DNA from: Amoebophrya sp. A120 | Lineage: Eukaryota > Protista > Dinoflagellata | Direction of reading: 5' to 3' | Length of the DNA stretch: 64,000 nucleotides | Assembly: GCA_905178155.1 (NCBI GenBank) | Contig: CAJINV010000001.1 | Location: 8,401,599 to 8,465,598 of the forward strand | In this document: positions 1 to 64,000 of the stretch, in pieces | Layout of the letters: every line of letters starts with the position of its first letter | How positions within the stretch are numbered: position 1 is the first letter of the stretch | The notes under the pieces: generated by a model | Told to the model about the DNA's origin: nothing | Database searches by the model: none | Seen by the model: the letters and a program-made list of their open reading frames with translations, nothing else | Translations under genes and position numbers: made by a program

Positions 1-85
1 AAAAGCTTACAGTTAAAAACCCTGCTGCAAGACAAGCGAGGCAAAATGCGACTGCCTGCCAGGCTCATAATAATTTCATGCATAT

Positions 86-1861
86 TCATGCGTGTTTCTG
101 TTTTCCATAAATAATCTTTAGAATTTTTCTTTGCCATGTAGAGCAAGTTTCCGTTGCTGAAGTTCCAACAGATGTGCAAGTAACTGTAACACATTTTTTC
201 ATCCTGGATACGATGTCATCGAACGAGAGTATCAAAGGCCGGATGAGATCGTAAAGCAGAGTCCCGAAGTGCTTGATCAGACCGTCAAGCGAGTCCTGCG
301 GGTGTCGCGCGTCGAAGTAGGCCAGGAAAGTTTGTTTCTCTAAAATACAGAGTTTCAACACGTAGGTGGAGATCTGTCGGATGCAGGCGCTGGGGTCTTC
401 TTGGAAGTTCACCATCACGTTTTGCATGTGCTGCTGCAAGGGACCGGACACCAAGCGAATGCGCATCTGCACGAAAAAGTTTTCCAGCTCGTCCAGCGCC
501 TGGCCGTAGATGTCCGCGCCGTCGCGTCTGCGGTAGAGCTGCTGCGCCAGCGGCTTCATGTGGGTCGCCGCAGCGCGGAACCGCACGTAGAAAACTGACG
601 TCTCGTACCTGTAGTTGTTATTTGAGAGAACGACTCGAATTCCGATTGGAACAAGTCTTGTACTAGCGGCCAGGGGCCCAGGGGCCAGGGGAGAAGTTTT
701 CTCGATTTTATTCATCAATCACAATGAACAAATTCTTTCTCCTCTTCTTCCCGATACCCGCTTTTCCCGCCCGCCGCGGACTCGACTTGTTCCAAAACCT
801 GCTCTAGTGTCCGCTCCAAGTTCCTACAGACCTGCGTCTTGAGCATCTGGCACGCACGGCGGCGCATTTGGTCGTAGTCGCGCAGATACTGCTTCGAGTC
901 GTAGTACTCCGGATGCCTTTCCAGAAACGCTATGCCGTCGTCCAACGCATCCAAACACCGCTCGAATTCGTCCGTCGGAGCCGAGTGGGGGCCGCGGTCG
1001 AGGATCCGCTGCAGGTCCACCACACGGTCGAACTTCTCCAGCCTCTCGCTGATCGACTTCGTGTACTCTTCCAGGACGTGTTGTTCTTTCAACAAGTGTT
1101 CGCACTGGTGGTGTAGCACGTCGTATCCAGTGTAGAAACGGACCCACCCCAATTCTGCATGCCCAGTATAATGTGTGTCATGCGGCACTCCATGAAGATG
1201 AGAGGCAGTTTCTAGTGATGCTTGGAACAAATCTGTCGTGCGCTAAACAGGTCAAGACAGTGGATTTGTATTTATGCGTTTGAATTAGCTAGACACGACT
1301 ACACTGCATAACCAAGTTTGTCATACGTGAGCCGGACAAGTTCTTCACGATTTGTCTTGCAAAACTTCCATCTTGACTCTGGGATGGGGACGTTTTTACA
1401 CAGGATACGTCGCATTTGTGCGAGACTTCGCGCCGAAAATGCTCCACCTGCTCCAATTTTTCAAAAGCGAGCGCAAGGGAATCGCAGACCTGAGAGGCGA
1501 ATAAGGAGGATGAGTATGTTAGAGAACTTTAGAACATTGGTCTGCTTCTTGTGGAACTGCGCCCTACGTGCAGCTGAGGAGGTCTCACAGCATTTACAAC
1601 AAGAACAGCATGCCAGGCAAAAATCATCGAATGAAGCCGCACCTCGTGACAAAGTTGCTGGTGGTGGAAAATCCAGCCCCAGTTCGTCAGATAGGCCAGC
1701 GACTCCGTTTCCTCTTCGTATTGCCGCTCCATTTTCTGGAAGAACCGGTAAAAGTCCTCCTCCTTTACCGGTTTGGAACTTGAGGAAGAGGACGACGCCG
1801 TCGCCACCATGGCTGAAACATCCTCCAGCAGTGCCTGCTGCCTCTGCGTCAGGTTCGCCAT
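86..1861 (-). CDS. COG3: Conserved oligomeric Golgi complex subunit 3 (Sec34), multi-exon, 3' end unresolved or off-window
   Basis: Spliced translation gives EVSHKCDVLHHQCEHLLKEQ, LDALDDGIAFLERHPEYYDSKQYL, FYVRFR and GTLLYDLIRPLI, matching COG3/Sec34 motifs. GT-AG introns at 1490-1642 and about 609-757, plus an introner at 1124-1407. Confidence 0.85.
1124..1407. mobile_element. Introner (family B TIR), non-canonical intron in COG3
   Basis: Starts TATCCAGTGTAGAAACG and ends CGTTTTTACACAGGATA. Perfect TSD CGTCG at 1119-1123 and 1408-1412. Removal of element +5 bp gives HKCDVLHH in frame. Same family as 5401-5680, opposite orientation. Confidence 0.9.
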
Positions 1862-2648
1862 ATTGTCCTTTGCTCGTCGCGCGCAGAAGTTTTCTGCGCT
1901 GCAGCAAGGAGTGCTGATGGAGAAAAATCAATAACGTATCATTTTGCAGGGCATACAGTCTTCAGTAGACGTAGCCTGATGTAGTTGGGAGGTAGAACAT
2001 TTACCGGCTCTTGGACTAGATCTAAAGCGGAGAAAGAACTGCAGAGCGTTGTAAGAATAAGAACTTGAATTAATAGCTGTTGTAGTTGTCGCTGTAGCAG
2101 GAAAATTAAAACGACTCGTGTATACATACCACGTCGGGCACTTCTGACCTATTTCCGGTTTTGCGTTTTCTTTGCCAGATAATTTTCCACTAGAAATGAT
2201 TCACGACAGATTCAAGATCTCCATCTTCTTCTTCGCAAGCCGAGACACAACAGATACTAGCGAAATTAATGGAACGACCACGAGAAAAAGGACTTACAAC
2301 CACGATTTTTCGCAATGAAAGCCTAGTCTTCCTAATCAAAAACCAAACCGACCTTTCCAAAACGAAAAGCTGACCGACGTCACCAGAGGCACGAAGCGTG
2401 AACAAGAAACAGCAAGTGCTCGTCGTCCAAACTGCGTGTCAGCAACAGGTCGATGAACCTGACCTGACAGCGTGGCGATGGACATGTTTCGCATACTTCG
2501 TCGTGCGCGGCACGATCAAGTCGTGAAAACGGGTGAGATTTCTTGGAATTGTTCACAAAACTCTTCAGGAGCGTGCCAGGGCTTCAAGCTCAATCATTCA
2601 AGCAGCGCTGCTAATAAACGTACTACAAACAGCGGCTTCCTTCTATTC

Positions 2649-5600
2649 CTAGAATTCCATGGGCGCATCTAAGCCAGTTCCGTGAAGTAGTTGCTCTTCC
2701 CGCGCGAACTGCAGGTAGTTCTCCTGATCCAAGTATTTCGAGATGTTCACGTCCTCGGCTAGGCCCTTTCTTCTGCGCGTCTTCAGCATGAATTCCCGTG
2801 CCAGGTGCGGTATGGGTGCGGGCTCCAGCGGGCGCAGGAGAATGGACCGGTCCAGAGGATCGCCGGGTACCTGGGACCAGTGGTCGAACCAGGTGACCAC
2901 CATGGCTTGCCCGTTGCAGTGCGACCGCAAATCGGTTTCGAACCCGAACGACTCGATGACCGGCAGGTAGGCCTCCACGATGTACAAGGGGGAGCCTGGT
3001 TTCGGGAAATCTCGGGCGACGTGCCCCCTCCTCCGCGACAGAACGGTGTACACGCCCTGCACTGAGTCGGCCGGACAAGTGACTTCCGCAAAAAACACCG
3101 GCTCCATCATGCGTGGCGCAGCCATCAGAAAGGCGGCGTAGCTGCACCGTCTGGCGCACGGAATTAACTGACCGCCGCCGCGCATCTGCGGGTTCTCGTG
3201 CAGTCTCGCGTCCAGAAGCTTCCACTTCACACCCCGGATCGCCTCGTCGCATAGTGGACCTGATATTACGTTTTTTATGAAGATCGCGCCCGGAGGGCGA
3301 TATTGGTAACCAAATGCGTGCGCGAAAATCTAACCAGCGCGAAAGCCAAACCAGCCGCGCCACGAAAGCGCGGCCCTGCGGGCCGCGCTTTCGCCGCGCG
3401 GCTGCCACCACCATTTCTTTTTAATATAGAATCCCACTTCTTCGCCATTTATCGCGGGCCATCGGGGGCATCCGGATTCGCATTCAAAGCTTATCGCAGG
3501 AGCCTGCGGGCCGCCGCGGGCTCCACCACTTCCCCGCGGCCCTAAAGGGCCGCGGACAACTACTGTCGCCCGCGGCGGCCCGCAGGCTCCTGCGATAAGC
3601 ATTGNNNNNNNNNNNNNNNNNNNNNNNNNNNNNNNNNNNNNNNNNNNNNNNNNNNNNNNNNNNNNNNNNNNNNNNNNNNNNNNNNNNNNNNNNNNNNNNN
3701 NNNNNNNNNNNNNNNNNNNNNNNNNNNNNNNNNNNNNNNNNNNNNNNNNNNNNNNNNNNNNNNNNNNNNNNNNNNNNNNNNNNNNNNNNNNNNNNNNNNN
3801 NNNNNNNNNNNNNNNNNNNNNNNNNNNNNNNNNNNNNNNNNNNNNNNNNNNNNNNNNNNNNNNNNNNNNNNNNNNNNNNNNNNNNNNNNNNNNNNNNNNN
3901 NNNNNNNNNNNNNNNNNNNNNNNNNNNNNNNNNNNNNNNNNNNNNNNNNNNNNNNNNNNNNNNNNNNNNNNNNNNNNNNNNNNNNNNNNNNNNNNNNNNN
4001 NNNNNNNNNNNNNNNNNNNNNNNNNNNNNNNNNNNNNNNNNNNNNNNNNNNNNNNNNNNNNNNNNNNNNNNNNNNNNNNNNNNNNNNNNNNNNNNNNNNN
4101 NNNNNNNNNNNNNNNNNNNNNNNNNNNNNNNNNNNNNNNNNNNNNNNNNNNNNNNNNNNNNNNNNNNNNNNNNNNNNNNNNNNNNNNNNNNNNNNNNNNN
4201 NNNNNNNNNNNNNNNNNNNNNNNNNNNNNNNNNNNNNNNNNNNNNNNNNNNNNNNNNNNNNNNNNNNNNNNNNNNNNNNNNNNNNNNNNNNNNNNNNNNN
4301 NNNNNNNNNNNNNNNNNNNNNNNNNNNNNNNNNNNNNNNNNNNNNNNNNNNNNNNNNNNNNNNNNNNNNNNNNNNNNNNNNNNNNNNNNNNNNNNNNNNN
4401 NNNNNNNNNNNNNNNNNNNNNNNNNNNNNNNNNNNNNNNNNNNNNNNNGACCTTCACGCCTCCCGGCGGTTGCCCTATATGGTAACGGCAACTGCCTTCG
4501 CGCTGCGTTTGCTAAGCAATATCGCAAGCGCGCAGAGCGCGCGCGCCGGCTTCGTGGGCCGGCGCGTTTGGTTACCAGATCACCAGAAGTTTTGGAAATG
4601 CAGGAGCTATTCACGCATGCAATTTCCACGTTGCACATGGTCGCGTGCTTCTAAGCACATAGAGCACACACGGCCCTCTAGTACTGTCGCATTGCTTCTA
4701 GCAACGGATAAGTGCATCTGCATCTTGACCTACTTCGTGCTCTTACCCGGCTTCGGCTATTAGTATATACAGCTGAAACTGATTACTTTACCTTCTCGAC
4801 TTGCCCACTGGAACCCCTGCACGATGCTGTCCTTGCAGGTTTGCAGCAGCTGCTTATTCACATCCAGCGTATCGTTCAAGAGCATGTTGCAGCCGCGATC
4901 CGTCGGGCCAAAGCCCCAGATGCCCATGGCCGCGAGCAAATCCCACTGGTGCTCGTTCCGGAAGTAGTCCCGCATTTCCTTGCTGCCGAGCTCCCACGTG
5001 GGCAGGATGCGCCCTCGCTCGATATCGTCGTGCTATTGTGAGGAAAAATGCCCCCTCCCCATATCGAAAGCGAAATTTGTGCTGCTGTATTTGAGTACAC
5101 AAATCGCATTTGTCTTGCTGGAGAGGACTGCAGACCCATATCAAGCCGGAGTAGAGAGGCTTTGACTTAGGCACTTAGCATGAAAAGCGTCCGTGATGTT
5201 GGCTCAACAGCATGACAAACCGCCTCCATAATGGGACGGAAGCTGCTGCCCTTGTCTTCTTGCAACACAAACGTGATTTGTGACCTCAAATCAGCAACAC
5301 AAATTTTCGAAAACCTACTTCCCCAATATGGGGAGGGGGGATTTTTCCTTGCGATACGTGCACGGGTTTCTCCAGCGGGTCGCAGGTCATGAAGAGCTTG
5401 TATCCTGAGTAAAAACGTACCCACACCAGAGTCAAGATGGGGAATCGGCTAGACAAATCCACAAGCTTTGGCTGTTTTGCATGACAAATTTGGATTCGTA
5501 GCGTAGTGCTGTTTGAGCTAGCTCAGCAGCATCACAGATCTAGCATACCATGCTGATTGGAGCATGACAAATTGCAAAACATGACTAGAAAATGCTTCTC

Positions 5601-8600
5601 ATGGAGCTCCGCATGAGAAACATTTTCAGCATGCAGATTTGCATTACAACTCTGGTGTGGGTACGTTTTTACTCAGGATAGCTTGTTCTGTTTGTTCATG
5701 CTGTCGGCCTGGCATTTCATGCTACTGGTTTCGGACACTGTTTCTTGGAAGGACACGATGGGGTCGGAAACCTTGATTTCCAGATCGCCGTAGAGTCGTC
5801 GTAAGTCGTGCAATACGCAGTCCAGGTAGAGCTCGCCCGTGCCTGTAGAAAAGTCACAATTTCAATTTCATCTCACATTACGTTGGCAATAAGGCGTGGT
5901 GTTCTGATGAACCAGAAGGAGCGAATGAATGGAAATGGATTCAAGTGCCCTACGTAAAGAAACAAATTTTTCCATATAGTCAATACAGTTCTGTTGTATC
6001 TCTACCTTGTATGACGTGTTCTCCGCTTTCCTCTACTTTCGTGTAGCAGATTGGGTAACTCTTGTCGATTTTTCTCAACCCCGCGACCATCTTTGGCAAC
6101 TCGGAAGGATTCAGTGGCTCCAGTGCGATTTTGCAGCAGGGGGTCGTGCTGTGCGCCAGGGGACGGAAGATTTCGATTTCTTCTTCGATGTCCTGACTTG
6201 TGATAGTGCTGGTCTTCACGATCGTGCCGTCGACGCCCCCAATCAGGACCCAGTTTCCGGCAGGCACGTGCGAAATCTCGACTCGATATCGGCCCTGCGA
6301 GATCCAGAGCGACTGCGCCACGCGGTTCGACCGGTCTTCATCGTCAGACAGCGAGTAGTTCTCACCCAGGACTTGCACGCGGTCGCCCTGTTTTTGATGA
6401 ATATTTATTCAGCGTTAGATCATGGTAGGCCGGATCAGGTGTACTCAGTCTGATACATAGATATCTATGTAGAGAAACGAAAATCATGTAGTTGTCCTGT
6501 CGTACAACGATACCGTATGCAGCGTTCCGCTCATCACCCTCCCCAGCACATCGAAAGTGCTCAGATCTGGGTGGTGGTAGCACTTGACTGTGTGCACCAC
6601 GAGCTCTCCCTTGGGGTCCAGTGCGAGCATGTCTGTCGCGACTTTCCCGGTCTGGTCTCCTGTGTACGTCCTGTGCACCTTCAACTCGGCCATCGTGCGC
6701 GGGTTTCGGATGTGCTTCACCACCGCATCCACCAGGGCGCTGTTCCCCTGGAAGAAGTGCTTGCCGACGGATTTCAGCATGTTCTTCGTGGACATCTTGA
6801 AGTCGCGCTTGGGCATGTAAATCCCGACGGATTCGTAGATCGGAATCAGCGTTTCCTTTTCTTCCCCCAGCGTGTGGCCGATCAGTTTGTACAGCGGCTC
6901 CAGGATAAACGCGACGAATGTTCGCACCGGGTCCTCGAAGTCCTCCGGTGGCTCGCGGGCGAACTTCCGCGTCTCCTCATTGAAGTAAATGTCGCCCCAA
7001 AGGAGCGGCGCGAATTCTTTCCGGTCGAAGCTGTTACCGTACGTGTCGGCGTAGCTGTTTTTGATTTATTCTTGGGAATCCACATTTACTTACATAGATT
7101 ATAGCAAATACACATCGAAACCTCTCCTCAAGTAGGCTTCACCTTCAAAAAGGTTCCCATAAGAAACTACGCACAAAGTCGAATAGTAAGCTAGTAGCAA
7201 ATTCAATACATGGACGCGAAGCTGCCCAGAGAAAAGACGAAGTTGAAGAGGCCCGCGGCGAAAATGACGTTGCCCTTCGTTGGGGATAAAATCTTGCGCT
7301 GCGCCGGCACGTTCAGCATGGTGTGGATGTTTTCCAGGCAGGTGTTCACCTCGTCAATGGTGTGCTTGATTTTGTGGTAGGCGTCCGCCGGCGGGAGCTT
7401 CAACTCCGTGACCAACCGGTCGATTTTGTTCACGCACAAAACCACATCCAGTCCCTCCTGCACGACGTGCTTCAGGAGCCGCTCGTCGTGCGCGCCGACC
7501 CCCATGACCACGTCCACGACGAACAGAACCCCGTCCGAAATGCGCACGCCGGCCACCACCTCGTCTTGGAAGTTCGGGTGGCCCGGGGTGTCCATCAAAT
7601 TGCACAGGTAGGTCTTGTCCGTGCCGTCGGGCAACAAGAGCGAGATCGGGCTCGCTTTGATGCTCAATCCGCGTTCTGCTTCGTCCCTTCTCGAATCCAA
7701 AAACCGCATCGATTCCTGCTGCTTCGCCTGGCTGTCCTTCAGCTTCGTAGACTTAAATTCGTGGGTCTCGCGGATGGCGCAATCCACCAGCGTGGTCTTG
7801 CCGCTCTGCAAATGCCCAACAACCGCAATGTTGCGGATCAGCTCGGGCTCCTGCATAATGCCCGCCATGTAGTCGAACTTGAACGACGTGTCCGGAATCT
7901 GATTTTCATACGAATAAATTTGCACGTGGAGAATGCCGGTGTAGCAGGAGGTGAAAAATCAGTACATTTCGAAAATCAAAGGTCAAGCAGGGTATTTAAA
8001 CATCAACAAGCAGCACTAGCACACTACTGGACTAAAACTTCTCCTGTTCCGCCCACTAGTCAGAAAACTTTCCCTTATCCATACCTGCTTCTCGATGAGG
8101 TCGAAGTCGAACACCCGTGCTGGCGGGATGATTGGCTCCGTGATCGGCATGGTATCCTCTTCCTGTACCAACACCACCGCTTCCGGGCCGTATATCTCCT
8201 CCGCCTCTGGGTAGTACTGCTTGTCTTCGTGGAGCACCACCGCTCGTTTCTCTGGTGGCAGGTCCGGGATCACCGGATTCACCGCGGCCGCGGCCGAAGC
8301 CGCCTCGTCCATGCCGGAGGCGGCGTAGCCCCCGCCCGGCATGGTGCTGCCCACATCGACATCATCGTCCAGGTCCTCGTCGTATCAAATGCAAAAATGT
8401 CTGGGTCTGGAAGAATGCAACTTGTCATGCTAGATCTGAAGCATGCAAAAATCTGTGTTGCATGATTACCAAAAGTCGTCCAGTTTTGACCAAGTCGGGA
8501 GGGAGTTTCTCATGCAGGATAGGCATGAAAGAGATCGCACAGAATCTGTCATGTTAGGCCCTGCATTCCAGACCTCATGGGTCATGGAAAACCTGCGTGA

Positions 8601-8711
8601 CAAATCTCGCAATCTTCCAGACCCAGACATTTTTGCATTTGATACGTCGCTGTCGTCCGACAAGTCGCCGCCGATGTAGTTTCCGAACTCGTCGTACGCG
8701 GATTCGTCCAT
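2649..8711 (-). CDS. EFTUD2: U5 snRNP 116 kDa GTPase (Snu114), about 9 exons
   Basis: [15 protein letters not shown]-terminus; [16 protein letters not shown]; [11 protein letters not shown]; NKIDRL; [20 protein letters not shown]; RGGGQLIP; [10 protein letters not shown]; [16 protein letters not shown]. All are diagnostic of Snu114. Confidence 0.97.
3489..3600. repeat. Perfect 33-bp inverted repeat with nested hairpins
   Basis: GCTTATCGCAGGAGCCTGCGGGCCGCCGCGGGC (3489-3521) and its reverse complement (3568-3600). The loop contains CCGCGGCCCT-AA-AGGGCCGCGG. Confidence 0.9.
3605..4448. other. Assembly gap
   Basis: Run of N. Confidence 1.
5034..5356. mobile_element. Introner (family C TIR) in EFTUD2
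   Basis: TATTGTGAGGAAAAATGCCCCCTCCCCATAT...ATATGGGGAGGGGGGATTTTTCCTTGCGATA. Perfect TSD CGTGC. Removal restores EKPVHDDIERG. Confidence 0.9.
5401..5680. mobile_element. Introner (family B TIR) in EFTUD2
   Basis: Perfect 32-bp TIR TATCCTGAGTAAAAACGTACCCACACCAGAGT. Perfect TSD GCTTG. Removal restores [15 protein letters not shown], which aligns with Snu114 NKKNKITMIAEPLEK. Confidence 0.95.
8383..8644. mobile_element. Introner (family A TIR) in EFTUD2
   Basis: Perfect 32-bp TIR TATCAAATGCAAAAATGTCTGGGTCTGGAAGA. Perfect TSD CGTCG. Contains an in-frame stop. Removal gives [12 protein letters not shown]. Confidence 0.95.
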
Positions 8712-9523
8712 GGTGTCGTGGTTTTCCTAATAGTCCGCAGACTTACTCTTCATAAACTTCAAATAGCACAAATCGTGACGAAACAGTGTTGCTTGTGAAA
8801 CCTAATAAAACGATTTCCGAGTCGTAGTTCTTCTGTGTAACGAGCATAATCTAATAGCGTGTCATTACTGGGCCTACTGTCGCGCTGTTGTCAGATCAGG
8901 CAGTCCGTGCTACTTTCTTTTTTGTACAGAAAGTGCCGCAGGAAAAAAAGATTTTATTGTACAGAAGGTGCCAAAGATCCGCACTACTTTGGATCATCGA
9001 AAAAGAGCAGAGGACAGACACAGATCGAAGTGCATTTACAAATTTTCGAGCCACAAGGATCATTGTCTGGTAGAGACGTGAAAAATTAATCGAACGTCGG
9101 CTGCACAGGGTTGCGTGCAGATTCTTTTCGAGCCTGCCAAAGTTCTAAAGAAGGAGGATGCTATCGGCCTCCTCGGAGATCTTCTTGCCTCGTACGATCT
9201 TGATTCACTGTGAATATATTTCGTCGAGATCCGACGAAAGGTGAAGAACACCCAAGCGGTGCGCAACTTTGCGTCTTTCTGCTGTCAAATTTCCAAATTT
9301 TCCATATACTTTGAGTTTGTTTATCGATCCATTCTTGATTCTTCGAGGAAAAGAAAAGAAACAACTTCACACTCGAAACGCTACTCAGTGGTAGCAACAG
9401 GTGGAGCACGTAGTTTTACGTAAGTTCATTCCGCTCCCAGTCGGATGAGAACTCAGGCAGTTCTCGCCACCTGAGAGGCTCTTCTATCCTCTCGTCATTT
9501 CTTCACGCAAAAGGAGTTCCTGG

Positions 9524-10132
9524 TTACTTCCCCTTCTTTTTAGTCGTCTGCACAACGTCCTGAGTTTTCGGCACGTCGCAGAAGTTTGAGTCTTTCGGAC
9601 TGGGTAACCCCCAGTGCTTCAAGTCTTGCTGCGTGACTCCCGCTCCTTCCTCCTCACCCGGGGCCGGGGGAAAAATCGTGTCCAGCATATCTTTGTACAG
9701 CTGCGAAGCCACATGATTCGTTTCCTCGTTGTTTTTCGGACCCGGAAACAAGAGCGCCAGCGCTTCAGCATAAGCGCAAACAGCCCCGCGCGCCAAGGTG
9801 GCGACGTACAACCCCAGCGGGGTTTCCACGAACGTGTGATAAATCTCGTGTATGTCATTAGAAATCGCTTTCCGGAACTCGCGCCACGCTTCCCAGTGTT
9901 GATCCTGCAAATGAATCTTCTTCTGCAAGGGAATAGCGACTTTTTGTTCAAACAAATTGAACATCGTATCCACTGTCTTGGCAACAACTGCGCCCCCCTG
10001 GTGCGCAGCTACTACACACACCGCGAGGGCGCTCGCTAGCGCGCCGGTCAGAAACTCCTGGAGCGGATCCGCGAAACGGGCGAGCGCGATGATCATCGCC
10101 ACGTCCCGCAGTGCGTCCTTTGACTTGCTCAC
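9524..10132 (-). CDS. 3' exon of a hypothetical helical protein, probably joined to 17436-18809
   Basis: 202-codon ORF with no ATG start, preceded by a CACAG acceptor at 10133 in phase 0. Confidence 0.6.
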   Translation of the reverse strand: MSKSKDALRDVAMIIALARFADPLQEFLTGALASALAVCVVAAHQGGAVVAKTVDTMFNLFEQKVAIPLQKKIHLQDQHWEAWREFRKAISNDIHEIYHTFVETPLGLYVATLARGAVCAYAEALALLFPGPKNNEETNHVASQLYKDMLDTIFPPAPGEEEGAGVTQQDLKHWGLPSPKDSNFCDVPKTQDVVQTTKKKGK

Positions 10133-10388
10133 CTGTGAGGTTCCAATTTATTTCAGGAACTTATTTCGTATATATTTATTGTGAGTTCCAATCTTAGGAA
10201 CGAAGGTCAAGCGCCACGCTCGCCTATCATCATCATCATCTAACTGCACTGGGGGGGGAGCGTGCAATGGGTTGGGACCTGGTTCAAGTTCAACTTTGAG
10301 AGCAAGTCACAGTCAGGGCACAGCACGACTTGCTACGACTTTCGAGTCCATCTATGATCAAGACTTTTTTCTCGTGCTCTTTTCGCGA

Positions 10389-13300
10389 TCATTCTTCATC
10401 CTCAATTCCGTCGACCAGTTCATCGTCGTCCATCTCGCTTCCAGAGGAGCTAGTAGCGTCAGCAACATCTCGATCTGCTTCATTGTCGAGTTGCAGCGCC
10501 CTTTTCTTCTTGCACTGCTTTTCGTGGTTCAGCATCCTCGTCTTCGCCCCGATTTTTCGCTGGTATTTCCGTGGCCACGGGACCTCGTGGCTGGCGCATA
10601 CCGGGCATCGTATCCGCGTCGCCTTGAACTTGCTCGCCTCGTTGTCAGGCAGGAAGCGTTCCGGTGGAAGAACGTGCTTCATCTTGTTCGTGTATTTCGG
10701 TGGTATAAAATAATTATAATCTTCGACGACGCCCCTACCAAACCAAAGCCCCAGGCCGATGCAGTCAGTTTTGCATCGTGCATTCACATCAGCACGACCG
10801 GACTCCGGGAGCGCCGCTTGGAGGCCGTATCGCCAGTGCTCCCCTGTTTCGTCCGTAGAGAGCACGCATGTGCCGGTGGTCAGCAACAGCACCAAGTTGT
10901 CCATCATCTGCAGCTTGTCATCGGTGAGAGAGGCCATCAGCTACGTGTCAACAAGGACACGCAGCTGGAGAAAGTCTCGCTGTGCATCACGAGCAGCCTG
11001 CCATCGGTGAGGAAGAGGAAGCCATCAACTACGTGCCAACAGGGGCACGCAGCCGGAACATGAGACTGCAGCACGCAGTCAGCCAGCCAAAGATCCGTCG
11101 CGGGAACAGGAACCAACCGGGAGCGGTGGGCGGGGTTTTCTTGAAAACATCCCACAACATCCGCGCGCGCGCGCGGCTACACCTAAGAGCTTTAGGGTCT
11201 TCACACTCTCGGCCCACATCCATCTTTCTCTCACGCATCACTCCGCAGCACGCATCCACCAAAAACATCCAAGAAAGGATCCACATGCAAAGCAGCGCAA
11301 CCAACTGACATCGGCCGCCTGGGGCTGTCTCATCTTTTAATTATTTGTCGGCACTACTGAGGGCCGTGAATACAATTCCCGGACTTGCCATGCAAAAACT
11401 CTTCGACCGGACCGCAGTAATCTCCTGGCTCCGACACGAGACGCACGAACTCATCCGCTTTGTGCAAGTTCAAGTGCGCCCGCAGTGCTCGGAGGCTCCC
11501 ACCAAGATTCACGTCGCAGGTTCTGCATCGCAACGCCCCGCCCTCGCCAGGGGCAGGCCCGTATATCCCGCCCGAGTCCGCAATAATCTTCTCCTCCTGT
11601 CGCGCCGTTGTGTCAGTACTGAGCTCGACCTGTTTCGCCCGAAGTCGCTGGGCGCTTCGTGTCGGCTGGCCCGCGGCGCGCCTGTTGTTGACCGGCGGCC
11701 GGTGCTCGTCGTACCGCAGACGCTGCCGACCCGTCTCTCGCCCCGCTTGCTCGCCTGCGACGCCCTCAGCAAGTTCTCCAGCTTTTCCTTTTCTGTTGCC
11801 GCGCAGGTGCCGTCGGTGGGGTAGCGCAACAAAAGGCCCGCGCTGTCGAGGTTCTTCTGCTCCGGCGGAAATACTGCCCGCGCGCGCCGCGTCGATTCGG
11901 AGACCACTGCATACGTTACTGTAAACATGCAGGGACTTGAAGGACAACCCTCTTGGAGTCCGATCGGAAGAATAAAATCTTCCTGCTCCCGCGCTTCCTG
12001 GCACCAGGCGTCGCGGTGGCAGGCCGACAACCCTGCCCAGGTGCGTGCGCGGGAGATCCCAAGCCGATCGCTGACCGACGTAACACATTTCCAGCTCAAT
12101 GATGGAAATGCTTTTCTTAGATCAAGAAACAGCCCCCACGGGACCGCGTACTGTTCATGATTCTGGAAGTCGCGAGCATCTTCAGTCATGCGCCGGAATA
12201 GTACGAGGGCGTCGCTTGCGTTTCTCCCGGGAACAAGCCCCCCCGAAGCTTTCCGGGTCTATCAGGCCGTGTTCGACGATGACGGCCTGCAGCCGCTTCG
12301 TGAGGCAGTGCGCGAGCACTTTTGCCAAAGTCGGCACCGCCGATATGCCACGATAAGTCGCGAGTTTTGTGCGGTCGCCCGTTTTGTGTTGCCAGGTGAT
12401 CTTGGTCCGCCGGTACATGCGGCCAATGCGCTGCAGGCCCCGCCCAGCCGCAAGTTCGCAGCTCAGCTCGTCCAAAAATATCTGCGCGCAAGCATCGTCA
12501 AGCGCATCGAAGACCTGCTTCGGCCAGCATTGGAAGTCGTTCCCGGGCCGCACCTCCTTCAGCGCCTTCCGCCATTCAGCTAAGTCGATCGGCCGATCAA
12601 GGTCGCGCACGCAGCTCTGCGGAAGCGGGTCCACGTACTCCGTGGCGTCGAAACTGCAATGCGGGTGGGCCTTCGCGATGACCTGCGTGAGGTAGAACTC
12701 CGCCCAGCCGCCCGGCGCAGTTGATGGCCCCCGCTGTTTCCTGCACCCTCCGATGTGCGCCCAAAGCGCCCGAAGCTTCGATGGGCAGCCCGCTGGAGCA
12801 GCTGCAGCAGCAGGGGCACACTCTTCGCGAATGCGCTTCTGCTCTTTCTTGTCGGCCTTAATGCGAAGAGCCCGCTCCTGCCCGGTTTCCATCAGAACTG
12901 CCTCGGATTCCGACATCGCCGCCAAAAACTTTTGCAACCCCGAGGGCGCATCTCCGCCTGGATCATCAAGTGCGCCGTCGCCACCGGGGATGAGGGAGGG
13001 GTTGGCCGCGGCCTGGGAACGCAGGGTGGACTGACAGCACCTGACTGGAAAAGAATGCCTGTAGCTCCGGCGTGATGGGGACGACCCCGACCCACTTCTG
13101 CCCTTTCCGTGTTTGCCCCGTCACCCCGTCATCTACACCAGCCCGAGGAACCGCAAGCGTGATGGTCTTCCCGTAATGGTCCAGCGCTGTTGTGCCATCT
13201 TCCCGCAGCGTAGTCTTGTCACGCAGAACTTCGCACCGCTCGACCTTCTGGACCCGTCCCAGGAAGCGGCCGGCCGTAATGAAGCCGCCAACTTCCGATC

Positions 13301-15698
13301 GCTGCTCCCCCCGAAAAAAGGTATAGCGGTCGTCGCCATTGTCGCCAATCTCGAAAAACGAATCAACGAGCCGGAGGTTGTTCTTGGACAAGAACCGCAG
13401 CAGTGCGTGCCCCTTGGGGCTTGTAGGCTTTGTCGTACAAGCGTGCTCCCCGACCGCAAACCCGGCAACCTCGGCCCCGACATGGCAGCTCAAATCTCCC
13501 GCGATGAAGAACGGAAGGTCGCGGCGCCCCTTCCGTCGCAGCGTGCGACGCACGTATTTGCCGAGGTCCCGCAGGTAGGCAGCAACGTCGGCAGGGTCGG
13601 CATTGGCGGGTGCGTAGGCGCTGAACAAGGTGAAGCTGCGGAAAAACCCCGCGCAGGTTCGCTCCCGCACCTCGAATCGTTCTGCTAGGTCTTCGTCAGT
13701 CAGCCTGGTGAGCTCGTCGAAGACCGGTCCGCTGCGCACCGCAATGCCTGCGCCCGGCCCAAGGCAGGCGATATATCCCCGCCCCCGTGTCACGTAGTCC
13801 TTCGTCTCGGCGATGCAGGCGGAAGAGCTGGCCTCGGAGTCCGAGTCTGCATCTGCTGCAGCTGCGACCCCCTGTATGGTCTCGCCGTTTAACCGTTTGA
13901 CTCCTTGTAGCCCGCAGCCCGACTTCCCCCACCGGGTTTCTGATAAAGCGATGACACCAAAGCGCTCCGGGGCGTTCTGCAGAATACGGTCCCGAGCGTC
14001 AACCCCGATCACCGCCTCCCGAACGTTCTGCGTCGTGATTTCAACCGAGTCGCAGTCGCCTGCAGCCCCGGCATTGAAGACGTTGTAGTCGGAACAGGGC
14101 CGACGCGCAAAACGGGAGTAGTCACAGGGCTTTTTGTCGTCGGTCTTCTTCTTCTTGGTACTGTCCTGCTGCGCAGGTGCCGCGTCGTCTGTTGCCGGTG
14201 CTGCTGCTTTCCTGGCCTGTCGCGCCTGGCGACTTGCAAGAACAGCTTCAGAGTACGAGGGGCAGATCTCGGCTGCGTAGTCAGCAGGACGAGCGGCCCG
14301 CCCGCTCGTGAGTCGCAGACTGTACTTCGAAACCCGAAGCCCATCGCTGCTGTCTCCCGTCTGCATCGCTATTCCCTCGCTCGCAAGACCAAATACGACC
14401 TTCGCAGCATGTCGAACACAGGAACTTCTATCAAGGCGGGCCGTGGGTGCTGCCCTGCTCTTCCGCGGACACTTTCTTTTTGTTCTTCTGAAACAGGAGC
14501 GAAACACGGCACAGACATTCTCCCAGACGTTCGCTATCAGACTGTCAAGGTAGAGCAGTAGTGTAGATCCAATCCAAACAAGGTCAATAATCTTTGTCTT
14601 CAAGTCGATCGCCGCAACACTGCAGCATGCGATCCCGATGTACAACAGAAAAATCCTCAACCCGAGTTCGCAGGTGCCGGAGCTCTTTGTCTCCGTGCTG
14701 CGCTGAAAAAATACCGGGTCCTTCAAGGTGCGAGAGCAAAAGGTCCTGGCCGGATGCAGTGCACCATGCTGAAAAAATACGGCAGTGGAGCGAGTAAACG
14801 TAGGTGTGGACGCATAGCATCGTCCTTGTTGCTGGATCGCTTCACATCCAAAAGTCATGACGTCGTAGAGCACTTTGGTAATGACATGTCGAAGAGGAAA
14901 AAGATGTCGCGTTACTTCGTACGAAACAGGCATGATGATCAGCTGGATCAGTAAGGAGAAGAACCTGGGGGAGACGATCCAACTCGCGGTAATGAGGCAG
15001 AGGTAGATGGTCAAGTTGATGAAATCGATGCAGCGAACCGCTCCGGTTATCGGGAGGGCGCACCAGCCCCACTGCCATTCATTGCTGCTGCAGCCGCTGC
15101 TGCTCCCGAGCCCAGCACTGGCACACTCCGCTTCGCACGCGTGTCCTCCACGGGCTTCTCCAGCGCTTCTTCCCGCTGTCGCTTCGACGCCGGCTGTCCG
15201 CCATCCTGCTCCACCAGCGGGTTGCTTCCTGTTCTGGGTTCCTGCGGCGGTGCCGCGACCTGTGGCGGTGCTGCCGTTGCCACCGAGGCCTGGGTTCCCG
15301 TCGGTCCGCCCACCGCGCCCTTCGCCCCCAGTGTCGCTGCAGCGCCCTTCTTCCCGTATAACGATATCTGTATTTTTCGAAGATTCATTATCGTGATTTG
15401 CGTAAATGGGGAAGAACTTTGCGCCATGATCGTGCGTCATATTTCCACTTCCTGCCGGCTTGCATGCTGTCGCTGGAAAGGAAGTCTTGTAGGCTTTGCG
15501 CCCCGCAACTCGAATAAATGCGCGATCGCGCGCGATGTCGCAGCTAGCCCCATCGTCGGTCTTGCTCTTCTGTTCGGTGACGCCCTCCGCATGCGTTGGC
15601 AGAGGTGTCGCCGGCGTGAGCGATGGATTTCTTAGACTGTGGAGAGTGCTACAAATATCAATTACCTGACTCATCCCTGCCTGTATCGTGTTCATCAT
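10389..15698 (-). pseudogene. LINE ORF2 (APE-RT-Zn finger), broken by frameshifts
   Basis: Motifs are spread over ORFs 12966-15698, 12182-12937, 11509-12189, 11354-12088 and 10389-10937. No intact YADD; the best candidate is QMMDNLVLL. Confidence 0.75.
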
Positions 15699-15822
15699 GG
15701 TCTGCAGCTGGGCGCCGACCTGAACCTTGAACCCCTCGATGTGGTTCTAGCATGCCCCGACCCGCCTCTGCATTTCCTCGCGCGAGGTGAGCATGTCCTC
15801 GCGCAGCGTGGCGAACTCCGTA

Positions 15823-16608
15823 TCACAGACATTGTCCCTGTAAGGTCGAGAAGTGGTCCCGCGCCGCTTCGATGCCGGAGGTCGCCGCGTCGATCTTCGC
15901 CCCCTGGTCCTCGACCTTGGCCTTCATCTGTTCGAATTCCTCATCGCGGGCCGCCAGTGCTTCGTCGATGAGCACCCGGACCTCGTCGCGCGTAAACATG
16001 CTGTCGCGGCCGGGGTTGGCGCCTAAAGCGGGAAATGTACCGCCCTCCTGCATGGCCTGAGCGTTGCGCCACGGTGCGGGCGTCGGTTCTGCAAAGGTGA
16101 GCGGCTGACCAGTTTCCGTTACGAGTTGAACGTCGCGCGCAATCCAGGACCAGTGCTGCTCCCCGGTGAGCGGGTTCCTCCGCTTGTACGTGTCGATAAC
16201 AAACTTCACATGAGCGCCCGGCTGCAGTTCGCTCTGTCGCTGCCCGTATTTAACGCTGCCGATTGTCGAGTAGATTCCCTTGAACCAGCCCCGTTCGGTC
16301 CGCTCCGATCTCCACTCCCCGACTCTCGTCGCGCGGAGGGGCTGCACCCAGAAAAACCCGTTGGTCACTGCTTTCGTCTTGGGGTCCCGCCCGAGATTCA
16401 AGATCTGCCCCAATACATATCCGCCTGGGAGGAGACAGTCCAGGCCAGCGGGCTCCACATCGCTGCTGTCGAGCGTAGCGCTGTAGACTTGTTTCCTGCC
16501 GGTGTAGCTGTTGTTTTCGTCCGCGCCACCGAGCGCCGGGAACGTGGTGGAGGACGACGCCGTTGCAGTTGCGCTCTCCTGCATCGTGACGTCGCTGTCG
16601 ACGGCCAT
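15823..16608 (-). CDS. Putative LINE ORF1 protein with C-terminal coiled coil
   Basis: Intronless 261-aa ORF directly upstream of ORF2, same strand, with heptad-like DEALAARDEEFEQMKAKVEDQ. Confidence 0.6.
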   Translation of the reverse strand: MAVDSDVTMQESATATASSSTTFPALGGADENNSYTGRKQVYSATLDSSDVEPAGLDCLLPGGYVLGQILNLGRDPKTKAVTNGFFWVQPLRATRVGEWRSERTERGWFKGIYSTIGSVKYGQRQSELQPGAHVKFVIDTYKRRNPLTGEQHWSWIARDVQLVTETGQPLTFAEPTPAPWRNAQAMQEGGTFPALGANPGRDSMFTRDEVRVLIDEALAARDEEFEQMKAKVEDQGAKIDAATSGIEAARDHFSTLQGQCL

Positions 16609-17435
16609 CCTCGACGCGCCGTAGCGCTCGAGGCAGCCGGAACGTCGGAAGTGCGGCAGTCAGGTCGCAGGGTGTAAATAAGCCGCAATCAAAAAGTTGC
16701 GATCAGGAGAAACGTCTTAACTCCATCGGAAGGCGCCTGGAGGCGAGCGCTCTCAACTATCAGTACGTGGCACAGGTGCGCACTCTCAGCACGCACGCTT
16801 TCAGCTATTTACCGCGCCTCTATATAAGTTGGGATGACACACAAGTCTGCCTGCATTCTTCCAAGACAACGCCGCCTGACATGCCAAATATAGCCGCGGC
16901 GGTGGAGGTAGTGAGGTCGCGACCGCTTTCTTGCCCCCGCCTCTGCCCGCCGCGGGCCAGCCCCGATTTTGTTCTGTGCGCGCCCACCCCCCCCCCCCCC
17001 CCCGTGGATAACGTAACGCCGCACGGACTGGCGGCCAACAGTAATCCGGCACAGTTTTTCTCGATTTAAAAAAAGCCACCTGCGGAAGCCAGCCCCGAAG
17101 GTGTGGAGCCGGTCTGCGCACCGTAGCAGGCGCGCAAAAAAATCAGGCCAATGGGATGGAACTGGCTTCATGGGCCTGGTGCGCTTTTTCTTTTTTGCGG
17201 TTCCATTTTTCACGGGCGCAATTTTTCCAGAGCCTCCCAGCATCTGTCAGCAACCAGCGAACAGGCGGTCGCGCACGCGATCGCCCAGACGTCTCCGAAA
17301 TCGCGGCCGCGCTATGGAGACCCTAGATGGAGGACAGAGATCCAGCGGAAGCTGGTCGCCATCGGGCAGTCAGCCCGACGTTGGAGTGTGCAACCCTCCT
17401 GCTTGATCGTGTACTTAAATTGATAAACTTTGAAC

Positions 17436-18809
17436 CTGGTCGTTGACGAACGCCACCGCGCTCTTGACGCTACCTTTTGCTTCTTCCGCCAGGTTCATCG
17501 CGGCCTTCATCGTCGTTTCTGCTGCCAGCATCGTCGTTTCTGCTGCCAGTCCCACGGCACTCTTGAAGACGTTCTGGAACTTCTCGAACTCCGAGGGTGC
17601 CCGCGTCAGCTCCATGAGGGAGGTAGAAGCGGCTGCGCCGACTGTTCGGCTGACGTTGAACGGCATCGCCGAGGAAGGTCCCAAGTCGCTCGAGCTCTCG
17701 GGTTCGGGGAGGGCCTGCCGCGGTGAAGATGGGAGCCCGTCGCCGTGGTTGTCGTAGTAGCCCGGGGGGGGCAACGGGAGAGCATCGCGCTCCTGCAAAT
17801 ACGAACCCAGCTTGTGCGACGCGTCAGAACGGCCAAAGAGGTGTGTGTGCTCTGTGATATGTTGGGAAAGATCTTCCCGGATTTTTGCAAGTCGCGCTTT
17901 CACTCCACCTTCATCTGCTTCCAAAAACAATTCTCCAACTAGGTGCACCACCAGAGCGGTCATTTCGACGAACAGATGCGTAATGCTAGAAATGCCCGCG
18001 GCGAGAAGTAAGTCAGAAAAGGTGCAAGCTTTTTGCAGTGGGTTGTGCAGCGTGCTGGCTGCAAAATGATGCGCGGATGCGACCCAGCCATGGAACTTCA
18101 ATGCGGCGTGCGTTCTAAGTTTCTCGAAAGTGTCAGGCACATGTTTAAACAGCGTAGTGGCAACGTGGTCGTCGATTCCCTTACTTAGGTGGGAGAGCAT
18201 GTCATCCAATCCGTTGTGCACCAGGTGCGTTGTGGTGTGCAGTAAGTGCCTCGCGCCGAGCGCCACATCGTGTTCCAATCGCACCGCCGCACCCTTCTGA
18301 AAATCATTCCACTTTCTGACAAATCCAGTTTTTGCCTCCGTGCTGCGCGGAGTAAGGACAGCAATGACTTTCGACGATTGTTTTCTTGCCCGGACCGCAA
18401 ATACCTCCACCAAAGAAGCCACTGTGTGGATTCCGCGGTTCAACAATTGATCGAACGTGGCCTCCGCTTGCTCGATGAGGGAGCGTTTCTTCGTCGATGT
18501 GCCCGTGGGGCTGCTGTGTCTCTCGGCGCGGCGTTTCATTATCATATTTGCCAGTTCCTTCTTGTGCTGTTCTTTCTCACCGACCCACTGTCCTCCTAGA
18601 ACCTTGCAAACATGCTGGTCGTGGCTGTGCTGGGCGGCGTCGAGGAACGAGGGCGGTTCTTGGGCGAATTCCTGGACTTTCACATCCACCCCGTCGTGCT
18701 TCACCGTGAACTCGCGAATGCCTTCGCCCAGATCCGTGGCGTTCGTGTACTCATACGCCGCAACTGTCAGCGGTGACGCTAGCTGGGCGAGGAGTGCCCA
18801 ACACTTCAT
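17436..18809 (-). CDS. Hypothetical secreted His/Ala-rich helical protein, 5' exon
   Basis: Long ORF. MKCWALLAQLASPLTVAA resembles a signal peptide. CAG|GT donor at 17435 lies just before the stop. Confidence 0.7.
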
Positions 18810-19301
18810 GCGGAAATGCGCGGAGACGTGCGAAGTTTTAGAAGTCAACATCCTTTTAGCCGTAAACTAACTCATATTTTTGCTTCTTGTGTGTTACTCG
18901 CATTCGTCTCTCTGCCTTTTATCCTGCAGACCATCGTCACGCTTGACAGTTCAAAGCCAGATCTTCAGACATGTGCTTACCGAAGAAGAGACGAGACCAT
19001 TCAATTTATTCGAAGAACAAGAACATCTTCATCTTCACTGGAAGAGAAGAGAAACACCAGATTCTTTTTTTGAATTTGGTCACAATCAAAAAGCGGAGAC
19101 CGCTATTGCTGGACGTATGAAAATGAGGCATGGAAGTCCGGTAATGTAGGAATCACAGTATTTTCTTTGGGCCGCGTACACGCTGTGCAGAATCTTCCAG
19201 TAGGTTTAATTTTTAATGATGAACTAAGAAAGAAAATCATACACCCTCTAGGTCTCTAGTTTTGGGTCGATCTACGCTCACTGAGGATTTCAGTCGTTTT
19301 T

Positions 19302-21618
19302 ATTCGGGAAAGTTTCGGGAAAGGGTTCGCCCGTTCGCAAGTTCCACACTTCTGATGGTGTAGCACCAGCAAACCAGCCAATCCCACACTTCTAATGGTG
19401 CGCGTGAGGCAAAGCCACCAGTGTGGCCGGACTTATGTTATTAGTTGTTATGCTCCCAAATGGTGACTGCAGCACCAGGAGCCCAAGCAATCCGAAGGGG
19501 TTAGAGCTTGGATTAAGAATTACTTGCACGGAGCCGCGAGCCGACTCGACCCCCACAAGCGGGGGCCCTAACTTATCGCATTAAGCTATTAGGCGGACTA
19601 CCACCGGGAGGTCACCACTGAATTGTTTAGGGATCACGCACGAAATGAATCTACGCACCCGGATTAGCAGACCGGGCATTACAACATAATGGAAAGCGTG
19701 CTGAACTGATCCCCGCAGACAAAAAAGCGGGCCTATTGTATCTAGGTGGATAAAGTTTTTTCTATTGCTAAGTGCCAAGAGCCTTCCTCATCAACATCAA
19801 ATCTTCATGGCGCCCATCGGAATGCAGGTGTAGTGCGGCAGGTGGGGCGGGGACCAAGTACTACTTGCAGCCGGAGTACCAGTTTGAAAATACCTTTCGT
19901 CACATCGGAGTAGCAGTAGGTAGTGCGGGAAGAAGTTTATCAAAGGACGGCCGGCGAGCAGGTGTCGGGTTGTGGAAGGACAGCAACAAGTCCTTGGTGG
20001 CAGTACCGTAGTGCAAGCTGCAGCAGGTTCCGTGAAAGTCGCGCAACTTGTCGGCCACGAGCGGAGGCACAAAATCCCGCTGACCAGCTACGGATCGTGG
20101 GTGGTAGTTCGTGTCGTGTGGCTTCGGGCGGGAGCGCCGACGGTATGACGCTGAACAGCAGATAGGTGGAGCTAGTAGGTAAAGGGCAGGACGCCATCGG
20201 GAATCGGGGGCAGAGCCGGGCGGATTCCTGGCCGCGATGGTGGTGCAGTGTACATGCGGGCGGCGGTAAAATGGCGCTGTGCGAGGTCTGCAGAAACTAC
20301 CCGGCTGCACCGATGCGTGACAGATCAAAACTACATTTTCCATGTGGGATCCCAACCGCAGCGGAGCCTCCAAGAAATACTACGATCAGACATCAGTGCC
20401 CGTGGGGGCGCATCACAACGTGAATGTGCGAAGCAGAAAGCAAAGTTCCTATCGGAATTTTGCAAAAAAAGGCAAACAGATCGCACAAACTCAACATGCA
20501 AAACCCGAGGGCGCAGGCCAGATCGGCGGACACACGATCAATCAACATCGCGAAGAAGGTATATAGTCTCGGGGAGTCTGATGGTAGTGTGATTAGGCGC
20601 AGTTGGGTCCGAAATGTAGTTTTTCTGTTGGCGTGGCAGGGGGGGGATGGCGGTCGCGGATAAAACCAATAGCTCCGCCGGTGCTATTGGAGTACCACCA
20701 GGCGCATCTTTAGTTTTGGCGTATTCCAGGCTCAAATGCTACCGTAAATGAAAATGGGAATAAAGTGAATGACGAAGATGCGGCAATTACAAAGTTCGTC
20801 AAAATATTTGTTGTTCAGCGCGACGGACTCTACCTCAACAGAAGTGACAGTTGAAATACGGGAGTACTACCACTACCACCTACTTTGTTTCTCAATTTGC
20901 TCAGCAAAACCAATGCCGCGGCCTTAAGACGAAACAGCAACAGTCAGTGGATAGAACTCAGAGAACTTATTTGCCATAGCCCTGTTTCCTGTTGTTTTGA
21001 TTAAATGTTTTTTTTAATTGAGAATTGCAATTTTTTCATTTCACAACGTGGTATACAGCATTTTTTGACATCGACAAATTTATCGCATGACTTACGAAAG
21101 GCGAAGCTTATTCGTTTCACGTCAACTCATTTCTGTTTTTAATTTTCGGGAAAGATTAGTCGCAAAATTTAGATGGACGTTGTATGTCTGAATGGACGAG
21201 TATACGTTTCAATCATACAAATTGAGTTTTTGACGCTTGCATCGACGACATAATCATACAAAGTAGGATCGTATCGCAGAATCAGATCGGCTGCTGTGAC
21301 TCGTGGATCGGCAACAGGGTCTCCTCAGCGGCGGGTCGTGGTGGTCGGGGTATGGTTGGCGGGCCTCGTACGACCGCCGGCGTCCGCACCTCGGTGTTCG
21401 GGCGTTTCGGGGTGGGGCCATTGGTCGCCTGGTCCTGCGGCTGGTTAGCAGCACCGCCGGGACGTTTCAGCTTGGCCTGGTTTTCCTGTTCCTTTTTCCG
21501 TTTATTGACTTGACTTGACTTGACTTGAAGTTTCGGGTATTGGAAGATTCGGGAAGTTTCGGGAAAGGCTTCGCCCGTTCGCAAGTTCCACACTTCTGAT
21601 GGTGTAGCACCAGCAAAC
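19302..21618. mobile_element. Segment bounded by ~72-bp direct repeats, probable decayed mobile element
   Basis: ATTCGGGAA(A)GTTTCGGGAAAGG[G/C]TTCGCCCGTTCGCAAGTTCCACACTTCTGATGGTGTAGCACCAGCAAAC at 19302-19374 and 21547-21618. (TTGAC)4 at 21505-21524. Only broken ORFs inside. Confidence 0.5.
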
Positions 21619-21891
21619 TACCAATACTTGACGCCGATCGTTCTGATATAGTCGTAGGAACAAGCACAACTACATCCACCTCTACTTGGATGGGAACAGG
21701 ATAAAAGATAAAGAAGTAGAACTGCAACTGCTCTGAAGAAAAAACTTGAAAATAAAGACAAGCGACTAAACGATCTTCACTACGTGATGATGGGAGTGAC
21801 ACGATGTTTTCCGATGTTTTTCTATCAAATATTTTTTTTCCTTTCCAACATCGGGCCGCTACCGGGCTGTTCATCTTCGCGCCGTTGTTTC

Positions 21892-22875
21892 TTACATGAT
21901 GTCACGCTTGACGTTTGAAGCCCCAGCGGCGCGCTCCGCTGCGGCGAGCTCTTGAGTGCGGGTGCGAAACAGGGCTTCGTGCTGAAACAGACCATCCTCG
22001 GTCAATTGCTCGGACTGCGGGACCTCGAAGTCCGCTGCAACCACGACTGCCTCGGCCTGGGCCGCACTGGCCGCGCGTGGTCCGCTGGTGCGCTGTCCCG
22101 TGGCGCGTTGCGCGGACGCCCGCTGCTGTTGCACCGTCATCGCGGCTGCGGGAACGCCGGGGTTGCTGTTCTGGCGGTCAAGCAGGACGGGCCTTCCCCC
22201 CGCCGGGGTTTTGCTGTGCGGGCGCGCAATGCCAAATTGATTCATCGCCGCCGTGATCTTGGCGACCTCGTGCGCCTCTTGCGCGGCGCGGGCCTGCTCC
22301 TTGAAGTAGCGCCCAGTTTCGTCCTGCGGCTTGTAGCAGGCCGCGTAGTAGCAGCACATGCTGATGCCCACAAACAGGACGATCAGAACGAACCCCGAGA
22401 TCATCAGGTTGCGGGAGTTGATCCCCTCGTCGTTCGCTTTCCCGGACTTCCGTCCGCCCGATGCAGTGTGATCATCAACCGGGGGAACCCCATCCGGAGC
22501 CGCGGCCGGCGGGGAGGCTTGCGCGCTGGCTTTCGGGGAACCAGCAATGGTCATGGTAAGCTTCACCGGTTCCGATTTTGCGGACGTCGCGACCCTCTTC
22601 TCGTGTTCTTGCCTAGCCTTCCTCGTGGCTGCAACTGTCTCATGCTGGCGCTCGGTCAAACTTTTCGAGGAGACCTGGACAAACTGCGCAGAGCTACGGG
22701 CGGCGCTCGACGCTTTGGGTGTATTCCTCTTGTCGGAAACCTGCTGTCGCGGTTGCTTCACGATCGCGTGCTTCGTAACACGTGGCTGTATCACATACGC
22801 TTGCGCCGACTGCTCCCTGCCAGAGCAGAGCGCCGCGGCTCCTGCCACAAAAAGCTTCTTCAGTTTTTCGTGCAT
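21892..22875 (-). CDS. Hypothetical type I membrane protein
   Basis: 327-aa ORF with a signal-like N-terminus (LFVAGAAALCSG) and one TM helix (LMISGFVLIVLFVGISMCCYYA). Confidence 0.75.
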   Translation of the reverse strand: MHEKLKKLFVAGAAALCSGREQSAQAYVIQPRVTKHAIVKQPRQQVSDKRNTPKASSAARSSAQFVQVSSKSLTERQHETVAATRKARQEHEKRVATSAKSEPVKLTMTIAGSPKASAQASPPAAAPDGVPPVDDHTASGGRKSGKANDEGINSRNLMISGFVLIVLFVGISMCCYYAACYKPQDETGRYFKEQARAAQEAHEVAKITAAMNQFGIARPHSKTPAGGRPVLLDRQNSNPGVPAAAMTVQQQRASAQRATGQRTSGPRAASAAQAEAVVVAADFEVPQSEQLTEDGLFQHEALFRTRTQELAAAERAAGASNVKRDIM

Positions 22876-23151
22876 TTTCTCCTCCTAATAGTTTTCTGTC
22901 AAGTTGTCATCCTAAATCTGCAACTTGTGCTGGTGGAAGTACTTGTTCTACGAGTATAACTCCTATTGCTGAGCAGGGGCAGTTAAAATTTTACAACAGG
23001 GAGGAAAATCGCCCACGCCAAAAATTTTTTTGCAGTTTTCAAACTTTCAAAAGCTTCTGGGAGTTCGCCCAATGTCCATCGCCCAGCCGCCCATTGTCCG
23101 CCGTCCAATGTCCGTCGCACAATGCCCATCGCACAACTCCCATCGCCCAAA

Positions 23152-23258
23152 CGGGAAACGGCCACCGGGAAACGGCCACCGGGAAACGGCCACCGGGAAA
23201 CGGCCACCGGGAAACGGCCACCGGGAAACGGCCACCGGGAAACGGCCACCGGGAAACG
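23152..23258 (+). repeat. 14-bp minisatellite, about 7 copies
   Basis: Unit GGCCACCGGGAAAC. Confidence 0.95.
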
Positions 23259-23264
23259 GGAAAC

Positions 23265-23525
23265 GACAAGCCAAAAAATTTTGCATGCAAGCCAAAAAAA
23301 TTGGAAAGACGGAATATTTCGCGACTCGAAATAAATATTTTGCAAGCCAAGAAATTTTGCAAGCCAAAAAATTTTGCAAGCCAAAAAATTTGGCAAGTCG
23401 AAATATTTTGCAAGCCAAAAAATTAATTTTGCAAGCCGAAATATTTTGCAACCCAAAAAATTAATTTTGCAAGTCGAAAAATTTTGCGAGTCGAAACATT
23501 TTGCGGGCCGCAAGGTTTTGCAGCT
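23265..23525 (+). repeat. Degenerate AT-rich ~18-21-bp tandem repeat
   Basis: Recurring ATTTTGCAAGCC(A/G)AAA. Confidence 0.85.
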
Positions 23526-23602
23526 CTCGAAAAATATTCTGACCAGGAAATATTTCGCAACAACCTTCCAGAGCAACCGACTCCCCCGCTTTTGCAGCTT
23601 TG

Positions 23603-24205
23603 AAAGCGGGAAGCACGGGCAAAGCGGGAAGCACGGGCAAAGCGGGAAGCACGGGGGAAGCGGGAGGCACGGGGAAAGCGGGACGCACGGGGAAAGCGGG
23701 ACGCACGGGGAAAACGGAAAGCACGGGGAAAGCGGGAAGCACGGGGAAGGCGGGAAGCACGGGGAAAGCGGGAAGCATGGGGAAACAAAACGGGAAGCAC
23801 GGGGAAAACGGGAAGCACGGAGAAAGCGCGAAGCACGGAGAAAGCGCGAAGCACGGGGAAGGCGGGAAGCGCGGGGAAAGCGGGAAGCATGGGGAAAGCG
23901 GGAAGCACGGGGAAAGCAGGAAGCATGGGGAAAGCGGAAAGCACGGGGAAAGCGGGAAGCATGGGGAAGGCGGGAAGCATGGGGAAAGTGGGAAGCACGG
24001 GGAAGGCGGGAAGCACGGGGAAGGCGGGAAACACGGGGAAGGCGGGAAGCACGGGTAAGGCGGGAAGCACGGGGAAAGCGGGAAGCACAGAGAAAGCACG
24101 GAGAAGGCGGGTAGCACGGGGAGGGCGGAAGGCACGGGGATAGCGGGAAGCACGGGAAAGGCGGGAAGCACGGGGAAAGCGGGAAGCCCGGGAAAAGCGG
24201 GACAC
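23603..24205 (+). repeat. 18-bp purine-rich minisatellite, about 33 copies
   Basis: Unit GGGGAAAGCGGGAAGCAC with point variants. Confidence 0.95.
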
Positions 24206-25864
24206 GCGGGCGGGTGGAGGGCACACAGAAGACGGGGGGCACGGGTTCGCTGGGAACGCCGCCGGCGGCCAAGCACCAGGCGAGCAGCTGCCCACCACCC
24301 TCCCCCGGCGCCCTCCCTCTGTTCGCGAAGGGAAAACCGCGCCCCAGCACCAGGCTTGCAGGCGAGCAACTGCCCACCACCCTCCCCCGGCGCCCTCCCC
24401 CTGCTCATGAGGAGGCCGGCAGAGGGCGCCACCGTCCGCCGCCTCTGCCAGTCTTGGAGGGTGCGCGCGAGGGAAACAGGCGGGGGCGGAGCAGATTTCG
24501 CGCGAGCTAACGCGGGGGGCGCCGTTGTTGTCCGGGGGTGCTGGGGGAGGGTGGTGGGCCCCTGCGCCTGGGGGGCAATGAATGCCCCGCCCCGGAGCCC
24601 GTCTTCCATCCACGCGCGCGGCAGGGGCCCCAGCGAGCCCCTTTTCTGCAAGGCTGCGCGCGGGAGAAGGGCGGGGAGGGGCGCCAAGGCGCGCAGGGGC
24701 GGGGCACACAGACAGGCGGCACGAGCGGGCCACACCACAAACGCGCGGGCGGGGCGTCACGCGCCAGCGCCTCGCATGGCGCGGATTGTTAGTTCCCTTG
24801 CCTCCTTCCCCCGTCCACTGGCGCCCGCCCGCTGCCGCGCTTTGCGTTGTTGCTTAGGCCTAAGGCTTGCCGCCACGCAAGCGCGCGCCCAGTGCGGGCG
24901 GGGTCCTCGCGCTCGCACAACGACGGGAACCACGGGCGCCCCATGGCGCTCCGCCTTCGTTCTTTCAGCAAGAAGCGGCGCAGATGCCTGGCCCCGCCCT
25001 GCATCAAAAAATTTCTCCCTTGCCCGACATCTGGCGTTTTTCTTTCCCCCCTGTCCACTCGTTCACCCTCCCACTACGCGACATAAGCTGCAGCCTTGTA
25101 GTATGTTGTGGTCCGCAGGGTTACTGCGCCTAAAATCTCTGAGTACGACTAAATTTTTTAGAAGGTACAACTTGAATTATTTTTATTTATGAAGAAGCTT
25201 CGCTAAAGGGCGAAGCGAGCTTCTTCTTGTTCGAAGCAGCGGGTACCAGCTTCGAAGTCTCGTCTCCTGAGAGGATGATGAATACCGACTAACTTTGAAA
25301 AAAAGGCAGCATCACGGTGACGTCGCGAAATGAGAATCCTCGACGGATCATTACGAAAAAATAACACGACGATGGTAACTGCACGACGGCAACTTCTTCA
25401 CGATGCGTCTGGATATTAAAAGCGAAGCAAGTACGAATCTACAGATGGATACCGAAACACGGCGCACGACTGGGTCCGACTGTCAAAAGTAAGTGTAGGA
25501 GGTACGAAGCAACAGGATTCGAAAATTTTGTGACGGCAGACCGAAATGGAGTACACGATCTGTCAAACGGTATCTTGTACGAGGAAAACGCATTATATCA
25601 GAAAACCGAGGGTGATGTCTCACGAGCTGCGCTGGCAGAAGGCGCGCCATGATAGCACGACCACGATAAAAACACAGACGAAATCAATACCCCACCGCAA
25701 GAGAGGCTGCCACGGAGACACTAAGGAATCTTCGACAAAATCTAAAAACTCTTAAAGTATAAAGAACTGCAAGACCGCTCCCGTTCAAGCGAGACTCGAA
25801 ACGAAACAAATGCTTTTCGACTAGCTCAGCAAAGAAGTCACACCAAGTTCTCCAGAGGAGAGCC

Positions 25865-28800
25865 CTAATCGAGCTCCTCCAAATCGTTTGAGGGAACGTA
25901 CAGATTTTTCCTCTGAGGAGGCTTGAACGCAAATGCGTTACTTGCGCCGTTCGAGGTACTAGTGCTACTATCTGCTTGCTCCCCTTTCTCCTCCTCTGCA
26001 TCGCCGATGCTTTCGGCGTGCTGCAAAATCGTGTCGACCGAGACGGGATCCGGTGCCGGGGGCGCGGCGGAAAAGTAACCGCCGACGTCGGCAAATTTTG
26101 AAGTTAAGGCCGTCGCACCGGATGAGTTAGTTGCGTTCGCTGCCGCGCTGGTGCTCCCGGGCTCCGGGGGCGGCGGCACGGTTTTCATGCCCCACTGCTT
26201 GCCTCGCTTTTGCGCCTCGGCTAGCAGGGCAGATTTCTGTCCGCTCGCAAAGTTGTCGAAGTCCTTGAGACACATTTCCGGAGAAATCCAGGTCGACGTG
26301 GCATCCGAAACCGCGTCGCTGTCCTCCGTGCAGATGCTTTCGATGTCGTCGCGATCGGCTATGTCACCAGAACTATCGCGGTTGAAAAAGCTGCTCGTTG
26401 AAGAGGACGAAGCCGAGGTTGCAAACTTGGCAACAGAATTCAACTTGCGAACCCACCATCGGGTTCGGTCACGCTGCGCGTCCACTGTTTTGGAGCGAGT
26501 AAGAATCTCATTGTTCTTCACAAAAAAGCCGATGATCTGATCATCTTTTGCAAAGTAAATTTACAAATGCAGCTGCGCGACCCACTCGTATAGTGATAAA
26601 GCAAAACGATACTTTGCTGGAAGTCCGCCGGGCTGGCGTCGCTGCTCGCCGTGGTGACGGCTTCGTCCTCGGGCACGGCACACAAGTTCGTCTTCCGCAG
26701 CAGCGCGCCGTAGCGTTCGCGTGCCATGCGTTCTGTCAGCGTTGTGGAATTGAACTCAGCGTTGAGCTTCTGTGCTACCGTGGAAAACCGGTACCCCGAC
26801 TTGGCGACGAGCCGCTCCAGTCTTTCGTCACGCAACTTGGACCAGTACCAGTCTTCCACGCCCGGAACGCTCTCGGACGGGGCAGCTGTGGATTTTTGCA
26901 AAACAGCGATCAGGACCATGAGCTGTTCACTCCATTAGGAAGAGTAGAAAACAAACTAACACGCAAAGACACGCCATACCCTCTGAGTAGCAAAAAAGAA
27001 AGCTCCTGTTTCTACACACATTAAGTGGCAGAAAAATACCCGAAGCCGACATCGCGTCCGCAGCCCCGGTGCTGTCCACGGACAGTGCGGGATTCTCGGT
27101 GTCCGTTAAACACGAGGAAATCGACTGCCTCTGAGACTGCGCCGTGCAAAAGGACGACTCGGAGGGGCGGCCCCTTGCGTCTTGAAAGTTGGTTCCAACC
27201 GCGCAGCATGCATTCTGCTGTTCCCCCATGGTCGCGACAAAGGGCTTGTTGGGAGAATCGCTCTCGACCGTTTCGCCCGTCGGGGAGACCTTCACGTAGA
27301 TGTCGGGATTGGCTTGATGTTCGGAACCAGAGGACGAGTTCTTCTCCATCAAATGCAGTTTCGCGGGATCCAGTTTACTGAATGGAAGTTTCCCGACGTT
27401 TTCGGACGTCAGCTGCCGGTCGTCAACAGTGGTACTCATTTCGTCGGATTTTTTGCCATCTGCAGCTGCTCCTTGGTGTAGTAGTGTGTCTGTTGAGGAA
27501 GAAGACGAGAATTTTTCTCCTTTGGAGACGATTTTCTTCGGCGGCGGGTCGCCGACCGCCGCTGTCGTCTCCCCCTTGTTTTCCCCCTGCCCCACCATCA
27601 CCCAGTCCTGCTCAGGCATCGGTGTTCGCTCCACGCACCCCTCCGGCACGCCCTCCCCCGCGTCGAAGGCTTCCTTCCTGGCCTTCTCCGCCGCCTGCCG
27701 CTTCAACTGCTTCTGGAGCTTCTTGTTGGCCTGCTCCTGGACCTTGCCTGGGACATTATTAAGTGACAACTACATACAACACTGTGCAAAAATGTTTCAG
27801 TCGTTGTGTAACAAATTATCAAATACTACTAACGGAAGCACACGCCGCGCTGAGATCTAGCCAGGGTTAACTCCGCGCAAGTAGCATAAGGAGCAAAAAT
27901 GAAGAACTTCTCCAACATACGAAATCTCTCGAGGTCGCGCTGCTTTTCCTCCCGCTCTTTCATGTAGTACCCCCGTTTCGCGGTCTGCTCCCCCTCCGGG
28001 CCGTCTTCCAGCCACCCCTGCACCCCCACGCGCTCCACCTCCGTCACTTGCTTGGTGTCGAGAAATTTCAACCTCGGCAGCCCGGCGACCAGCCTTCGTC
28101 GGTAGTTCTTGATCCGGCGGACCGAGGGGTTGGACTGCAGGAAGATGCAGTCGACATTCTTGAACCGTTTTTCCTCGCCGTCCACGAAAAATTCCACCAG
28201 CGGGTCCTCTTCCTCGATGTAGTTGGCACTGACGTCGATGGAAACGAGCTGGTTCTCCGGCTTTTCCACCAGGGGGAGGAGTCCTTTCAGCGCGTTCACC
28301 GTCATCAAACTATTCTTCGACAGGTTCAGCTGCGACAACTGCGTGCAGTTCTCGAGGTTCTCGATCTCCGTGATCTTGTTCTCCCGCAGGTCCAGGACCA
28401 CGAGGGAACTCGGCAGGTTTTCCATCCGCGTGAGGCAATTGGACTGCAGGTACAGACTCTTCAGGTTCGTCAGCTCGTCCAATCCCTCAATCCTGGTGAT
28501 CCCGTTGCAGTCCAAGTAGAGACAGTGGAGGTTGCGCTGTTTTTGGTTGGAATTGCTAGAGTAGAAGATTACTCTTGCTTCGCTGAGGACCTTGCCGGTG
28601 TTGAAAAGAAAACACAATAAAAACAGCAAAATTCCCAGCGAGCTAATACATAGACAGATAAAAAGGTAGACGCGTTTCTTCTCGATGTGAAGTAGAGAAT
28701 GGAACGCAATAGTACGTATGACTCCAGCTGTTCGATTTTCGCCAAACCCCGGTAATTCAGGCAGAGAGAATTGTTCAGCAACGGATTCTCGTATCCGCCG

Positions 28801-28931
28801 TTCTTCAGACATGCTTCTCGGAGCATCTCCTGGTTAACCCGGTTCCCGCCCCGGTTCTGCTTCGTGACTTCCTCGATATTCACCCGGATCCCTTCGCGGG
28901 ACGGGTCCTGCCAGTGCTCCTCCCGATACAT
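25865..28931 (-). CDS. DNAAF1: Dynein axonemal assembly factor 1 (ODA7/LRRC50), multi-exon
   Basis: LREACLKNGGYENPLLNNSLCLNYRGLAKIEQLESY, SDS22-like LRRs, NPSVRRIKNYRRRLV...LKFLD LRRcap and C-terminal DLEELD. Linkage of the 3' exons is inferred. Confidence 0.85.
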
Positions 28932-29757
28932 GTTGCTGGGGTTTATTTGAATCAAAGTGGATTTTTGCAAGAAGGAACCCTATGGCGGATTCCGCGGGAA
29001 AAGAAACTTCAAAACTTTTACGCTCTGCTTAGTGCTGCTTTACGATACTTTTCCGTATCACTCTGCTAGTACTTACGCGTGCAGCTCAGTAGAATAGCTA
29101 CGATTTTGCAGCTGTCTGCCGTTGTCCGATCGCGTCCGAAAAAACTCAAAAAATCACGAATGACGGGCGACGGAGCCCTAAGAAAAACGAGCATGATTCC
29201 CAAAAAAGAAGCCTTTATCTGCCATCTTTCATCACATCTCTCTTCCAAGGCCGCACCATCTCCATCACAGCAACTTGACTCGCACAACACTCGCATCTGC
29301 TTTTTTATCCGCACCTCGAGCTCCCTCAGTCACTCCACAAACGCAAACGAAACAGAAGAAACTTTATTACAACCTACAGGACCGCTCGCAAAGACGAGGA
29401 CAGCGTACTTCTGATATACAAGCGCAGGTCCTAGTCGTACGTTCACAAAAGCCTTGGCATTTGGCAGACAATTACAACTCCAGTCCGAATTCTTTTAAGT
29501 ACTGTAGCACAAGAAAGGATTCATTCGGAGTGAATATGAAACCAACGGAATATCACGCCACGACGAGAAAAACATACTTAAAAGAGACTCATCTCTGGAT
29601 ATCTTCAGGCCACTTTCAATATTGCGGATGACTAAACAGAAGACTTCAACATCCATCGAGAGGACAGCTCCACATTGAAAGCGTTTATCGAAAACCCGAC
29701 ACAACAACCAAAATTTCAAATCACTCCGGAGATTGATTCCTAGCACGCGGCCTCACT

Positions 29758-32169
29758 CTAGCACACCACCATAGCTTCGGAATGCTGCGCAACGAAGTGC
29801 AGCTCGAACTTTCCAGAGCTTCCATCGTTTCCTGCGTAGACTCCCGACATTAACCAGTCGTTCGAGCGCAAACTCGCATCCCCGGACGCCCGAGGCGTTC
29901 TTTGCTCCGCTCTCGATCGAGCCGCTGCTGAAAAAACTTGCTCCGCTGCTTGCCTCTTCTTCATGTCGATGTCTTCCTGAAACCGTGGTCCCGCGGAAGC
30001 TACGACTCCATGCATGTTTTCCGTGCATTCGGCTGCCGCGTCCTGCAGGTTCATCGCCTGATGCGACTTCCCGCTGCTCTTCCGCTTCTTCAACGTTTTT
30101 ACACGTGGGACCACGGGCACAGGTGCCGCTTTGTTTATCCCTTCCAAAACCGGCGAGGAGGAATCCGCGTCGTGGAATTCAGAGCCGGAGGAAATATCCT
30201 TTTCGACACTTTTGGCCTCCGCCTCGTCCCGGACTACAAGCACCTCGACGTCTTCTCCCTGTCCGACATTTTTCCTCGCTGTAGCTCTTGGCGAACTGCT
30301 GCAAACGCTCGACCCAATTTGTATTTCGCCAACAGATGATGCCCTGGGTCCTCTCTTGCTCCGACTTGACGATATCGCGGGCGGCGGGAGCTGCGTAGTG
30401 TTCATTTCAGCACTTCCTGCGTTGTAATAGCTGCGTCTAGATGAGGTAGCTCGCTTCTTGTTCTTATCCTCATCACACAACAGCACATTCGGCCTGGACA
30501 GGTGTCTTTTAGGCTTAAAAACCCCGCGGTACTCCACGCACAAAGTCGCGCCCACATACTTTTCTTCCCAAAAGATCCTTTGGGTTTTCGGACAAAAGAC
30601 GCCTGTGACCATGACTTTGCCGTGCACGTCGTCCACACCCGTGCCCGTAAATTCATTTCTCTTCTGCGATTCGCCGGAAGTTGTACCCGCGGCGGCATAT
30701 TCGTTCGCATTCGCCCCCTGCTGATAGTACAAACTGAACAGCTCGCTGCCGGCGGTCGGGTGGTACTTCAGGCACAGTCGTTTCTTCTGCGGTCGCGGTC
30801 CGTCGTGGTAGTGAAGCTCAACATCTGTAAAATGATCATTGTTCTCGCGGTACGACAGTGCCATTTTCGCTCGAGAGGAGGAACTGTAGCTCCGGGTCAT
30901 TTTCGCAGTGGATCCCCCCAGATGACCCGAACCGTGGCAACTCGCGGAAGACCCGCGACGCGCGGACCTGCGCCCCCGCACGACGTCGCTCCGCACGGAG
31001 TCGCGCCGGAGCGGAGGCTCGTAGTGTAGTTCCGTCGGTTCTTGCCTGTTGTAATTGTTGACAGGACCACACTCGCTCCGCGTGGAGCTCCTCCGCGAGG
31101 TGCGAACTGAAGGCTTTATTTCGGAAGTTCTTGAAGCCCGCTTGCTATAGCTTTGACGTGTGGAGCTTCTGTACTCTCCCATTTTATTTCCAGTTGTCCG
31201 CAGCAACCGCGCCTGCTCCTCCTTCCCAAGCATGTACTGCTCGTGGTTTTGGTGCTGCAGTAAACTACCGGTTCCATTTCTTCCCATTTGCCCGTTCCGG
31301 AAGCGCAGTCCGCGCTTCGCCAGCGCTTTCGCGACCGAAGAAGATCCACGGGAGGACCCGCTGCTTCCCCCCGCGGCCGCCGGCACGAAGTACCCCTCCC
31401 AGGTGGAAATCGGAGGCAGGTAGACCTTCTCCGCCACGTTAACCTTCGAGGTCCGGAAAGCCAGCCGCTTCGCACGGATCTTCCGGTACCGCCACAGGAA
31501 CCACCACTTGTGCACTAGGAGGAGGACCAGACAAGCGAGCGCGGAATAAAACAAACACTTAAAAATGTACACCTCCTTCTCGGTGAGCCAATTTAACTGC
31601 AAGAACTGGCTGACTGCCTCCGCCAGCTGCGTCGTGATGGTGGCCGTTGTCGCCGCCGCGGCCGGCGAAGCGGCGCTGGGGGTGGTTGTCGCCCCTCCGG
31701 CACTGCCAGAAGATCCACGGTCGTTTGAGAAGGACGAGTTGCGGGGCGTTCCCGCGTTCGTCAACTGCTGCCGTAGTTCGTCCCGAGTCAAGGGGATGGA
31801 GCTGCGGTTCGGGTGCGGCGAGGCAGACGAGGTGTGGCGCCGGATAACAGGCAGAGGACCACTACCTGGGTCGACGCCATTCAGAAACGAAGTCATGGTC
31901 AGCCAGGTGCTGGGTGCAGCGCTTCCGGCGCCGCTCGAAAGAGCGAAAGGCTTCCCACGTGGGATGGTCTTCCGGTAGAGAAGACTTTGAAAAATGAGGG
32001 CTCTTAGATCTAGAAGGCAGACCAAGTGTAGTGCAAGAATTTGAGCAATAAAAACACGCTGAATGTCAAAAGCAGTCATGAAGAAGAAGCATGTCAGCCG
32101 AAAATCAACCGGAGAAAACCGAACACGCAGAACCCCAAAGGCTGCATTGCTTGCGCCAATTTCGCACAA
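29758..32169 (-). CDS. Hypothetical Ser/Arg-rich membrane protein (true start possibly ATG at 31896)
   Basis: 803-codon ORF with TM segment IFKCLFYSALACLVLLLV and a globular patch FTGTGVDDVHG...VTGVF...IFWEEKY...VEYRG. Confidence 0.75.
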   Translation of the reverse strand: MCEIGASNAAFGVLRVRFSPVDFRLTCFFFMTAFDIQRVFIAQILALHLVCLLDLRALIFQSLLYRKTIPRGKPFALSSGAGSAAPSTWLTMTSFLNGVDPGSGPLPVIRRHTSSASPHPNRSSIPLTRDELRQQLTNAGTPRNSSFSNDRGSSGSAGGATTTPSAASPAAAATTATITTQLAEAVSQFLQLNWLTEKEVYIFKCLFYSALACLVLLLVHKWWFLWRYRKIRAKRLAFRTSKVNVAEKVYLPPISTWEGYFVPAAAGGSSGSSRGSSSVAKALAKRGLRFRNGQMGRNGTGSLLQHQNHEQYMLGKEEQARLLRTTGNKMGEYRSSTRQSYSKRASRTSEIKPSVRTSRRSSTRSECGPVNNYNRQEPTELHYEPPLRRDSVRSDVVRGRRSARRGSSASCHGSGHLGGSTAKMTRSYSSSSRAKMALSYRENNDHFTDVELHYHDGPRPQKKRLCLKYHPTAGSELFSLYYQQGANANEYAAAGTTSGESQKRNEFTGTGVDDVHGKVMVTGVFCPKTQRIFWEEKYVGATLCVEYRGVFKPKRHLSRPNVLLCDEDKNKKRATSSRRSYYNAGSAEMNTTQLPPPAISSSRSKRGPRASSVGEIQIGSSVCSSSPRATARKNVGQGEDVEVLVVRDEAEAKSVEKDISSGSEFHDADSSSPVLEGINKAAPVPVVPRVKTLKKRKSSGKSHQAMNLQDAAAECTENMHGVVASAGPRFQEDIDMKKRQAAEQVFSAAARSRAEQRTPRASGDASLRSNDWLMSGVYAGNDGSSGKFELHFVAQHSEAMVVC

Positions 32170-32370
32170 TCTCCTTGGAGTGAATCTACAACAAACTTCG
32201 CGTCAACATACCTTGATGTCTTACATCTACTCAAGCAAAACAAGAGTACTCATTACGGTTAAGAACATAGCAGAAACAAAAACCTTCGCGACTTGTTGCA
32301 AGCCTATAAAAATGACAATCTTCATGGTCCGTTTTGTCTCCGGCAGCAGGCCAACATCACACAAGTGGCC

Positions 32371-32892
32371 TCATTCTGCCGACAGTGCGGTGATTCTGTC
32401 ATCCCGCTTCTGCCTGATCTTGGACTCGCGCTCTGTGTGGGCACTTTTCGCTTTTTCCAATTCTTTCTGATATCGCGCGCTTTCCGCCTCGAGCTCCGCC
32501 TTACACTTGTCCTTCGCCGCCTGGATTTCCTTGGCCTGTGGAAAGACGAAAGCGAAACATAGTCATCGCATATAGTAAAACACACAAAAGGCCGGAGCTG
32601 TGATGGAAAAGCAAGCAAACGGCACGCATGGCATCAAATCAATGCAGCAAAAATGTTGAGCAAACATTCCTAGTACGCGAACCGTAGCTGCTTTCTGGTC
32701 CTTCAGCTTCTGCTTGGCCTTGGCTTCCCGATCGGCCAGCTCCTGTTTTTTCCGCTCAGTCACTTCCGCCGCCGTGGCGCGCTGGCGCTTCGCCTTCGGC
32801 GAACTCTCGTCCTCGTCGTCGTGCTTCATGAAGAGGCCGCCGCCGTGCATCTGCGCCCGGTACCTCTGCTGCGCGTTCTGGTAGTCCGGCAT
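32371..32892 (-). CDS. Small hypothetical coiled-coil protein, 2 exons
   Basis: MPDYQNAQQR... exon, then GT-AG intron, then AKEIQAAKDKCKAELEAES... ending at TGA 32371. Confidence 0.6.
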
Positions 32893-33574
32893 TTTTCGTC
32901 TTTCTTTTTTTAATGAACACAGAAAGATCACGCTCTTGCTGCTAGGACAGAATCATCGAAAGCGCAGGCACTTGTAGGACACAGGGTAGTTGTTTTCGAA
33001 ATCCTGACTAATGGGTCTATACTATACAGAAACAAGACCAACAGATTCGACAGATAGATCTTCTCACGGCACTGGTGACGGACGCAAGAAAGTCTCTAGC
33101 TCCACCCGGCATTTGCGCAGAAACGATAGGGAATCAGTATGGACTTGGTACAACTACTACAACCTGCTCCGACAGAATTTCATTCTGGTAAGAAATTAGA
33201 AACTTTCCCAATAACCCTAGACGCATCCTAAACACGTCTCCTCATCGAGCCGCCTGCTCAGATGACTTTCGCTCGGATCTTGACGCAGCGAATCCGAATC
33301 TTTGATCCGCCACGGAAGCAACGCGTCCTGTCCTGTGGCATAGAACATCAGGACGCTCTAAAGACAGTATAATTGCCGCACTCATCTAGCCAGCCGACCT
33401 GCTTGCATGGTATTTGTTGTCTGGTGTGGAGGCCGATACTACTCCTGCATCCATCAAAACCTGCGATGAAGTAGAGCAATCAACAAACGGGAACCATCAC
33501 CAAAATCATTGCAGCGACCTTCGGCATGGCCGGCAGAGAGCGTACCCGTCAGTGTGCTTGCTGGCCCCTGCTAC

Positions 33575-34572
33575 TTACTCGCAGTCCTTGGCCAGATCGG
33601 CATACTGCCTCTCCGTTTCCTTGTCGATCTCTGCCAATTTGTCATCCCGAATCCTTTTTAAGTTTTTCAAGTATACCACACTAGAAATACACTCACGCAA
33701 TATTATTCTCAGCGCAAGTCCCTTCACTGAAACAGCCCAACCGCTAAAGCAAAGCGTCGACTGCGGCTTCGACAGGCGATGCGACAAGGGACTAAAGAGT
33801 TACTTATTTGATGTCCCGTTCATGCAGAAAAAGATCGTGGTCCCGCCAAGACAGTAAGTACCCCAGCAGGTAGATAACAAGCATGGTATGTTTGACTTTG
33901 CGCTGATGGTTGAGTCGTGTTTCTTTCTGCGATATGAATTGTTCGTCGAAGTCTTCGACTGCCGCCCGCTTCCGATGCTCACGCATCATCTCGATCGTCC
34001 GCAGCTCAACATCCTGTGAAATAATTGAGAATAAATATGTGGACTTAAGCAAAATAACAATTTTCCTCTACCGAGAACGAGGCAGCTTGGCTCTGATGAT
34101 GATGATCTTCCCAAGAAAAGAGTTCAAAAGGGTGAGCTCTGTGACTCTAAGACGAAAATATCTGCACACCTAGATCTACTGTGTCGCGATCTTCTCACAT
34201 GATCCATGCAAACCGTGCATAGTCCGTCGGCCACTACAAGACCAAAGCTCTATAAGTGTGTACGCATGCAGCTTTCTTTTTCAGCTCCTCGGCTTGCGTT
34301 TCTTTTTCGATTTTCTTGAAGAATTCCGCTTTCTTTCGCTGCTCCTCAGCTTGGCAATCTTTTTCTATTTTTTTGAAAAGCTTGCTCCGCAGCTCTGTCA
34401 CCCGTCTGGTGTCCGGTTCCGCGTCAGGCTCTTTCCTGCACCCATCCGGTGTCGGGTTTTCCTTTTTGGAACCAGCGTGTTCCGACGCGGGAGTCTGAGC
34501 TTGTGTTCCAGCTCTGCTCATAGCCCCTGTCGTGCTCCCCTTGACTTTTTGCTTTGAGCCTGTCGGTGCCAT
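33575..34572 (-). CDS. Hypothetical coiled-coil protein, multi-exon, 3' end uncertain
   Basis: Charged helical exons with an internal repeat FKKIEKDCQAEEQRKKA / FKKIEKETQAEELKKKA. Confidence 0.5.
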
Positions 34573-35189
34573 GATATTCTGGGCCTTTGCAATGCACTAG
34601 AAAGAACTTGTGAAAAAACGGCGGTCTCTTCTGTCCTCAAGAAATTGAGTAGAGGGGAAGCTGATGTGAACTTGGAAGTGCTACGCTGCCATCATGCACA
34701 GCGCCTGCCCCTTTTTGCTACCCTCATCTTCAATAAATTCATCAAACGCCACTGTGCATTCGTTTCCCATAATCCGAAAAAAGCGGGGATCGGGAAATGA
34801 GCGGACGTAACAAACGGAACGAGGATGATGCTCATGGATCGATTCGGTTTCACACGGAGATCCTGCATCAAGCGCCAACCTCGATGTTGATCTGAGCACA
34901 ACACGATCACGAAGCCTGTAGATCTTCATCGGGACAACAGCTTTCCTGACCGTCTGAGTTTACAGACCGAGGACCTCCCAAAAATAGATATCAGGATCAG
35001 AAAGAGCATCGGAAAACGTTCCATGGGTGTCACAGTCATCGGCTGTGTAACAACACCACCACGACGTGGAACACCGCGATGTTGACAATCTCTACCAAGT
35101 AAAATTTGCGCACTGTCATCGCAGTTACATAGCTTTTGCTTCCTTGAAACATAAGTACCCTCGCGAGACTGTTGAGTGCGCGCGGCGTA

Positions 35190-37983
35190 TCAAGATGACC
35201 TGGCATTTGTTCTTCTTCCTGCGCATTTCGAAATGACTTTTTCATACTGTCGCACAGTTTCCTCTGCGGCCTCCTGCCAGCTGAAGAACAAACTTCCGCG
35301 AGCGCTGAGCCGCTCGCGCACATTCCGCACGGAAACGCGGTTGTCCGTCCCCAGGCGATTTAGGATCCGCACCAGGTCCGGCTCATCCCGGAACATCACG
35401 TCGCATCCGCTCGGCCCCAGCACCTGTTCGTAAAATTCCGCAAAGACCGGCGACTGCAAGGGAAGAAGAGGGAGCAAGTCGCACCCGAGGGCCTCGATGA
35501 CCGTGATTCCGAACGTTTCGCTTTCGGAGCACGTGAGAAAAAAATCACTCTCCCGGTAAAAAAGCTCCGGCAAAAGGTCGTTCGGGATGGCACCGCAAAA
35601 GGTCACATTGATGTCGCTTATCGACGCACTTGTTGTACTACTAGCGCCCCGTTTCGGACTTGCCGGGTTCGCTCCCTTCAATGGCGACGAGGATTCGCGC
35701 CCGCTCGACGCTGCCTTTGTGTTTTTCGCCGGAGATGCCGCAAGAATCTTGCCTGCGCCAGCGGACGCGGCTTTCGCTTTCGGCGACGACGTTGAAACAG
35801 GTACAACCCCGTTCGTCAGCTTCTTCCACTCGGCAAGCCCGTCCGGCCTTTCGTCCTCGCCGTGTACGAACTTGTGTATTCGTGCACTGGCAGCTTCCAG
35901 TGTTTTTTGCACCAGTGAGCTTTCCTGCTTCTCTGCCCCAGGCGACGACTTGTAGCAGGCTACAGCCAACTCTTCCAACTCCTTTCGCTTCGGCCCGTCA
36001 CCGCAAATAACCAAGTGAAAGCGGTCGCGAAAACGGCTGACCACCCGAATCGCGGTGTCCACATGCTTCTCCGGAGCCAGGCGGTTTACCATCAGCAGAA
36101 TCTTCCGCTGATTCGGGATCTGGAGAATCTTCCGCAGCTTCACTCCCGATTGCTTCGACGATGCTGCGCGCGAGGGCGACGATTTCGATGGGCTTTTTGG
36201 AATCGCATTCGGGTTCGTCCCACTCGCTTTTATTCCAGCATTCACAGTAGAACTCGATGCTGACGAGGAATTTTTTCCCAAGCCGCCGCCCCAGGGAATA
36301 CCAGCAGGAAAAGCGGGTTTTGGAGATTTACTGCCTGAACTGTCCTGCTTTGTTGACTTCGTTCCAGCTTTCGGCGGGGATCCATTTGCTCGGCTGTTCC
36401 CCCGCAAAACCAGGCTGCTCGTTGTTCCCCGGGATGGAGATGAAGCCGTGGTCGTTCTCGAGACTTGCGCAGGCGACGAAGAACCGCCGCGGCCCCGTTT
36501 TTCCGTGGGGGAAGACGAACTCGCGGTGGTTGTCTTACTCGTACTCGGACTTCTAGTGCCATCCGAAAACCTCGAGGGCACTGCAGTCGGAATCACCATG
36601 TAATTCCTCTGCGAATACGGACCCTGGCTGGAAGACATGCAGCGAAACATCTTCTTCTGGATGCAGTTGCCGGCTAGAGAACGGCCGCAAGAGGCGGCCA
36701 GACTGCTCAAGAAAGAAAAACACCCAAAAGATGATGTAGTAGGAGCTGCACTGCTTGTGATGTCCGATTCAGCTTCTCTTCTCTCGCTGCTCTCTGCGTC
36801 GCCGAACAGTTCCGGCGGCCTTGGGTCATTCGGTTGCAGTTTTGTTGTCGTATAGCTGGAAAAACAACGCTTGTCTAGGAAGCTGAACTATGAACTGCAA
36901 AAGTATCGTACTCGAATAAATGCATTACAAATTTTCTCAGCATGAGAAAGAAAATTTGTAAATGCTGATTTGCCTTGACAAAGATATTTGTAATGCAAGA
37001 CCTGCATTTATACGAGTACGATACTTTTGCACAGCATATGAACTCCTTCTGCATGGCGGCGAGCGATGGCGCTACGTTGGCGTCGCCGCAGAGGTATGGA
37101 TTGCAAAAGTGTCTGGGTCTGGAAGAATGCAACTTGTGATGCGCATTTCAGAACACAGAAAAATCTCTCATGCATAGGTAGCAAAAGCCGCCCACTTTCT
37201 GTCACCAAAGTGGGGGATTTGTCATGCGGATTCGGCATTGCGGAAGCTTCTCGAAACCTGTGATGCTAGAGCTTCCATGCCAGACCTTGTGTGTCATGCA
37301 AAAACAGCATGAATCTTCCAGACCCAGACATTTTTACATTTGATAAGAGAGCTGCCGGAACGCGGCCGGAGAGCGAGTAGGAATAGTCTGCGAAGGCGGA
37401 AAAGCAGCCGCTTGGCATGTAGGAGTTTACGTAATACACCATGTCTACGTGGTGACTCACATAGGTCGGCACACCGAGGAAGCGCGCACGAGTTAGGACC
37501 TATTTGTTGATGTTGCTTTCTGAATGTAGACCTCACAACTGCCTGCGCATAGTCATGCACTTGGTCGTTCTCGTTGCATATTCAGAAATAAAACATCATC
37601 CTCGAGACTCGAAAAATTGTCAGAAACTGCTATAATACCGCCAATGCCACCGCGGAGGGTAGGAAGATGTGGACGATGTCGGGTTCGAACGTGCGCATGG
37701 CTTGAAACAGATTCCAGCCCGGAAAGAGGCAAATCTGGTTTCCCTGGTTCCAGTAGTTGGTGATACACAGCCCCATCTTTCGGTAGATGCCGTCTGGGTT
37801 CCCTATTTGCGCCTCGTGTCTCAACTCCATATAACCCTCGGCCTCCAGCTCCTCTGCGCTTTTACAGGTGTAGACTTGCAATTCATGCCCGAGCTTTGCC
37901 ATCTCCAGAACCATGTTGCGCACATGAAGCGCGATACCGTGCACCTCCGTCGGTGAGTAGTCAGACACGATGAGAACGCGCAT
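35190..37983 (-). CDS. Glycosyltransferase family 4 (GT-B; glycolipid synthase/SQD2-like)
   Basis: MRVLIVSDYSPTEVHGIA, PDIVHI, VNRLAPEKHVD, ICGDGPKRKELE and SESETFGITVIEALGC (EX7E motif). Confidence 0.9.
36889..37038. mobile_element. Introner (family D TIR, 150 bp) in GT4 gene
   Basis: TATGAACTGCAAAAGTATCGTACTCGAATAAATGCA...TGCATTTATACGAGTACGATACTTTTGCACAGCATA. Perfect TSD TGAAC. Removal gives KEFSFLDK. Confidence 0.9.
37095..37345. mobile_element. Introner (family A) in GT4 gene
   Basis: TATGGATTGCAAAAGTGTCTGGGTCTGGAAGA...TCTTCCAGACCCAGACATTTTTACATTTGATA. TSD AGAGG/AGAGA. Removal gives PAALCGDAN. Confidence 0.92.
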
Positions 37984-38977
37984 TTTGGAAAAAAAACTAC
38001 TCAATCAATATCAATCACACATCATTCCAATACGTTTTGCTTGCGTCACGACAAGGTCTGGTGAAAAGTATACTATCAAATTTGAGTTTGACGTGCAGTA
38101 GCCCGCAGACCAATCATAAATTCAACTGCTTCCAAGTAGATATGTGAATCGCAGCCCGCCCGCAAGTCTTGCTGTTTATTTCGCTCTCCGCTATTCTATC
38201 GCGACCACAATCCCGAGGCTTCGTCGGCCACACCCAAACTGAAAATTCCAATGACCCACAATTTGATCAGTTATCTATCAAAAAAAATGCGATGCCAAAA
38301 AAAAAAACTGCAGTAACGAATTAGGACCGACGCATCGACTGTGCGAAGAACTTTGCGTCTGTTACTGTTCTGCGTTCACATGATGATCCACGGATCTCAG
38401 TTTTCATGACTTGAAATTTTATCACGATCACTCTTCCATAGCTGCTCAGGCGAAGCAGCTTGGCAAAGAAAGTTCATTTTTTCCAATTTTTCTCACACCT
38501 ATCATCACCCTCATCCCCCACAGGCACGCACTACTTCCCCGTGGTATTTAGTTTAGGATTCACAAATGTGCGCGAAAGAAGCGAAGCGAAAGACATCTAG
38601 AAATAGAATGCTGATAAGACAAAATTGAAATAAATTCAATAGCGCAATAAAGAAGAAAGTGGAAGAAAGAAAGCATTGAGAAAAAAAACCGCTCACAGTC
38701 ACGTGAATCCAAAGACGCCAAGCCACTCACAAGTTTTTTACAATATCATCACAGTTTGCATCTAAAAAATACGTAGCTTTCATCGTTTTATTTCGGAAAC
38801 AAAAATGAAACGCAATTACTACACAGTGTACTAGGCAAGACGGTCCACAAAAAGCACAGCAGGGGCTTCCAATCTTTCCGTGCAGGAGCGAACCGCCGAA
38901 ACAAAAACTACAACTCTCGCTTCCACCGCACGTCAAGGCTGCACTCAGGCGTAGAGCTCCTGGTGTTTTTTTTTTGA

Positions 38978-41900
38978 TCAAGTTACATAATCCGATTTGT
39001 TTGCCCCTTCAGCATGATGGCACCAGCAGGCCGCTAGTCTGAAACTATAACTACCTTTCTTGTTCACATCAAAACACAGAATTAGTACCGCAGCCTCGCT
39101 CTCCCTTCTCAGTTGCTGGAAGCAGGCCTCTGCGGTTTGTGGAAACGAAGAATTGCTTGCGGACGGGGACCCCTGCTCCTCGTATCCCTTGGGCCCTCCG
39201 ACCTGCTGCGCCGTCTGGTCCCGGAGAAGTGTGGTGCCGGCAACAGCGCCGCCCGCCGTACTGGCACAGTCGTTGTACTGCGAATTCGGATAACCTAGGC
39301 TTGTCGCGGTCGACGTCCCCATCTGCGACGAGTTTTGTTGATGCTGCTGATCGAGGTACGGGGAGCCCTGCTGGATTTGCTGTTGCGGTGGACCTGCGGC
39401 TCCACCCAGAGGTGGCTGGTACTGCAGGACCGGCACGCCATTCAAGGCCGGCGTTCCCGTCACCTGCGGCGGATGGTGCTGTTGTAGTTCTGTTCCGACA
39501 GCAGCCCCCGGAGACTGTTGGTACTGCAAGTTTTGTTGCAGCTGTTGCTGGTCCAAGTACTGTGGCGGCTGCTGCGGACCTCCGATCTGCGGACCACTTG
39601 GACTTCCCAACGGTTGCTGCAAAGCGTGCTGTAGCTGCTGCTGCCCCGGCGTCATGCCCTGGTGTTGTAACTGCTGCTCGTTATTGTTGTACGCCGGATT
39701 GTTGTTCATATTCGTTGTTCCACCTAACTGCTCTGCTCCTATCGGCATCTGCGACCCCGGCGGGCCACCCCCTCCGAGCGGCTGCGCCGTGTTGTACGTT
39801 GCTTGCGGGAACAACTGTTCCCCGAGCGTTTGCGGCTGCACTTGATTCTGGTTCGTGGTGTACAAGAGTTGGTTGTCAAGCGGCTGCAGATTCGGACTTT
39901 GGTTCGCAGCCACGAACTGCTGATTTTGCGGATCGACCGGAAGCAGCTGCTGCGGCATGGGCCCCCCGGGAAGATGCATCGGGTCCTGCGGACCAGCGGC
40001 AGAGCTTGCTCCAGGAAACTGCTGCATGTTTGGCCCATTGTCCGGACCACCCGCGTAGTGGTCTAACGGCTGCTGCTGCGCAGGCTGCTGCTGCGGCGGT
40101 CCTGCTACGCCCATCTGGTCATTCCGCTGGTCCCACGCAGCAGCCTGGTTCGTTCCCTTGTTGCCGTAGTTATACTGCTGGTCGTTGTTGTAACTGTTGC
40201 CCTTACCGTTGTGGTACTTGTCTTTCCCGCTGCCTTTGTAGTTGTAATGATGTCCACCCTTACCGCCCCCGCCGTGGTAGTCTTTATCGCCCTTGTATGA
40301 ACTGTTGTAACTACCGTTGTCGCCTTTATACAACGAGCCGCCGTAGTTGTAATTCTTCCCCTTGCCATACGAAGAACTACCGTAGTGGTCACTCTTTCCG
40401 CCCTGATACCCCCCGCCACCGCCTTTGTTGCTGTACCCGTACGCAGGAGACCGCCCGCCATAGTCATTGCTGTAGCCGCCACCTTTGTGCTGTCCGCCAC
40501 CGTAACTGCACCCCCCTTTGTGCGCACCCTTGTTGTAGGAACCTTCTTCTTCTACCGAGCCGCTGCGATCGAACGAGGTGTCGCCATTGTAGCTGCCGTC
40601 GTTGTAATAATTGTTGCTTTTCCCGCCGCCGTAGGAATCGAAGTTTTGCTTTCCGTACCCGTAACCCTTTTTCCCACCGCCATACTTGTCCTTCGAAAGC
40701 GCACCCTTCTCCTTCCCCGACTTCTCGCCCAAGTATTCATACGAAATTTGAATTTCCCGGACGCGTATAATGATGCGGTTTCTGCATGACAGACCTTTAT
40801 TCCGTTCTTTCATCCTTCAACCCTATTCAGCATGACAAGAGGCGTGAACTTCTAAGTTGGCGAAATTTCAAATGCGTTCTTTTGTACGTGTACGGGAATA
40901 AAGCTGTATCGCATACCCAGCCCTCACCGTAGATGAAGCCGGTGGAGCCGCCCTTAACTTCTTCGAAAGTGAAATGGTCCTTGCCCAGCACGTATGCATT
41001 GCAAACGTTTCTGGGTCTGGAAGACTCATGCTGTTTTTGCATGACACAGAAGGCCCGGCATGGAAGCTCTAGCGTCACAGGTTTCCAGAAGCTTCCGCAA
41101 TGCCGAATCCGCATGACAAGTGCCCCACTTTGGTGACAGAAAGTGGGCAACTTTTGCTGCCTAAGCATGAGAGATTTTTCTGTGTTCTGAAATGCGCATC
41201 ACAAGTTTGCATTCTTCCAGACCGAGACATATTTGCAGTTCATAGCATGTACCCGATGGAATGGCCCTTGTCTCCCTTCTTACCCTTGCCGTAGCCTTTT
41301 TCTGTTTTGGTGAGTCATTGGAGAACACTTTTCTCGAGAAACGGGAACACAAAGGACCACGTCCTCAAAGTTAAGTAGTTGATAGCTGGGGCTGTTCCTG
41401 TTGTTACACAGCGAAGAGCAAGAATTTTGAAGATTAGATGCACAAACTACATCGCAAATCCAATACTTCCCTTCCCGCCGCCTCCCTTGCCCTTCTCGCC
41501 GTCGTCATGCGGCTTGTACTGGCCGATGGTGAGAATCGAAGCGAAGAGCTCGTTCTGGTACTTGTGGTCCAAGCAGCTATCAATCAGGTCCTCTTGCCAC
41601 TTACCTGTTTAGAACATTTTGGTGATGAAGAGTGCGTATCAATTTGTGATCCAGAAAACGACGTCCTCGCACCATGCGATCTGATGATTGAAAATGCATG
41701 TTGCGCGATTTCTGCACGTCGAGAGCTGCTTACCACTGGGGTGCGGCAAAATTCCGAACTCGTGGGGGTGCCCGAAGACCATGGTGGTAGTCCAGCTGAT
41801 GCTGCGAACGTGGAAGATATTGCCTGGAATATTACATATGTTGCATTTATCTTTATGATCTTCCGGATGCAAATGCGAAAAATAAGCATAACGACATGTA

Positions 41901-42548
41901 CAACTACAAAGGTGGTGGTCATCTTCGTCCTGCAGAAACATCACAAACAACAGAATATGAATAAATATTCCTGTCAATAAAAAGCTCACAGTGCTCGACA
42001 GTTCCGAACTTCTTCAGAATGCCGTCCCGCAAGTCCTCCACCCACAAGTCCCATCGCGAAAAAACCCCGCGCCAAAAATCCTGCGCAGCCACGATCTGCT
42101 CCGGTGTGGAAAAACTGTACGGACCCTGATTTTTATGTGTTGGGAACCAAATAAACACGACGCTGTGCAGACAAACGAAAACTTCACCTTCTTCGTTCCG
42201 ACCTCGCTAAAAAAATCGGAATAATTTATAGATGCGCCTCCGCCTTCAAATAAAACTGACACACTTCGACGTTCGATTTTCATCAGCGCAGCTGTTTATA
42301 GTGTACAACCCCTTTACAAAAAAAATCAACCCCCTTAGTACCACTTGCACTCGTCGGTCGAACCGGAACCCCGGTAAGGTGCCCAACGCCGAGGCGATCA
42401 GTGGCACGTAGACCCAGCTTTGCGTTTTGGGGATCTTCCCGCCGAAGATCCGAATTTTCACGTCCTGTTCCTCGAAGCCAGGCACAGAAACCCAGGGCAG
42501 GTCCCGTAGCGACTCCAGGCCTCCGCCGACTCCGCCTCCGCCGGCCAT
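38978..42548 (-). CDS. Hypothetical protein with long G/Y/K/N-rich and Q/P-rich low-complexity C-terminus, multi-exon
   Basis: 611-codon ORF plus upstream exons joined in frame through two introners (GYMLGKDHF, GEGWGEKS). Linkage of the 5'-most exons is inferred. Confidence 0.65.
40734..40915. mobile_element. Degenerate introner
   Basis: TAT...ATA ends, TSD CCAAG/CCCAG, weak TIR and two GCATGACA motifs. Removal of element +5 bp restores frame. Confidence 0.65.
40993..41244. mobile_element. Introner (family A), opposite orientation to 37095-37345
   Basis: TATGCATTGCAAACGTTTCTGGGTCTGGAAGA...TCTTCCAGACCGAGACATATTTGCAGTTCATA. TSD GCACG/GCATG. Interior is a near reverse complement of the 37095 copy. 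Confidence 0.92.
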
Positions 42549-43189
42549 GGCGTGCTGTGCGTCCTGTCGTCCCTAGAAGCAGACAAGGACAGCGACAACA
42601 CGATTCGAAAAAAATTACTCCGTCAAAGACGTTCCATCGCGACAGAGGCCGAGAACTCTGGTTTGGAATGTGACAACGAAGAAGAAACGAGCGCAACACC
42701 GCGGAAAGGGACGAACAAACAGACCAATATGATACTTATTAATTCTTTGCCGATGCTGGTGCTCTTCACCACAAGAGGTGATGCGGAAACCCTCACTCTT
42801 CTGCCAGAATAGCACCATCGCTCAGAGGAAACTACACGCTGGAAATCAACTTCTCTGAAACAGGTCCCTCTGCTTTCCAAGTGAGTCCACAACACTCAGT
42901 CAGTGGGAGGAAAAACCTTATCTTCGAAAATGGAATCTCAACGTCTCTCCACGGTTGTAGATGTCTACTTCTTGACTCACCCCCTTCCAGATTAAGTAAA
43001 CCACACGACTCCTTCTATAGACATGCTGCGGAGAACATCCAAACCAGCCGCTCGCACCAAACGGACACGACGGAAGACACTCCGTAAAAATTGCTTGCGC
43101 TCGCTCTGCTGCAGACAGAACGAAATGAACTCGAAACCGGAACCACGCTTGCCGGAAACTACGACAATTCGAAATAATCATACACACAG

Positions 43190-46100
43190 CTAGTCATCTT
43201 CCGATTCACTGCTGCTTGCCACGAGCTTCTCCCCCTCGGGCAGACCGGATGCAAGGATCGCGTCAAGCTCGTCCTCCTCTTGCTCTAGCTCGCCTATGCC
43301 GCTGCCAACGTCGTTTATCTGACATATCTCCACGTCGTAGTATACCTGGTTGATGAGGGATTTTTTGCTTGGGATAGTACCCGTGTATCTTATACCCGGT
43401 TGAGGGATTTTTTGGTTTGGTATGAATTCCGCGCCCGGTCGGGCGATACGGTAATCAATCGTTGCGCTGTTCACTTTGCGAAGAAAAAACCGCGACGCGC
43501 GCATTCCGGCGGCCGCGCCCGCGCGAAAACGGGAGGCGCAAACTATTCGGGCGCCAGAGAGGAACGAGCCCAAGGCGCTGCAAAGAGTGGAACGGATCAA
43601 GGGCGCCCCTTTGAGGGGCGGGTCGGGCTGCGCGCGGGTGATCGCGCGAGAATCCAAAAATTTTGGCGCGCCATACCGTCGCGCCTAATGTTACCCCGCA
43701 CGGTATGGCGGGCGCGTGATTTTTGCTCATTTTCGTGTGGGCTTTTTTTGGTTCATTTCTTGCATTTTTGCGGAGGGCGCTTTTGCACCTCAAACGCGAT
43801 GGCATTCGGCTTGATCAGGCGGAGGCCTCCGTCCCGAAAATGGCAAAACGTTACACCTCTAAACACGACTATACGCTGACTAAGCTTTCAGCGTGCCGCC
43901 GTGTTTGGCGGCCTGACAAATTTCGGATTGAGCGCAAGGCCCATTACAAATGGGCGATTTTTTTTCATTTTTTCATTTTTTTCTTGCGAAAGACGACGCT
44001 ACTGCGGACCCACGGAGGGTCCAATTTCGCTACTTTTTCGCAAGCGTACCGGGGGGATTCGCGACACAAAAAAACTCTCATTTTCCGGATACCAATGCGC
44101 CTATGGACGCAAAAATCACCATTTTTACACCTTCCCCCGGTGGGAGGCTGCGTTTTTGGCGCACCTTTTGGCCGCCCACGCGGCCGACCCCGGTTCCAGC
44201 TTAGCAGGCCCTTCCCCCGAAGCTACTGCCCCACTTTGGGGGGCGCCCCTTTGTTCCATCTAGATCCCCCGTAAGGTAATCCGCCGTCGCTTCCTTGCTT
44301 CGCAAATGGGAAGCGGCTTCGCCGGGCCCGGGGGGGCGGGGGGGCTTCCGCCCCCCCGGGCCCGGCTCACCCGAACGCAACGATTGATTACCGATAATAC
44401 CTGGTTGAGGGATACCCGTGTTTTATTTGAACACGCAAAATGGAGAACCAGAAGTGGCGGCACAAATGGTGAAGAAACTCGGGGTTGCCGGCAGGCAAAG
44501 ACAAATACGAGTACCCGCGTGTTGGGTGGTATTACTATCCCGGCGCCCCTGGACCCGTAGGCGTAGAAAGGGGACACGGATATTTCTGCTTTCTCGTGCA
44601 GGGACAAGCCTAGCACGCCCTCGTCGAGGCCGCGAACCACCTCGCCGTTCCCAACCACAAACTCGAAGGACTCTTTTCTCTCCCTCGTATCGTCGACCGT
44701 CTTCCAGTTTTTCTTCCCCTTGATTTTCTCCTCCGCGGTGAGGTCGACGTAGCGCAGGGTGTAGTGTATTCGGATGGTGTCCTATCAAGCAAAAAAACAC
44801 CATCACAATCACATCTAGGAGGTTTTGCATCAGAAATTTCTCTCGCATGACAAATTTTTGTTGTATTGCAAAAACACAAAGGGAAATCATCAATAAGTCT
44901 TGACTGTGATGCATTTTTGCGCATGACAAAAAATTTTGTATTGCAAAAATGTGCAAGAGTGATTGTGATGGTGTTTTTTTCTTGAATATGTCCCCCTTTT
45001 CCACGATGCAGTCCGGGTCCTTGTCCCGGCCTCGAACAATCTTGGTGACCACGATGTTGTCCAGCACTTCCTCCTATCAAATGCAGATATGTCTCGGTCT
45101 GGAAGATTTCTAGATTTGTCATGCTAAACAGAAGTGCGACACACTTTGCCTCCCCCTGTGCAAACGGCCGCAGATGGCTGTCACGCAGGGAAGGTGGGTC
45201 AGGCGGACACCGAAGTGCCATCGCCATCATCTCCCGGCCACTATACCAACTCGCCAACTATACCAACTTTTTTGCCTCACTTTCGCCAACAACGCCAACG
45301 ATTCCTACTCGCGACACATATAGAAAGCACAACCAGGACACCAGCAACAAGGATACTGGACCCTGCAGCACGGCTTTCATGTTAATCTATGGATAAATCA
45401 CATACGCCAAAAACATAGAAGAGAGTCAGAGGCGCTGTTTAGCTTCATCCAATGATAGGCGAGAAGCGGGCGTCGATGTGAAGAGCCCAGGCGGAGCTCT
45501 GGCGTGTCCTAGCAGCCGGTCTCTCCGCCGCGCCGGTCGTTCCTCCTACCACTTCGCTGGCTGCCGCCGCTGGGGCAAATACTTGGGGCCGAGGAATTTG
45601 CAGCAACACTTCTGGTCGTTGAGTGCCCCTACACATCTGGTCGTTGCGTGCTACGGGAGTAGGCCACACGTTGGGCCTACTGCTGAAAACTCCTCTAGCC
45701 CTGCCGCATTTGAGGAGACTCCTGCCGTTCCTTTCCACTCTGTGGCTCGCGATCCGTGCGCGCCTTCCGGCTGGCTTAAATGAATAGGCGCGCGGCTGCT
45801 CCAGCCCGCTGCCCCGGAGGTCATGATTTCGGAGTTGGTGTTTGGCGCTTCTATGTAGAAGCTAGCTCCTGCTACGAGGACGAAATTGAAAGTAAACAAG
45901 GACAAAGAAGATGGAGATACAGAAAGAAAAGAGAAGGAAACGGGTTCTAGATTTGTCATGCATATTTCCCATGACCCATGATGTCTGTGATGCATGCCGT
46001 GGCATTACAGATTTTTAGAGCGCTTTGTGATACCTCTACAGCATAAGAAATGCCCTCTCCGCGTGGCACAAACTGGAGTCCCCTTGCTGGTCATGCAATA

Positions 46101-46232
46101 CAAATTCTTTCAGAATCCAGAGACAGCATCACAAGTTTAGAATGTTCCAGACCCAGACACTTTTGCAATTCATACCTCCTCCTCACTGGAGACATCGAAA
46201 TCATCCACGACGAAGTCTTTGTAATTAGCCAT
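43190..46232 (-). CDS. FKBP-type peptidyl-prolyl cis-trans isomerase, 4 exons
   Basis: Spliced: MANYKDF...VEKGDTIRIHYT...FEFVVGNGEVVRGLDEGVLGLSLHEKAEISVSPFYAYGSRGAGIVIPPNTRVYYDVEI. Confidence 0.92.
43421..44393 (-). mobile_element. Helentron/HINE-like or MITE element in FKBP intron 43346-44514
   Basis: Perfect 18-bp IR CGGTAATCAATCGTTGCG (43449-43466 and 44376-44393). External hairpin CGCCCGGTCGGGCG and an internal ~19-bp GC hairpin at 44321-44366. Confidence 0.7.
44783..44988. mobile_element. Introner (family E TIR) in FKBP
   Basis: TATCAAGCAAAAAAACACCATCACAATCAC...GTGATTGTGATGGTGTTTTTTTTCTTGAATA. Perfect TSD TGTCC. Removal gives KGDTIRI. Confidence 0.92.
45075..46174. mobile_element. Introner (family A) in FKBP carrying a nested insertion
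   Basis: Family A TIRs at both ends and perfect TSD CCTCC. Length is 1100 bp, or 263 bp after removing the nested insert plus one 17-bp repeat. Confidence 0.9.
45125..45944. mobile_element. 820-bp insertion flanked by a 17-bp TSD
   Basis: TTCTAGATTTGTCATGC at 45108-45124 and 45945-45961, with a purine-rich right end. Confidence 0.8.
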
Positions 46233-47225
46233 TTTTGTTGACGTGCAAAAAACCTGATAGGATGAAGAACAAAAGTACTAGAAACGCAAACTGTATTCTC
46301 AATCTCAAGCAACTTCAACTACTACACTCTCTTCGGGCGGCACTCGAAACATCAAGTGCGTGGTTAACACCAAACGATAACGAGCAAGCTAGCTACCAGT
46401 ACCACACTATCGAGTTGGTGATTCGGAAATTGGAAAATAGTTCACCTGCGCACGAAACAAAGCACAGTTGCCGAACAGCATCGTTGAGGAGGTAAGAGTT
46501 GGCATTTTTATTTTTGCGCTGTGAACGATACAAGCTGTTAACTGCGATTCTTTCTCTTCTACTTGGTAGAGTAAAACCTCACTGGTACTCGGTCGGCGCT
46601 TCAAAAAAACATAAGGTAGTCACTTTGAATGTCGAGTCTCATATAATCCGAGCACACTCCTAGTTTTGTTCTTATGCACTTATTGTCAGTCACGGATAGG
46701 CGATGCGGCTCAACAGGGCGAAAACTGAGATCTAACCAAGCACTCTCATCTCGTCTTCCGGGCTGTCTGTGGGCTTCGAAGTGGTAGAGGGCAGCACTTA
46801 CTCTACTTTATTGCGAACAGTTCTGCAGATAAGGGACTCTCCTGTGCATCATGGCTTTTGCTCCATCCAGCACTATGCCATGCAGTAGGCCGCAGCCGAC
46901 TTCTTTTTTATCTTCGCAGCAAGTTTCATGCTCAGCCGATCCCTTGCGTTGCCACCCCGTGCTCGGCCGGTCGCGCCGGCGCGGCACGTCTTCCGTTCTT
47001 GTCTTTCTTGTCAGCAGGAACTTGCAACTACCTGGTCCGCAGATCATGCTGAGGCGGTCGGGGTAAGTTGTTTTGAAGCGAAGACTTTTGCACACAATCC
47101 ACGACCCCACGTCACCAGAACCGCGATTGTATTCCTCACTGGTGGTTGCCGGGACTTTGTGCCAAGAAGTTCTTACCGTCAGTGCGCCATGAACAACCGC
47201 GTTGGTCACTACAACAAGCTTGCCC

Positions 47226-48786
47226 TCAGTAACTAAGCGAGAGTCCCCCACCGCCGTCGCCTCCACCGAGGTACACGCCGATGAAGAAACTTATTGTGCC
47301 CGCGACCGCGCCCTGGAACAGCATCCAGCAGCCGCCGCTCCAGGGACTCGACTCCGCGATCTTGTTCTTCCAGTAGCCCAGCAGAAACAAGGTCGCGAGA
47401 CTTGCGACGCAGCTGATGAGGAAGCCGTAGTTTTGTACGGTAGCATTGCCGAACAGGAGCTCGACGAGCAAGTACGTCCCCACCGGGACGAGGCCGAACA
47501 CCACAAAGGCGACAAACATGGCGAGTGCCGATTTCCAGCACCCGTCCTCATCCGCGTCGGGGGGAAGGATGCCGATTTCATGGAGCAGCATGTGCTCCAC
47601 CCAAAATTTCGGGTACTTGGACAGCGTGAAAGCCACTTTCTGGGCGTCCTCAATGTTCAGCCCGTGCTGCATGTAGATCTGAATCATCTCCGCGATCTCG
47701 CCTGAAAGGATTTTAAATGCATTCTTTGTGAAAAAGAAAAGATGTTTGGACGCATCGAACATGTAAGTACCCATCATAGGGCCAAGAAAGCAAAGAAAGG
47801 TTGACGAAATCCACATCCAACTACCACGCTTCGTACACGAACAGTATGTAAAATACATACCTTCGGGAAAGTTCTCCACTTCCCACTTTTCCCGGTTCAA
47901 CTCGCGCAACGCAATTTGCCGCTCTGCTTTGCTGGAAACGTACTCGCCAAACGCCATGGAGAACGCACCGGCAAACACCTGCGCGAGCCCAAGTGCGACT
48001 AAATGGGAGACGGAGAGGTTGACGCCAACGGCGCCGGCCAGAAACGCAAAGCTGGTGCTGATCCCGTCGAGACCGCCGAACACGGCTGGCCTCACGTATT
48101 CGCCCTCTTCACTGTACAAATTCGATATTCATATTGATGTTTAAGAGTTGTATGTCTATGAGTAGTATACATGATAGTTGCACTCAGTTGATGAAACCCG
48201 CAGCGCCCGTTGGGGAAGATGCAGTCGCAAAGACAAGATGGACTTTGGTAATATGCGAAATCAAGAAAAAACGAAAGCTTCTTGCGATCTACAAATTCAC
48301 CGAATACAGTGTTTTCTCGTCGTGCGGCGGCGGCAGCGTTCCGTTCCTTATGTGGTCCGCCAGCTTTTGGTGCACCGCGGTGCTCGTTTCCTTGTCGTTC
48401 GCCTCAAAGGCCAACCTTGCTCCGCGCAGCCGCTCCGTAGTCAGCAGCGCTTCGGCCAGAGGGCCACTGGGAACGCCGGGCTGCAGGGACCGGTGGGGTC
48501 CGCTGCTCGTGCGGTCGATCCGCGCGCTCGGCCTCAGTATGGGGCTCACGTTCGCCGAGGAGTGGCGGCTGCGGCTTTGCGTAGAGGAGGTGGAGGACAC
48601 CGGCTGCGCGCCGCCGGGGAAGAGGTACTTCGTGTTCCCACCGGAGCTTCGAGGCTCCGGAGGCGGGCCGCCGGGCAAGCTAGTGTAACCGCCCGACATG
48701 TGCAGCGCGGGAGGCTTGGTCGCGCTAGCTGGAAGGGCAGTCAACGAAATCCGACCCCGGGAGGGCGAGTTGCGAGAGGAGGTCAT
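47226..48786 (-). CDS. VIT1/CCC1 family vacuolar iron/manganese transporter
   Basis: GEYVRPAVFGGLDG, AGAFSMAFGEYVSSKAE, REKWEVENFPEGEIAEM and MFVAFVVFGLVP. Confidence 0.93.
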
Positions 48787-49909
48787 GCGAGTTGTTGGGT
48801 AGTGGAAAATAAATATGACGCAATTTTTTAGCTTTGATCTCGTTAGAAGTCCAATGACTTCGCCGCGCAAATGAACCGGTGGTAAAAGGGTTCGCCTCAA
48901 AGTCGCTTTTTTGTTTTTCTATGGGACACGATTTGCGATTTGGCTTGCTACCGTGGCGCATTATCGCTAATTGTGATGTTTATCATCAAAATTTTTCCTG
49001 TTATAATCGCACAATGCCTTTCCACTGGTACACGTAAAAAGAGATAAACGAACTTTGTTTTTCCTTCGACTTCTTCCTCGCACTCGCGTGTATCAGGAAC
49101 TAACTTCTACCTGCTCAGTATTTGGCTCTGGTTGATCATCGGGCACGTCAGGAAGCCGCTGGAGATAAATCTTCGTCAAGAAGTTAATTGCTGTGTGCTA
49201 AAACCTGGCCCAAAAGTCAGACCTTATCCATCTCCATCTGGATACGATCCTCGTTCACCACAATTTCATGCTGATCAACTCTCCAAGATCGTCCTGAGCC
49301 TGATTTTCATAACTACAGCACTCCGTCTGAAATAAGCTGCCAGAAGTAGACACTGTGCTGCCATAGAACTCCGATTCGCGACCGACGAGTTTCAACAGTG
49401 ACCGCGACCTGTGAGAGGCAACCTGCACCTAGTGTGCGACAGCGACATACAGGCTTCCTACTTACGTTATTTCCTTGTCGTTAGATGTCGTCTTGCTCGG
49501 TTGTACAGTATGTTCATCGTGCTCAGGGGAGGGCCGTACGTGGGCACACAGCTCCATGATCGGCACAAAATTTTAGGAAAAACGGCATGTCTGTTGTCGC
49601 GTGCGGGTAGTTAGTTCTACAAGCGGAGCCTTGAGCTCCTAGGATGTTGGCTGTGATCATCATTCACGGGAAGGCACGTATGCGATCGAAAAGGAAATGC
49701 GTGGCGGCACTAAAAACTTGCGAAAAATTGCTCCGGGGGTGAGGATGAAACGTCTTTATTATCTACAGTGTCTTTTCCACTCGCCACTGCGATTGTGGAG
49801 ACGAGAGTTCCTGTGTATGTAATTTAGAAGTATTTTGTCGTGTCGTCGCTGATATGATGCGGGTGAGAAGGAGCCGATCTATCACTCCTTCTGGGAAATT
49901 ACCATATCC

Positions 49910-52900
49910 TTACGCGTACATTTTGTCGATGGTGTCCTTGTAAAAAGTCACAATCTGTGGTCGCTTCAACTTCAACTGCGCTGTCAGCAGTTCGTTGGTA
50001 TCCGGGGTCCACACGTCTTCGCACAGATGGATTTTCTGCGGATACTCAAAGGCCACCATCTTGGCGCCCTTGCAGTGCGCGTTCACCAGGTCTTTGACTG
50101 CCTTGTTCACCTGTGTAATTATCCCGTGCAGTGATTCCTCGCGGTGCATTTTGATCCCAAGTGATTAAACTCATCTCAACATTTTCAGCATCAACCAGAT
50201 GAACAGTGGATGTAATAGAATCTCCCAAAAACTACATGACCCAAACTAAGTAACAGCAAAAAGAAGCCCGCCATCAAGTTGCATTAAGTACCTTGTCGTC
50301 TTTGCACAAGTCTGCCAGCGATTTCCCTGCTGCCCCCGTGACGCCGGCTTCTTCCGCGACTGCCTTCAGGGCCTTCTCGTTTGGTACGATGAATGCGACG
50401 GGGAAAGCGCCGCCGGTTTTTCCGTACATCATGCAGTTATCCACGAACTGGAGCAGCTTTAGTATGTTTTCAATCTTTGACAGCGCGACGTACTCGCCCT
50501 GCGGTCCCTTCCAGAGATCCTTCTTGCGGTCGATGATCTGCACCACACCGTTGCGATTGATTTGCCCAATGTCCCCGGTGCGGAACCAGCGCACACCGTT
50601 ACCGTCGGTGAAAAAATCCTCCTTATTCTTCTTGTCCAACTCCGGGTCCGGATTGGCCGGATCCTGGTAGTACCCGAGCGTGACTAACGGACCACCGATC
50701 AAAATCTCGCCGCGCGGCATACCTCAAAAGTTTTCGCATTTTTAGTTGCGTGTACGTCTACATGATACCCGCAAGTGGATATTAAAAACTGGGATGTAGA
50801 AGCGCGTCGAATGTCAACAACTACTCCAAACAAGGAAAAGCGCACAAGCTTACTATGCACAGGACATCAAGCATACTTGTACCAATTTTCTTGTTGAAGA
50901 CGTCACTATTCAGGTAGTTGCCATCGGGCCAGTCGTGGAGGCGGAGCATGCAGGACTCGGTTGGTGGCCCGCAAACACCAAAGTCATAATCGGCCCATTC
51001 GCCGACCACTGCGATCGCCATCGTCTCTGTCAGCCCGTACCTGTGGAGTTTTTTTCGAAAGAAAACTTGTGCTTAGCCACTTAAGCGAGCGCGGTGTCCG
51101 ATCGTAGTACCTTCCAAAGATCGTTCGTGCATAATTTGCGAAAAACTAAAACTCTCGTAGTCGTGTTTTCATCAGCAAAATGACACTCGAGATGAATCGA
51201 AGAAGTGTCGTACTTACCCTATCCTTATCGGGCAGCAGAAGATGGTTTGCAGTGCCCGATGGAGGTCCGCCGCCAAAGGTGCGGAGCCACTTGCCATTGC
51301 TTTCACCCGGCCGCCGAGCAGTTGCTGCGGTTTCGAGAAGACGATGGCGTTTGCGATTTTGCTGGCTCCGATCCCCTCGCCGGATTTGATGCTCCTTTCG
51401 CCCTGCTCCAGCGCGTAGTTGAAGAGCCACTTGATGAGCGCTTTCTCGTTGACGCCCTCCATAATCTTGCTGTACACCTTTTCCAGCACGGCCGGCGGCA
51501 AAACCATCAGCGTCGGCTGCGCCAGCTGCGCGTCGCCCATAGATTCGGGAACCTTTAGCTTCACGCCCGACGGGGTTAGCGTGTGCGGGGAGCCGTAAGC
51601 GAGGGCCACGCCGCCGTGCACGCACACGACTTCCGTCGCCAACTCCATGATGTGCGCCATCGGAAGGCACGCCATAAAGACGTTGTCGGGCAGGTCCGGG
51701 TTCTTGCTTTTCGACTTCTTCTTCTTCTCGCCCTCCTTGGGTTGCACAATGCTCAAGGTCCGGCTCGCGCTCACAATGCACGCGACAAAATTCCCGTGCG
51801 ACATTTGCACCCCCTTGGGCGCGCCGGTCGTACCTAAGCAGGAGGTGTGGCGATTTGAGAATTTTTTGCAGTCTGAATAGAGTGTCACCTCGGTATAGTT
51901 TTTTTCCTGGCCAAGGACTGCAGAGGACACTTCTCATATGATGTACATGTGTTTATTCCGCCCTGGTACGTCAAGACAATTGAAGTAAACCTTGATTTTT
52001 ATCCAAGAAGAGTACTTCTAGTTGTCGGTGTTTTATACCTGATGTGTACATAATGACCGCGAGGTCATCTGGGCCGGGCTTGAAGTAGTCATCGGGCTTG
52101 CCCTTGATGATTTCGGCGCCCAGACCCATGCACTCCGTGACCGAAATCACCTTCACCTTTTTCAGCTTCGCCAGCAGCTTTTCGTCCATGTTGTCCCCCA
52201 TGGTGACCACGTACTTTAAACTGGGCAGTTTGTCCACAATGTTCACAAGCACCTTCAGCAACTTGGCATCGCAGATCACGACCTGGATAATTTTCAACGA
52301 ACAAGCAGATAATTACCATCGAAAGAAAACGGAATCATTCGTTTTTTATGCACTTACTTCCTCTATCATGATGCCAGGCGCGCTGCTAGTACAACAACAT
52401 CTTCACTGGAATATTTCTTTAGCTGAGAGCAACTAGGATGAACTCCTGAAGCCGTTTTTTTACCTCAGCCTTTGTTTGATTCATGGCGAACTGGGCTCCG
52501 TCTTCGCCGAGCGTAGCGTAGATGGTAACGATCGGCAGCCCGCGACTTAACGACCCAAGCGCGCACGCGAGCCAGTCGATCTGGGTCTCGGCGTAAATCA
52601 CCACTTTGCTGCGATCAAAGGATTTTTTGCTCTGGTTTCGCTGCCCAATCTTGTCGCAAAACTCGTCAAAGCCGGCGGCGAAAGAGAAAACCTATAAAGG
52701 TATTTATACTTTGTCTCAAATAAACCTCATCCAAAACCACAACCACTGCAGGTCTTCTTCCATGATCCTATGCTTCGGACTAAAAGTCCAAGCTTGATGA
52801 AAATGGAAAGGAAAAATGTGACGAGTTTCATCTGAATTAGTTTCCGCATAAAATTTTCCCGCTAAACTGGATATATTAATGCTTGTCCTTAGTACCTTAT

Positions 52901-53525
52901 GCTTGTATTCGTCGTACGTGAGCCAGGTGTACTTGTTCTCCAGCTCCAACTTTTCAAATTCCTTGCCACCCGGGGTGTCTGCGACCATGGTATGCATTGC
53001 AAATATGTCTGGGTCTGGAAGGGTGGTGGAACTTGTGATCCTGTCTGCGGATTCTAAAAATATGTGTGTTGCATGAGCAGCTAGAGGAGTCCAGTTCTTG
53101 GCCTGCGGAGAGGGCATTCTTCCTGCGTGATAAGCATTACTTAAGCACCCCTCAAAAAACCTGTGATGCTAAGACCTGCGTCACAGACCCCACAGGTCAC
53201 GCAACACGTGCATGACAAACCACGACTCTTCCAGACCCAGACATATTTGCAATCCATACATGTGCGTTTTGATCAACTTCCGGTACCCCGCGCACTTGTC
53301 CTTTCCGCCCCGCTTGCAGCCACTGACAAACACCTCCACCACCGACTTTTCCCCGGTTGGCAGGGTCTTCTTGATGGCAAACGTCCCATCCGCCTTGCGA
53401 TTCTGGGCGTGGTAGAGAATGGGCCCGTACCCCTCCGGCTTGTTGTTCGTTTTCTCGTCGAACAGGCCCCAAGGCGGCGGGCTCTGGGGCATGTCCTCCA
53501 CGGGGAGGGAGGCGCTCACGCCCAT
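49910..53525 (-). CDS. Long-chain acyl-CoA synthetase (ACSL3/4-like), multi-exon
   Basis: AVIMYTSG|TTGAPKGV, LPMAHIMEL, SGSAPL, YGLTET, PRGEILIGGP and WFRTGDIG...IIDRKKDL. Confidence 0.95.
52991..53258. mobile_element. Introner (family A) in acyl-CoA synthetase
   Basis: TATGCATTGCAAATATGTCTGGGTCTGGAAG...CTTCCAGACCCAGACATATTTGCAATCCATA. TSD CATGG/CATGT. Removal gives KTHMVADTPG. Confidence 0.93.
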
Positions 53526-54363
53526 TTTGTCGCGAACAAATAAATTTAGATTTACTCAAGTAAAAGAAAATTACTTCCACAGGAGCACAGTAATACTTCG
53601 CTAGTATCTGGATCTCAATAGAAGAAAAAAGGCCAAAGATTTCCTTTCCGTCAGAAGCTCACGGTTCAAATTGTTATAGCCTAACCGCAGAAAGTTCTAA
53701 TTTGAGAAAAGTTTGATGCTCCAAATTTTACTTAATACCGCAGACCGCCACCGAGAGCGGTCGGCTCTCTGTTTGTGAAATGATACGCCGTCGACATGTT
53801 CAGAAAGTGAAAACGCTTCTTGCCGAATCATATTAAAATACACGTTTACATCCATGATTTTCACGCAGCCGCGAATACTTAGTCGCGTCCCGTGCAACGC
53901 CGCGTCTCGGAGATCTACTGCTAGTGCTGCTGCTGTTTCTATGAGTTTGACTACTCCAAGCTGATGATCATTGACTTACATTTACACTGGTTTTTGTTGC
54001 ACCGATGAACATTAAAAAGTCCGACTTGCGATCAGGTTGAGTGGCGGCAACACGGACCGAAACCAGATACATGCTTGACAGACCACGTTTTCTCTTCTTG
54101 AACACAGCATACTTTTCGTTGTAGCAAATAAACGTGCTCTCTTCTGATTAATGTCAGACTTGTCAGTCCTGTTGCGTTCTTCCAACCAAAACGAAAACTC
54201 GCATGACCATATCTCCAGAAAAATACTGCATGCTTCGAGGCCTGCAAAAACGGCGGATCGCCTTCCCGAACTATCAGAGTCAAAGACCTCCGCGCTAAGT
54301 TTCACACCAGCACCCTTTGACCGAAAGTACAACTAGAGATATTAGATTGCCACGAATCCAGCT

Positions 54364-56160
54364 TCATCCCTTTTTTCTTTTTCTCAAAACGAGCATCATA
54401 TACTTCCCCTGTTCTTTCAAAGGAATCTTCTCGAGAAATTTCCACTGCGCCCCTAGTTGCTGGAGTTTCCAGATGGTCAACGTGGACCCGGCCAGGCCAA
54501 GAAACAGCCCGCCCTCCTTGAGGACGGTCCAGCATTGCTCCATGCAGGTTCGAAACCGCTCGTCGCCCCCGCGGCCGCACAAAAGACTGTCTAGCACGCC
54601 CTTATCCACGACCACATCGACGGAGCTTTCCGGAAGTTGGACCCGCGTGCCGAACTTTTCCTCCACTTCCTCCGGACTCGGTGCCGCTTGCTCTCCTCCT
54701 GTCTTCGCCGCCATTGCGCCGGCGGTGACCGCTCGGTGTGCACCAGCTCCTCTTGGCGCGTCGCCAAACAGCGCGTCGACGTTGGCTGGGGAAGCAGAAG
54801 ATGAAACCATGTCTAAGACGTCCATCAAGGCAAATTGGTGCTGCGGAAACGCTTTCTGCATGGCTTTCAGGCACACGGGCGCGATGTCCGTGTTCAAAGT
54901 GCAAACATAGCCCCCCTGCTTGACCATCTGGATGCCGAACAAGCTCAAGCCGCAGCCGATGTGGAGCACCTTCCAGTGGTAATTTTCCCCCAGGTACTTC
55001 CGGATCCCGTTCGCCGCGTGATGATACTTCACGTTGTAGAACTCTTCGGAGCTGCAGCTACACGCCACCGCTTGCTGTTGCAAGACGTGGGGAGCTGTAG
55101 TTTTTTCTCCCCCTCCGCGGGACGGCGATACGGAGGAGGAATTCGCCCGGCTGCCGGTCTTGTTCGGACTTCTACTGCTGGTGGGCGACGTCGGCGCTGT
55201 GGTCACAGCCGTCTTTGGTGTGATTTGCGTCGAAGCTGCAGGATCTCTAGTAGAAGTACTACTAGTTAACAATCCATCTACCATAATTGTCCCTTCGCCG
55301 CCCTTGCTATCGCTCTTTGGCGGGGACGATTGTTGTATATGCGATAATTGTGCTGATGTTGACGATGGTCCACCTCCTGTCTGTTTACTCTTCGTGGTCG
55401 GAAGTTTCAGCGCCGGAGTACTCCTCTCGCGCAAAAGCCACTCGAATCGGTTGTCCCAGTAACTCATCGTAGCGTACTTGCTAGGGTCCGTGTTACTGTT
55501 GTATCGTTTGGTCCCCAGAAGCGACTCCTCAACGGCGATAGGTTTGTTCGATGGCGAGGCTGAAAGGCTACTTCCTTTATTTCCACCGCTCAGACTTGTT
55601 GCATACGTGATGGTGTTGACCATCATTCCTGCAGCAGCGGGCATCGGTGTACTAGTCCCTCCCGTGGTTGTAGAGGATCCTCCGGTAGTTGCTACACCCG
55701 AAGTAGAGCCACCTCCTCCGCCTACACCCACAGACCGGGCGCGCCCCACGGCCCGCGACCGACCGGAAGACGCGCTCAAGGATCGGCCGCGGTTCATACG
55801 CTCGACGTGGTCGTCCAGCGTGCGGCTTTGGATGGTTTTCCGTGCCACGGATGCAAACAACGCGGCACCGCTCGTTTTACTTAGTTGCTCCGTGGCTGTG
55901 GTGGAGCCTGCTCGGAGATTTTGGTCCCGTATCACTTGCTGCACCACGGGCGCGAGCGAGAGCGACCGGCGACGGCCCGCTGCGCCGGACGGGGTGGCGG
56001 GCTTCGACTGAGCTCTCGCAGGGCCGGCATGAAGTGCCATTTTCTTATTTTCTGTCCTTGTCGTTGCCACTGTGACTGTCTCCTTCTCCTCGGGAGCGCT
56101 TTGCTTGAGTTCAGCTTTGGCGTCCTCTGGAGCCTTACTGGTGCCTTGCAGCTGCGTCAT
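54364..56160 (-). CDS. Class I SAM-dependent methyltransferase (EEF1AKMT4/METTL13-like) with low-complexity inserts
   Basis: YATMSYWDNRF, KVLHIGCGLS, NTDIAPVCLKAM and DVVVDKGVLDSLLCG. Confidence 0.88.
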   Translation of the reverse strand: MTQLQGTSKAPEDAKAELKQSAPEEKETVTVATTRTENKKMALHAGPARAQSKPATPSGAAGRRRSLSLAPVVQQVIRDQNLRAGSTTATEQLSKTSGAALFASVARKTIQSRTLDDHVERMNRGRSLSASSGRSRAVGRARSVGVGGGGGSTSGVATTGGSSTTTGGTSTPMPAAAGMMVNTITYATSLSGGNKGSSLSASPSNKPIAVEESLLGTKRYNSNTDPSKYATMSYWDNRFEWLLRERSTPALKLPTTKSKQTGGGPSSTSAQLSHIQQSSPPKSDSKGGEGTIMVDGLLTSSTSTRDPAASTQITPKTAVTTAPTSPTSSRSPNKTGSRANSSSVSPSRGGGEKTTAPHVLQQQAVACSCSSEEFYNVKYHHAANGIRKYLGENYHWKVLHIGCGLSLFGIQMVKQGGYVCTLNTDIAPVCLKAMQKAFPQHQFALMDVLDMVSSSASPANVDALFGDAPRGAGAHRAVTAGAMAAKTGGEQAAPSPEEVEEKFGTRVQLPESSVDVVVDKGVLDSLLCGRGGDERFRTCMEQCWTVLKEGGLFLGLAGSTLTIWKLQQLGAQWKFLEKIPLKEQGKYMMLVLRKRKKG

Positions 56161-57413
56161 GCCTTGTTCTGTAGTGGTGAGTCTTAGGGTACTTACGCGA
56201 GATTATGCAAATTTCCAGGACCACGCACAGTAAGCTAAGAGCCAATGACTTCTCGATAAAAAGCCCCTACTCTTATAATCATGGCAAACCAGGACGGGAA
56301 CTATCAGAACATGACCGGGCGAAAGAATGTCATGAAGAAGGTTATGGGCATCAAGCATGGAATTTTAGCACAAGGCACCTGATTGAAAGTACTTAGCAAG
56401 AGGCTATCTGCACGAAGGCACGTATCCGCAAACTGCATCCGATTGTACTTAGGTGGGTATGGACGAAACGAAGACGGGTGGAAGGAACGAAATGACCCGA
56501 CGCAACATAAAAGCACGAGTTCTTGGGGTTCTGAGCACGACCAGACGTAGCACGAAGCGAAACGCACAGACCGAAATTTTGTGAAATGAGCTGAAGTACC
56601 GCTAATGTAAGATTTTGGAAAGCTGCAGTACAGGACGATTTTGCTAAAGCGCAAGCACCGAAGGAAAGTGATGAAAGTAGTTCTCCGTTGCAACCGAAGA
56701 GCATACCTTCTGAATCCGCGTACGACAGCAGCTGATTAAGTGTAAGACACTGTTTGTAGTTGAACAACGAATAAAACCAAACTGTTTTTTCTCTTTGAGA
56801 AGTTCGCCCTGCTCGTTTGAAGATGACGAGGTACTGACAACATACTTAATTCCTGCCTGGAGTTCTTACTCCATTGTGCTTTTGGAAACTTCAATCTGCC
56901 ATTGATGTCTTAGAAACAAGTAGTGACGTCCGGTACAAGTAAAAGAATGCTTTGTGATGTAGAAAGAAAACTATAACGTAACTAGTATTGTACACTTCAT
57001 TTTTTAGAAAAAAATCAATGCAAACGAATCAGGAAAGACCAGCAGCATGTTTCATCTACTGCCTATCTGTCTGGATTTTTTGTCTCGGATACGACGAATC
57101 GCGGTCGACTTCACCTTCGGAAGCACTAGATTGTCGTCTTGATCTTGCTCCAGTGTCGCAATGAAATTTTTTTCCTTCCCGCTCAACATACCAGCACACA
57201 GTTTTTGTCGCCGATGATTTTCAGCCTGATGCAACTCCATCCCCTTCTGCAAAGCACGAGCCAGACAAAGTGGATCGAATACTTATTAACGCGAATCCGT
57301 GTCCAGCTGCTCCTGCGATGCTTCTACAAAATTATCGTGTAAGATGTTGACATCTCGTGGGGATGTTGAACAACAATACCGCAGTGGGATGTTGAGCTTT
57401 TGAGAAAAAAACT

Positions 57414-60400
57414 TCACATTTCCATAACTGAAATCGCGCCGTCGTCCCCTGAAGATTTCCGCATGTAATTCTGCAACTCCTTCAGAGTCACTCGCGGTGC
57501 AGGTGGGGCTGCCTCTTGCATCGCCGTCTCGCTAAGCCTTATGGTGGCACTGGATCGTAAAAAATCCTTCTCACTCCCGGGATCGGGACTTATTGCTGGC
57601 TCCTGCTCCACGTTGCTACCTAAATCTATGCCTGTTCTGCCCGCTGGTGCCGGCGTCGCCGGGCTTTTGCCCAGAACGCCTGGCATTCTGTCGTCATTTT
57701 CAAACTCCAAATCTCTGCGCCTCGCGGACGTCGGGTTTTTTCCGCTTTGCTGGTCTGCTTTTTCCTGAGTTGTCTCGTACACTTCTTCTTCGTCTTGGCG
57801 AGCGACCGCCGCCTGCTCCACTTTAGTGCTGCTACCCGCGTTTTCTCCTTTCTCTTCAAATGCCGTTCTTTCCGGGGTCGGAACATTAGAAAAACCGACG
57901 TCGGTCGACGGAACGAAGTCATCCGAGGCTGCGCTGGCCGCAGCGGCCGAGGCGAAATTTGTACTGCCATTGTTCAAAGCACCAGAGGACGATGACGAAG
58001 ACTGGTGGGTCGCCAGTGAGAAACTACCCTGGAGGTGGGTGCGACTCTTCGGCTTTGCTGCTAACGTTTCCTTGGTAGCCACGCGTTGCTGCTTCATGCG
58101 AGCTTTGATCATTTCCAATTGCGACGCTGAAGTCGGCGGTGGCTGTGGAGCCTTCGCGGGTCGTGGGCTCGCAAGAGGTTCTTCTTCTCGACTGGGTATG
58201 TCATCATCTCCGGCGGAGGTCGTTGTGCCCGGGACTGTTGGACTCGCGGCCCTTGAACTTGATTTATGCCGCTCTAGTAGGTTGACAGAGTACTGAAGAA
58301 ACTGCAGCGCCCTCGCACTGCTCGGAAGGGCGGCTGGTGGCAGCGGCCTAGCGCTACTGGGCCCGGCACCGGGCGGAAGGAGCCGAGCGCTACTGGGTCC
58401 GCCGGCACCTCCTCCCTGTGGAACTTCTGCCCTGGCGCTGCTTGGGACTACACCAAGCGTCCCCGGTGCGCCGCCCGGGGTACTTCTACTGCCGGGAGGT
58501 GCGTCTGCACCAGCTCCGGGTGGAGGACTTGGATCCTCTGTGGATGCTGGCTCCGTTTGGATCAACGGCTTCGCCTCGCCTTGCTTGGGCTTCACACAGC
58601 CGATATCCTCCAGCATGTCGCGCACCACCTCGAACGGGTGTGTCAACACTTTCTTCAGCGAGTCCGTCAATTTGATCTCGGGCCTCTTTTTCAACAAAAT
58701 CGCCCGGTCGTCGTCCTGTTCTTTCTGTAAGATGACCATTTCATCCTCCATGTCGTGCTTTAGGAGATCTATCTCTTTCTCCATTTCTGCAATCGTTTTT
58801 TTCTGGGAATGAAGACTCCGCTGGTACGCCGCTCGCCGGGCGGCGGTGGTGCGTTTTCTCGATTTCTGCGCCGCCCGATTCGACGTCGCGTCGCGAGTTC
58901 CTACAGCGTCGTCCGAGAACCGCACCGCCGTGGGGGAGCTGCGGGTGCCCGCGTCCATTTCCTCCGAGATCCGCACCGCGCCCGGCGCGCTACCATCCGC
59001 CAGAATTTTTCTCATGGACAGCCAGTCAGCAGCATCGCCGGTAACATCAGCCAGGATGTCGCCCTTCTCGTCCCGAATGGTCACAGACACCTTCTGCGGT
59101 TCATTATCCGGAACCGAGCCACTGGCCCGCTGGTGCAGCTGGGCGGCCTGGAGAAGGCCGTGCAAGAACGGATGCTGGCGGTCGTCCAGTAATGCTTCTC
59201 GGTCATCCGCCCAAGCACGGGTGTACCCCCTGGTAAATCGCCCATCGTCCTCGGTTGCCGTGGAGCCCCCGCCGGTTGCGCGCCAGCGGTCGGTCCCGGT
59301 GCCGGAGCCCTCGGTCGTAGTGCCGGAGCCCATGGCCGCTGTGCCGGATCCCTCGGCCGCGGTGCCGGTGCGTGTCGGATACGAACTTGCACGCGACGCG
59401 CGCGCGGCCTGCAGCGATTTCCGCGAGGTAGGCGCCGCCTTCGGTGCCGGGGCCATTCGCCGCGGGGAACTGATTTCGCCGTCGGACGAGGCCCGCATTT
59501 GGGGCATCTGCAGTGGTCCCCGCCGACCTCGGGCCGAAATAATTTCCGGTGCGTCGGAATTGCGCGGCATTTTCCCTTTCTTGCCCTTGCTCTTCCGCGA
59601 GGCCGGGGACGAAGCCGGTTTTGGCATGGACGGACGGCTGAACGGTAGGCCCGGCCTGCCCGGACGGGCGAAAGCTTTCCCCATGCCTTCCGACTCGCGT
59701 CCTTCCAACTCCACCTGCGCAGACGGGAGCCAGAAGAACGGTTCTTCGACATCGCTACCGCCCGGCGCCAGGAGCGGTCCAGCACCGTCTACTTCCCCGT
59801 CATACACGGTGGTGGTGTGGCGTAGGCGCTCTATCTGGGATTCGGTCCTGCTGCCACTCGTCGTGTACGAATACTTCGTCTCCATGGAGCGCAACGCTAG
59901 CTCTTCATTCTCGTCGTCCGTCAGCGCTTCCCCGGACACATGGCCCGCGTGGGCCATGAGCGCCAGCTTCTGTGCGTCCACCACCTGGGCCTTCCGCGCC
60001 ATGTGGGTCTCCAGCTCGGTGATGCGCGCGTCGGCCACGCGCCCCTGGTGGTAGTACAGGAAGACGCACGTGCAGAGCAGCAGAATGCCCGCGAGACCGC
60101 AGCCCAGGATCACGAACTTCTGCGTCTCCTGTTCCTCGACCGCCTCCTCATCCGTCACGACGAGCGGGGGCCCCGTCGTTGTGGTCGGGATGGGACCGAT
60201 GATAATTGGGTCCTTCTCGCTGCCCGGCAGCCTGAGCGTCACCGTCGAGTACTCGACGCGGTCTTGCGAAGAAGATGTCGTCGTGGTCACTGACGTTACC
60301 GTCGTCACGGCGGCTGTGCTGGTGGAGATGGGCACAACTATGGGATCTATCATTGTCGTTGTCGTTGTTACCGTTGATGTCGATGTTGTACTGCTACTGG

Positions 60401-63400
60401 TTGTCGAAGTTGTTGTGCTAGTCGTCGTCGACGACGTGAATGTAGTCGTCACTGTGCTCGTCGTCGTCGTCGTTGTGGTCGTCGTCGCGCCCGGCGCCAG
60501 CGTCGTCGTCGTCGCGGCCGGGTCTAGCGTTGTCGTAGTGGTCGTCGACGTGGTCGTCGTGCCTGTGGTGGTTGTGCTTGTCGTGGTTGTGACGGTCGTG
60601 GTAACTGTGGTGGTCGTCACTGTCGTCGTTGAGCTGGTCGTGCTCGTCGACGTCGTGATCGTCGTCGTCACCGTGGTAGTGGCGCCTGGCACGTAAATCG
60701 TAGTGGTCGTCGTGGTCGTCAACGTCGAGGTGGTGGTGGTGGTGGTCGTGGTCGTTGGTAGCGCGCCCATCAAGCAACTTTGGGTCTCGGTGTCCAGCAA
60801 GTCGTCCAGCGCCCGCTGAAACTTGTTCGTGATCGGCCGCGACGTTTTCGGACTGTTCCAGTTCGCCGGCGTGAGGGAATTCCGGAGCGCCTGCGCCACC
60901 GCGGGAACCGACGCGGGCTGGAGGCCGAGCACGACCGCGGGGAAGGTCACATTGTAGACGGCGTACGCGGTCGGGTCGGCCGCGCCGGGACACTCCGGGT
61001 CGGCCCGCAGCTGGTACCGGTTGGCCGGCACGAACTCCGGCGAGTACACGTCAAACGCCGGCACCAGCACCGCGTAGTTATCCACCAAGTACGCAAACAA
61101 CGCGCCCAGCAGCACCGGCGCCACCTCCGTCCGCAAGCACGCCGCGTCGCAACCAACCAGAATCAGCTCCTGCCAGAAATCGAACTGGTACCCGACCAAC
61201 ACGATCGTCGTGGTCGACGTGGTCGTCGACGTGGTGGTGGACGTGGTTGTTGTCGTGGTGCTCACCGTGGTCGTGATGGTGGAGGTCGTCGTGGTCGACG
61301 TCGTCACGGTGGTCGTCGATGTCGTGGTGCTCGTCACGGTGAAGGTCGTCGTGGTACTGGTCGTCGTCGTGACCGTCGTGGTACTGGTGGTACTCGACGT
61401 GGACGTCGTCGTGCTCGTTGCCGTCGTGGTGGTCGTGGTCGTCGTCGTTTCCGTGCTCGTCGTCGTGAGCGTTGTGGTGCTAGTGGTCGTCGAGGTGGTG
61501 GTCGTGGTGGTCGTCGCGGTCGTGGACGTTGTCGTGGTGGACGTCGTCGTGGTCGTGCTGGTTTCCGTGAAGGTTGTCGTGGTCGTCGTGGTGCTGGTAC
61601 TGGTCTCCAGGGTCGTCGTGGTCACGGTCATCGTCGTTGTGGACGTCGTGGTCGTGGTACTGGTGGACGTCACCGTGGTGGTCGAGGTGGTGGTCGTGGT
61701 CGTGGTCGACGTGGTGGTGGTAGTCGAGGTCACCGTCGTGCTGGTCGTCGTCGTGGTCGACGTCACGGTCGTCGTTACGGTCACGGTGGTGCTCGTGGTG
61801 GTGGTGGTGGACGTAACCGTGGTGGTGTCGGTCGTCGTGATCGTTGTGGTGGAAGTGGTCGTCGACGTGGTCGTCGTGGTGGACGTTTCGGTGGTGGTGC
61901 TGGTCGTGGAGGTAGTGGCCGTGGTCGTCGACGTGGTGGTCGTGGTGGCCGTCGTCGTGGTGGAAGTCGTCGTGGACGTGGTCGTGGTTGTGTAGGTCAC
62001 CGTCGTGGTCGTCACCGTCGTGGTGGTCGTGGTGGTGGTGGTGGGCAGTGCCACAAACCGCTCCGGGTCGTACGGGACCAGGTTCCCGTCCACCATCCGC
62101 AACCCGGGGCCCGCCGCCCCCGCCGCCCCCTGGCCCTCCTGCGCCGCGTAAAAGTTGCCGTACAGCGCCGCCTCCAGGTACGGCCGCATGCGGATCCGCC
62201 CGCCCTTCAGCGCCAGGTCCTCCTCGAACGCGTACGCGATCGCGTCGTGGATTATCAGCGCGTTCTCGTACGTGTCAACGCCCACGAGCTGAATGCGGAA
62301 GGAGTGGAACTTGGCGAGGGGATATCAAACGCAAAATTCGATCGATGTTTCTGCGATCTACGGATCACTCATGAGGTAATACTTTGTGATGCGCAACAGC
62401 TCGTAGGCGCCTTGGAGACTATTGGCAAAGAAGTGCTGTCACGGAGGACGAGATCAGTTCTTTTACACTTTACATGATGGTTGGGCCCTTCTTTGGAAAA
62501 ATATTTGACCCGAGCTACTTCCGGTGCATGCAGGATGTATAACGTCGTACAAAAATGTAAGTAAGGCATTTCTACTTCGCACAGAAACCACATCAAATTT
62601 TGCATTTCATAACGTTTCCCCGTCTGCTTTAGGACCGGGTGGCACACAGATGCTTTCCGGGCTAAGAGCGAACATACCGTATTCGGTGGCGTCCAGGAAA
62701 CCGTCTTGAGTCGCATCGATGCAGGTAAACAGTTTCTGCGCAAACGCCATGCGTTCGTTACTTAGATCACCGCCGAAATACTCCGCCTTTTGGAACTCAC
62801 TCAGCTCAATTCTTGTGGCCGGGTTTGATATGGGGCCGCTTACAAGTCCGATATCCGAGGAGGGGTTTGAGGTTCCGATATCCGCGTAGGTCGGCAATGT
62901 GGTCGGCAGCTGCGCAAGCAAGTTCGTGAGCGACACCGTGTAGGTTAGGCTGACCACATCCCAGGTGTGCTTGCAGTCACAGAACTATACTCAAGCAAAC
63001 CGCGCGAGTCGGTCCTGTGATAAGAACGTACCTCGTTAAATGCATCTTCGTCCACCTCTGCTTGACAGCGGCAGAGGATTCCGTCCTCGGAGCCTTTGAT
63101 ATTCAGTGGCTGTGCAAAGATTATTTTGTGCGAATATGTCGACTACCGCATGACAAAATTCTTCAACTTCCATGGTACGCCTATAAGGCAAAAACAAGGA
63201 AAACGACCGTGCAAGAAGAAAGTGTGGACCACCACTTCTGGATCGTCTTTCCACAAGTGCAACAATGACCAGGGTAATTATATCTATTTGTCATCACTGA
63301 GACCGCGCAGCGCGCTTCTTCTCCAACTTGCATAACAAACTGTAATCCACTGGTCGCCCGGTCGAGGACGTCGCTGCGGGCGTCGTGCCCACCAGGCCAC

Positions 63401-64000
63401 ACTTCGCCGCGTAAGAGGACCCCATGTCCGGGTCCGGCCACACTTGGTACTGCCCGTGGGTGAGAAAGGGGCCCGCGAACAGCGGGTTGAACGGCTGCTC
63501 CGACCCGTAAATCGGGTCCCGGCGGAAAAAGTTGTACATGGCCAAGGCGATCGCGCGCCCGAGGTTTTGCCCCGCGACGAGGCCGAGGTAGTCGTCCGTG
63601 CAGCCGGCCACGGCGAGCAGCAGCTGTAGCCGGAACCGGACGCCGAACGGGTTGTCCGCCTGCTTCGACAGCACAAACGTGCCGGTGGGGTCGTAGGTTT
63701 GCATCTGCAGCAGCCCCGCGGACGGAAAGGGCTGCACCGTCAGCGTCCGCTGAAAGGCCGTCGGATCCCCCAGCTGCTGGTAGATCACGACCGGGGCCTG
63801 GAAACAGCACGGCTTCGGCACCCGCTCGCCGGCGGCGTCCACAATCATGTATTTCCCGTCGGGCACGAAAAGGCGGGGCTCCCCGTCCGCGACCGTCGCA
63901 TTCGTTGTCCACTTTTCCAGTGCGCGCGCAACCACGTACTCCAGGTGCTTGTTTTCGCGTGCCTGGCTGTCGGCGTCCAAACTCGGCGCACCAGGTGCCA
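57414..64000 (-). CDS. Large Thr-rich mucin-like type I membrane protein, 5' end off-window
   Basis: 1623-codon final exon with two poly-Thr stalks, TM FVILGCGLAGILLLCTCVFLYY and a long tail. Upstream Cys-containing exons include EF-hand-like DATQDGFLDATE. Confidence 0.85.
62323..62611. mobile_element. Introner with A-like TIR and no recognisable TSD, in mucin gene
   Basis: TATCAAACGCAAAATTCGAT... pairs with ...ATCAAATTTTGCATTTCATA. Removal of element +5 bp joins DGET to [F/L]AKFHSFRIQLVG in frame. Confidence 0.75.

Follow-up and report, generated by a model that had tools for sequence, protein, structure and literature searches.

The closest described systems are the introner elements of the marine parasite Amoebophrya sp. 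A120. The parts of Farhat 2021 (PMC7789003) drawn on here describe elements that begin with TAT, seven nucleotides, and AAA, that are flanked by 5-bp direct repeats, and that are spliced non-canonically. As at the locus presented here, those elements form many families, carry an A-run after seven loose bases, fold as hairpins, have RNA support for their non-canonical splicing, and contain no internal transposase. The mean length given there for A120 non-canonical introns, ~240 nt, is similar to that of our elements. Likewise, the A120 families of Gozashti 2025 (PMC12130899) are mostly TIR DNA elements of ~105-330 bp, with superfamily unassigned. The elements are published; according to the portions of PMC7789003 and PMC11282704 considered, their splicing mode and their mobiliser are still open.

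We analysed a 64,000-nucleotide stretch of DNA (the window). Its host proteins have top matches that are 99% and 100% identical and that are labelled Amoebophrya sp. A120. Given an A120-type host and published A120 introners, the system is already known. The initial annotation had rightly linked it to Amoebophrya introners, as the TAT/AAA signature, the 5-bp repeats, and the non-canonical splicing in the available text of PMC7789003 attest. The window elements do not differ in kind from published A120 introners; they are A120-type introners, likely non-autonomous DNA transposons. On this reading, a TAT...ATA element inserts, duplicates 5 bp of exon, and then leaves the transcript together with exactly five flanking bases.

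Introner elements in the window

Twelve TAT...ATA elements had been annotated, 150-323 bp long, plus one of 1100 bp among them, and every one was recovered at the same start. The accompanying tally of 5-bp flanks, seven perfect and four with one mismatch, holds; left unsaid was that the twelfth element, at 62323, lacks a target duplication, with 4/5 flank positions mismatched. A thirteenth, decayed element had been missed, and a fourteenth is a candidate. The elements are as follows, with +5 denoting removal of the element plus 5 nt and register denoting the number of nucleotides cut before TAT.

1124..1407 (-), TAT..ATA element in a COG3 gene; perfect 5-bp duplication; frame open after +5 removal
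5034..5356 (-), TAT..ATA element in the Snu114/EFTUD2 gene; perfect duplication; +5 junction in protein P0001
5401..5680 (-), TAT..ATA element in the Snu114 gene; 32-bp perfect inverted repeat; perfect duplication; +5 junction in P0001
8383..8644 (-), family-A element in the Snu114 gene; perfect duplication; +5 junction in P0001
36889..37038 (-), 150-bp element in a glycosyltransferase gene; perfect duplication; 155 nt skipped in 4/4 runs; no canonical ends
37095..37345 (-), family-A element in the same glycosyltransferase gene as 36889; 1-mismatch duplication; 256 nt skipped in 4/4 runs
40734..40915 (-), element with decayed inverted repeats; 1-mismatch duplication; 187 nt skipped in 4/4 runs; register 0-2
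40993..41244 (-), family-A element; 257 nt skipped in 4/4 runs; register -1 to 3
44783..44988 (-), element in an FKBP gene; perfect duplication; 211 nt skipped in 4/4 runs; readable as AT-AC or GA-AG
45075..46174 (-), family-A element, enlarged; 1105 nt skipped in 4/4 runs; readable as GT-AG
52991..53258 (-), family-A element in an acyl-CoA synthetase gene; 1-mismatch duplication; +5 junction in protein P0125
57154..57426 (-), candidate fourteenth, decayed element, TAT..ACA, without duplication; +5 removal lengthens a long ORF
62323..62611 (-), element without a remaining target duplication; +5 removal in protein P0121; register 1-3 (or -2)
62986..63334 (-), thirteenth, decayed TAT..ATA element; flanks differ at 2/5; P0121 intron of 354 nt (349+5); register 0-1

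Such structures are rare by chance: the window holds 16 TAT..ATA pairs with at least 17/25 complementary terminal bases, versus a mean of 0.66 (maximum 3) in 50 dinucleotide-model sequences. The elements have the hallmarks of MITEs, being short, with TIRs and a fixed-length target duplication, and without coding capacity. All 12 start with TAT, and an A-run at about positions 11-15 is present in most sense and antisense ends, more weakly at 40734. Family A occurs five times within the window, and the 1124 element is 67% like the 5401 element in the opposite orientation. The 45075 element had been called nested. Its size and ends stand, but the 837-nt insert that it holds between 17-nt direct repeats (45108, 45945) has no TAT ends of its own. 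Placement of 18,005 contigs of the DNA set X1 on the window piled up depth on the elements. Rfam gave no matches within the window, and viral contigs gave none to the family-A end.

Removal from transcripts and a probable splice register

The elements are cut cleanly from transcripts, mostly without GT-AG. Six of them (36889, 37095, 40734, 40993, 44783, and 45075) could be compared with contigs of four likely-RNA sets, X3-X6, all from one sample, in which rare retention or mis-splicing would be hidden; the RNA label is a guess, judged by spliced GT-AG introns. Mapping transcripts to the junctions, the check proposed at the outset, finds all six absent from the RNA contigs, with element plus 5 nt skipped exactly in 4/4 runs. 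Those contigs also skip seven ordinary introns, of which 7/7 are GT-AG and 6/7 have a GTA donor. A raw RNA run, X9, did not cover the host genes and was left out; its 105 partial reads fall nearly all on one family-A end. Database proteins extend the +5 rule to 5034, 5401, 8383, 52991, and 62323; for 1124, the evidence is an open frame after deletion of element plus 5 bp. Specifically, the 52991 junction in P0125 reads KTHMV, as in P0127 and P0128, and the 5034 site is without indel against 16 homologues in the protein alignment of P0001. Proteins of A25 are collinear across 5034, 5401, and 52991, a comparison at the protein level only. The Snu114 protein, encoded by a gene that carries three of the elements, belongs to the spliceosome core, and therefore the removal route must be efficient.

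Removal without GT-AG, as first claimed, stands for four of the six RNA-tested elements, which have no GT/GC/GA-AG or AT-AC reading and hence no U2-type GT/GC-AG ends; the other two can be read canonically. The narrower statement that only 45075 can be read as GT-AG needs amending. That element is so readable, but 44783 can also be read as GA-AG or AT-AC at +5, and 5034 has in-frame GT-AG readings at +2 and +8, yet its database protein shows +5. Orientation is free as well: 37095 and 40993, which are 92% identical and lie in opposite orientations, with 40993 inverted relative to transcription, are both spliced, and 5/5 reference elements tested, from four families, are present in both orientations.

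A single register accommodates these junctions. Among the 12 junctions with data (six from RNA, six from protein models), register 1 alone is common to all, which would give an intron of the form N-TAT...ATA-NNNN, with one nucleotide ahead of TAT and four following ATA. Narrowing from register 0-2 to exactly 1 depends on one unnamed protein, P0121, for which RNA support was unseen and in which two gaps, both in repeats, are doubtful. The 37095 junction in RNA allows register 0-4, none of them canonical on the sense strand. Such a cut would delete one duplication copy's worth of sequence and restore the exon.

Related loci, 0.53 Mb of another assembly with no overlap with the window's host genes, broaden the picture. 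There, 221 oriented elements read at register 1 begin with GT (75), AT (60), CT (44), or TT (42); 19 have AG ends, and 7 are GT-AG. The boundary dinucleotides are under no selection. The direction of duplication mismatches at these loci leans toward register 1 or higher at position 5 (8 vs 2) and against register 1 at positions 1-4 (12 vs 19). Open frames number 144-153/174, alike for all deletion lengths. Published dinucleotide counts were set aside as support for register 1 because N-T starts have nearly the same frequency as A-N ends, at 6681/9716 and 6598/9716 in fam2 of PMC12130899, as aligner sliding would give. Two-orientation splicing and the internal motif described below are absent from the main text of PMC7789003, so far as it was available, and the register goes beyond that published text. 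A passage there that mentions four nucleotides upstream may refer to this same arrangement.

The cut-and-join chemistry would be carried out by a divergent spliceosome, because TAT would then occupy positions +2 to +4, as in the GTA(C/T) donor of the host, with the U at +2 retained. The same elements and the same 1+4 ruler could instead be served by a non-spliceosomal, structure-specific endonuclease and a ligase, as proposed for Euglena nonconventional introns. The elements carry neither a dinucleotide signal nor a branch-like one, the portion of PMC7789003 considered reports a failure to find U1 snRNA in A25 or A120, and the Euglena precedent is concrete: a fixed spacer code, N3-CDG..CHG-N5-6, has been tested by knock-in (PMC12501133), and the available text of PMC11282704 has the introns released as circles. 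Against an endonuclease are the donor-like +2 U, the presence of nearly all spliceosomal proteins together with U2, U4, and U6 (PMC7789003, in part), and tunicates, which, in what was seen of PMC13326754, splice non-canonical introns with an altered spliceosome. We consider an endonuclease unlikely, though a serious contender.

How the intron ends may be recognised

The initial annotation held that the stem defines the intron. No dinucleotide is selected, and one family is spliced both ways, both of which favour that claim; the exact splicing of 40734 without a predicted stem does not. Folding predicts an end-to-end stem for 11/12 elements. For 40734, the predicted ensemble assigns the terminal pairs a probability of 0.0, and the isolated ends of this element have a predicted energy of -21.7 kcal/mol versus -7 to -13 for six ordinary introns. 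On these models, the splice sites are likely measured from the paired hairpin ends and not read from GT-AG: a stem of ~30 bp running end to end would draw the ends together and set the 1+4 ruler.

Alternatively, a protein at each end could read the ends as sequence (TAT, seven loose bases, and the A-run), with pairing as a by-product of the inverted repeat. That 40734 is spliced exactly speaks for this possibility, as does pairing of TIR positions 4-7 in 33-74% of elements only. TAT and an A-run at 11-13 are also common to all clusters of related elements, though the scan that defined the clusters itself required both at the termini. Set against it are the strong predicted stems in 11/12 elements, the capacity of fold predictions to miss co-transcriptional or protein-held pairs, and the existence of copies with altered TAT, which may or may not be spliced. 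Among 183 family-A ends taken outside the search pattern, TAT is exact in 154 and shifted in 9, and three are TGT variants. Strong selection on TAT is not supported: TAT is no better conserved than TIR positions 8-9, in a comparison in which three of five families were read from columns shifted by one, and a need for it is therefore unsupported. Recognition by end sequence strikes us as rather improbable.

Mobilisation and relation to known systems

Window elements have relatives up to 96% identical at the related loci, apart from 62323, which has none there. The search for TAT...ATA copies with 5-bp duplications that had been proposed for the genome was run on these loci. Of 285 related elements, 225 have a perfect duplication and 261 have one with at most one mismatch, whereas shuffling gives a mean of 5.5. 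Inside the elements, a shared motif, GCAT[GCT]A[CG]A, recurs in 279/280 elements of 21 clusters, where 0-0.3 are expected per element. In the window, it occurs 35 times in 3,847 nt of elements versus 4 times in 59,309 nt outside. It occurs on both strands without bias (317 vs 353, p=0.18), and the sense strands of spliced 40734 and 40993 carry none. These two observations ruled the motif out as a branch point.

A shared, strand-neutral motif across 21 clusters would fit a single mobiliser. The hypothesis is that the TAT families would be moved by a single lineage of transposase that binds the shared GCATnACA motif; it would most likely be a DDE enzyme of the integrase-like kind, close to Ginger2/Tdd. 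For the original proposal of one lineage, the shared termini, the 5-bp duplication, and the motif offer indirect support; on the other side, no transposase was found, and PMC12130899 lists other A120 introner lineages. Specifically, the long copies encoding a DDE transposase that had been anticipated were found neither among ORFs of long elements (no Pfam hits in 6 ORFs) nor among 132/133 ORFs of at least 240 aa in the related loci (transposase/integrase search; the longest ORF and 171 shorter ones left out). No cognate autonomous element was found in the window or in the 0.53 Mb. An 815-bp element, L059:6182-6996, has TAT ends and a 5-bp duplication and no transposase match; its ORF had no matches beyond a near copy and a repeat protein. 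PMC7789003, in the part considered, found no transposase in A120 either.

If several unrelated enzymes mobilised the TAT families, their common ends would come from splicing selection alone. The empty transposase search is compatible with such an origin, the available text of PMC7789003 rejects general transposase mobilisation in A120, and PMC12130899 lists other A120 classes, for example fam65, assigned to Mutator, whose ends are GG/CC and whose duplications span 8-9 bp. One duplication length and one strand-neutral motif in all 21 clusters are, however, hard to obtain from unrelated enzymes, and absence of the motif from the sense strand of spliced copies makes selection by splicing unlikely. 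We judge multiple enzymes quite improbable. Finally, DNA-level loss or an assembly artefact in place of splicing is scarcely credible: the identity of X3-X6 as RNA was guessed and joined forms in DNA run X1 were checked among the matches listed, hence not for every element, but the contigs lacking elements skip seven GT-AG introns too, X1 record 2 carries 40734 whole with zero differences, and a second assembly contains these families too, again with 5-bp duplications.

Taken as a whole, the explanation that combines introners, the 1+4 ruler, stem-set ends, a divergent spliceosome, and one transposase lineage is, on balance, probably right. A bolder version, which we offer tentatively and with more doubt than belief, is that A120 possesses a second splicing code: a 1+4-nt ruler on the TAT...ATA stem, matching the 5-bp stagger of one GCATnACA-binding transposase, would allow cost-free insertion into any exon regardless of orientation, with a U1-free or non-spliceosomal cutter. 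The single register and the strand-neutral motif make the splicing and mobiliser questions directly testable.

Compared with A120 introners as described in the available text of PMC7789003, whose direct repeats are 3-5 nt (5 bp in the Fig. S19 legend), the window elements have at most one mismatch over 5 bp in 11/12. Splice sites there vary relative to the hairpin, and repeat length varies; the junctions here all agree with a single length (+5) and a single register. Automated duplication lengths in PMC12130899 are 2-6 in most rows and 11 in one, with no common register given, unlike here. That survey files fam38 as Ginger, with "5-bp TSD, TA/TA termini" and ~810 bp, a description that L059:6182-6996 matches; the likeness is by description. 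Ginger2/Tdd elements resemble ours in their TIRs and 5-bp duplication (made by TDD-4 and TDD-5; PMC2836005), and TAT is one base off the Ginger end TGT. By contrast, the termini here are TAT where theirs are TGTNR, and the integrase-like transposase of Ginger was not found here.

Other introners are more distant. In the sources as far as available, Micromonas and Aureococcus introners and the non-canonical introns of Fritillaria are likewise MITE-derived, with TIRs and target duplications, but in Micromonas the introner brings a single splice site and co-opts its partner, those of Aureococcus use canonical motifs, and those of Fritillaria favour AG-AC/AG-AT, whereas no dinucleotide is selected here. 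The nearest functional parallel is Euglena, whose nonconventional introns (PMC12501133 and the available part of PMC11282704) are also non-GT-AG, with paired ends at a fixed asymmetric distance and a likely MITE origin. The Euglena arrangement is 3 nt, CAG...CTG, and 5-6 nt, with the next exon starting with a purine; here it is 1 nt, TAT...ATA, and 4 nt. Unlike Euglena introns, our elements have ~30-bp TIRs, high-copy families, and clear 5-bp duplications, and the lineages are unrelated. Because the elements do not follow the N3-CDG...CHG-N5-6 code, they work alike without being members of that class. If the reading is true, tens of thousands of introns in one eukaryote would be set by structure and distance, not by GT-AG, in parallel to Euglena.

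Elements in the window and related loci

All 12 TAT…ATA elements proposed in the initial annotation are present at their claimed window starts, by which they are named, with TAT first and ATA last. The claimed 5-bp duplications are perfect in seven and carry one mismatch in four; the remaining element, 62323, has none. Complementary TAT…ATA pairs (≥17 of 25 terminal bases) number 16 in the window, whereas 50 sequences generated from a dinucleotide model average 0.66. Elements 8383, 37095, 40993, 45075, and 52991 have one common inverted repeat and constitute family A. Elements 1124 and 5401 are 67% alike, and the other non-family-A elements have no relatives inside the window. Every host gene lies on the minus strand, and the top protein matches to them (99% and 100% identity) are both labelled Amoebophrya sp. 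A120.

Elements and their host genes (window coordinates)
Element 1124, minus strand: COG3 gene
Three elements, minus strand: Snu114/EFTUD2 gene
Two elements, minus strand: glycosyltransferase gene
Two elements, minus strand: protein without a Pfam match
Two elements, minus strand: FKBP gene
Element 52991, minus strand: acyl-CoA synthetase gene
Element 62323, minus strand: large unknown protein
62986–63334, minus strand: thirteenth, decayed TAT…ATA element, overlooked in the initial annotation; the database protein P0121 drops it at +5 (element plus 5 flanking nt), and it helps to fix the register of the cut
57154–57426, minus strand: candidate fourteenth element with one TAT end, one TGT-type end, and no duplication

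Deleting the candidate at +5 lengthens a 1636-aa open frame. The Snu114 gene (2652–8711), carrier of three non-canonical elements, encodes a core spliceosome GTPase.

A 1169-nt GT-AG intron (43346–44514), spliced in RNA, contains a GC-rich sequence with hairpins and an 18-bp perfect inverted repeat (43449–43466/44376–44393); variant contigs in the DNA run X1 suggest that this sequence is a different, low-copy repeat. In the 1.5-kb GT-AG intron of Snu114 (3258–4789), strong GC-rich hairpins surround an assembly gap of 844 nt, and there is an inverted repeat (3297–3317/4505–4525); this is possibly another mobile element. At 23280–24850, AT-rich short tandem units (~23280–23560), part of which match related loci, precede a GC-rich tandem array (~23600–24850).

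Scanning metagenome contigs with the family-A end provided at least 149 loci, all belonging to one assembly and totalling 533,232 nt, a sample biased to family A. Elements were called by TAT and ATA ends, 14 of 18 inner positions paired, and an A-run, giving 285 non-redundant elements in the loci listed. The 5-bp duplication is perfect in 225 of these 285 and within one mismatch in 261, versus a shuffled mean of 5.5 (maximum 12); other duplication lengths lie near background. Two longer TAT…ATA elements, L059:6182-6996 (815 bp) and L020:505-1608 (1104 bp), each have inverted repeats of their own and a perfect duplication of 5 bp.

Splicing and the register of the cut

RNA evidence comes from four contig sets of one sample, labelled "RNA?" and aligned over 36600–46500. 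Seven of the 14 listed joints are ordinary introns, all GT-AG on the gene strand, and because these are skipped, we argue that the sets represent spliced RNA. At six joints the skipped length (155, 256, 187, 257, 211, and 1105 nt) exceeds that of an element by exactly 5 nt, every time in all four runs. One listed joint connects two family-A copies and was discarded as noise. Contigs hide rare forms, so rare retention or mis-splicing is possible. The whole of 40734 is present in a DNA contig with zero differences. Separately, in the raw RNA run X9, which leaves the host genes uncovered, ~100 reads fuse a family-A end (37312–37345) to other sequence; some transcript seems to retain an element end.

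The proposal that the elements are removed without GT-AG agrees with these junctions: four of the six (36889, 37095, 40734, and 40993) have no sense-strand GT-, GC-, or GA-AG or AT-AC reading, while 44783 is readable as AT-AC or GA-AG. Element 45075 is indeed GT-AG-readable, but it is not alone in this, as had been claimed, since 5034 has in-frame GT-AG options at +2 and +8. Against both options, the Snu114 database protein P0001 has the +5 junction, and none of 16 homologues has an indel at this position. Database proteins display +5 junctions at 5034, 5401, and 8383 (P0001), 52991 (P0125, acyl-CoA synthetase), and 62323 (P0121). Removal at +5, which was claimed to restore the frame in every case, is seen in RNA contigs for six elements and in database proteins for five; for 1124 the support is an open frame. 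Elements 37095 and 40993, 92% identical and in opposite orientations, are both spliced, and each of the five reference elements, which represent four families, is found in both orientations.

When the 5-bp copies on either side of an element are not identical, its transcript reveals which one was kept, and hence r, the count of bases before TAT that leave with the intron. RNA allows r of 0 to 2 at 40734, −1 to 3 at 40993, and 0 to 4 at 37095. Proteins allow 0 to 4 at 52991 (P0125), 1 to 3 or −2 at 62323 (P0121), and 0 to 1 at the decayed element 62986–63334 (P0121). The sole register compatible with all 12 junctions having data is r=1, at which the intron would be N-TAT…ATA-NNNN. RNA by itself gives 0 to 2; the final narrowing comes from P0121, one unnamed database protein with two doubtful gaps in repeats, although both its element junctions are non-canonical and fall exactly at +5. 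With r=1, donor positions +2 to +4 are TAT; GTA starts six of the seven host donors. The direction of duplication mismatches gives no clear support for r=1.

Elements were oriented by a codon model that was correct for 10 of 10 window elements; 236 were scorable and 221 passed filters. At r=1, these 221 start with GT (75), AT (60), CT (44), or TT (42); 19 end in AG, and seven are GT-AG at both ends. Boundary dinucleotides are therefore not selected.

Stem, motif, and proposed mobilizer

The initial annotation held that the terminal inverted repeat (TIR) stem defines the intron. End-to-end pairing is predicted in 11 of 12 elements (23–34 pairs), but 40734 is spliced exactly with 0.1 predicted pairs. 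Its isolated ends are predicted to pair better than the ends of six ordinary introns. TAT conservation does not exceed that of nearby TIR positions 8–9. In all families, TIR positions 4–7 are highly variable and paired in only 33–74% of elements (flanking positions ≥80%), and similar 4-mers reappear there across families.

Visual inspection of the window first revealed a motif, GCAT[GCT]A[CG]A, that is present in 279 of 280 elements (269 in the loci listed, 11 in the window; <450 nt, ≤2 duplication mismatches) and in every one of 21 clusters, at 1–5 copies per element on average versus 0–0.3 expected. Window matches number 35 in 3,847 nt of element DNA versus 4 in 59,309 nt outside. The motif has a UnA core, like the branch-point consensus, which suggested that it might be a branch point. 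This reading was rejected: counts over 183 elements show no strand bias (317 versus 353; p=0.18), and a sense copy is missing from two of the elements that are spliced. We infer that a role at the DNA level, e.g., as a transposase binding site, is likelier.

The motif also occurs in 17-nt direct repeats flanking an 837-nt insert in a family-A element (45108–45961). The insert opens with ~130 nt that belong to the interior of a different family (like L059:1253-1669), a pattern suggestive of template switching at the motif. In each of the four RNA sets, the inner part of the insert (45160–45873) forms a contig of its own.

That one transposase lineage mobilizes all families, as had been proposed, fits the sharing of this motif by all 21 clusters, but the enzyme itself was not found: within only ~0.5 Mb, neither the 132 long ORFs scanned (of 133) nor the long-element ORFs scanned yielded a transposase, and L059:6182-6996 has no transposase match. 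The notion is that the cut would be measured from the stem, 1 nt before TAT and 4 nt after ATA; that a divergent spliceosome would perform it; and that one integrase-like mobilizer would move the elements. We lean slightly toward this mechanism as a whole.

Relation to published introners

The suggested link to Amoebophrya introners is real, and the window is a well-supported example of the published system: the elements are almost certainly A120-type introner elements. In Farhat 2021 (PMC7789003), A120 introners have TAT + 7 nt + AAA ends with 3–5 nt direct repeats and number 29,850 copies, >60% of A120 introns are non-canonical with RNA support, and neither U1 nor a transposase was found in A120. 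According to Gozashti 2025 (PMC12130899; 58 A120 rows, supplementary file 8), most A120 families are TIR DNA elements of unknown superfamily; one is Ginger (5-bp duplication, TA/TA ends) and one Mutator. L059:6182-6996 matches the description of the published fam38. Neither a fixed register of 1+4, nor splicing in both orientations, nor the shared internal motif turned up in the openly accessible literature searched or among Farhat main-text terms; Farhat Figs. 3 and S19–S25 may already display the register (PMC7789003). Together, the register and the motif make two open questions about this system testable.

Follow-up and report, generated by a model that had tools for sequence, protein, structure and literature searches.

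Introner elements of Amoebophrya sp. A25 and A120 were described by Farhat et al. 2021 (PMC7789003). Amoebophrya is described as carrying tens of thousands of non-canonical introner introns, whose mobilisation and removal are unexplained. The published accounts, in the parts drawn on here, mention neither a shared sequence signal nor more than a few transposases, if any; of the two strains studied, only one was reported to have putative transposases (PMC7789003). For sp. A120, Gozashti et al. 2025 (PMC12130899) describe, in the portion of the paper used here, intron-generating elements flanked by terminal inverted repeats (TIRs), with integrase-like (Copia/Gypsy-like) ORFs.

We analysed a stretch of 64,000 nucleotides of Amoebophrya sp. 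A120, hereafter the window. Its elements resemble the introners of PMC7789003, as portrayed in the main text, in being non-canonical introns without common boundary dinucleotides, with hairpin-forming inverted repeats at both ends and, spanning the exon/intron boundaries, direct repeats of 3-5 nt. A mean length of ~240 nt, thousands of copies, many families, and genes in long co-oriented clusters, all from the same text, were counted as further likenesses. On these features, the window elements appear to match the published Amoebophrya introner elements. Unlike in that account, all families here share TAT...ATA tips, a fixed 5-bp duplication and an interior 10-mer. No interior motif was found in the main text of PMC7789003 or in one supplement.

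Structure of the elements

The motif-bearing elements had TAT...ATA tips, family-specific TIRs of 30-40 nt and a 5-bp target-site duplication (TSD), and were 109-631 bp long, plus one of 1,100 bp (Table 1). In the window, they sit within coding exons of minus-strand genes, and every gene there is on the minus strand. RNA-type contigs skip the elements as non-canonical introns, with one TSD copy removed along. Among the joints listed (15 of 27), four were element-sized, with the ends CC..TA, AG..AT, TG..TA and CA..TA, alongside at least 11 CT..AC joints. Joint ambiguity was 2-5 letters, in agreement with the 5-bp repeats.

The elements have the traits of MITEs, or non-autonomous TIR DNA transposons: TIRs, a constant TSD, small size, no coding content and many copies. 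Over element bins, summed word depth in a DNA run ranged from the thousands to the hundreds of thousands, compared with ~26 on unique DNA, and 9,382 contigs were placed. The hairpin-forming character of the intron ends was revealed by TIRs of 22-40 nt and by the folds of two elements (z-scores against shuffles in Table 1). No transposase was detected among the 30 window ORFs scanned, and no Pfam family in the two ORFs of the 1.1-kb element.

Thirty more loci with the same families, from one metagenome assembly, were added to the window, giving ~127 kb from one organism or close relatives. A motif-blind finder, requiring TAT...ATA tips, a 5-bp TSD (≤1 mismatch) and at least 15 of 20 matching TIR positions, detected 67 elements of at least 12 TIR families in these 127 kb. 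Ten shuffles gave 0-1 elements, and 160 kb of other metagenome loci fetched by the same motif pattern gave none. The TSD was 5 bp in all 67 elements and exact in 59; the finder itself demanded this length and the TAT tips, and the RNA-type joints and the sequence itself agree on 5 bp. In each of 28 representative arms the tip was TAT plus C or G, with variable sequence thereafter. The TIRs, called different between families in the earlier note, do differ in their bodies, whereas the TAT...ATA tips, an A-run at positions 11-15 and the 5-bp TSD are common to all families. By these shared traits, the families form one superfamily.

Table 1 Elements and motif copies in the window. Sites are copies of the ten-base motif (mm, mismatches).
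Feature	Position	TSD	Motif sites (strand)	Removal from RNA and other remarks
Family B element	1124..1407	CGTCG	1174, 1317, 1351, all minus (≤1 mm)	RNA-type contig piece ends at 1117; in-silico removal with one TSD gives one open frame
Family C element	5034..5356	CGTGC	5210 (+) exact; 5109 (-) 1 mm	Removed with 5401..5680, 458 nt of an EF-G-like gene are open in one frame
Family B element	5401..5680	GCTTG	six, all +: 5479, 5562 exact; 5611 1 mm; 5448, 5529, 5641 2 mm	Perfect 32-nt TIR; ORF restored on removal; fold z-score -10.8
Family A element	8383..8644	CGTCG	8421 (-) and 8595 (+), one adjoining each TIR; interior 8506 1 mm; 8441, 8523, 8545 2 mm	RNA-type contig piece ends at 8377; TIR stem runs on through both subterminal sites; fold z-score -11.5
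Family D element	36889..37038	TGAAC	36922 (+), 36940 (+), 36987 (-)	150 bp; ORF restored only if 37095..37345 is removed as well
Family A element	37095..37345	AGAGG/AGAGA	37218 (-) exact; 37290 (-) 1 mm; 37133, 37164 2 mm	ORF restored only if 36889..37038 is removed as well
Element F, degenerate TIR	40734..40915	CCAAG/CCCAG	40784 (+), 40830 (+)	TAT...ATA tips; RNA-type contigs skip 40729-40915, ends CC..TA; missed by finder
Family A element	40993..41244	GCACG/GCATG	all +: 41039, 41111 1 mm; 41165, 41196 2 mm	Orientation opposite to other A copies; RNA-type joint 40986>41244, ends AG..AT
Family E element	44783..44988	TGTCC	44845, 44921, both + exact	RNA-type joint 44777>44989, ends TG..TA
Family A element	45075..46174	CCTCC	45115, 45952, both minus, exact	1.1 kb, interior ~0.8 kb; each site within a 17-nt direct repeat flanking the interior
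Family A element	52991..53258	CATGG/CATGT	53210 (+) exact, adjoins right TIR	RNA-type joint 52985>53259, ends CA..TA
TIR element	62323..62611		62383 (-) 1 mm	TAT...ATA tips, no matching TSD; between two minus-strand ORF segments (ORF edges 62324, 62610); missed by finder; candidate intron
Exact motif copy	63148..63157		63148 (+) exact	Only exact copy outside a recognised element; low-GC stretch; opposite-direction copy with 2 mm near ~63288

A ten-base motif shared between families

The window contained 10 exact copies of GCATGACAAA (opposite-strand form TTTGTCATGC) on either strand, compared with 0.10 expected and a maximum of two in 100 dinucleotide shuffles. All nine positions reported in the earlier note held an exact copy in one orientation or the other; the note had overlooked one more, at 45952 (minus strand). 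The many iterated variants in both directions were recovered too, with 30 matches at ≤1 mismatch and 130 at ≤2 mismatches in the window. In 11 element intervals, 2 of which had been chosen partly via the motif itself, 53 of the 130 matches fell within 3.6 kb, compared with 77 in the remaining 59.6 kb, and the top enriched 8-mer, GCATGACA, was found 16 times inside and once outside.

After subtraction of the 10 finder-defined elements, seven matches (≤1 mismatch) were left in 59,780 bp of the window, or 0.12 per kb; the chance rate, by our own arithmetic, is ~0.06 per kb. Three of the seven sit in two elements missed by the finder (40734-40915 and 62323-62611), and one is in a canonical intron. 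Among the joints listed, canonical GT-AG introns (n = 11; 2,866 nt) held one of the 30 window matches. The motif, not noticed in exons in the earlier note, is indeed absent from exons and all but absent from canonical introns. Forty-two elements not ascertained by the motif held 97 sites (≤1 mismatch) in 11.6 kb, or 8.4 per kb, and 41 of them had at least one. Measured against the background of 0.12 per kb, this frequency favours the finding.

The motif was present 2-6 times within each TIR family. The top shared interior words across 12 families were all motif variants, GCATCACA in 10 of the 12 and GCATGACA in nine. Interior similarity reached z ≥ 3 in 73 of 91 family pairs before masking of the sites and in six thereafter, which speaks against the simple homology of interiors along their length that the earlier note had allowed for. 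The motif is the sole interior feature detectably common to the families. The observation of a shared ten-base motif is confirmed as real.

Read inward from the tip, a site of the form A-TTTGT[C/G/A]ATGC usually adjoins the inner edge of the TIR, with additional interior copies pointing either way. In 84 of 134 arms the first site had the inward form TTTGTCATGC and began at 29-32 or 36-43 nt, counted from the tip. The spacers fell into classes of ~31 and ~40 nt, with 20 elements being 40/40 and 12 being 31/40. Nine of the 67 elements, mostly of family D, lacked an inward-reading site in the first 70 nt from either tip. Sites were also better conserved than the remaining interior. Mean column conservation in family A was 0.80 for sites, compared with 0.63 elsewhere in the interior and 0.91 across the TIR, and only 7 of 2000 random block sets reached the value of the site columns. 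In three close subfamilies, departures from the consensus amounted to 5.2% in sites, 10.0% elsewhere in the interior and 6.5% across the TIR.

The part of the earlier reading that stood is a constrained, iterated cis-element common to families with otherwise unlike TIR bodies and interiors. The ideas of general pairing between opposite copies and of helical periodicity were weakened: no such periodicity was found in the site spacings, and in minimum-energy folds only 46 of 188 sites paired with another site.

Possible functions of the motif

Our preferred but tentative reading, to which we give a probability of about 0.48, is that GCATGACAAA is a putative double-stranded DNA binding site of a trans-acting transposase, or of its DNA-binding partner, shared by and mobilising all the families. 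One protein would recognise the common tip plus the 10-mer. The TIR body would need only self-complementarity, and would so be free to diverge between families; in RNA, the TIR hairpin may join the two exon ends for removal. As to whether the motif acts at the DNA or the RNA level, the data lean towards DNA.

A signal in the RNA, with the 10-mer read by the machinery that removes non-GT-AG introns, is the strongest alternative, which we nevertheless regard as rather unlikely. The TIR arms would form a stem of 30-50 bp in the pre-mRNA whose base joins the exon ends, with the 10-mer at the stem top and in interior hairpins, and the machinery could measure a fixed distance to the stem base. The set distance of the first site from the tip, which is the stem base, suits this, but it comes in two classes, and the near-tip site is missing in some families. 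The folds are far stabler than shuffles, and the family A stem crosses the paired subterminal sites. Site bases were paired at a fraction of 0.74, compared with 0.61 for other interior bases; site-site pairing is nonetheless limited, and the sequence itself is conserved rather than covarying. Such a signal would also be consistent with the skipping of elements without common boundary dinucleotides, and with the near absence of the motif from canonical introns. Sites and TIRs are equally low in divergence, as expected if each genic copy is selected for removal. Low site divergence among close copies also fits selection on each inserted copy, which would point to the host transcript, and not to transposition, as the place where the site acts.

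Direction bears on the same question. Sites in both directions (≤2 mismatches) were found in 56 of the 67 elements, so a reader of RNA would find a site in most elements in either orientation. Family B sites, however, are one-directional; of the family's copies, the one at 1124 is inverted relative to the one at 5401, and removal of both is needed for an open frame. The family A copies at 40993 and 52991 are also opposite to each other, and RNA-type contigs skip both. Elements with one-direction sites act as introns in either orientation, which does not suit a signal read from RNA. Nothing observed ties the interior directly to removal.

A new system of intron removal, blind to splice sites and using the 10-mer as its recognition code, is doubtful and on balance unlikely. 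A protein would bind the 10-mer where it tops the TIR stem, as well as within the interior hairpins, and direct cutting and joining at the base 30-40 bp away. If so, transposon insertions in their tens of thousands, whatever their boundaries, could sit harmlessly in coding exons.

The motif could instead have no function of its own, as the slowest-decaying or most re-duplicated remnant of a common ancestral element with an interior of short tandem units. Common descent is made likely by the shared tips, A-run and TSD length, and since the families are probably related, the 12 count for fewer than 12 independent cases. Family E and a second family have homologous interiors (z = 27 after masking), and site spacings cluster near multiples of ~17 nt (Rayleigh p ~0.002, uncorrected and with within-family redundancy). 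In a MAFFT alignment, sites from families A, B, C and D fall into colinear columns, but MAFFT aligns repeated words whether homologous or not. Neutral descent would not retain the 10-mer in 41 of 42 elements while similarity between sites becomes undetectable, nor halve site divergence within subfamilies, nor fix a site at the TIR edge across unrelated TIR bodies. We therefore consider an absence of function improbable.

A mark read by a host DNA-binding or chromatin protein (e.g. HMG-box-like), which silences, bends or tolerates elements in genes, is highly improbable: an iterated DNA-level site working in either orientation would suit it, as would the TTTGT/ACAAA core, which resembles HMG-box sites, but nothing observed points to such a protein, and the fixed position at the TIR edge better suits end recognition than a general mark.

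Under the preferred reading of a DNA binding site, one protein reading the 10-mer rather than the TIR sequence would explain the coexistence of many TIR families. A ten-base word present in all families, in a fixed position beside the TIR, offers a concrete bait for the trans-acting protein, and a simple marker for the annotation of introner introns. It also makes tests of DNA- versus RNA-level action possible, by orientation bias and by decay in genic versus intergenic copies. No description of the 10-mer in print was found. A literal text search for the motif returned Sox/Oct papers, which were coincidental.

Comparison with known systems

Subterminal repeats that bind transposase are known from Ac/Ds (hexamers), En/Spm (12-mers) and the P element (internal 10-bp sites beside 31-bp TIRs). 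The elements here are similar in having a short motif iterated just inside both TIRs, in both directions, and kept in non-autonomous derivatives; the P element, in which an internal 10-bp site comes after a long TIR, has the nearest geometry. TSDs in the hAT, CACTA and P superfamilies are 8, 3 and 8 bp, respectively, which the 5 bp of all 67 elements do not fit. Those systems have one TIR sequence per motif, whereas here one motif, a putative binding site, accompanies at least 12 unlike TIR bodies.

Transib transposons have a 5-bp TSD and a terminal heptamer of the CACNGTG type. The 5-bp duplication is shared by the elements here, and so is the bipartite end of the Transib/RAG signals, in which a spacer of set length separates a terminal from an inner conserved element and comes in two classes that differ by about one helical turn (here ~31 and ~40 nt). 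The heptamer is missing, the tips being TAT in 28 of 28 arms (as the finder required). The two arms of one element are mostly of the same spacer class, and therefore no 12/23-type rule applies here. No RAG-like or Transib-like gene was seen here. An integrase-type enzyme would fit a short TSD of 4-6 bp.

The elements of Gozashti et al. 2025 and Ginger transposons (PMC12130899), compared by description only and from part of that paper, are likewise intron-generating TIR elements. The nonconventional introns of euglenids (Nomura et al. 2025, PMC12501133), as outlined in the portion of that paper used here, are similar in being non-GT-AG, in having ends joined by base pairing, and in their unknown removal machinery. 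The Euglena code in that portion is a CAG/CTG pair a few nt from the boundaries, whereas the word described here is found 30-40 nt inside the element, with further copies in the interior. Unlike the euglenid introns, as presented there, those studied here carry TSDs and are clearly copies of transposons.

Element anatomy and removal from RNA

The window DNA is eukaryotic, and every gene in it is encoded by the minus strand (COG3, an EF-G-like GTPase, a glycosyltransferase, an LRR protein, VIT1 and an AMP-binding enzyme). Each motif-bearing interval is a short insertion with an inverted repeat of 22-40 nt at either end. Their junction anatomy was constant, with a 5-bp direct repeat of target DNA followed by 5'-TAT...ATA-3' tips. 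Elements are named here by their window start, and families by letter. No transposase was found among 30 scanned window ORFs, and no Rfam family matched in the window.

Sequencing runs X3 and X5 were treated as RNA because their contigs skip GT-AG introns. Among 15 of the 27 joints listed, these contigs skipped four element-sized stretches with unrelated ends as well as 11 ordinary introns, whose CT..AC ends read GT-AG on the minus strand. Each of the four element joints had an ambiguity of 2-5 letters, in agreement with the target duplication. RNA contig pieces also stopped at 1117 and 8377, the edges of elements 1124 and 8383. Inclusion of the DNA run X1 swamped the joint table with repeat-derived joints, and no window exon was covered by raw RNA reads of X9 or X10.

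In-silico removal of an element together with one duplication restored one continuous open frame in three cases: 1124 by itself, and the pairs 5034 with 5401 and 36889 with 37095. Taking out just one member of either pair did not restore the frame. This procedure superseded a frame check with 150-nt flanks, which was confounded by neighbouring introns. The splicing of 1124, 5034, 5401 and 8383 is supported indirectly, by contig piece ends and reading-frame logic. Two folded elements were far more stable than their shuffles (z-scores -11.5 and -10.8), with a terminal stem that puts both duplication copies side by side. Summed word depth in the DNA run, which does not equal copy number, was ~26 on unique sequence versus thousands to hundreds of thousands over element bins.

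Coordinates of elements, joints and other features in the window.
Feature	Position	Ends	Remark
Family A elements (starts)	8383, 37095, 40993, 45075, 52991		
Family B elements (starts)	1124, 5401		
Family C, D, E elements (starts)	5034, 36889, 44783		
Family F element (start)	40734		Degenerate TIR
Further TIR element (start)	62323		No matching duplication
Element joint	40728>40916	CC..TA	RNA-type contigs
Element joint	40986>41244	AG..AT	RNA-type contigs
Element joint	44777>44989	TG..TA	RNA-type contigs
Element joint	52985>53259	CA..TA	RNA-type contigs
GC-rich palindrome	3485-3604		59-nt arms, 86% complementary, 2 nt between; adjoins assembly gap
Assembly gap (N run)	3605-4448		
GC-rich stretch	23700-24850		GC up to 0.76; many copies of GGGGAAGGCGGGAAGCACGG-like unit and its complement
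Right TIR of a family A copy	37312-37345		Matched by raw RNA reads of X9
Long family A element	45075-46174		1.1 kb
17-nt direct repeat	45108-45124, 45945-45961		TTCTAGATTTGTCATGC, ends in the motif
Stand-alone RNA-type contigs	45160-45873		713-714 nt
Low-GC stretch	63148-63300		Sole exact motif copy outside a recognised element

Several side features accompany the elements. The long family A element has an interior of ~0.8 kb between the two copies of the direct repeat, and it looks as if foreign DNA had been captured or inserted there, right at a site. Its two ORFs held no Pfam family. The right TIR of the family A copy 37095 was the only window part matched by raw reads of X9, a run with the same species label. 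A common loose end containing GCATGACAAG preceded the TIR in 93 of these reads, and a common, different flank followed it in 72. These reads suggest a well-expressed transcript from another place that retains a family A copy. DNA-run depth was also raised at the palindrome. The long ORFs that overlap on both strands of the GC-rich stretch had no Pfam family.

A ten-base motif common to the families

The ten-base motif GCATGACAAA or its reverse complement occurred ten times in the 64-kb window, whereas shuffles averaged 0.10 and never exceeded 2. Nine exact copies had been recorded in the earlier note, all of them correctly; the tenth, at 45952 on the minus strand, had been overlooked. Matches numbered 30 with one mismatch or fewer and 130 with two or fewer. 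The two-mismatch matches were clustered, 53 of the 130 lying inside 11 short intervals (3.6 kb in total), and GCATGACA was the top enriched 8-mer in these element intervals (16 inside versus 1 in the remaining 59.5 kb); two of the 11 intervals had been located via the motif itself.

Further copies were sought by a metagenome scan with two exact motif copies 60-90 nt apart as the query, yielding at least 121 loci. Thirty of these, among the matches listed, came from a single assembly (contig names JACKZZ01..., 62.9 kb). They resembled the window within elements only, with up to 97.5% identity over 283 nt, which makes them separate positions in the same genome or in that of a close relative. A finder blind to the motif was then defined by TAT...ATA tips, a 5-bp duplication (at most one mismatch) and TIR complementarity at 15 or more of 20 positions. 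It returned 67 elements, 57 in the JACKZZ01 loci and 10 in the window; ten block shuffles gave none in nine cases and one in the other. Target duplications were exact in 59 of the 67, and the TIR bodies sorted into at least 12 families.

Applied to the remaining 91 loci (160 kb, other sources), the finder detected nothing beyond TA low-complexity rows, and these loci were rejected as element carriers, being other repeats or chance pairs. Ten metagenome loci (L001, L009, L036, L040, L049, L052, L059, L062, L085 and L094) are unrelated, mostly prokaryote-like contigs, in which the motif pair belongs to another kind of repeat, one ending ...GCTTCG..CTCAGCATGACAAA. That repeat is unconnected with the introner-type elements.

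The 25 elements with the seeded motif pair were set aside, leaving 42 found without reference to the motif. These contained 97 sites (at most one mismatch) across 11,604 bp, a density of 8.4 per kb. At least one site was present in 41 of these elements; the lone exception has four two-mismatch sites. Window DNA outside finder-defined elements had 7 sites in 59,780 bp (0.12 per kb), of which three lay in two elements overlooked by the finder and one in a canonical intron. When the match list was compared with intron intervals, the 11 canonical introns (2,866 nt) accounted for 1 of the window's 30 matches with one mismatch or fewer. About 140 nt downstream of the exact copy at 63148 is a two-mismatch copy in the opposite direction, and this low-GC stretch may be an old degraded element.

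Interior words common to most of the 12 families with non-seeded members were all variants of one motif: GCATCACA occurred in 10 of the 12, GCATGACA and GTCATGCA in 9 each, and the full 10-mer in 7. Read inward from the tip as TTTGTCATGC, the consensus was (T/C)(T/C)TG T(C/A/G)ATGC, preceded by A in 65 of the 97 sites. The earlier note had held that family interiors do not otherwise align by eye, and had named plain homology along their length as the finding that would count against it. We compared the interiors of 14 family representatives, with 30 nt cut from each end, by local-alignment z (91 pairs), and the outcome was against plain homology. With sites unmasked, z reached at least 3 in 73 pairs and at least 5 in 36; with sites masked, 6 and 4 pairs were left. 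Masking thus abolished most pair similarity, so the motif explains nearly all detectable likeness between family interiors. The surviving pairs include E and a second family, whose interiors are truly homologous.

The earlier statement that the families have different TIRs stood for the TIR bodies and failed for the tips. Every family has TAT tips with C or G as the fourth base, and positions 11-15 form an A-run (A in 21-26 of 28 arms). The families make up a single superfamily, in which TIR bodies and interiors have drifted too far apart to be recognised as related but the 10-mer is retained.

Placement and conservation of the sites

The first site past position 20 reads TTTGTCATGC inward and starts just inside the TIR, 29-32 nt from the tip in 25 of 134 arms and 36-43 nt in 59 of 134, in an arm sample dominated by family A. 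The same TIR-edge layout was present in representatives with unrelated TIR bodies (families K, M, H, E and C). By element, spacers were ~40/40 in 20, ~31/40 in 12 (subfamily A2) and ~31 on one arm only in 11 (mostly B); 9 elements (mostly D) had no such site near either tip. A 12/23-like rule for two spacer classes was rejected, since both arms of an element mostly match.

Helical periodicity of site spacing, which the earlier note had raised, was not detected at periods of 9-12 nt (Rayleigh p 0.08-0.71). Distances between successive sites in the window and the metagenome loci clustered at 31-34, 47-50 and 83-89 nt, approximately multiples of 17. A ~17-nt period is weakly suggested (Rayleigh p ~0.002, uncorrected, with same-family copies not independent) and may reflect an old tandem unit.

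In family A (27 copies), conserved islands coincided with sites. Mean column conservation was 0.91 in the TIR and 0.80 at sites, compared with 0.63 in the other interior, and the site value was attained by only 7 of 2000 random block sets. The 14 non-seeded copies gave 0.81 at sites versus 0.72 elsewhere in the interior, attained by 92 of 2000 block sets. Within three close subfamilies (5, 9 and 5 copies, seeded sites left out), departures from the subfamily consensus numbered 42/810 at sites (5.2%), 274/2,748 in the other interior (10.0%) and 74/1,140 in the TIR (6.5%); copies share ancestry, and these counts are not independent events.

About four bases after the TAT tip (positions 4-7) vary greatly among copies of one family, even between the arms of one copy. 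Variants include CAAATG, GCATTG, GGATTG and GAACTG, and the next 20 nt are nearly invariant (for example, window 8383, 37095, 40993 and 52991, and metagenome loci L003-L121). The variable bases may be a trace of end processing.

Readings of the motif and known systems

Since the host genes are all co-oriented, element orientation relative to the transcript could be read directly. The family A copies 40993 and 52991 have opposite orientations, and both were skipped in RNA. Family B has sites that point one way only; its copies 1124 and 5401 are oppositely oriented, and in silico both need removal for open frames. When each of 11 window elements was assigned by the direction of most of its sites, they divided 5 to 6. 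Elements thus act in both orientations, which makes recognition of one single-stranded RNA word unlikely. Pairing of opposite copies in RNA, also put forward earlier, fails as a general rule: only 46 of 188 sites formed at least 6 nt of pairing with a second site in minimum-energy folds. Because the elements act as introns in both orientations and site-site pairing is not general, we tentatively favour the motif as a putative dsDNA binding site for a mobilising protein, at a probability of about 0.48.

An RNA-level excision signal is the next candidate, and an unlikely one. It would fit the occurrence of sites in both directions in 56 of the 67 elements (two mismatches or fewer), the TIR-adjacent sites that often lengthen the stem, and the reduced divergence among close copies, as expected under selection on each genic copy. 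Bases in sites were paired at 0.74 versus 0.61 in the other interior in minimum-energy folds. Passive descent of the motif is considerably less probable than either, and binding by a host chromatin factor comes last, as very improbable. A shared reader of the 10-mer, whether on DNA or RNA, has one argument on its side: without it, each of a dozen unlike TIR bodies would require a matching transposase of its own. An integrase-type enzyme would suit the 5-bp duplication. In the available text of PMC7789003, putative transposases are reported in only one of two Amoebophrya strains; a later study, as far as its available text goes, describes integrase-like ORFs within TIR elements of strain A120 (PMC12130899).

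Published Amoebophrya introner elements are described, in the available parts of PMC7789003, as having TIRs of 8-20 nt and direct repeats of 3-5 nt, lacking a boundary consensus, averaging ~240 nt in A120 and lying among co-oriented gene clusters. The window elements share this anatomy on every structural criterion and are members of this published kind. No description of an interior motif was found in the available portions of the main text and supplement of PMC7789003, of PMC12130899, whose datasets may hold consensus sequences with the motif, or of a 2026 review mentioning the genus (PMC12787238). Among the matches listed, the literal motif string returned unrelated papers only. The interior motif of introner elements is thus apparently undescribed before, and it makes the question of what recognises these elements directly testable.

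The code of Euglena nonconventional introns, in the available text of PMC12501133, is a pair close to the boundary, a layout that differs from the one here. A Transib-like identity was rejected on the TAT tips, and membership in the Ac/Ds, En/Spm or P superfamilies on the 5-bp duplication. Ac/Ds, En/Spm and the P element have subterminal binding sites. The ten-base motif would work in a similar way to those sites.

What the first reader, a model, noticed from the sequence alone, without database searches (positions are those of the whole stretch)
37095..41244. Same introner inserted in both orientations in same-strand genes
The interior of 37095-37345 is the near reverse complement of 40993-41244 (for example GATGCGCATTTCAGAACACAGAAAAATCTCTCATGC). 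The pairs 52991/45075 and 1124/5401 are also opposite. All host genes are on the minus strand. Removal therefore cannot rely on a single oriented branch point or pyrimidine tract, which favours symmetric, structure-based recognition and DNA transposition over reverse splicing.
Basis: partly seen in the sequence, partly recalled or inferred. Interest (0 to 1): 0.7.

Follow-up and report, generated by a model that had tools for sequence, protein, structure and literature searches.

The report
Two-way transposon introns without GT-AG
A short repeated element with inverted-repeat ends sits in both directions inside genes that all run the same way, and it is cut out of the RNA exactly in either direction, likely because both of its ends carry the same signal; introns of this kind are already described in the marine parasite Amoebophrya.

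Summary
Observation confirmed. 37095-37345 and 40993-41244 are 92% identical in opposite orientation; 52991/45075 and 1124/5401 are also opposed; host genes are minus-strand. Spliced contigs (four runs, one sample) skip both copies by exactly element plus 5 nt. In 144 related loci, 77 strand-called family copies split 34:43 by orientation, duplications are 5 nt, and only 15 of 205 elements could be GT/GC-AG. They match the published Amoebophrya A120 introner signature (TAT-N7-AAA ends, 5-bp direct repeat); two-way introners are already reported in Polarella and Aureococcus. DNA-level insertion is supported. Tests for RNA-level pairing found nothing (G-U 157, A-C 172). Added here: no orientation bias, no AG selection, and cuts placed by transcript direction (0-2 nt before TAT and 3-5 nt after ATA if one register holds), resembling Euglena nonconventional introns. 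The scan noted similar hairpin-bounded introns in other genomes.

The parts
37095..37345 (.). Family-A TAT...ATA element, 251 nt, orientation '+' of the family; duplication 37090-37094 / 37346-37350 (4 of 5 alike); in a minus-strand glycosyltransferase gene
   Evidence: (joint 37089>37346, 256 nt)
40993..41244 (.). Family-A element, 252 nt, opposite orientation; duplication 40988-40992 / 41245-41249 (4 of 5 alike); in a minus-strand gene of no Pfam family
   Evidence: (joint 40986>41244, 257 nt)
45075..46174 (.). Family-A element, opposite orientation, 1100 nt with a nested 820-nt insert (45125-45944); perfect 5-nt duplication; in an FKBP-type isomerase gene; can also be read GT-AG
   Evidence: (joint 45069>46175, 1105 nt)
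52991..53258 (.). Family-A element, 268 nt, orientation '+'; duplication 4 of 5; removal inferred from frame, no joint seen
8383..8644 (.). Family-A element, 262 nt, orientation '+', perfect inverted repeat over the first 25 nt and perfect duplication; in the EFTUD2/Snu114 gene; removal inferred from frame
1124..1407 (.). TAT...ATA element, 284 nt, distantly related and opposed to 5401-5680; in a COG3 gene; removal inferred
5401..5680 (.). TAT...ATA element, 280 nt, 32-nt perfect inverted repeat; between the GTPase and EFG_C exons of the EFTUD2/Snu114 gene; removal inferred
5034..5356 (.). TAT...ATA element of another family, 323 nt, perfect 5-nt duplication; removal inferred
36889..37038 (.). 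TAT...ATA element of a 150-nt family, spliced out
   Evidence: (joint 36883>37039, 155 nt)
44783..44988 (.). TAT...ATA element, 206 nt, spliced out
   Evidence: joint 44777>44989, 211 nt
40734..40915 (.). Degenerate TAT...ATA element, 182 nt, duplication 4 of 5, weak end pairing, still spliced out exactly; fixes the cut at 3 or more nt past ATA
   Evidence: (joint 40728>40916, 187 nt)
35134..37996 (-). Host gene of the 37095 copy: GT4-type glycosyltransferase, 751-codon frame after splicing
38492..42658 (-). Host gene of the 40993 copy: 792-codon frame after splicing, Gly/Lys/Tyr- and Gln/Pro-rich, no Pfam hit in the exons scanned

Best explanation
These are short inverted-repeat elements with a 5-nt target duplication that lie in both directions in coding exons and are removed from the RNA exactly, likely spread as non-autonomous DNA transposons and likely recognised only at their two look-alike ends. 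Shown: both orientations, exact removal of element plus 5 nt, no GT/AG requirement, and retention of the transcript-upstream duplication copy in the three informative joints. Inferred: a transposase or integrase elsewhere in the genome makes a 5-nt staggered cut with no strand preference; the removal machinery reads the TAT(C/G)...AAA end motif, which the inverted repeat supplies at the start and (as its complement) at the end of the intron in either direction, likely helped by the terminal stem, and cuts at a set distance, 0-2 nt before TAT and 3-5 nt after ATA. Because those two distances add up to the 5-nt duplication, the original message is restored at any target, so the element is nearly harmless wherever it lands.
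For: Opposite interiors. Joints of element+5 nt for six elements in four contig runs; the DNA-like run X5 carries the element ends joined to their flanks and the canonical introns unspliced (table 8). Duplication length 5: identity 0.93 against 0.24-0.31 for other lengths, 224 elements. Orientation against host strand 34:43 in family A (p 0.36), 13:14, 13:10, 8:11 in the next three families; same-family pairs in one locus 10 opposed, 9 alike; no conflict in 1793 family-A edges. Removing element+5 keeps one open frame in 153 of 198 cases against 17-18 for other lengths, 28 of 36 and 27 of 43 by orientation (p 0.22). Only 15 of 205 can be GT/GC-AG in any exact register, antisense control 12; AG at the 'acceptor' place 21 against 22.7 expected. 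An end does not differ in sequence whether it starts or ends the intron: 0 of 80 positions at p<0.05 in family A. Both copies fold a terminal stem, z -4.67 and -4.26.
Against: No sign of selection for RNA pairing: end-to-end mismatches are G-U 157, A-C 172; positions 4-7 pair no better than re-dealt ends. The 40734 element is spliced although its whole-intron fold is no better than shuffles (z 0.26) and its end duplex is weaker (-21.7 against -33 to -61 kcal/mol; canonical introns -6 to -13). The register rests on three joints and on assuming one register. The mismatch gradient across the duplication (16,10,7,8,4) is post hoc and loses significance with single mismatches only (p 0.06-0.15). 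No transposase gene was seen among the Pfam hits of the window, and PMC7789003 found none in A120. RNA evidence is contigs of one sample, so efficiency was not measured.
Confidence: 0.65

Rival explanations
1. A relaxed U2-type spliceosome reads ordinary oriented signals that the inverted repeat happens to supply in both directions: N|TAT(C/G) as donor (U at +2, like the GTAT/GTAC donors of canonical introns here), a branch A and U-run in the last 32 nt, and an acceptor set by distance. The stem is a by-product of transposition.
For: At the register 1 nt before TAT every copy has U at +2 and A at +3; five of seven canonical donors start GTAT or GTAC. No G-U excess and no covariation at positions 4-7; the weakly paired 40734 intron has a GT donor at this register and is spliced. 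Polarella class 12 introners use this register with a 5-nt duplication (10.1101/2020.10.14.339549, passage). Most spliceosome parts are present in A120 (PMC7789003 sec. 10).
Against: First and last intron bases are unconstrained: G at +1 in 75 of 205, no different from flanks (p 0.56), AG in 21 of 205. U1 snRNA was not detected (PMC7789003). The seven canonical introns seen end in A-rich or mixed sequence before AG, not in a U-tract.
Confidence: 0.3
2. The elements spread through RNA (reverse splicing, then reverse transcription) and the inverted repeats only serve splicing.
For: No transposase in A120 (PMC7789003 sec. 16); a reverse-transcriptase-like ORF lies at 11512-12258 (RVT_1, E 2.3e-6, below the curated cut-off).
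Against: Reverse splicing into mRNA predicts sense-only copies and no duplication (established reasoning); copies are 34:43 and carry a fixed 5-nt duplication; 13 of the 25 closest family-A pairs are opposed. Insertion of an RNA or cDNA copy into double-stranded DNA by an integrase is not excluded.
Confidence: 0.04
3. The skips are DNA-level (empty-site alleles or assembly artefacts), not splicing.
For: X1-X4 are only guessed to be RNA and are one sample.
Against: The same contigs also skip seven canonical CT..AC introns and read as long open frames; X5 contigs run through those introns and into the element ends.
Confidence: 0.01

Closest known systems
Introner elements (IEs) of Amoebophrya sp. 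A120 (Farhat et al. 2021, PMC7789003; 58 A120 families in Gozashti et al. 2025, PMC12130899)
   Same: Non-canonical borders, inverted repeats starting TAT then seven variable bases then a run of A, 3-5-nt (example 5-bp) direct repeats, mean length about 240 nt, co-oriented host genes, MITE-like origin and hairpin role proposed. Supplement rows list TIR-DNA families of about 250-260 nt with 30-33-nt TIRs.
   Different: No difference in kind found. Element orientation against the host is not discussed in the passages and supplement text I searched; the papers leave the border position unknown, here narrowed to three registers. Sequence identity with a named family was not tested.
Two-way introners of Polarella glacialis and Aureococcus anophagefferens (Roy et al., bioRxiv 10.1101/2020.10.14.339549; Huff et al. 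2016 seen only as cited there)
   Same: [quoted passage not shown]
   Different: Those recruit G(T/C/A) donors and AG acceptors from the duplication or element and are biased to one orientation; here the duplication is unconstrained and no bias is seen.
Nonconventional introns of Euglena (Nomura et al. 2025, PMC12501133; review PMC11282704)
   Same: No GT-AG, inverted repeats at the ends, a short fixed spacer on the 5' side and a longer one on the 3' side (N3-CDG ... CH'G-N5-6|R), suggested MITE origin.
   Different: Other motif (TAT versus CAG), spacer sum 5 versus 8-9, no purine rule at the next exon base here (G+A 122 of 205 at D5, flank-like); pairing and circular products are shown in Euglena, untested here.
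MITE-derived non-canonical introns of Fritillaria borealis (seen through review PMC11282704 only)
   Same: TIR and TSD, non-canonical ends, transposon origin.
   Different: Preferred AG-AC/AG-AT ends and spliceosomal removal reported; no preferred ends here.

Membership tests
Amoebophrya A120-type introner elements | Inverted repeat beginning TAT, seven variable bases, then three or more A | tested here: met
   A at positions 11-13 in 186-197 of 205 at both ends (TAT was required by the finder; one end per locus was required by the search pattern)
Amoebophrya A120-type introner elements | 3-5-nt direct repeat at the borders | tested here: met
   5 nt, identity 0.93 versus 0.24-0.31
Amoebophrya A120-type introner elements | Removed from RNA without GT-AG | tested here: met
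   six joints, five with no GT-AG reading on the gene's strand; 15 of 205 GT/GC-AG-compatible
Amoebophrya A120-type introner elements | Repeated, in families | tested here: met
   13 families among 205 elements, largest 82
Amoebophrya A120-type introner elements | Host is Amoebophrya A120 and the sequence belongs to a catalogued family | not tested
   inferred from the signature only; no genome held; no family sequences compared
MITE / non-autonomous TIR DNA transposon | TIR, fixed-length TSD, short non-coding interior, many copies, either orientation | tested here: met
MITE / non-autonomous TIR DNA transposon | Cognate autonomous element with a transposase | not testable with these tools
   no genome; none among window Pfam hits; none reported in A120 (PMC7789003)
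Aureococcus/Polarella-type spliceosomal introners | Canonical donor and AG acceptor carried or recruited from the TSD | tested here: not met
   no enrichment over antisense control or expectation
Euglena-type nonconventional introns | N3-CDG ... CH'G-N5-6|R signature | tested here: not met
   motif is TAT...ATA, spacers add to 5
Euglena-type nonconventional introns | End pairing needed for removal | tested here: inconclusive
   stems predicted but no G-U excess or covariation at positions 4-7; one weakly paired intron is spliced
Euglena-type nonconventional introns | Excised as full-length circles, no lariat | not testable with these tools
   needs excised-intron sequencing

The most novel reading that the evidence does not exclude
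These introns are removed by a dedicated, spliceosome-independent or heavily rewired ruler mechanism that recognises the transposon's terminal stem and cuts with a stagger matched to the 5-nt duplication: a transposon with a built-in RNA-level undo that works at any target and in either direction, converging on the Euglena nonconventional code in an unrelated lineage.
Probability: 0.3. Interest if true: 0.75.

Novelty: already known. Interest (0 to 1): 0.35.

Why it matters
How Amoebophrya removes tens of thousands of introns without GT-AG is an open question (PMC7789003). Near-identical copies in opposite directions are a natural experiment: they show that the interior carries no needed oriented signal and confine the signal to about 32 nt at each end. 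With no orientation bias and no constraint on the target bases, any insertion into an exon becomes an intron, which would explain the scale of the invasion. The element kind and two-way insertion are both published, so this sharpens a known problem rather than opening a new one.

Tried and rejected
Splicing efficiency by orientation: raw-read runs X9 and X10 did not cover the genes (96 and 4 reads laid, on repeat ends only), and contigs give no level; the run search listed no holder on record as RNA, no evidence either way. Idea that the base after ATA is always C or G (10 of 10 in the window): rejected, 128 of 205 in the larger set, flank-like. Idea of an ATAG/ATAC acceptor one base past the element: refuted for 40993 and 40734 by their joints. 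Direction of duplication mismatches from base spectrum: uninformative. Mismatches extending the stem: 13 versus 10 of 38. Role-specific ends: none in families A, 1, 3; two positions in family 2 (p 0.0005, 0.01 of 80 tests), possibly subfamily structure. Weakly paired candidates with both motifs and a perfect duplication: 6 against 0 in three shifted controls, but chosen by motif, so they cannot separate sequence from structure. The scanner alone was noisy (69 hits, 28 and 36 in controls); the stricter finder gave 268 in loci against 1 in a control. Huff et al. 2016 was not held. The search 'introner + both orientations + inverted repeat' found no paper.
Full report
Observation. The two copies are 92.3% identical over 235 nt in opposite orientation. 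Family A has five copies in the window: 8383, 37095, 52991 one way, 40993 and 45075-46174 the other. Ten elements begin TAT, end ATA and have a 5-nt duplication matching at 4 or 5 bases; an eleventh, degenerate one (40734-40915) showed up through its joint. Host genes are minus-strand: Pfam hits in 12 of 59 minus ORFs and 0 of 52 plus ORFs scanned.

Removal from RNA. Contigs of four runs (X1-X4; one sample; RNA by guess) were laid on 36700-46400. Of 14 joints, seven are canonical introns of minus-strand genes, six skip a TAT...ATA element plus exactly 5 nt (155, 256, 187, 257, 211, 1105 nt), and one joins two repeat copies. The 256-nt and 257-nt skips are the finding's pair, so both directions are removed. 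The spliced genes read as frames of 751, 792 and 200 codons. A DNA-like run carries the introns and element ends in place. Level and efficiency could not be measured.

Where the cuts fall. Where the two duplication copies differ, the joint shows which is kept. In all three such cases the transcript-upstream base is kept: position 1 (37095, family '+'), position 2 (40993, family '-'), position 3 (40734). If one register holds, the 3' cut lies 3-5 nt after ATA and the 5' cut 0-2 nt before TAT. The asymmetry follows the transcript, not the element. PMC7789003 (sec. [quoted passage not shown]

Larger sample. Host strand was called with two models trained on the window (held-out window chunks: 12 of 13 confident calls right; 19 of 21; the two agree on 64 of 65 loci and 12 of 13 same-contig pairs). 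51 of 144 loci got no call and were dropped, as were duplicates and 2 elements with duplication under 3 of 5, leaving 205 (195 from loci, 10 from the window). Results: duplication length 5; orientation 34:43, 13:14, 13:10, 8:11, 9:4, 2:6 in the six largest families, none significant; 10 opposed and 9 alike among same-family pairs in one locus, which needs no strand call; frame kept by element+5 in 153 of 198, equally in both directions; duplication bases like flanks except a slight A/T excess at the centre; 15 of 205 GT/GC-AG-compatible against 12 on the antisense strand.

Mechanism. Inverted repeats, a fixed duplication and no strand bias are what a staggered DNA cut gives (established for TIR transposons and integrases); reverse splicing into mRNA predicts neither. 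The enzyme is unknown. For removal, the interior carries no needed oriented signal, and the 45075 copy tolerates an 820-nt insert 50 nt from its 3' end (this copy could also be GT-AG). Whether sequence or pairing is read is open. For pairing: predicted stems (z -4.67, -4.26; end duplexes -33 to -61 kcal/mol), expected of any inverted repeat; some inner positions pair slightly better than re-dealt ends (position 14: 0.71 against 0.52), which shared descent can explain. Against: G-U 157 versus A-C 172 (low power in young copies), no covariation at positions 4-7, and one weakly paired intron spliced. I favour end-motif recognition with a fixed ruler, likely aided by the stem (0.65), over a relaxed spliceosome reading N|TAT as donor with no role for the stem (0.3); the two overlap.

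Comparison. Papers seen: PMC7789003 (abstract, passages, sections 10-12 and 16, supplement legends) describes this signature for A120 and proposes hairpins and a MITE-like origin; 'orientation' there refers to genes only. 10.1101/2020.10.14.339549 (passages) reports Polarella classes making introns in either orientation, as in Aureococcus, with a bias to one side. PMC9860276 (passages) allows for opposite-orientation insertion in its method. PMC12130899 (passages; supplement files 1-12 searched, 22 of 58 A120 rows read) classes most of those rows as TIR DNA elements with largely non-canonical borders. PMC12501133 (abstract, passages, section 8) gives the Euglena code. PMC11282704 (passages, section 6) reviews the field. 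Six searches showed no paper stating orientation counts for Amoebophrya; the library lacks most subscription papers. The organism is inferred from the signature, not tested.

Verdict. Real, and a known kind of element with a known property. The unbiased orientation, the free target bases and the narrowed register are modest additions that make the mechanism testable. Interest 0.35.

Noticed in passing
family-A ends, window and L001-L144: Positions 4-7 of the inverted repeat come in discrete variants and are only 0.60-0.68 identical between copies whatever the interior identity, even above 90%; ends seem to be swapped or rewritten apart from the interior. Unexplained.
   Followed up: partly
window 45125-45944: 820-nt insert inside the 45075 introner, flanked by a 17-nt duplication (45108-45124, 45945-45961); higher summed depth in the DNA-like run and own contigs in X1-X4 suggest a repeat present elsewhere.
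   Followed up: partly
window 2652-8644: The gene for the spliceosomal GTPase EFTUD2/Snu114 (PF16004, PF00009, PF00679) appears to carry three of these non-canonical introns (5034, 5401, 8383).
   Followed up: partly
window 11357-15746: Minus-strand ORFs with a weak reverse-transcriptase hit at 11512-12258 (RVT_1, E 2.3e-6, below the curated cut-off); possibly a retroelement.
   Followed up: no
window 43343-44511: A 1169-nt GT-AG intron holds a 943-nt stretch (43450-44392) with inverted ends of another type (18 of 20) and a GC-rich hairpin at 44321-44366.
   Followed up: no
RNA runs, at window 37312-37345: A family-A end joined to foreign flanks is abundant in RNA (93 reads in X9; the same flank in X1-X4): some copy elsewhere seems to stay in a transcript.
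   Followed up: no
window 37498-44511: The seven canonical introns mostly end in A-rich sequence before AG rather than a pyrimidine tract, and five start GTAT or GTAC.
   Followed up: no
window 23138-24400: Arrays of 14-, 17- and 18-nt tandem repeats with strong strand skew.
   Followed up: no
window 57417-62324: 1636-codon minus-strand ORF with long low-complexity (Thr-rich by codon pattern) repeats, no Pfam hit.
   Followed up: no
window 3485-3604: 120-nt near-perfect hairpin abutting the N gap at 3605-4448; may be an assembly artefact.
   Followed up: no

Follow-up and report, generated by a model that had tools for sequence, protein, structure and literature searches.

The window analysed here, a stretch of 64,000 nucleotides, contains an FKBP gene interrupted by an introner (a mobile intron) of 1.1 kb. 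An earlier note on this DNA had suggested that the introner is enlarged by a second element, inserted at a conserved introner motif and perhaps using introners as safe harbors. This raises the question of what the insert is, whether it chose its site, and how the gene survives its presence.

A nested element in an FKBP introner

The host introner (45075-46174) belongs to the family designated A. It runs from TAT to ATA with inverted arms of about 34 bp, and is flanked by a 5-bp direct repeat (45070-45074 and 46175-46179). It contains two copies of the 17-mer TTCTAGATTTGTCATGC, at 45108-45124 and 45945-45961, which are identical at 17/17 positions, as had been claimed. When the 1100-bp element was resampled 500 times under a first-order Markov model, no resample (0/500) had an exact repeat longer than 13, against the 17 observed. 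The copies are separated by an insert of 820 bp (45125-45944). When the insert and one copy of the duplication are removed, the remnant is 263 bp long and aligns over its full length with four family-A introners of 262-268 bp, at 87%, 79%, 76%, and 75% identity. The description of a standard family-A element beneath the insert is therefore confirmed, as is the presence of the conserved introner motif within the duplication: it is TTGTCATGC, at 45116-45124.

Each junction is crossed without a single difference, the left one by a contig of sample X1 (45046-45189) and the right one by a contig of X5 (45694-45982). The X5 evidence is not independent, because X5 may be the sample from which the window came. 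No second copy of the insert was found in the window. Nor was any empty allele of this locus seen, which was counted against the retroposon interpretation developed below.

The introners of the window have a TAT start, seven looser bases, a run of A and direct repeats of 4-5 bp. These features are shared with the introners described from Amoebophrya A120, which have a TAT start, seven looser bases, an A run and short direct repeats at their borders (PMC7789003), and mostly non-canonical splice sites (PMC7789003, PMC12130899), as here. The A120-type features found comprise TAT-started inverted ends, short direct repeats and removal from mRNA. On this resemblance, the host genus is likely Amoebophrya.

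Several other features of the window were recorded. A perfect 25-bp inverted repeat starting with TAT (3492-3597) adjoins an assembly gap, a run of 844 N (3605-4448), and tandem repeats with unit lengths of 14, 17, and 18 bp are clustered at 23065-24210, the 18-bp unit being present in 33.6 copies. Minus-strand frames match the VIT1 family (47226-48128, E=1e-55), glycosyltransferase group 1 (35190-36887, E=2e-18) and a methyltransferase domain (54364-56202, E=2.5e-4), while a frame of 1636 amino acids over long tandem repeats (57414-62324, also minus) has no Pfam family.

Splicing of the FKBP gene

The gene lies on the minus strand. Exon 1 (46175-46232, with its ATG at 46232) is followed by the nested introner, exon 2 (44989-45069), a second introner (44783-44988), and exon 3 (44512-44777). 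Exon 2 is placed by an X1 contig and the joints, and its borders can slide by 5-6 nt. The second introner has no GT-AG placement and contains two empty copies of the motif. Downstream of the nested introner there is an exon match to Pfam FKBP_C (E=1.9e-16); exon 3, which is defined by Pfam and by a loose contig end at 44512, encodes most of the FKBP domain and is followed by a further intron.

Both introners are removed in X1 contigs. The joint 45069>46175 skips 1105 nucleotides and can be read as GT..AG, and the joint 44777>44989 has a depth of 90. The record at the first joint consists of 24+226+24=274 letters, leaving no room for additional ones, and the spliced frame is open across both joints. 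Depths in X1 are 43 for the spliced nested intron, 22 for an unspliced junction contig and 13 for a contig over 45165-45894, although contigs give neither strand nor expression level. That samples X1 and X2 consist of RNA is a guess, neither being on record as such; for X1 it is supported by the spliced joints and by zero depth over 44300-44441 and 44797-44867, the latter within the neighboring introner. The raw reads of an RNA run, X9, supplied 2 reads only at the locus, too few for strand or splicing. It is concluded that the enlarged 1.1-kb intron is likely still to be spliced out, and that the FKBP frame survives because of this. The safe-harbor proposal thus stands in so far as a likely RNA contig lacks the whole nested intron, but unspliced or insert-derived RNA contigs are also present.

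The earlier note had called this the only GT-AG-compatible introner, and suggested that this may explain its tolerance of a fourfold expansion. Ten introners were delimited in the window and placed on each strand, the strand of the gene being established for the nested host only. The nested host is indeed the sole one of the ten with an exon-restoring GT-AG placement on the minus strand, but the introner at 37095-37345 has one on the plus strand. The explanation itself fails: in the three other host introners described below, neither strand allows a GT-AG or GC-AG placement, a comparison that tests insertion and not size, as those hosts carry short inserts. It is also contradicted by a published A120 family with copies of about 1.15-1.19 kb, in which 24/27 donors are non-canonical (PMC12130899, supplement file 8, row 549). 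GT-AG ends are not required in host introners.

Anatomy of the insert

The insert is likely to derive from a target-specific non-LTR retroposon as a copy that is non-coding or shortened at its 5' end, read on the minus strand and sense to the host gene. Three parts can be distinguished. The terminal 120 bp on the left (45125-45244) are conserved and common to all copies, and are likely to be the 3' end. The middle part (45245-45766) is a CCAAC-rich variable stretch followed by segments common to few relatives, from which they differ at 9 positions in 112 nt and at 11-14 in about 95 nt. The right end (45872-45944) forms on the minus strand a pyrimidine tract, with 85% C+T over 71 nt, closed by an AG at 45873-45872, and is a candidate splice or trans-splice acceptor. 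No relative was found elsewhere. A contig in X2 departs from the genome right after 45873, in this AG, with 4 letters beyond, while an X1 contig continues past the AG to 45894. The X2 departure would fit putative trans-splicing or a putative cryptic acceptor.

The minus strand of the terminal 120 bp is predicted to form a terminal hairpin and a C(UUCG)G hairpin, and changes between two subfamilies keep pairs as G-U on this strand, which is one-sided and weak evidence. The fold of the 120-nt end was no better than those of shuffled sequences on either strand (z 0.48, 138/200 as good), and alignment folds of the four sequenced copies gave no two-sided compensatory change; both results were counted against a retroposon. 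The conserved 120 nt may be a signal on the RNA for a retroelement protein. Within the middle part lies a hairpin (45658-45681) in which relatives show position 45662 changed from G to A and position 45677 from C to T; if both changes were on the same contigs, the pair would be compensatory.

No Pfam family was detected in four frames of the insert, and no longer homologous protein was found for two frames, the latter results being weak negatives. Translation of the insert therefore revealed no reverse transcriptase or endonuclease in the frames examined, a further point counted against a retroposon. Judged by these frames, the window copy is a non-autonomous element, and as no coding part was found it would need a partner. 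The only Rfam match is weak (E=1.9) and lies outside the insert, and ARAGORN gave none. No SINE head derived from tRNA, 5S, 7SL or snRNA was thus found in the insert, although a head could be absent from a 5'-shortened copy, and there are no LTRs or terminal inverted repeats within it. HDV-like and hammerhead readings were unsupported both by eye and by pattern. Penelope-like elements carry a hammerhead ribozyme in a pseudo-LTR and have a partner that combines GIY-YIG with reverse transcriptase; the insert contains the CTGANGA core on neither strand and has no match in Rfam.

Depth of contigs over the insert

Contigs of samples X5 and X6 were placed on the window at 80% likeness and their depths were summed. 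In X5 the summed depth is 3500-3960 over 45129-45244, compared with 19-29 for single contigs, then falls to 38-186 over 45245-45766 and to 29 over 45767-45965. X6 gives a profile of the same shape, with no cover at the right end. Division suggests 116-175 copies of the left end (about 100-200), a rough figure since the depth of contigs does not measure copy number directly. A single contig covers the purine-rich right end, and the right 180 bp of the insert have no relative. X5 also contains no near-identical source copy of the 820-bp form. These last two absences were counted against a retroposon.

The first bin at the left end (45100-45128) has a depth of 1412 in X5, compared with 465 expected if no copy had the motif and 1511 if all began at 45116. 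By this rough arithmetic, with which X6 agrees, about 0.9 of the copies adjoin the motif. Among those listed, the loose contig ends at the left end fall at 45112, 45115, and 45116 (12 contigs in X5, 13 in X6, 2 in X7, and 2 in X2) and none at 45125; the copies behind them thus include the motif and then diverge. Copies with different flanks may exist beyond those listed, and this was counted against a retroposon. Beyond the loose ends, several contigs resemble by eye the arms of another introner family. One X6 contig runs to 45242, continues for 21 letters and returns to 45112, as expected for tandem copies around the duplication. A 1164-nt contig of X2 has only 45213-45245 in common with the insert.

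Further copies in metagenome contigs

Metagenomes were scanned with the insert end alone, using a pattern without target bases, which identified four loci (L001-L004). Two of these contigs, L001 and L002, are rich in the window's introner families and hold three further copies, of which L002:729 did not match the pattern. L003 and L004 have no motif, no similarity beyond the pattern and no introners, and are read as chance. Pattern scans of viral contigs gave 0 matches, as did those of prokaryote genomes. The insert is therefore a repeat, and not single-copy filler.

All three further copies are located in family-B introners, the window copy being in family A. The copy at L002:8001 is 59-60 bp long, with a duplication of 17-18 bp and 9 extra bases at the far junction. 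That at L002:729 is 27 bp, with a duplication of 17 bp and a 4-nt microhomology at the far junction. The copy at L001:1295 is about 130 bp and has no full duplication, a feature counted against a retroposon; its join shows a 6-base near match, TGTTAT for TGTCAT. Only four copies are available as sequence, which was likewise counted against that interpretation. Every one begins with TAAAC directly after TTGTCATGC (4/4), and from this common end the copies run for 27, 59-60, about 130, and 820 bp. The duplication of 17-18 bp is present in 3/4, and microhomology or extra bases occur at the shortened junction of all three short copies. The eight duplicated bases outside the motif vary by locus and agree with the local host sequence, which implies that the duplication is derived from the target. 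On comparison of their two host families, different lengths and different duplications, the insertions appear independent. All four appear to be sense to the host gene, based on RNA joints for the window copy and on frames judged by eye for the others.

Two other elements were observed in L001. An 815-bp introner (L001:6184-6998) contains a different insert of about 600 bp that ends in (ATG)n and has a probable 8-bp duplication, judged by eye, which is not at the motif junction; it is likely to represent a second type of retroposon inside introners. The 484-bp element at L001:2056-2539 has inverted ends and direct repeats with no TAT start in the scan, and may be another long or nested element.

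The motif and the choice of site

TTGTCATGC or a close variant is present in 9/10 of the window introners (1124-53258), which belong to several families. They carry it 1-3 times, often about 75-85 bp apart. Its frequency is 52 sites in 84 kb, or 3e-4 for each position on each strand. Together, the window, L001, and L002 contain 55 sites, of which 4 are occupied and 3 are duplicated copies. Within 50 nt of an introner end, 4/13 sites are occupied, compared with 0/17 internal ones (Fisher p=0.026); this test covers delimited introners only, with the 3 duplicates left out, and the loose ends at 45116 may include internal sites. The result hints at a preference for sites near the introner end. The machinery that mobilizes or splices introners may bind at the motif.

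Independent insertion at one repeated site is thus found in 4/4 sequenced copies and in about 90% of copies by depth, in agreement with the proposal that a second element targets introners. We conclude that the site-specific insertion is repeated and real.

Probable mechanism of insertion

Target-primed reverse transcription (TPRT) leaves a common end at a conserved site, variable far ends and a duplication derived from the target. Such a footprint is present here, as the earlier note had supposed from the long duplication. We therefore consider it probable that the insert derives from a sequence-specific non-LTR retrotransposon, of which it is the non-coding end, shortened on the 5' side and copied by TPRT beside TTGTCATGC in two introner families. 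A retroelement protein would bind the conserved 120-nt 3' end of the RNA at one of the motifs that introners of many families carry, and would nick the target just before GCATGACAA on the element strand. Reverse transcription from this nick would fix the junction there, and early stops would end the copies at variable places. A second nick about 17 nt away would produce the duplication, leaving a far junction with the microhomology or extra bases that are observed. At the FKBP locus the enlarged intron is spliced out and the frame kept, and the copies, being sense to their host genes, would be transcribed within host pre-mRNA. The 3' junction is determined by the first nick, which makes the fixed left end the likely 3' end and the minus strand the likely reading strand of the element; the purine-rich right end would then be the 5' end, with the duplication copy at 45945-45961 likely on its 5' side, and the pyrimidine tract would be on the element strand. 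The suggestion that the purine-rich end is a retrotransposition tail is accordingly not upheld, because the end shared at high copy lies on the left (45125) and the right end is likely the variable 5' end.

The duplication of 17-18 bp in 3/4 copies lies in the range of about 7-20 bp for non-LTR products. A poly(A) or simple-repeat 3' tail is usual for such products but not universal; none is present at the fixed end, which is ...GTTTA in 4/4 copies, and this was counted against the retroposon interpretation. Microhomology and extra bases have been reported at the 5' junctions of LINEs (PMC2666801).

An unlikely alternative is the opposite polarity: the RNA would be plus-strand with its 5' end fixed, and copying would start by internal priming at variable sites. 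This is the pattern of tailless retropseudogenes, truncated RNAs that show target duplications but lack an A tail (PMC5322556), and microhomology at the variable junction in two of the three short copies fits internal priming. Priming by pairing would not account for the 9 extra bases that L002:8001 has at its variable junction, however, and the motif abuts the fixed end, exactly where the minus-strand reading puts the first nick. Neither Rfam nor the tRNA search gave a match in the insert, the minus strand is also the one on which the acceptor-like tract reads, and the one-sided changes that keep G-U pairs point weakly the same way. We find it harder still to accept that the introner transposase or another nuclease cuts the motif, and that repair then fills the break with cDNA or DNA from an abundant repeat lacking any targeting machinery of its own. 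Introner families have the motif in common and it could be the binding site of their transposase, the occupied sites lie near introner ends (4/13 against 0/17 internal, p=0.026), and microhomologies are present. Repair patches are not expected to show such regular ends and duplications, and here the end is fixed to the base with one orientation to the motif in 4/4 copies, with the 17-bp duplication in 3/4.

It is very improbable that a DNA element integrated with TTGTCATGC as its core, whether through site-specific recombination or through one-ended rolling-circle transposition. Rolling-circle elements also show a fixed end with a variable far end. The duplication includes eight locus-specific bases outside the motif, however, and is thus not a carried core, and the insert has no terminal inverted repeats. 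Introners of unknown mechanism have been reported in Amoebophrya, but cryptons and helitrons are described without target duplications (both PMC12130899). The locus-specific 17-bp duplications largely refute this rival. Introners being mobile and very abundant, one old insertion could have hitch-hiked with its host introner, or the structure could be an assembly artefact; we regard either as scarcely credible. Two unrelated host families, with differing lengths and duplications, refute hitch-hiking as a general explanation, although some copies may have multiplied so, and an artefact is contradicted by the contigs that bridge both junctions with 0 differences.

If the insert is a TPRT product, a more speculative extension, which we think doubtful, is that it is a promoterless hyperparasite. 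It would read the shared introner motif (perhaps the site bound by the introners' own protein), always land in sense orientation in a spliced intron and use its own tract and AG (45944-45872), through splicing or spliced-leader trans-splicing, to obtain its RNA from host pre-mRNA.

Comparison with known systems

Two described systems are similar. In crocodilians, 313/347 near-full copies of SINEU-3 are found in Mariner-N4_AMi, a non-autonomous DNA transposon; SINEU-3/Tx1-Mar has a 16-bp duplication and tandem copies around the duplication, its 5'-truncated copies retain the preference, and transcription driven by the flanks has been proposed (PMC4494074). The insert resembles it in probably being a non-coding retroposon in an abundant mobile element, with a duplication of about 17 bp (compared with 16 bp) and a tandem-like contig. 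It differs in that its target is spliced out of protein-coding genes, that its site is a short motif of several unrelated introner families rather than a position in one family, that neither an snRNA head nor an autonomous partner was found, and that its host is a protist. In Xenopus, the non-LTR element Tx1L has a specific site in the DNA transposon Tx1D, an arrangement described as causing the host little damage, and it encodes its own endonuclease, which was tested in vitro (PMC1950540). The insert likewise has a specific site inside another mobile element, but no protein was found for it. By analogy, it would work as Tx1L/Tx1D and SINEU-3/Tx1-Mar do, with no clade implied.

Non-LTR retrotransposons have been reported in Amoebophrya genomes (PMC7789003, PMC12130899), and four A120 families are given that label, and the label only, in supplement file 8 of PMC12130899. 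As far as their accessible text goes, PMC7789003 and PMC12130899 deal with elements that create introns, whereas the present insert lands inside introners. No report of an introner-targeting element was found in the literature searched, which included the accessible text of these two papers and of PMC11282704 and mostly did not extend to subscription papers.

The targeting of DNA transposons by retroposons is therefore already published, and what is new is the spliced-out target and the Amoebophrya-type host. Known sites of target-specific retrotransposons are rRNA, tRNA, snRNA and spliced-leader genes, microsatellites, telomeres and other transposons (PMC8869645). The target here is a young mobile intron in a protein-coding gene, and safety for the host thus comes from splicing. 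The finding points to a sequence-specific retrotransposon protein, yet to be found, with a short and common target: one 9-base motif opens many introner families at once. Nested insertion accounts for some of the long tail in the distribution of introner sizes. How Amoebophrya introners move or are spliced is left unresolved in the accessible text of PMC7789003, and TTGTCATGC is now marked as a motif recognized by something, which provides a lead on introner movement or splicing.
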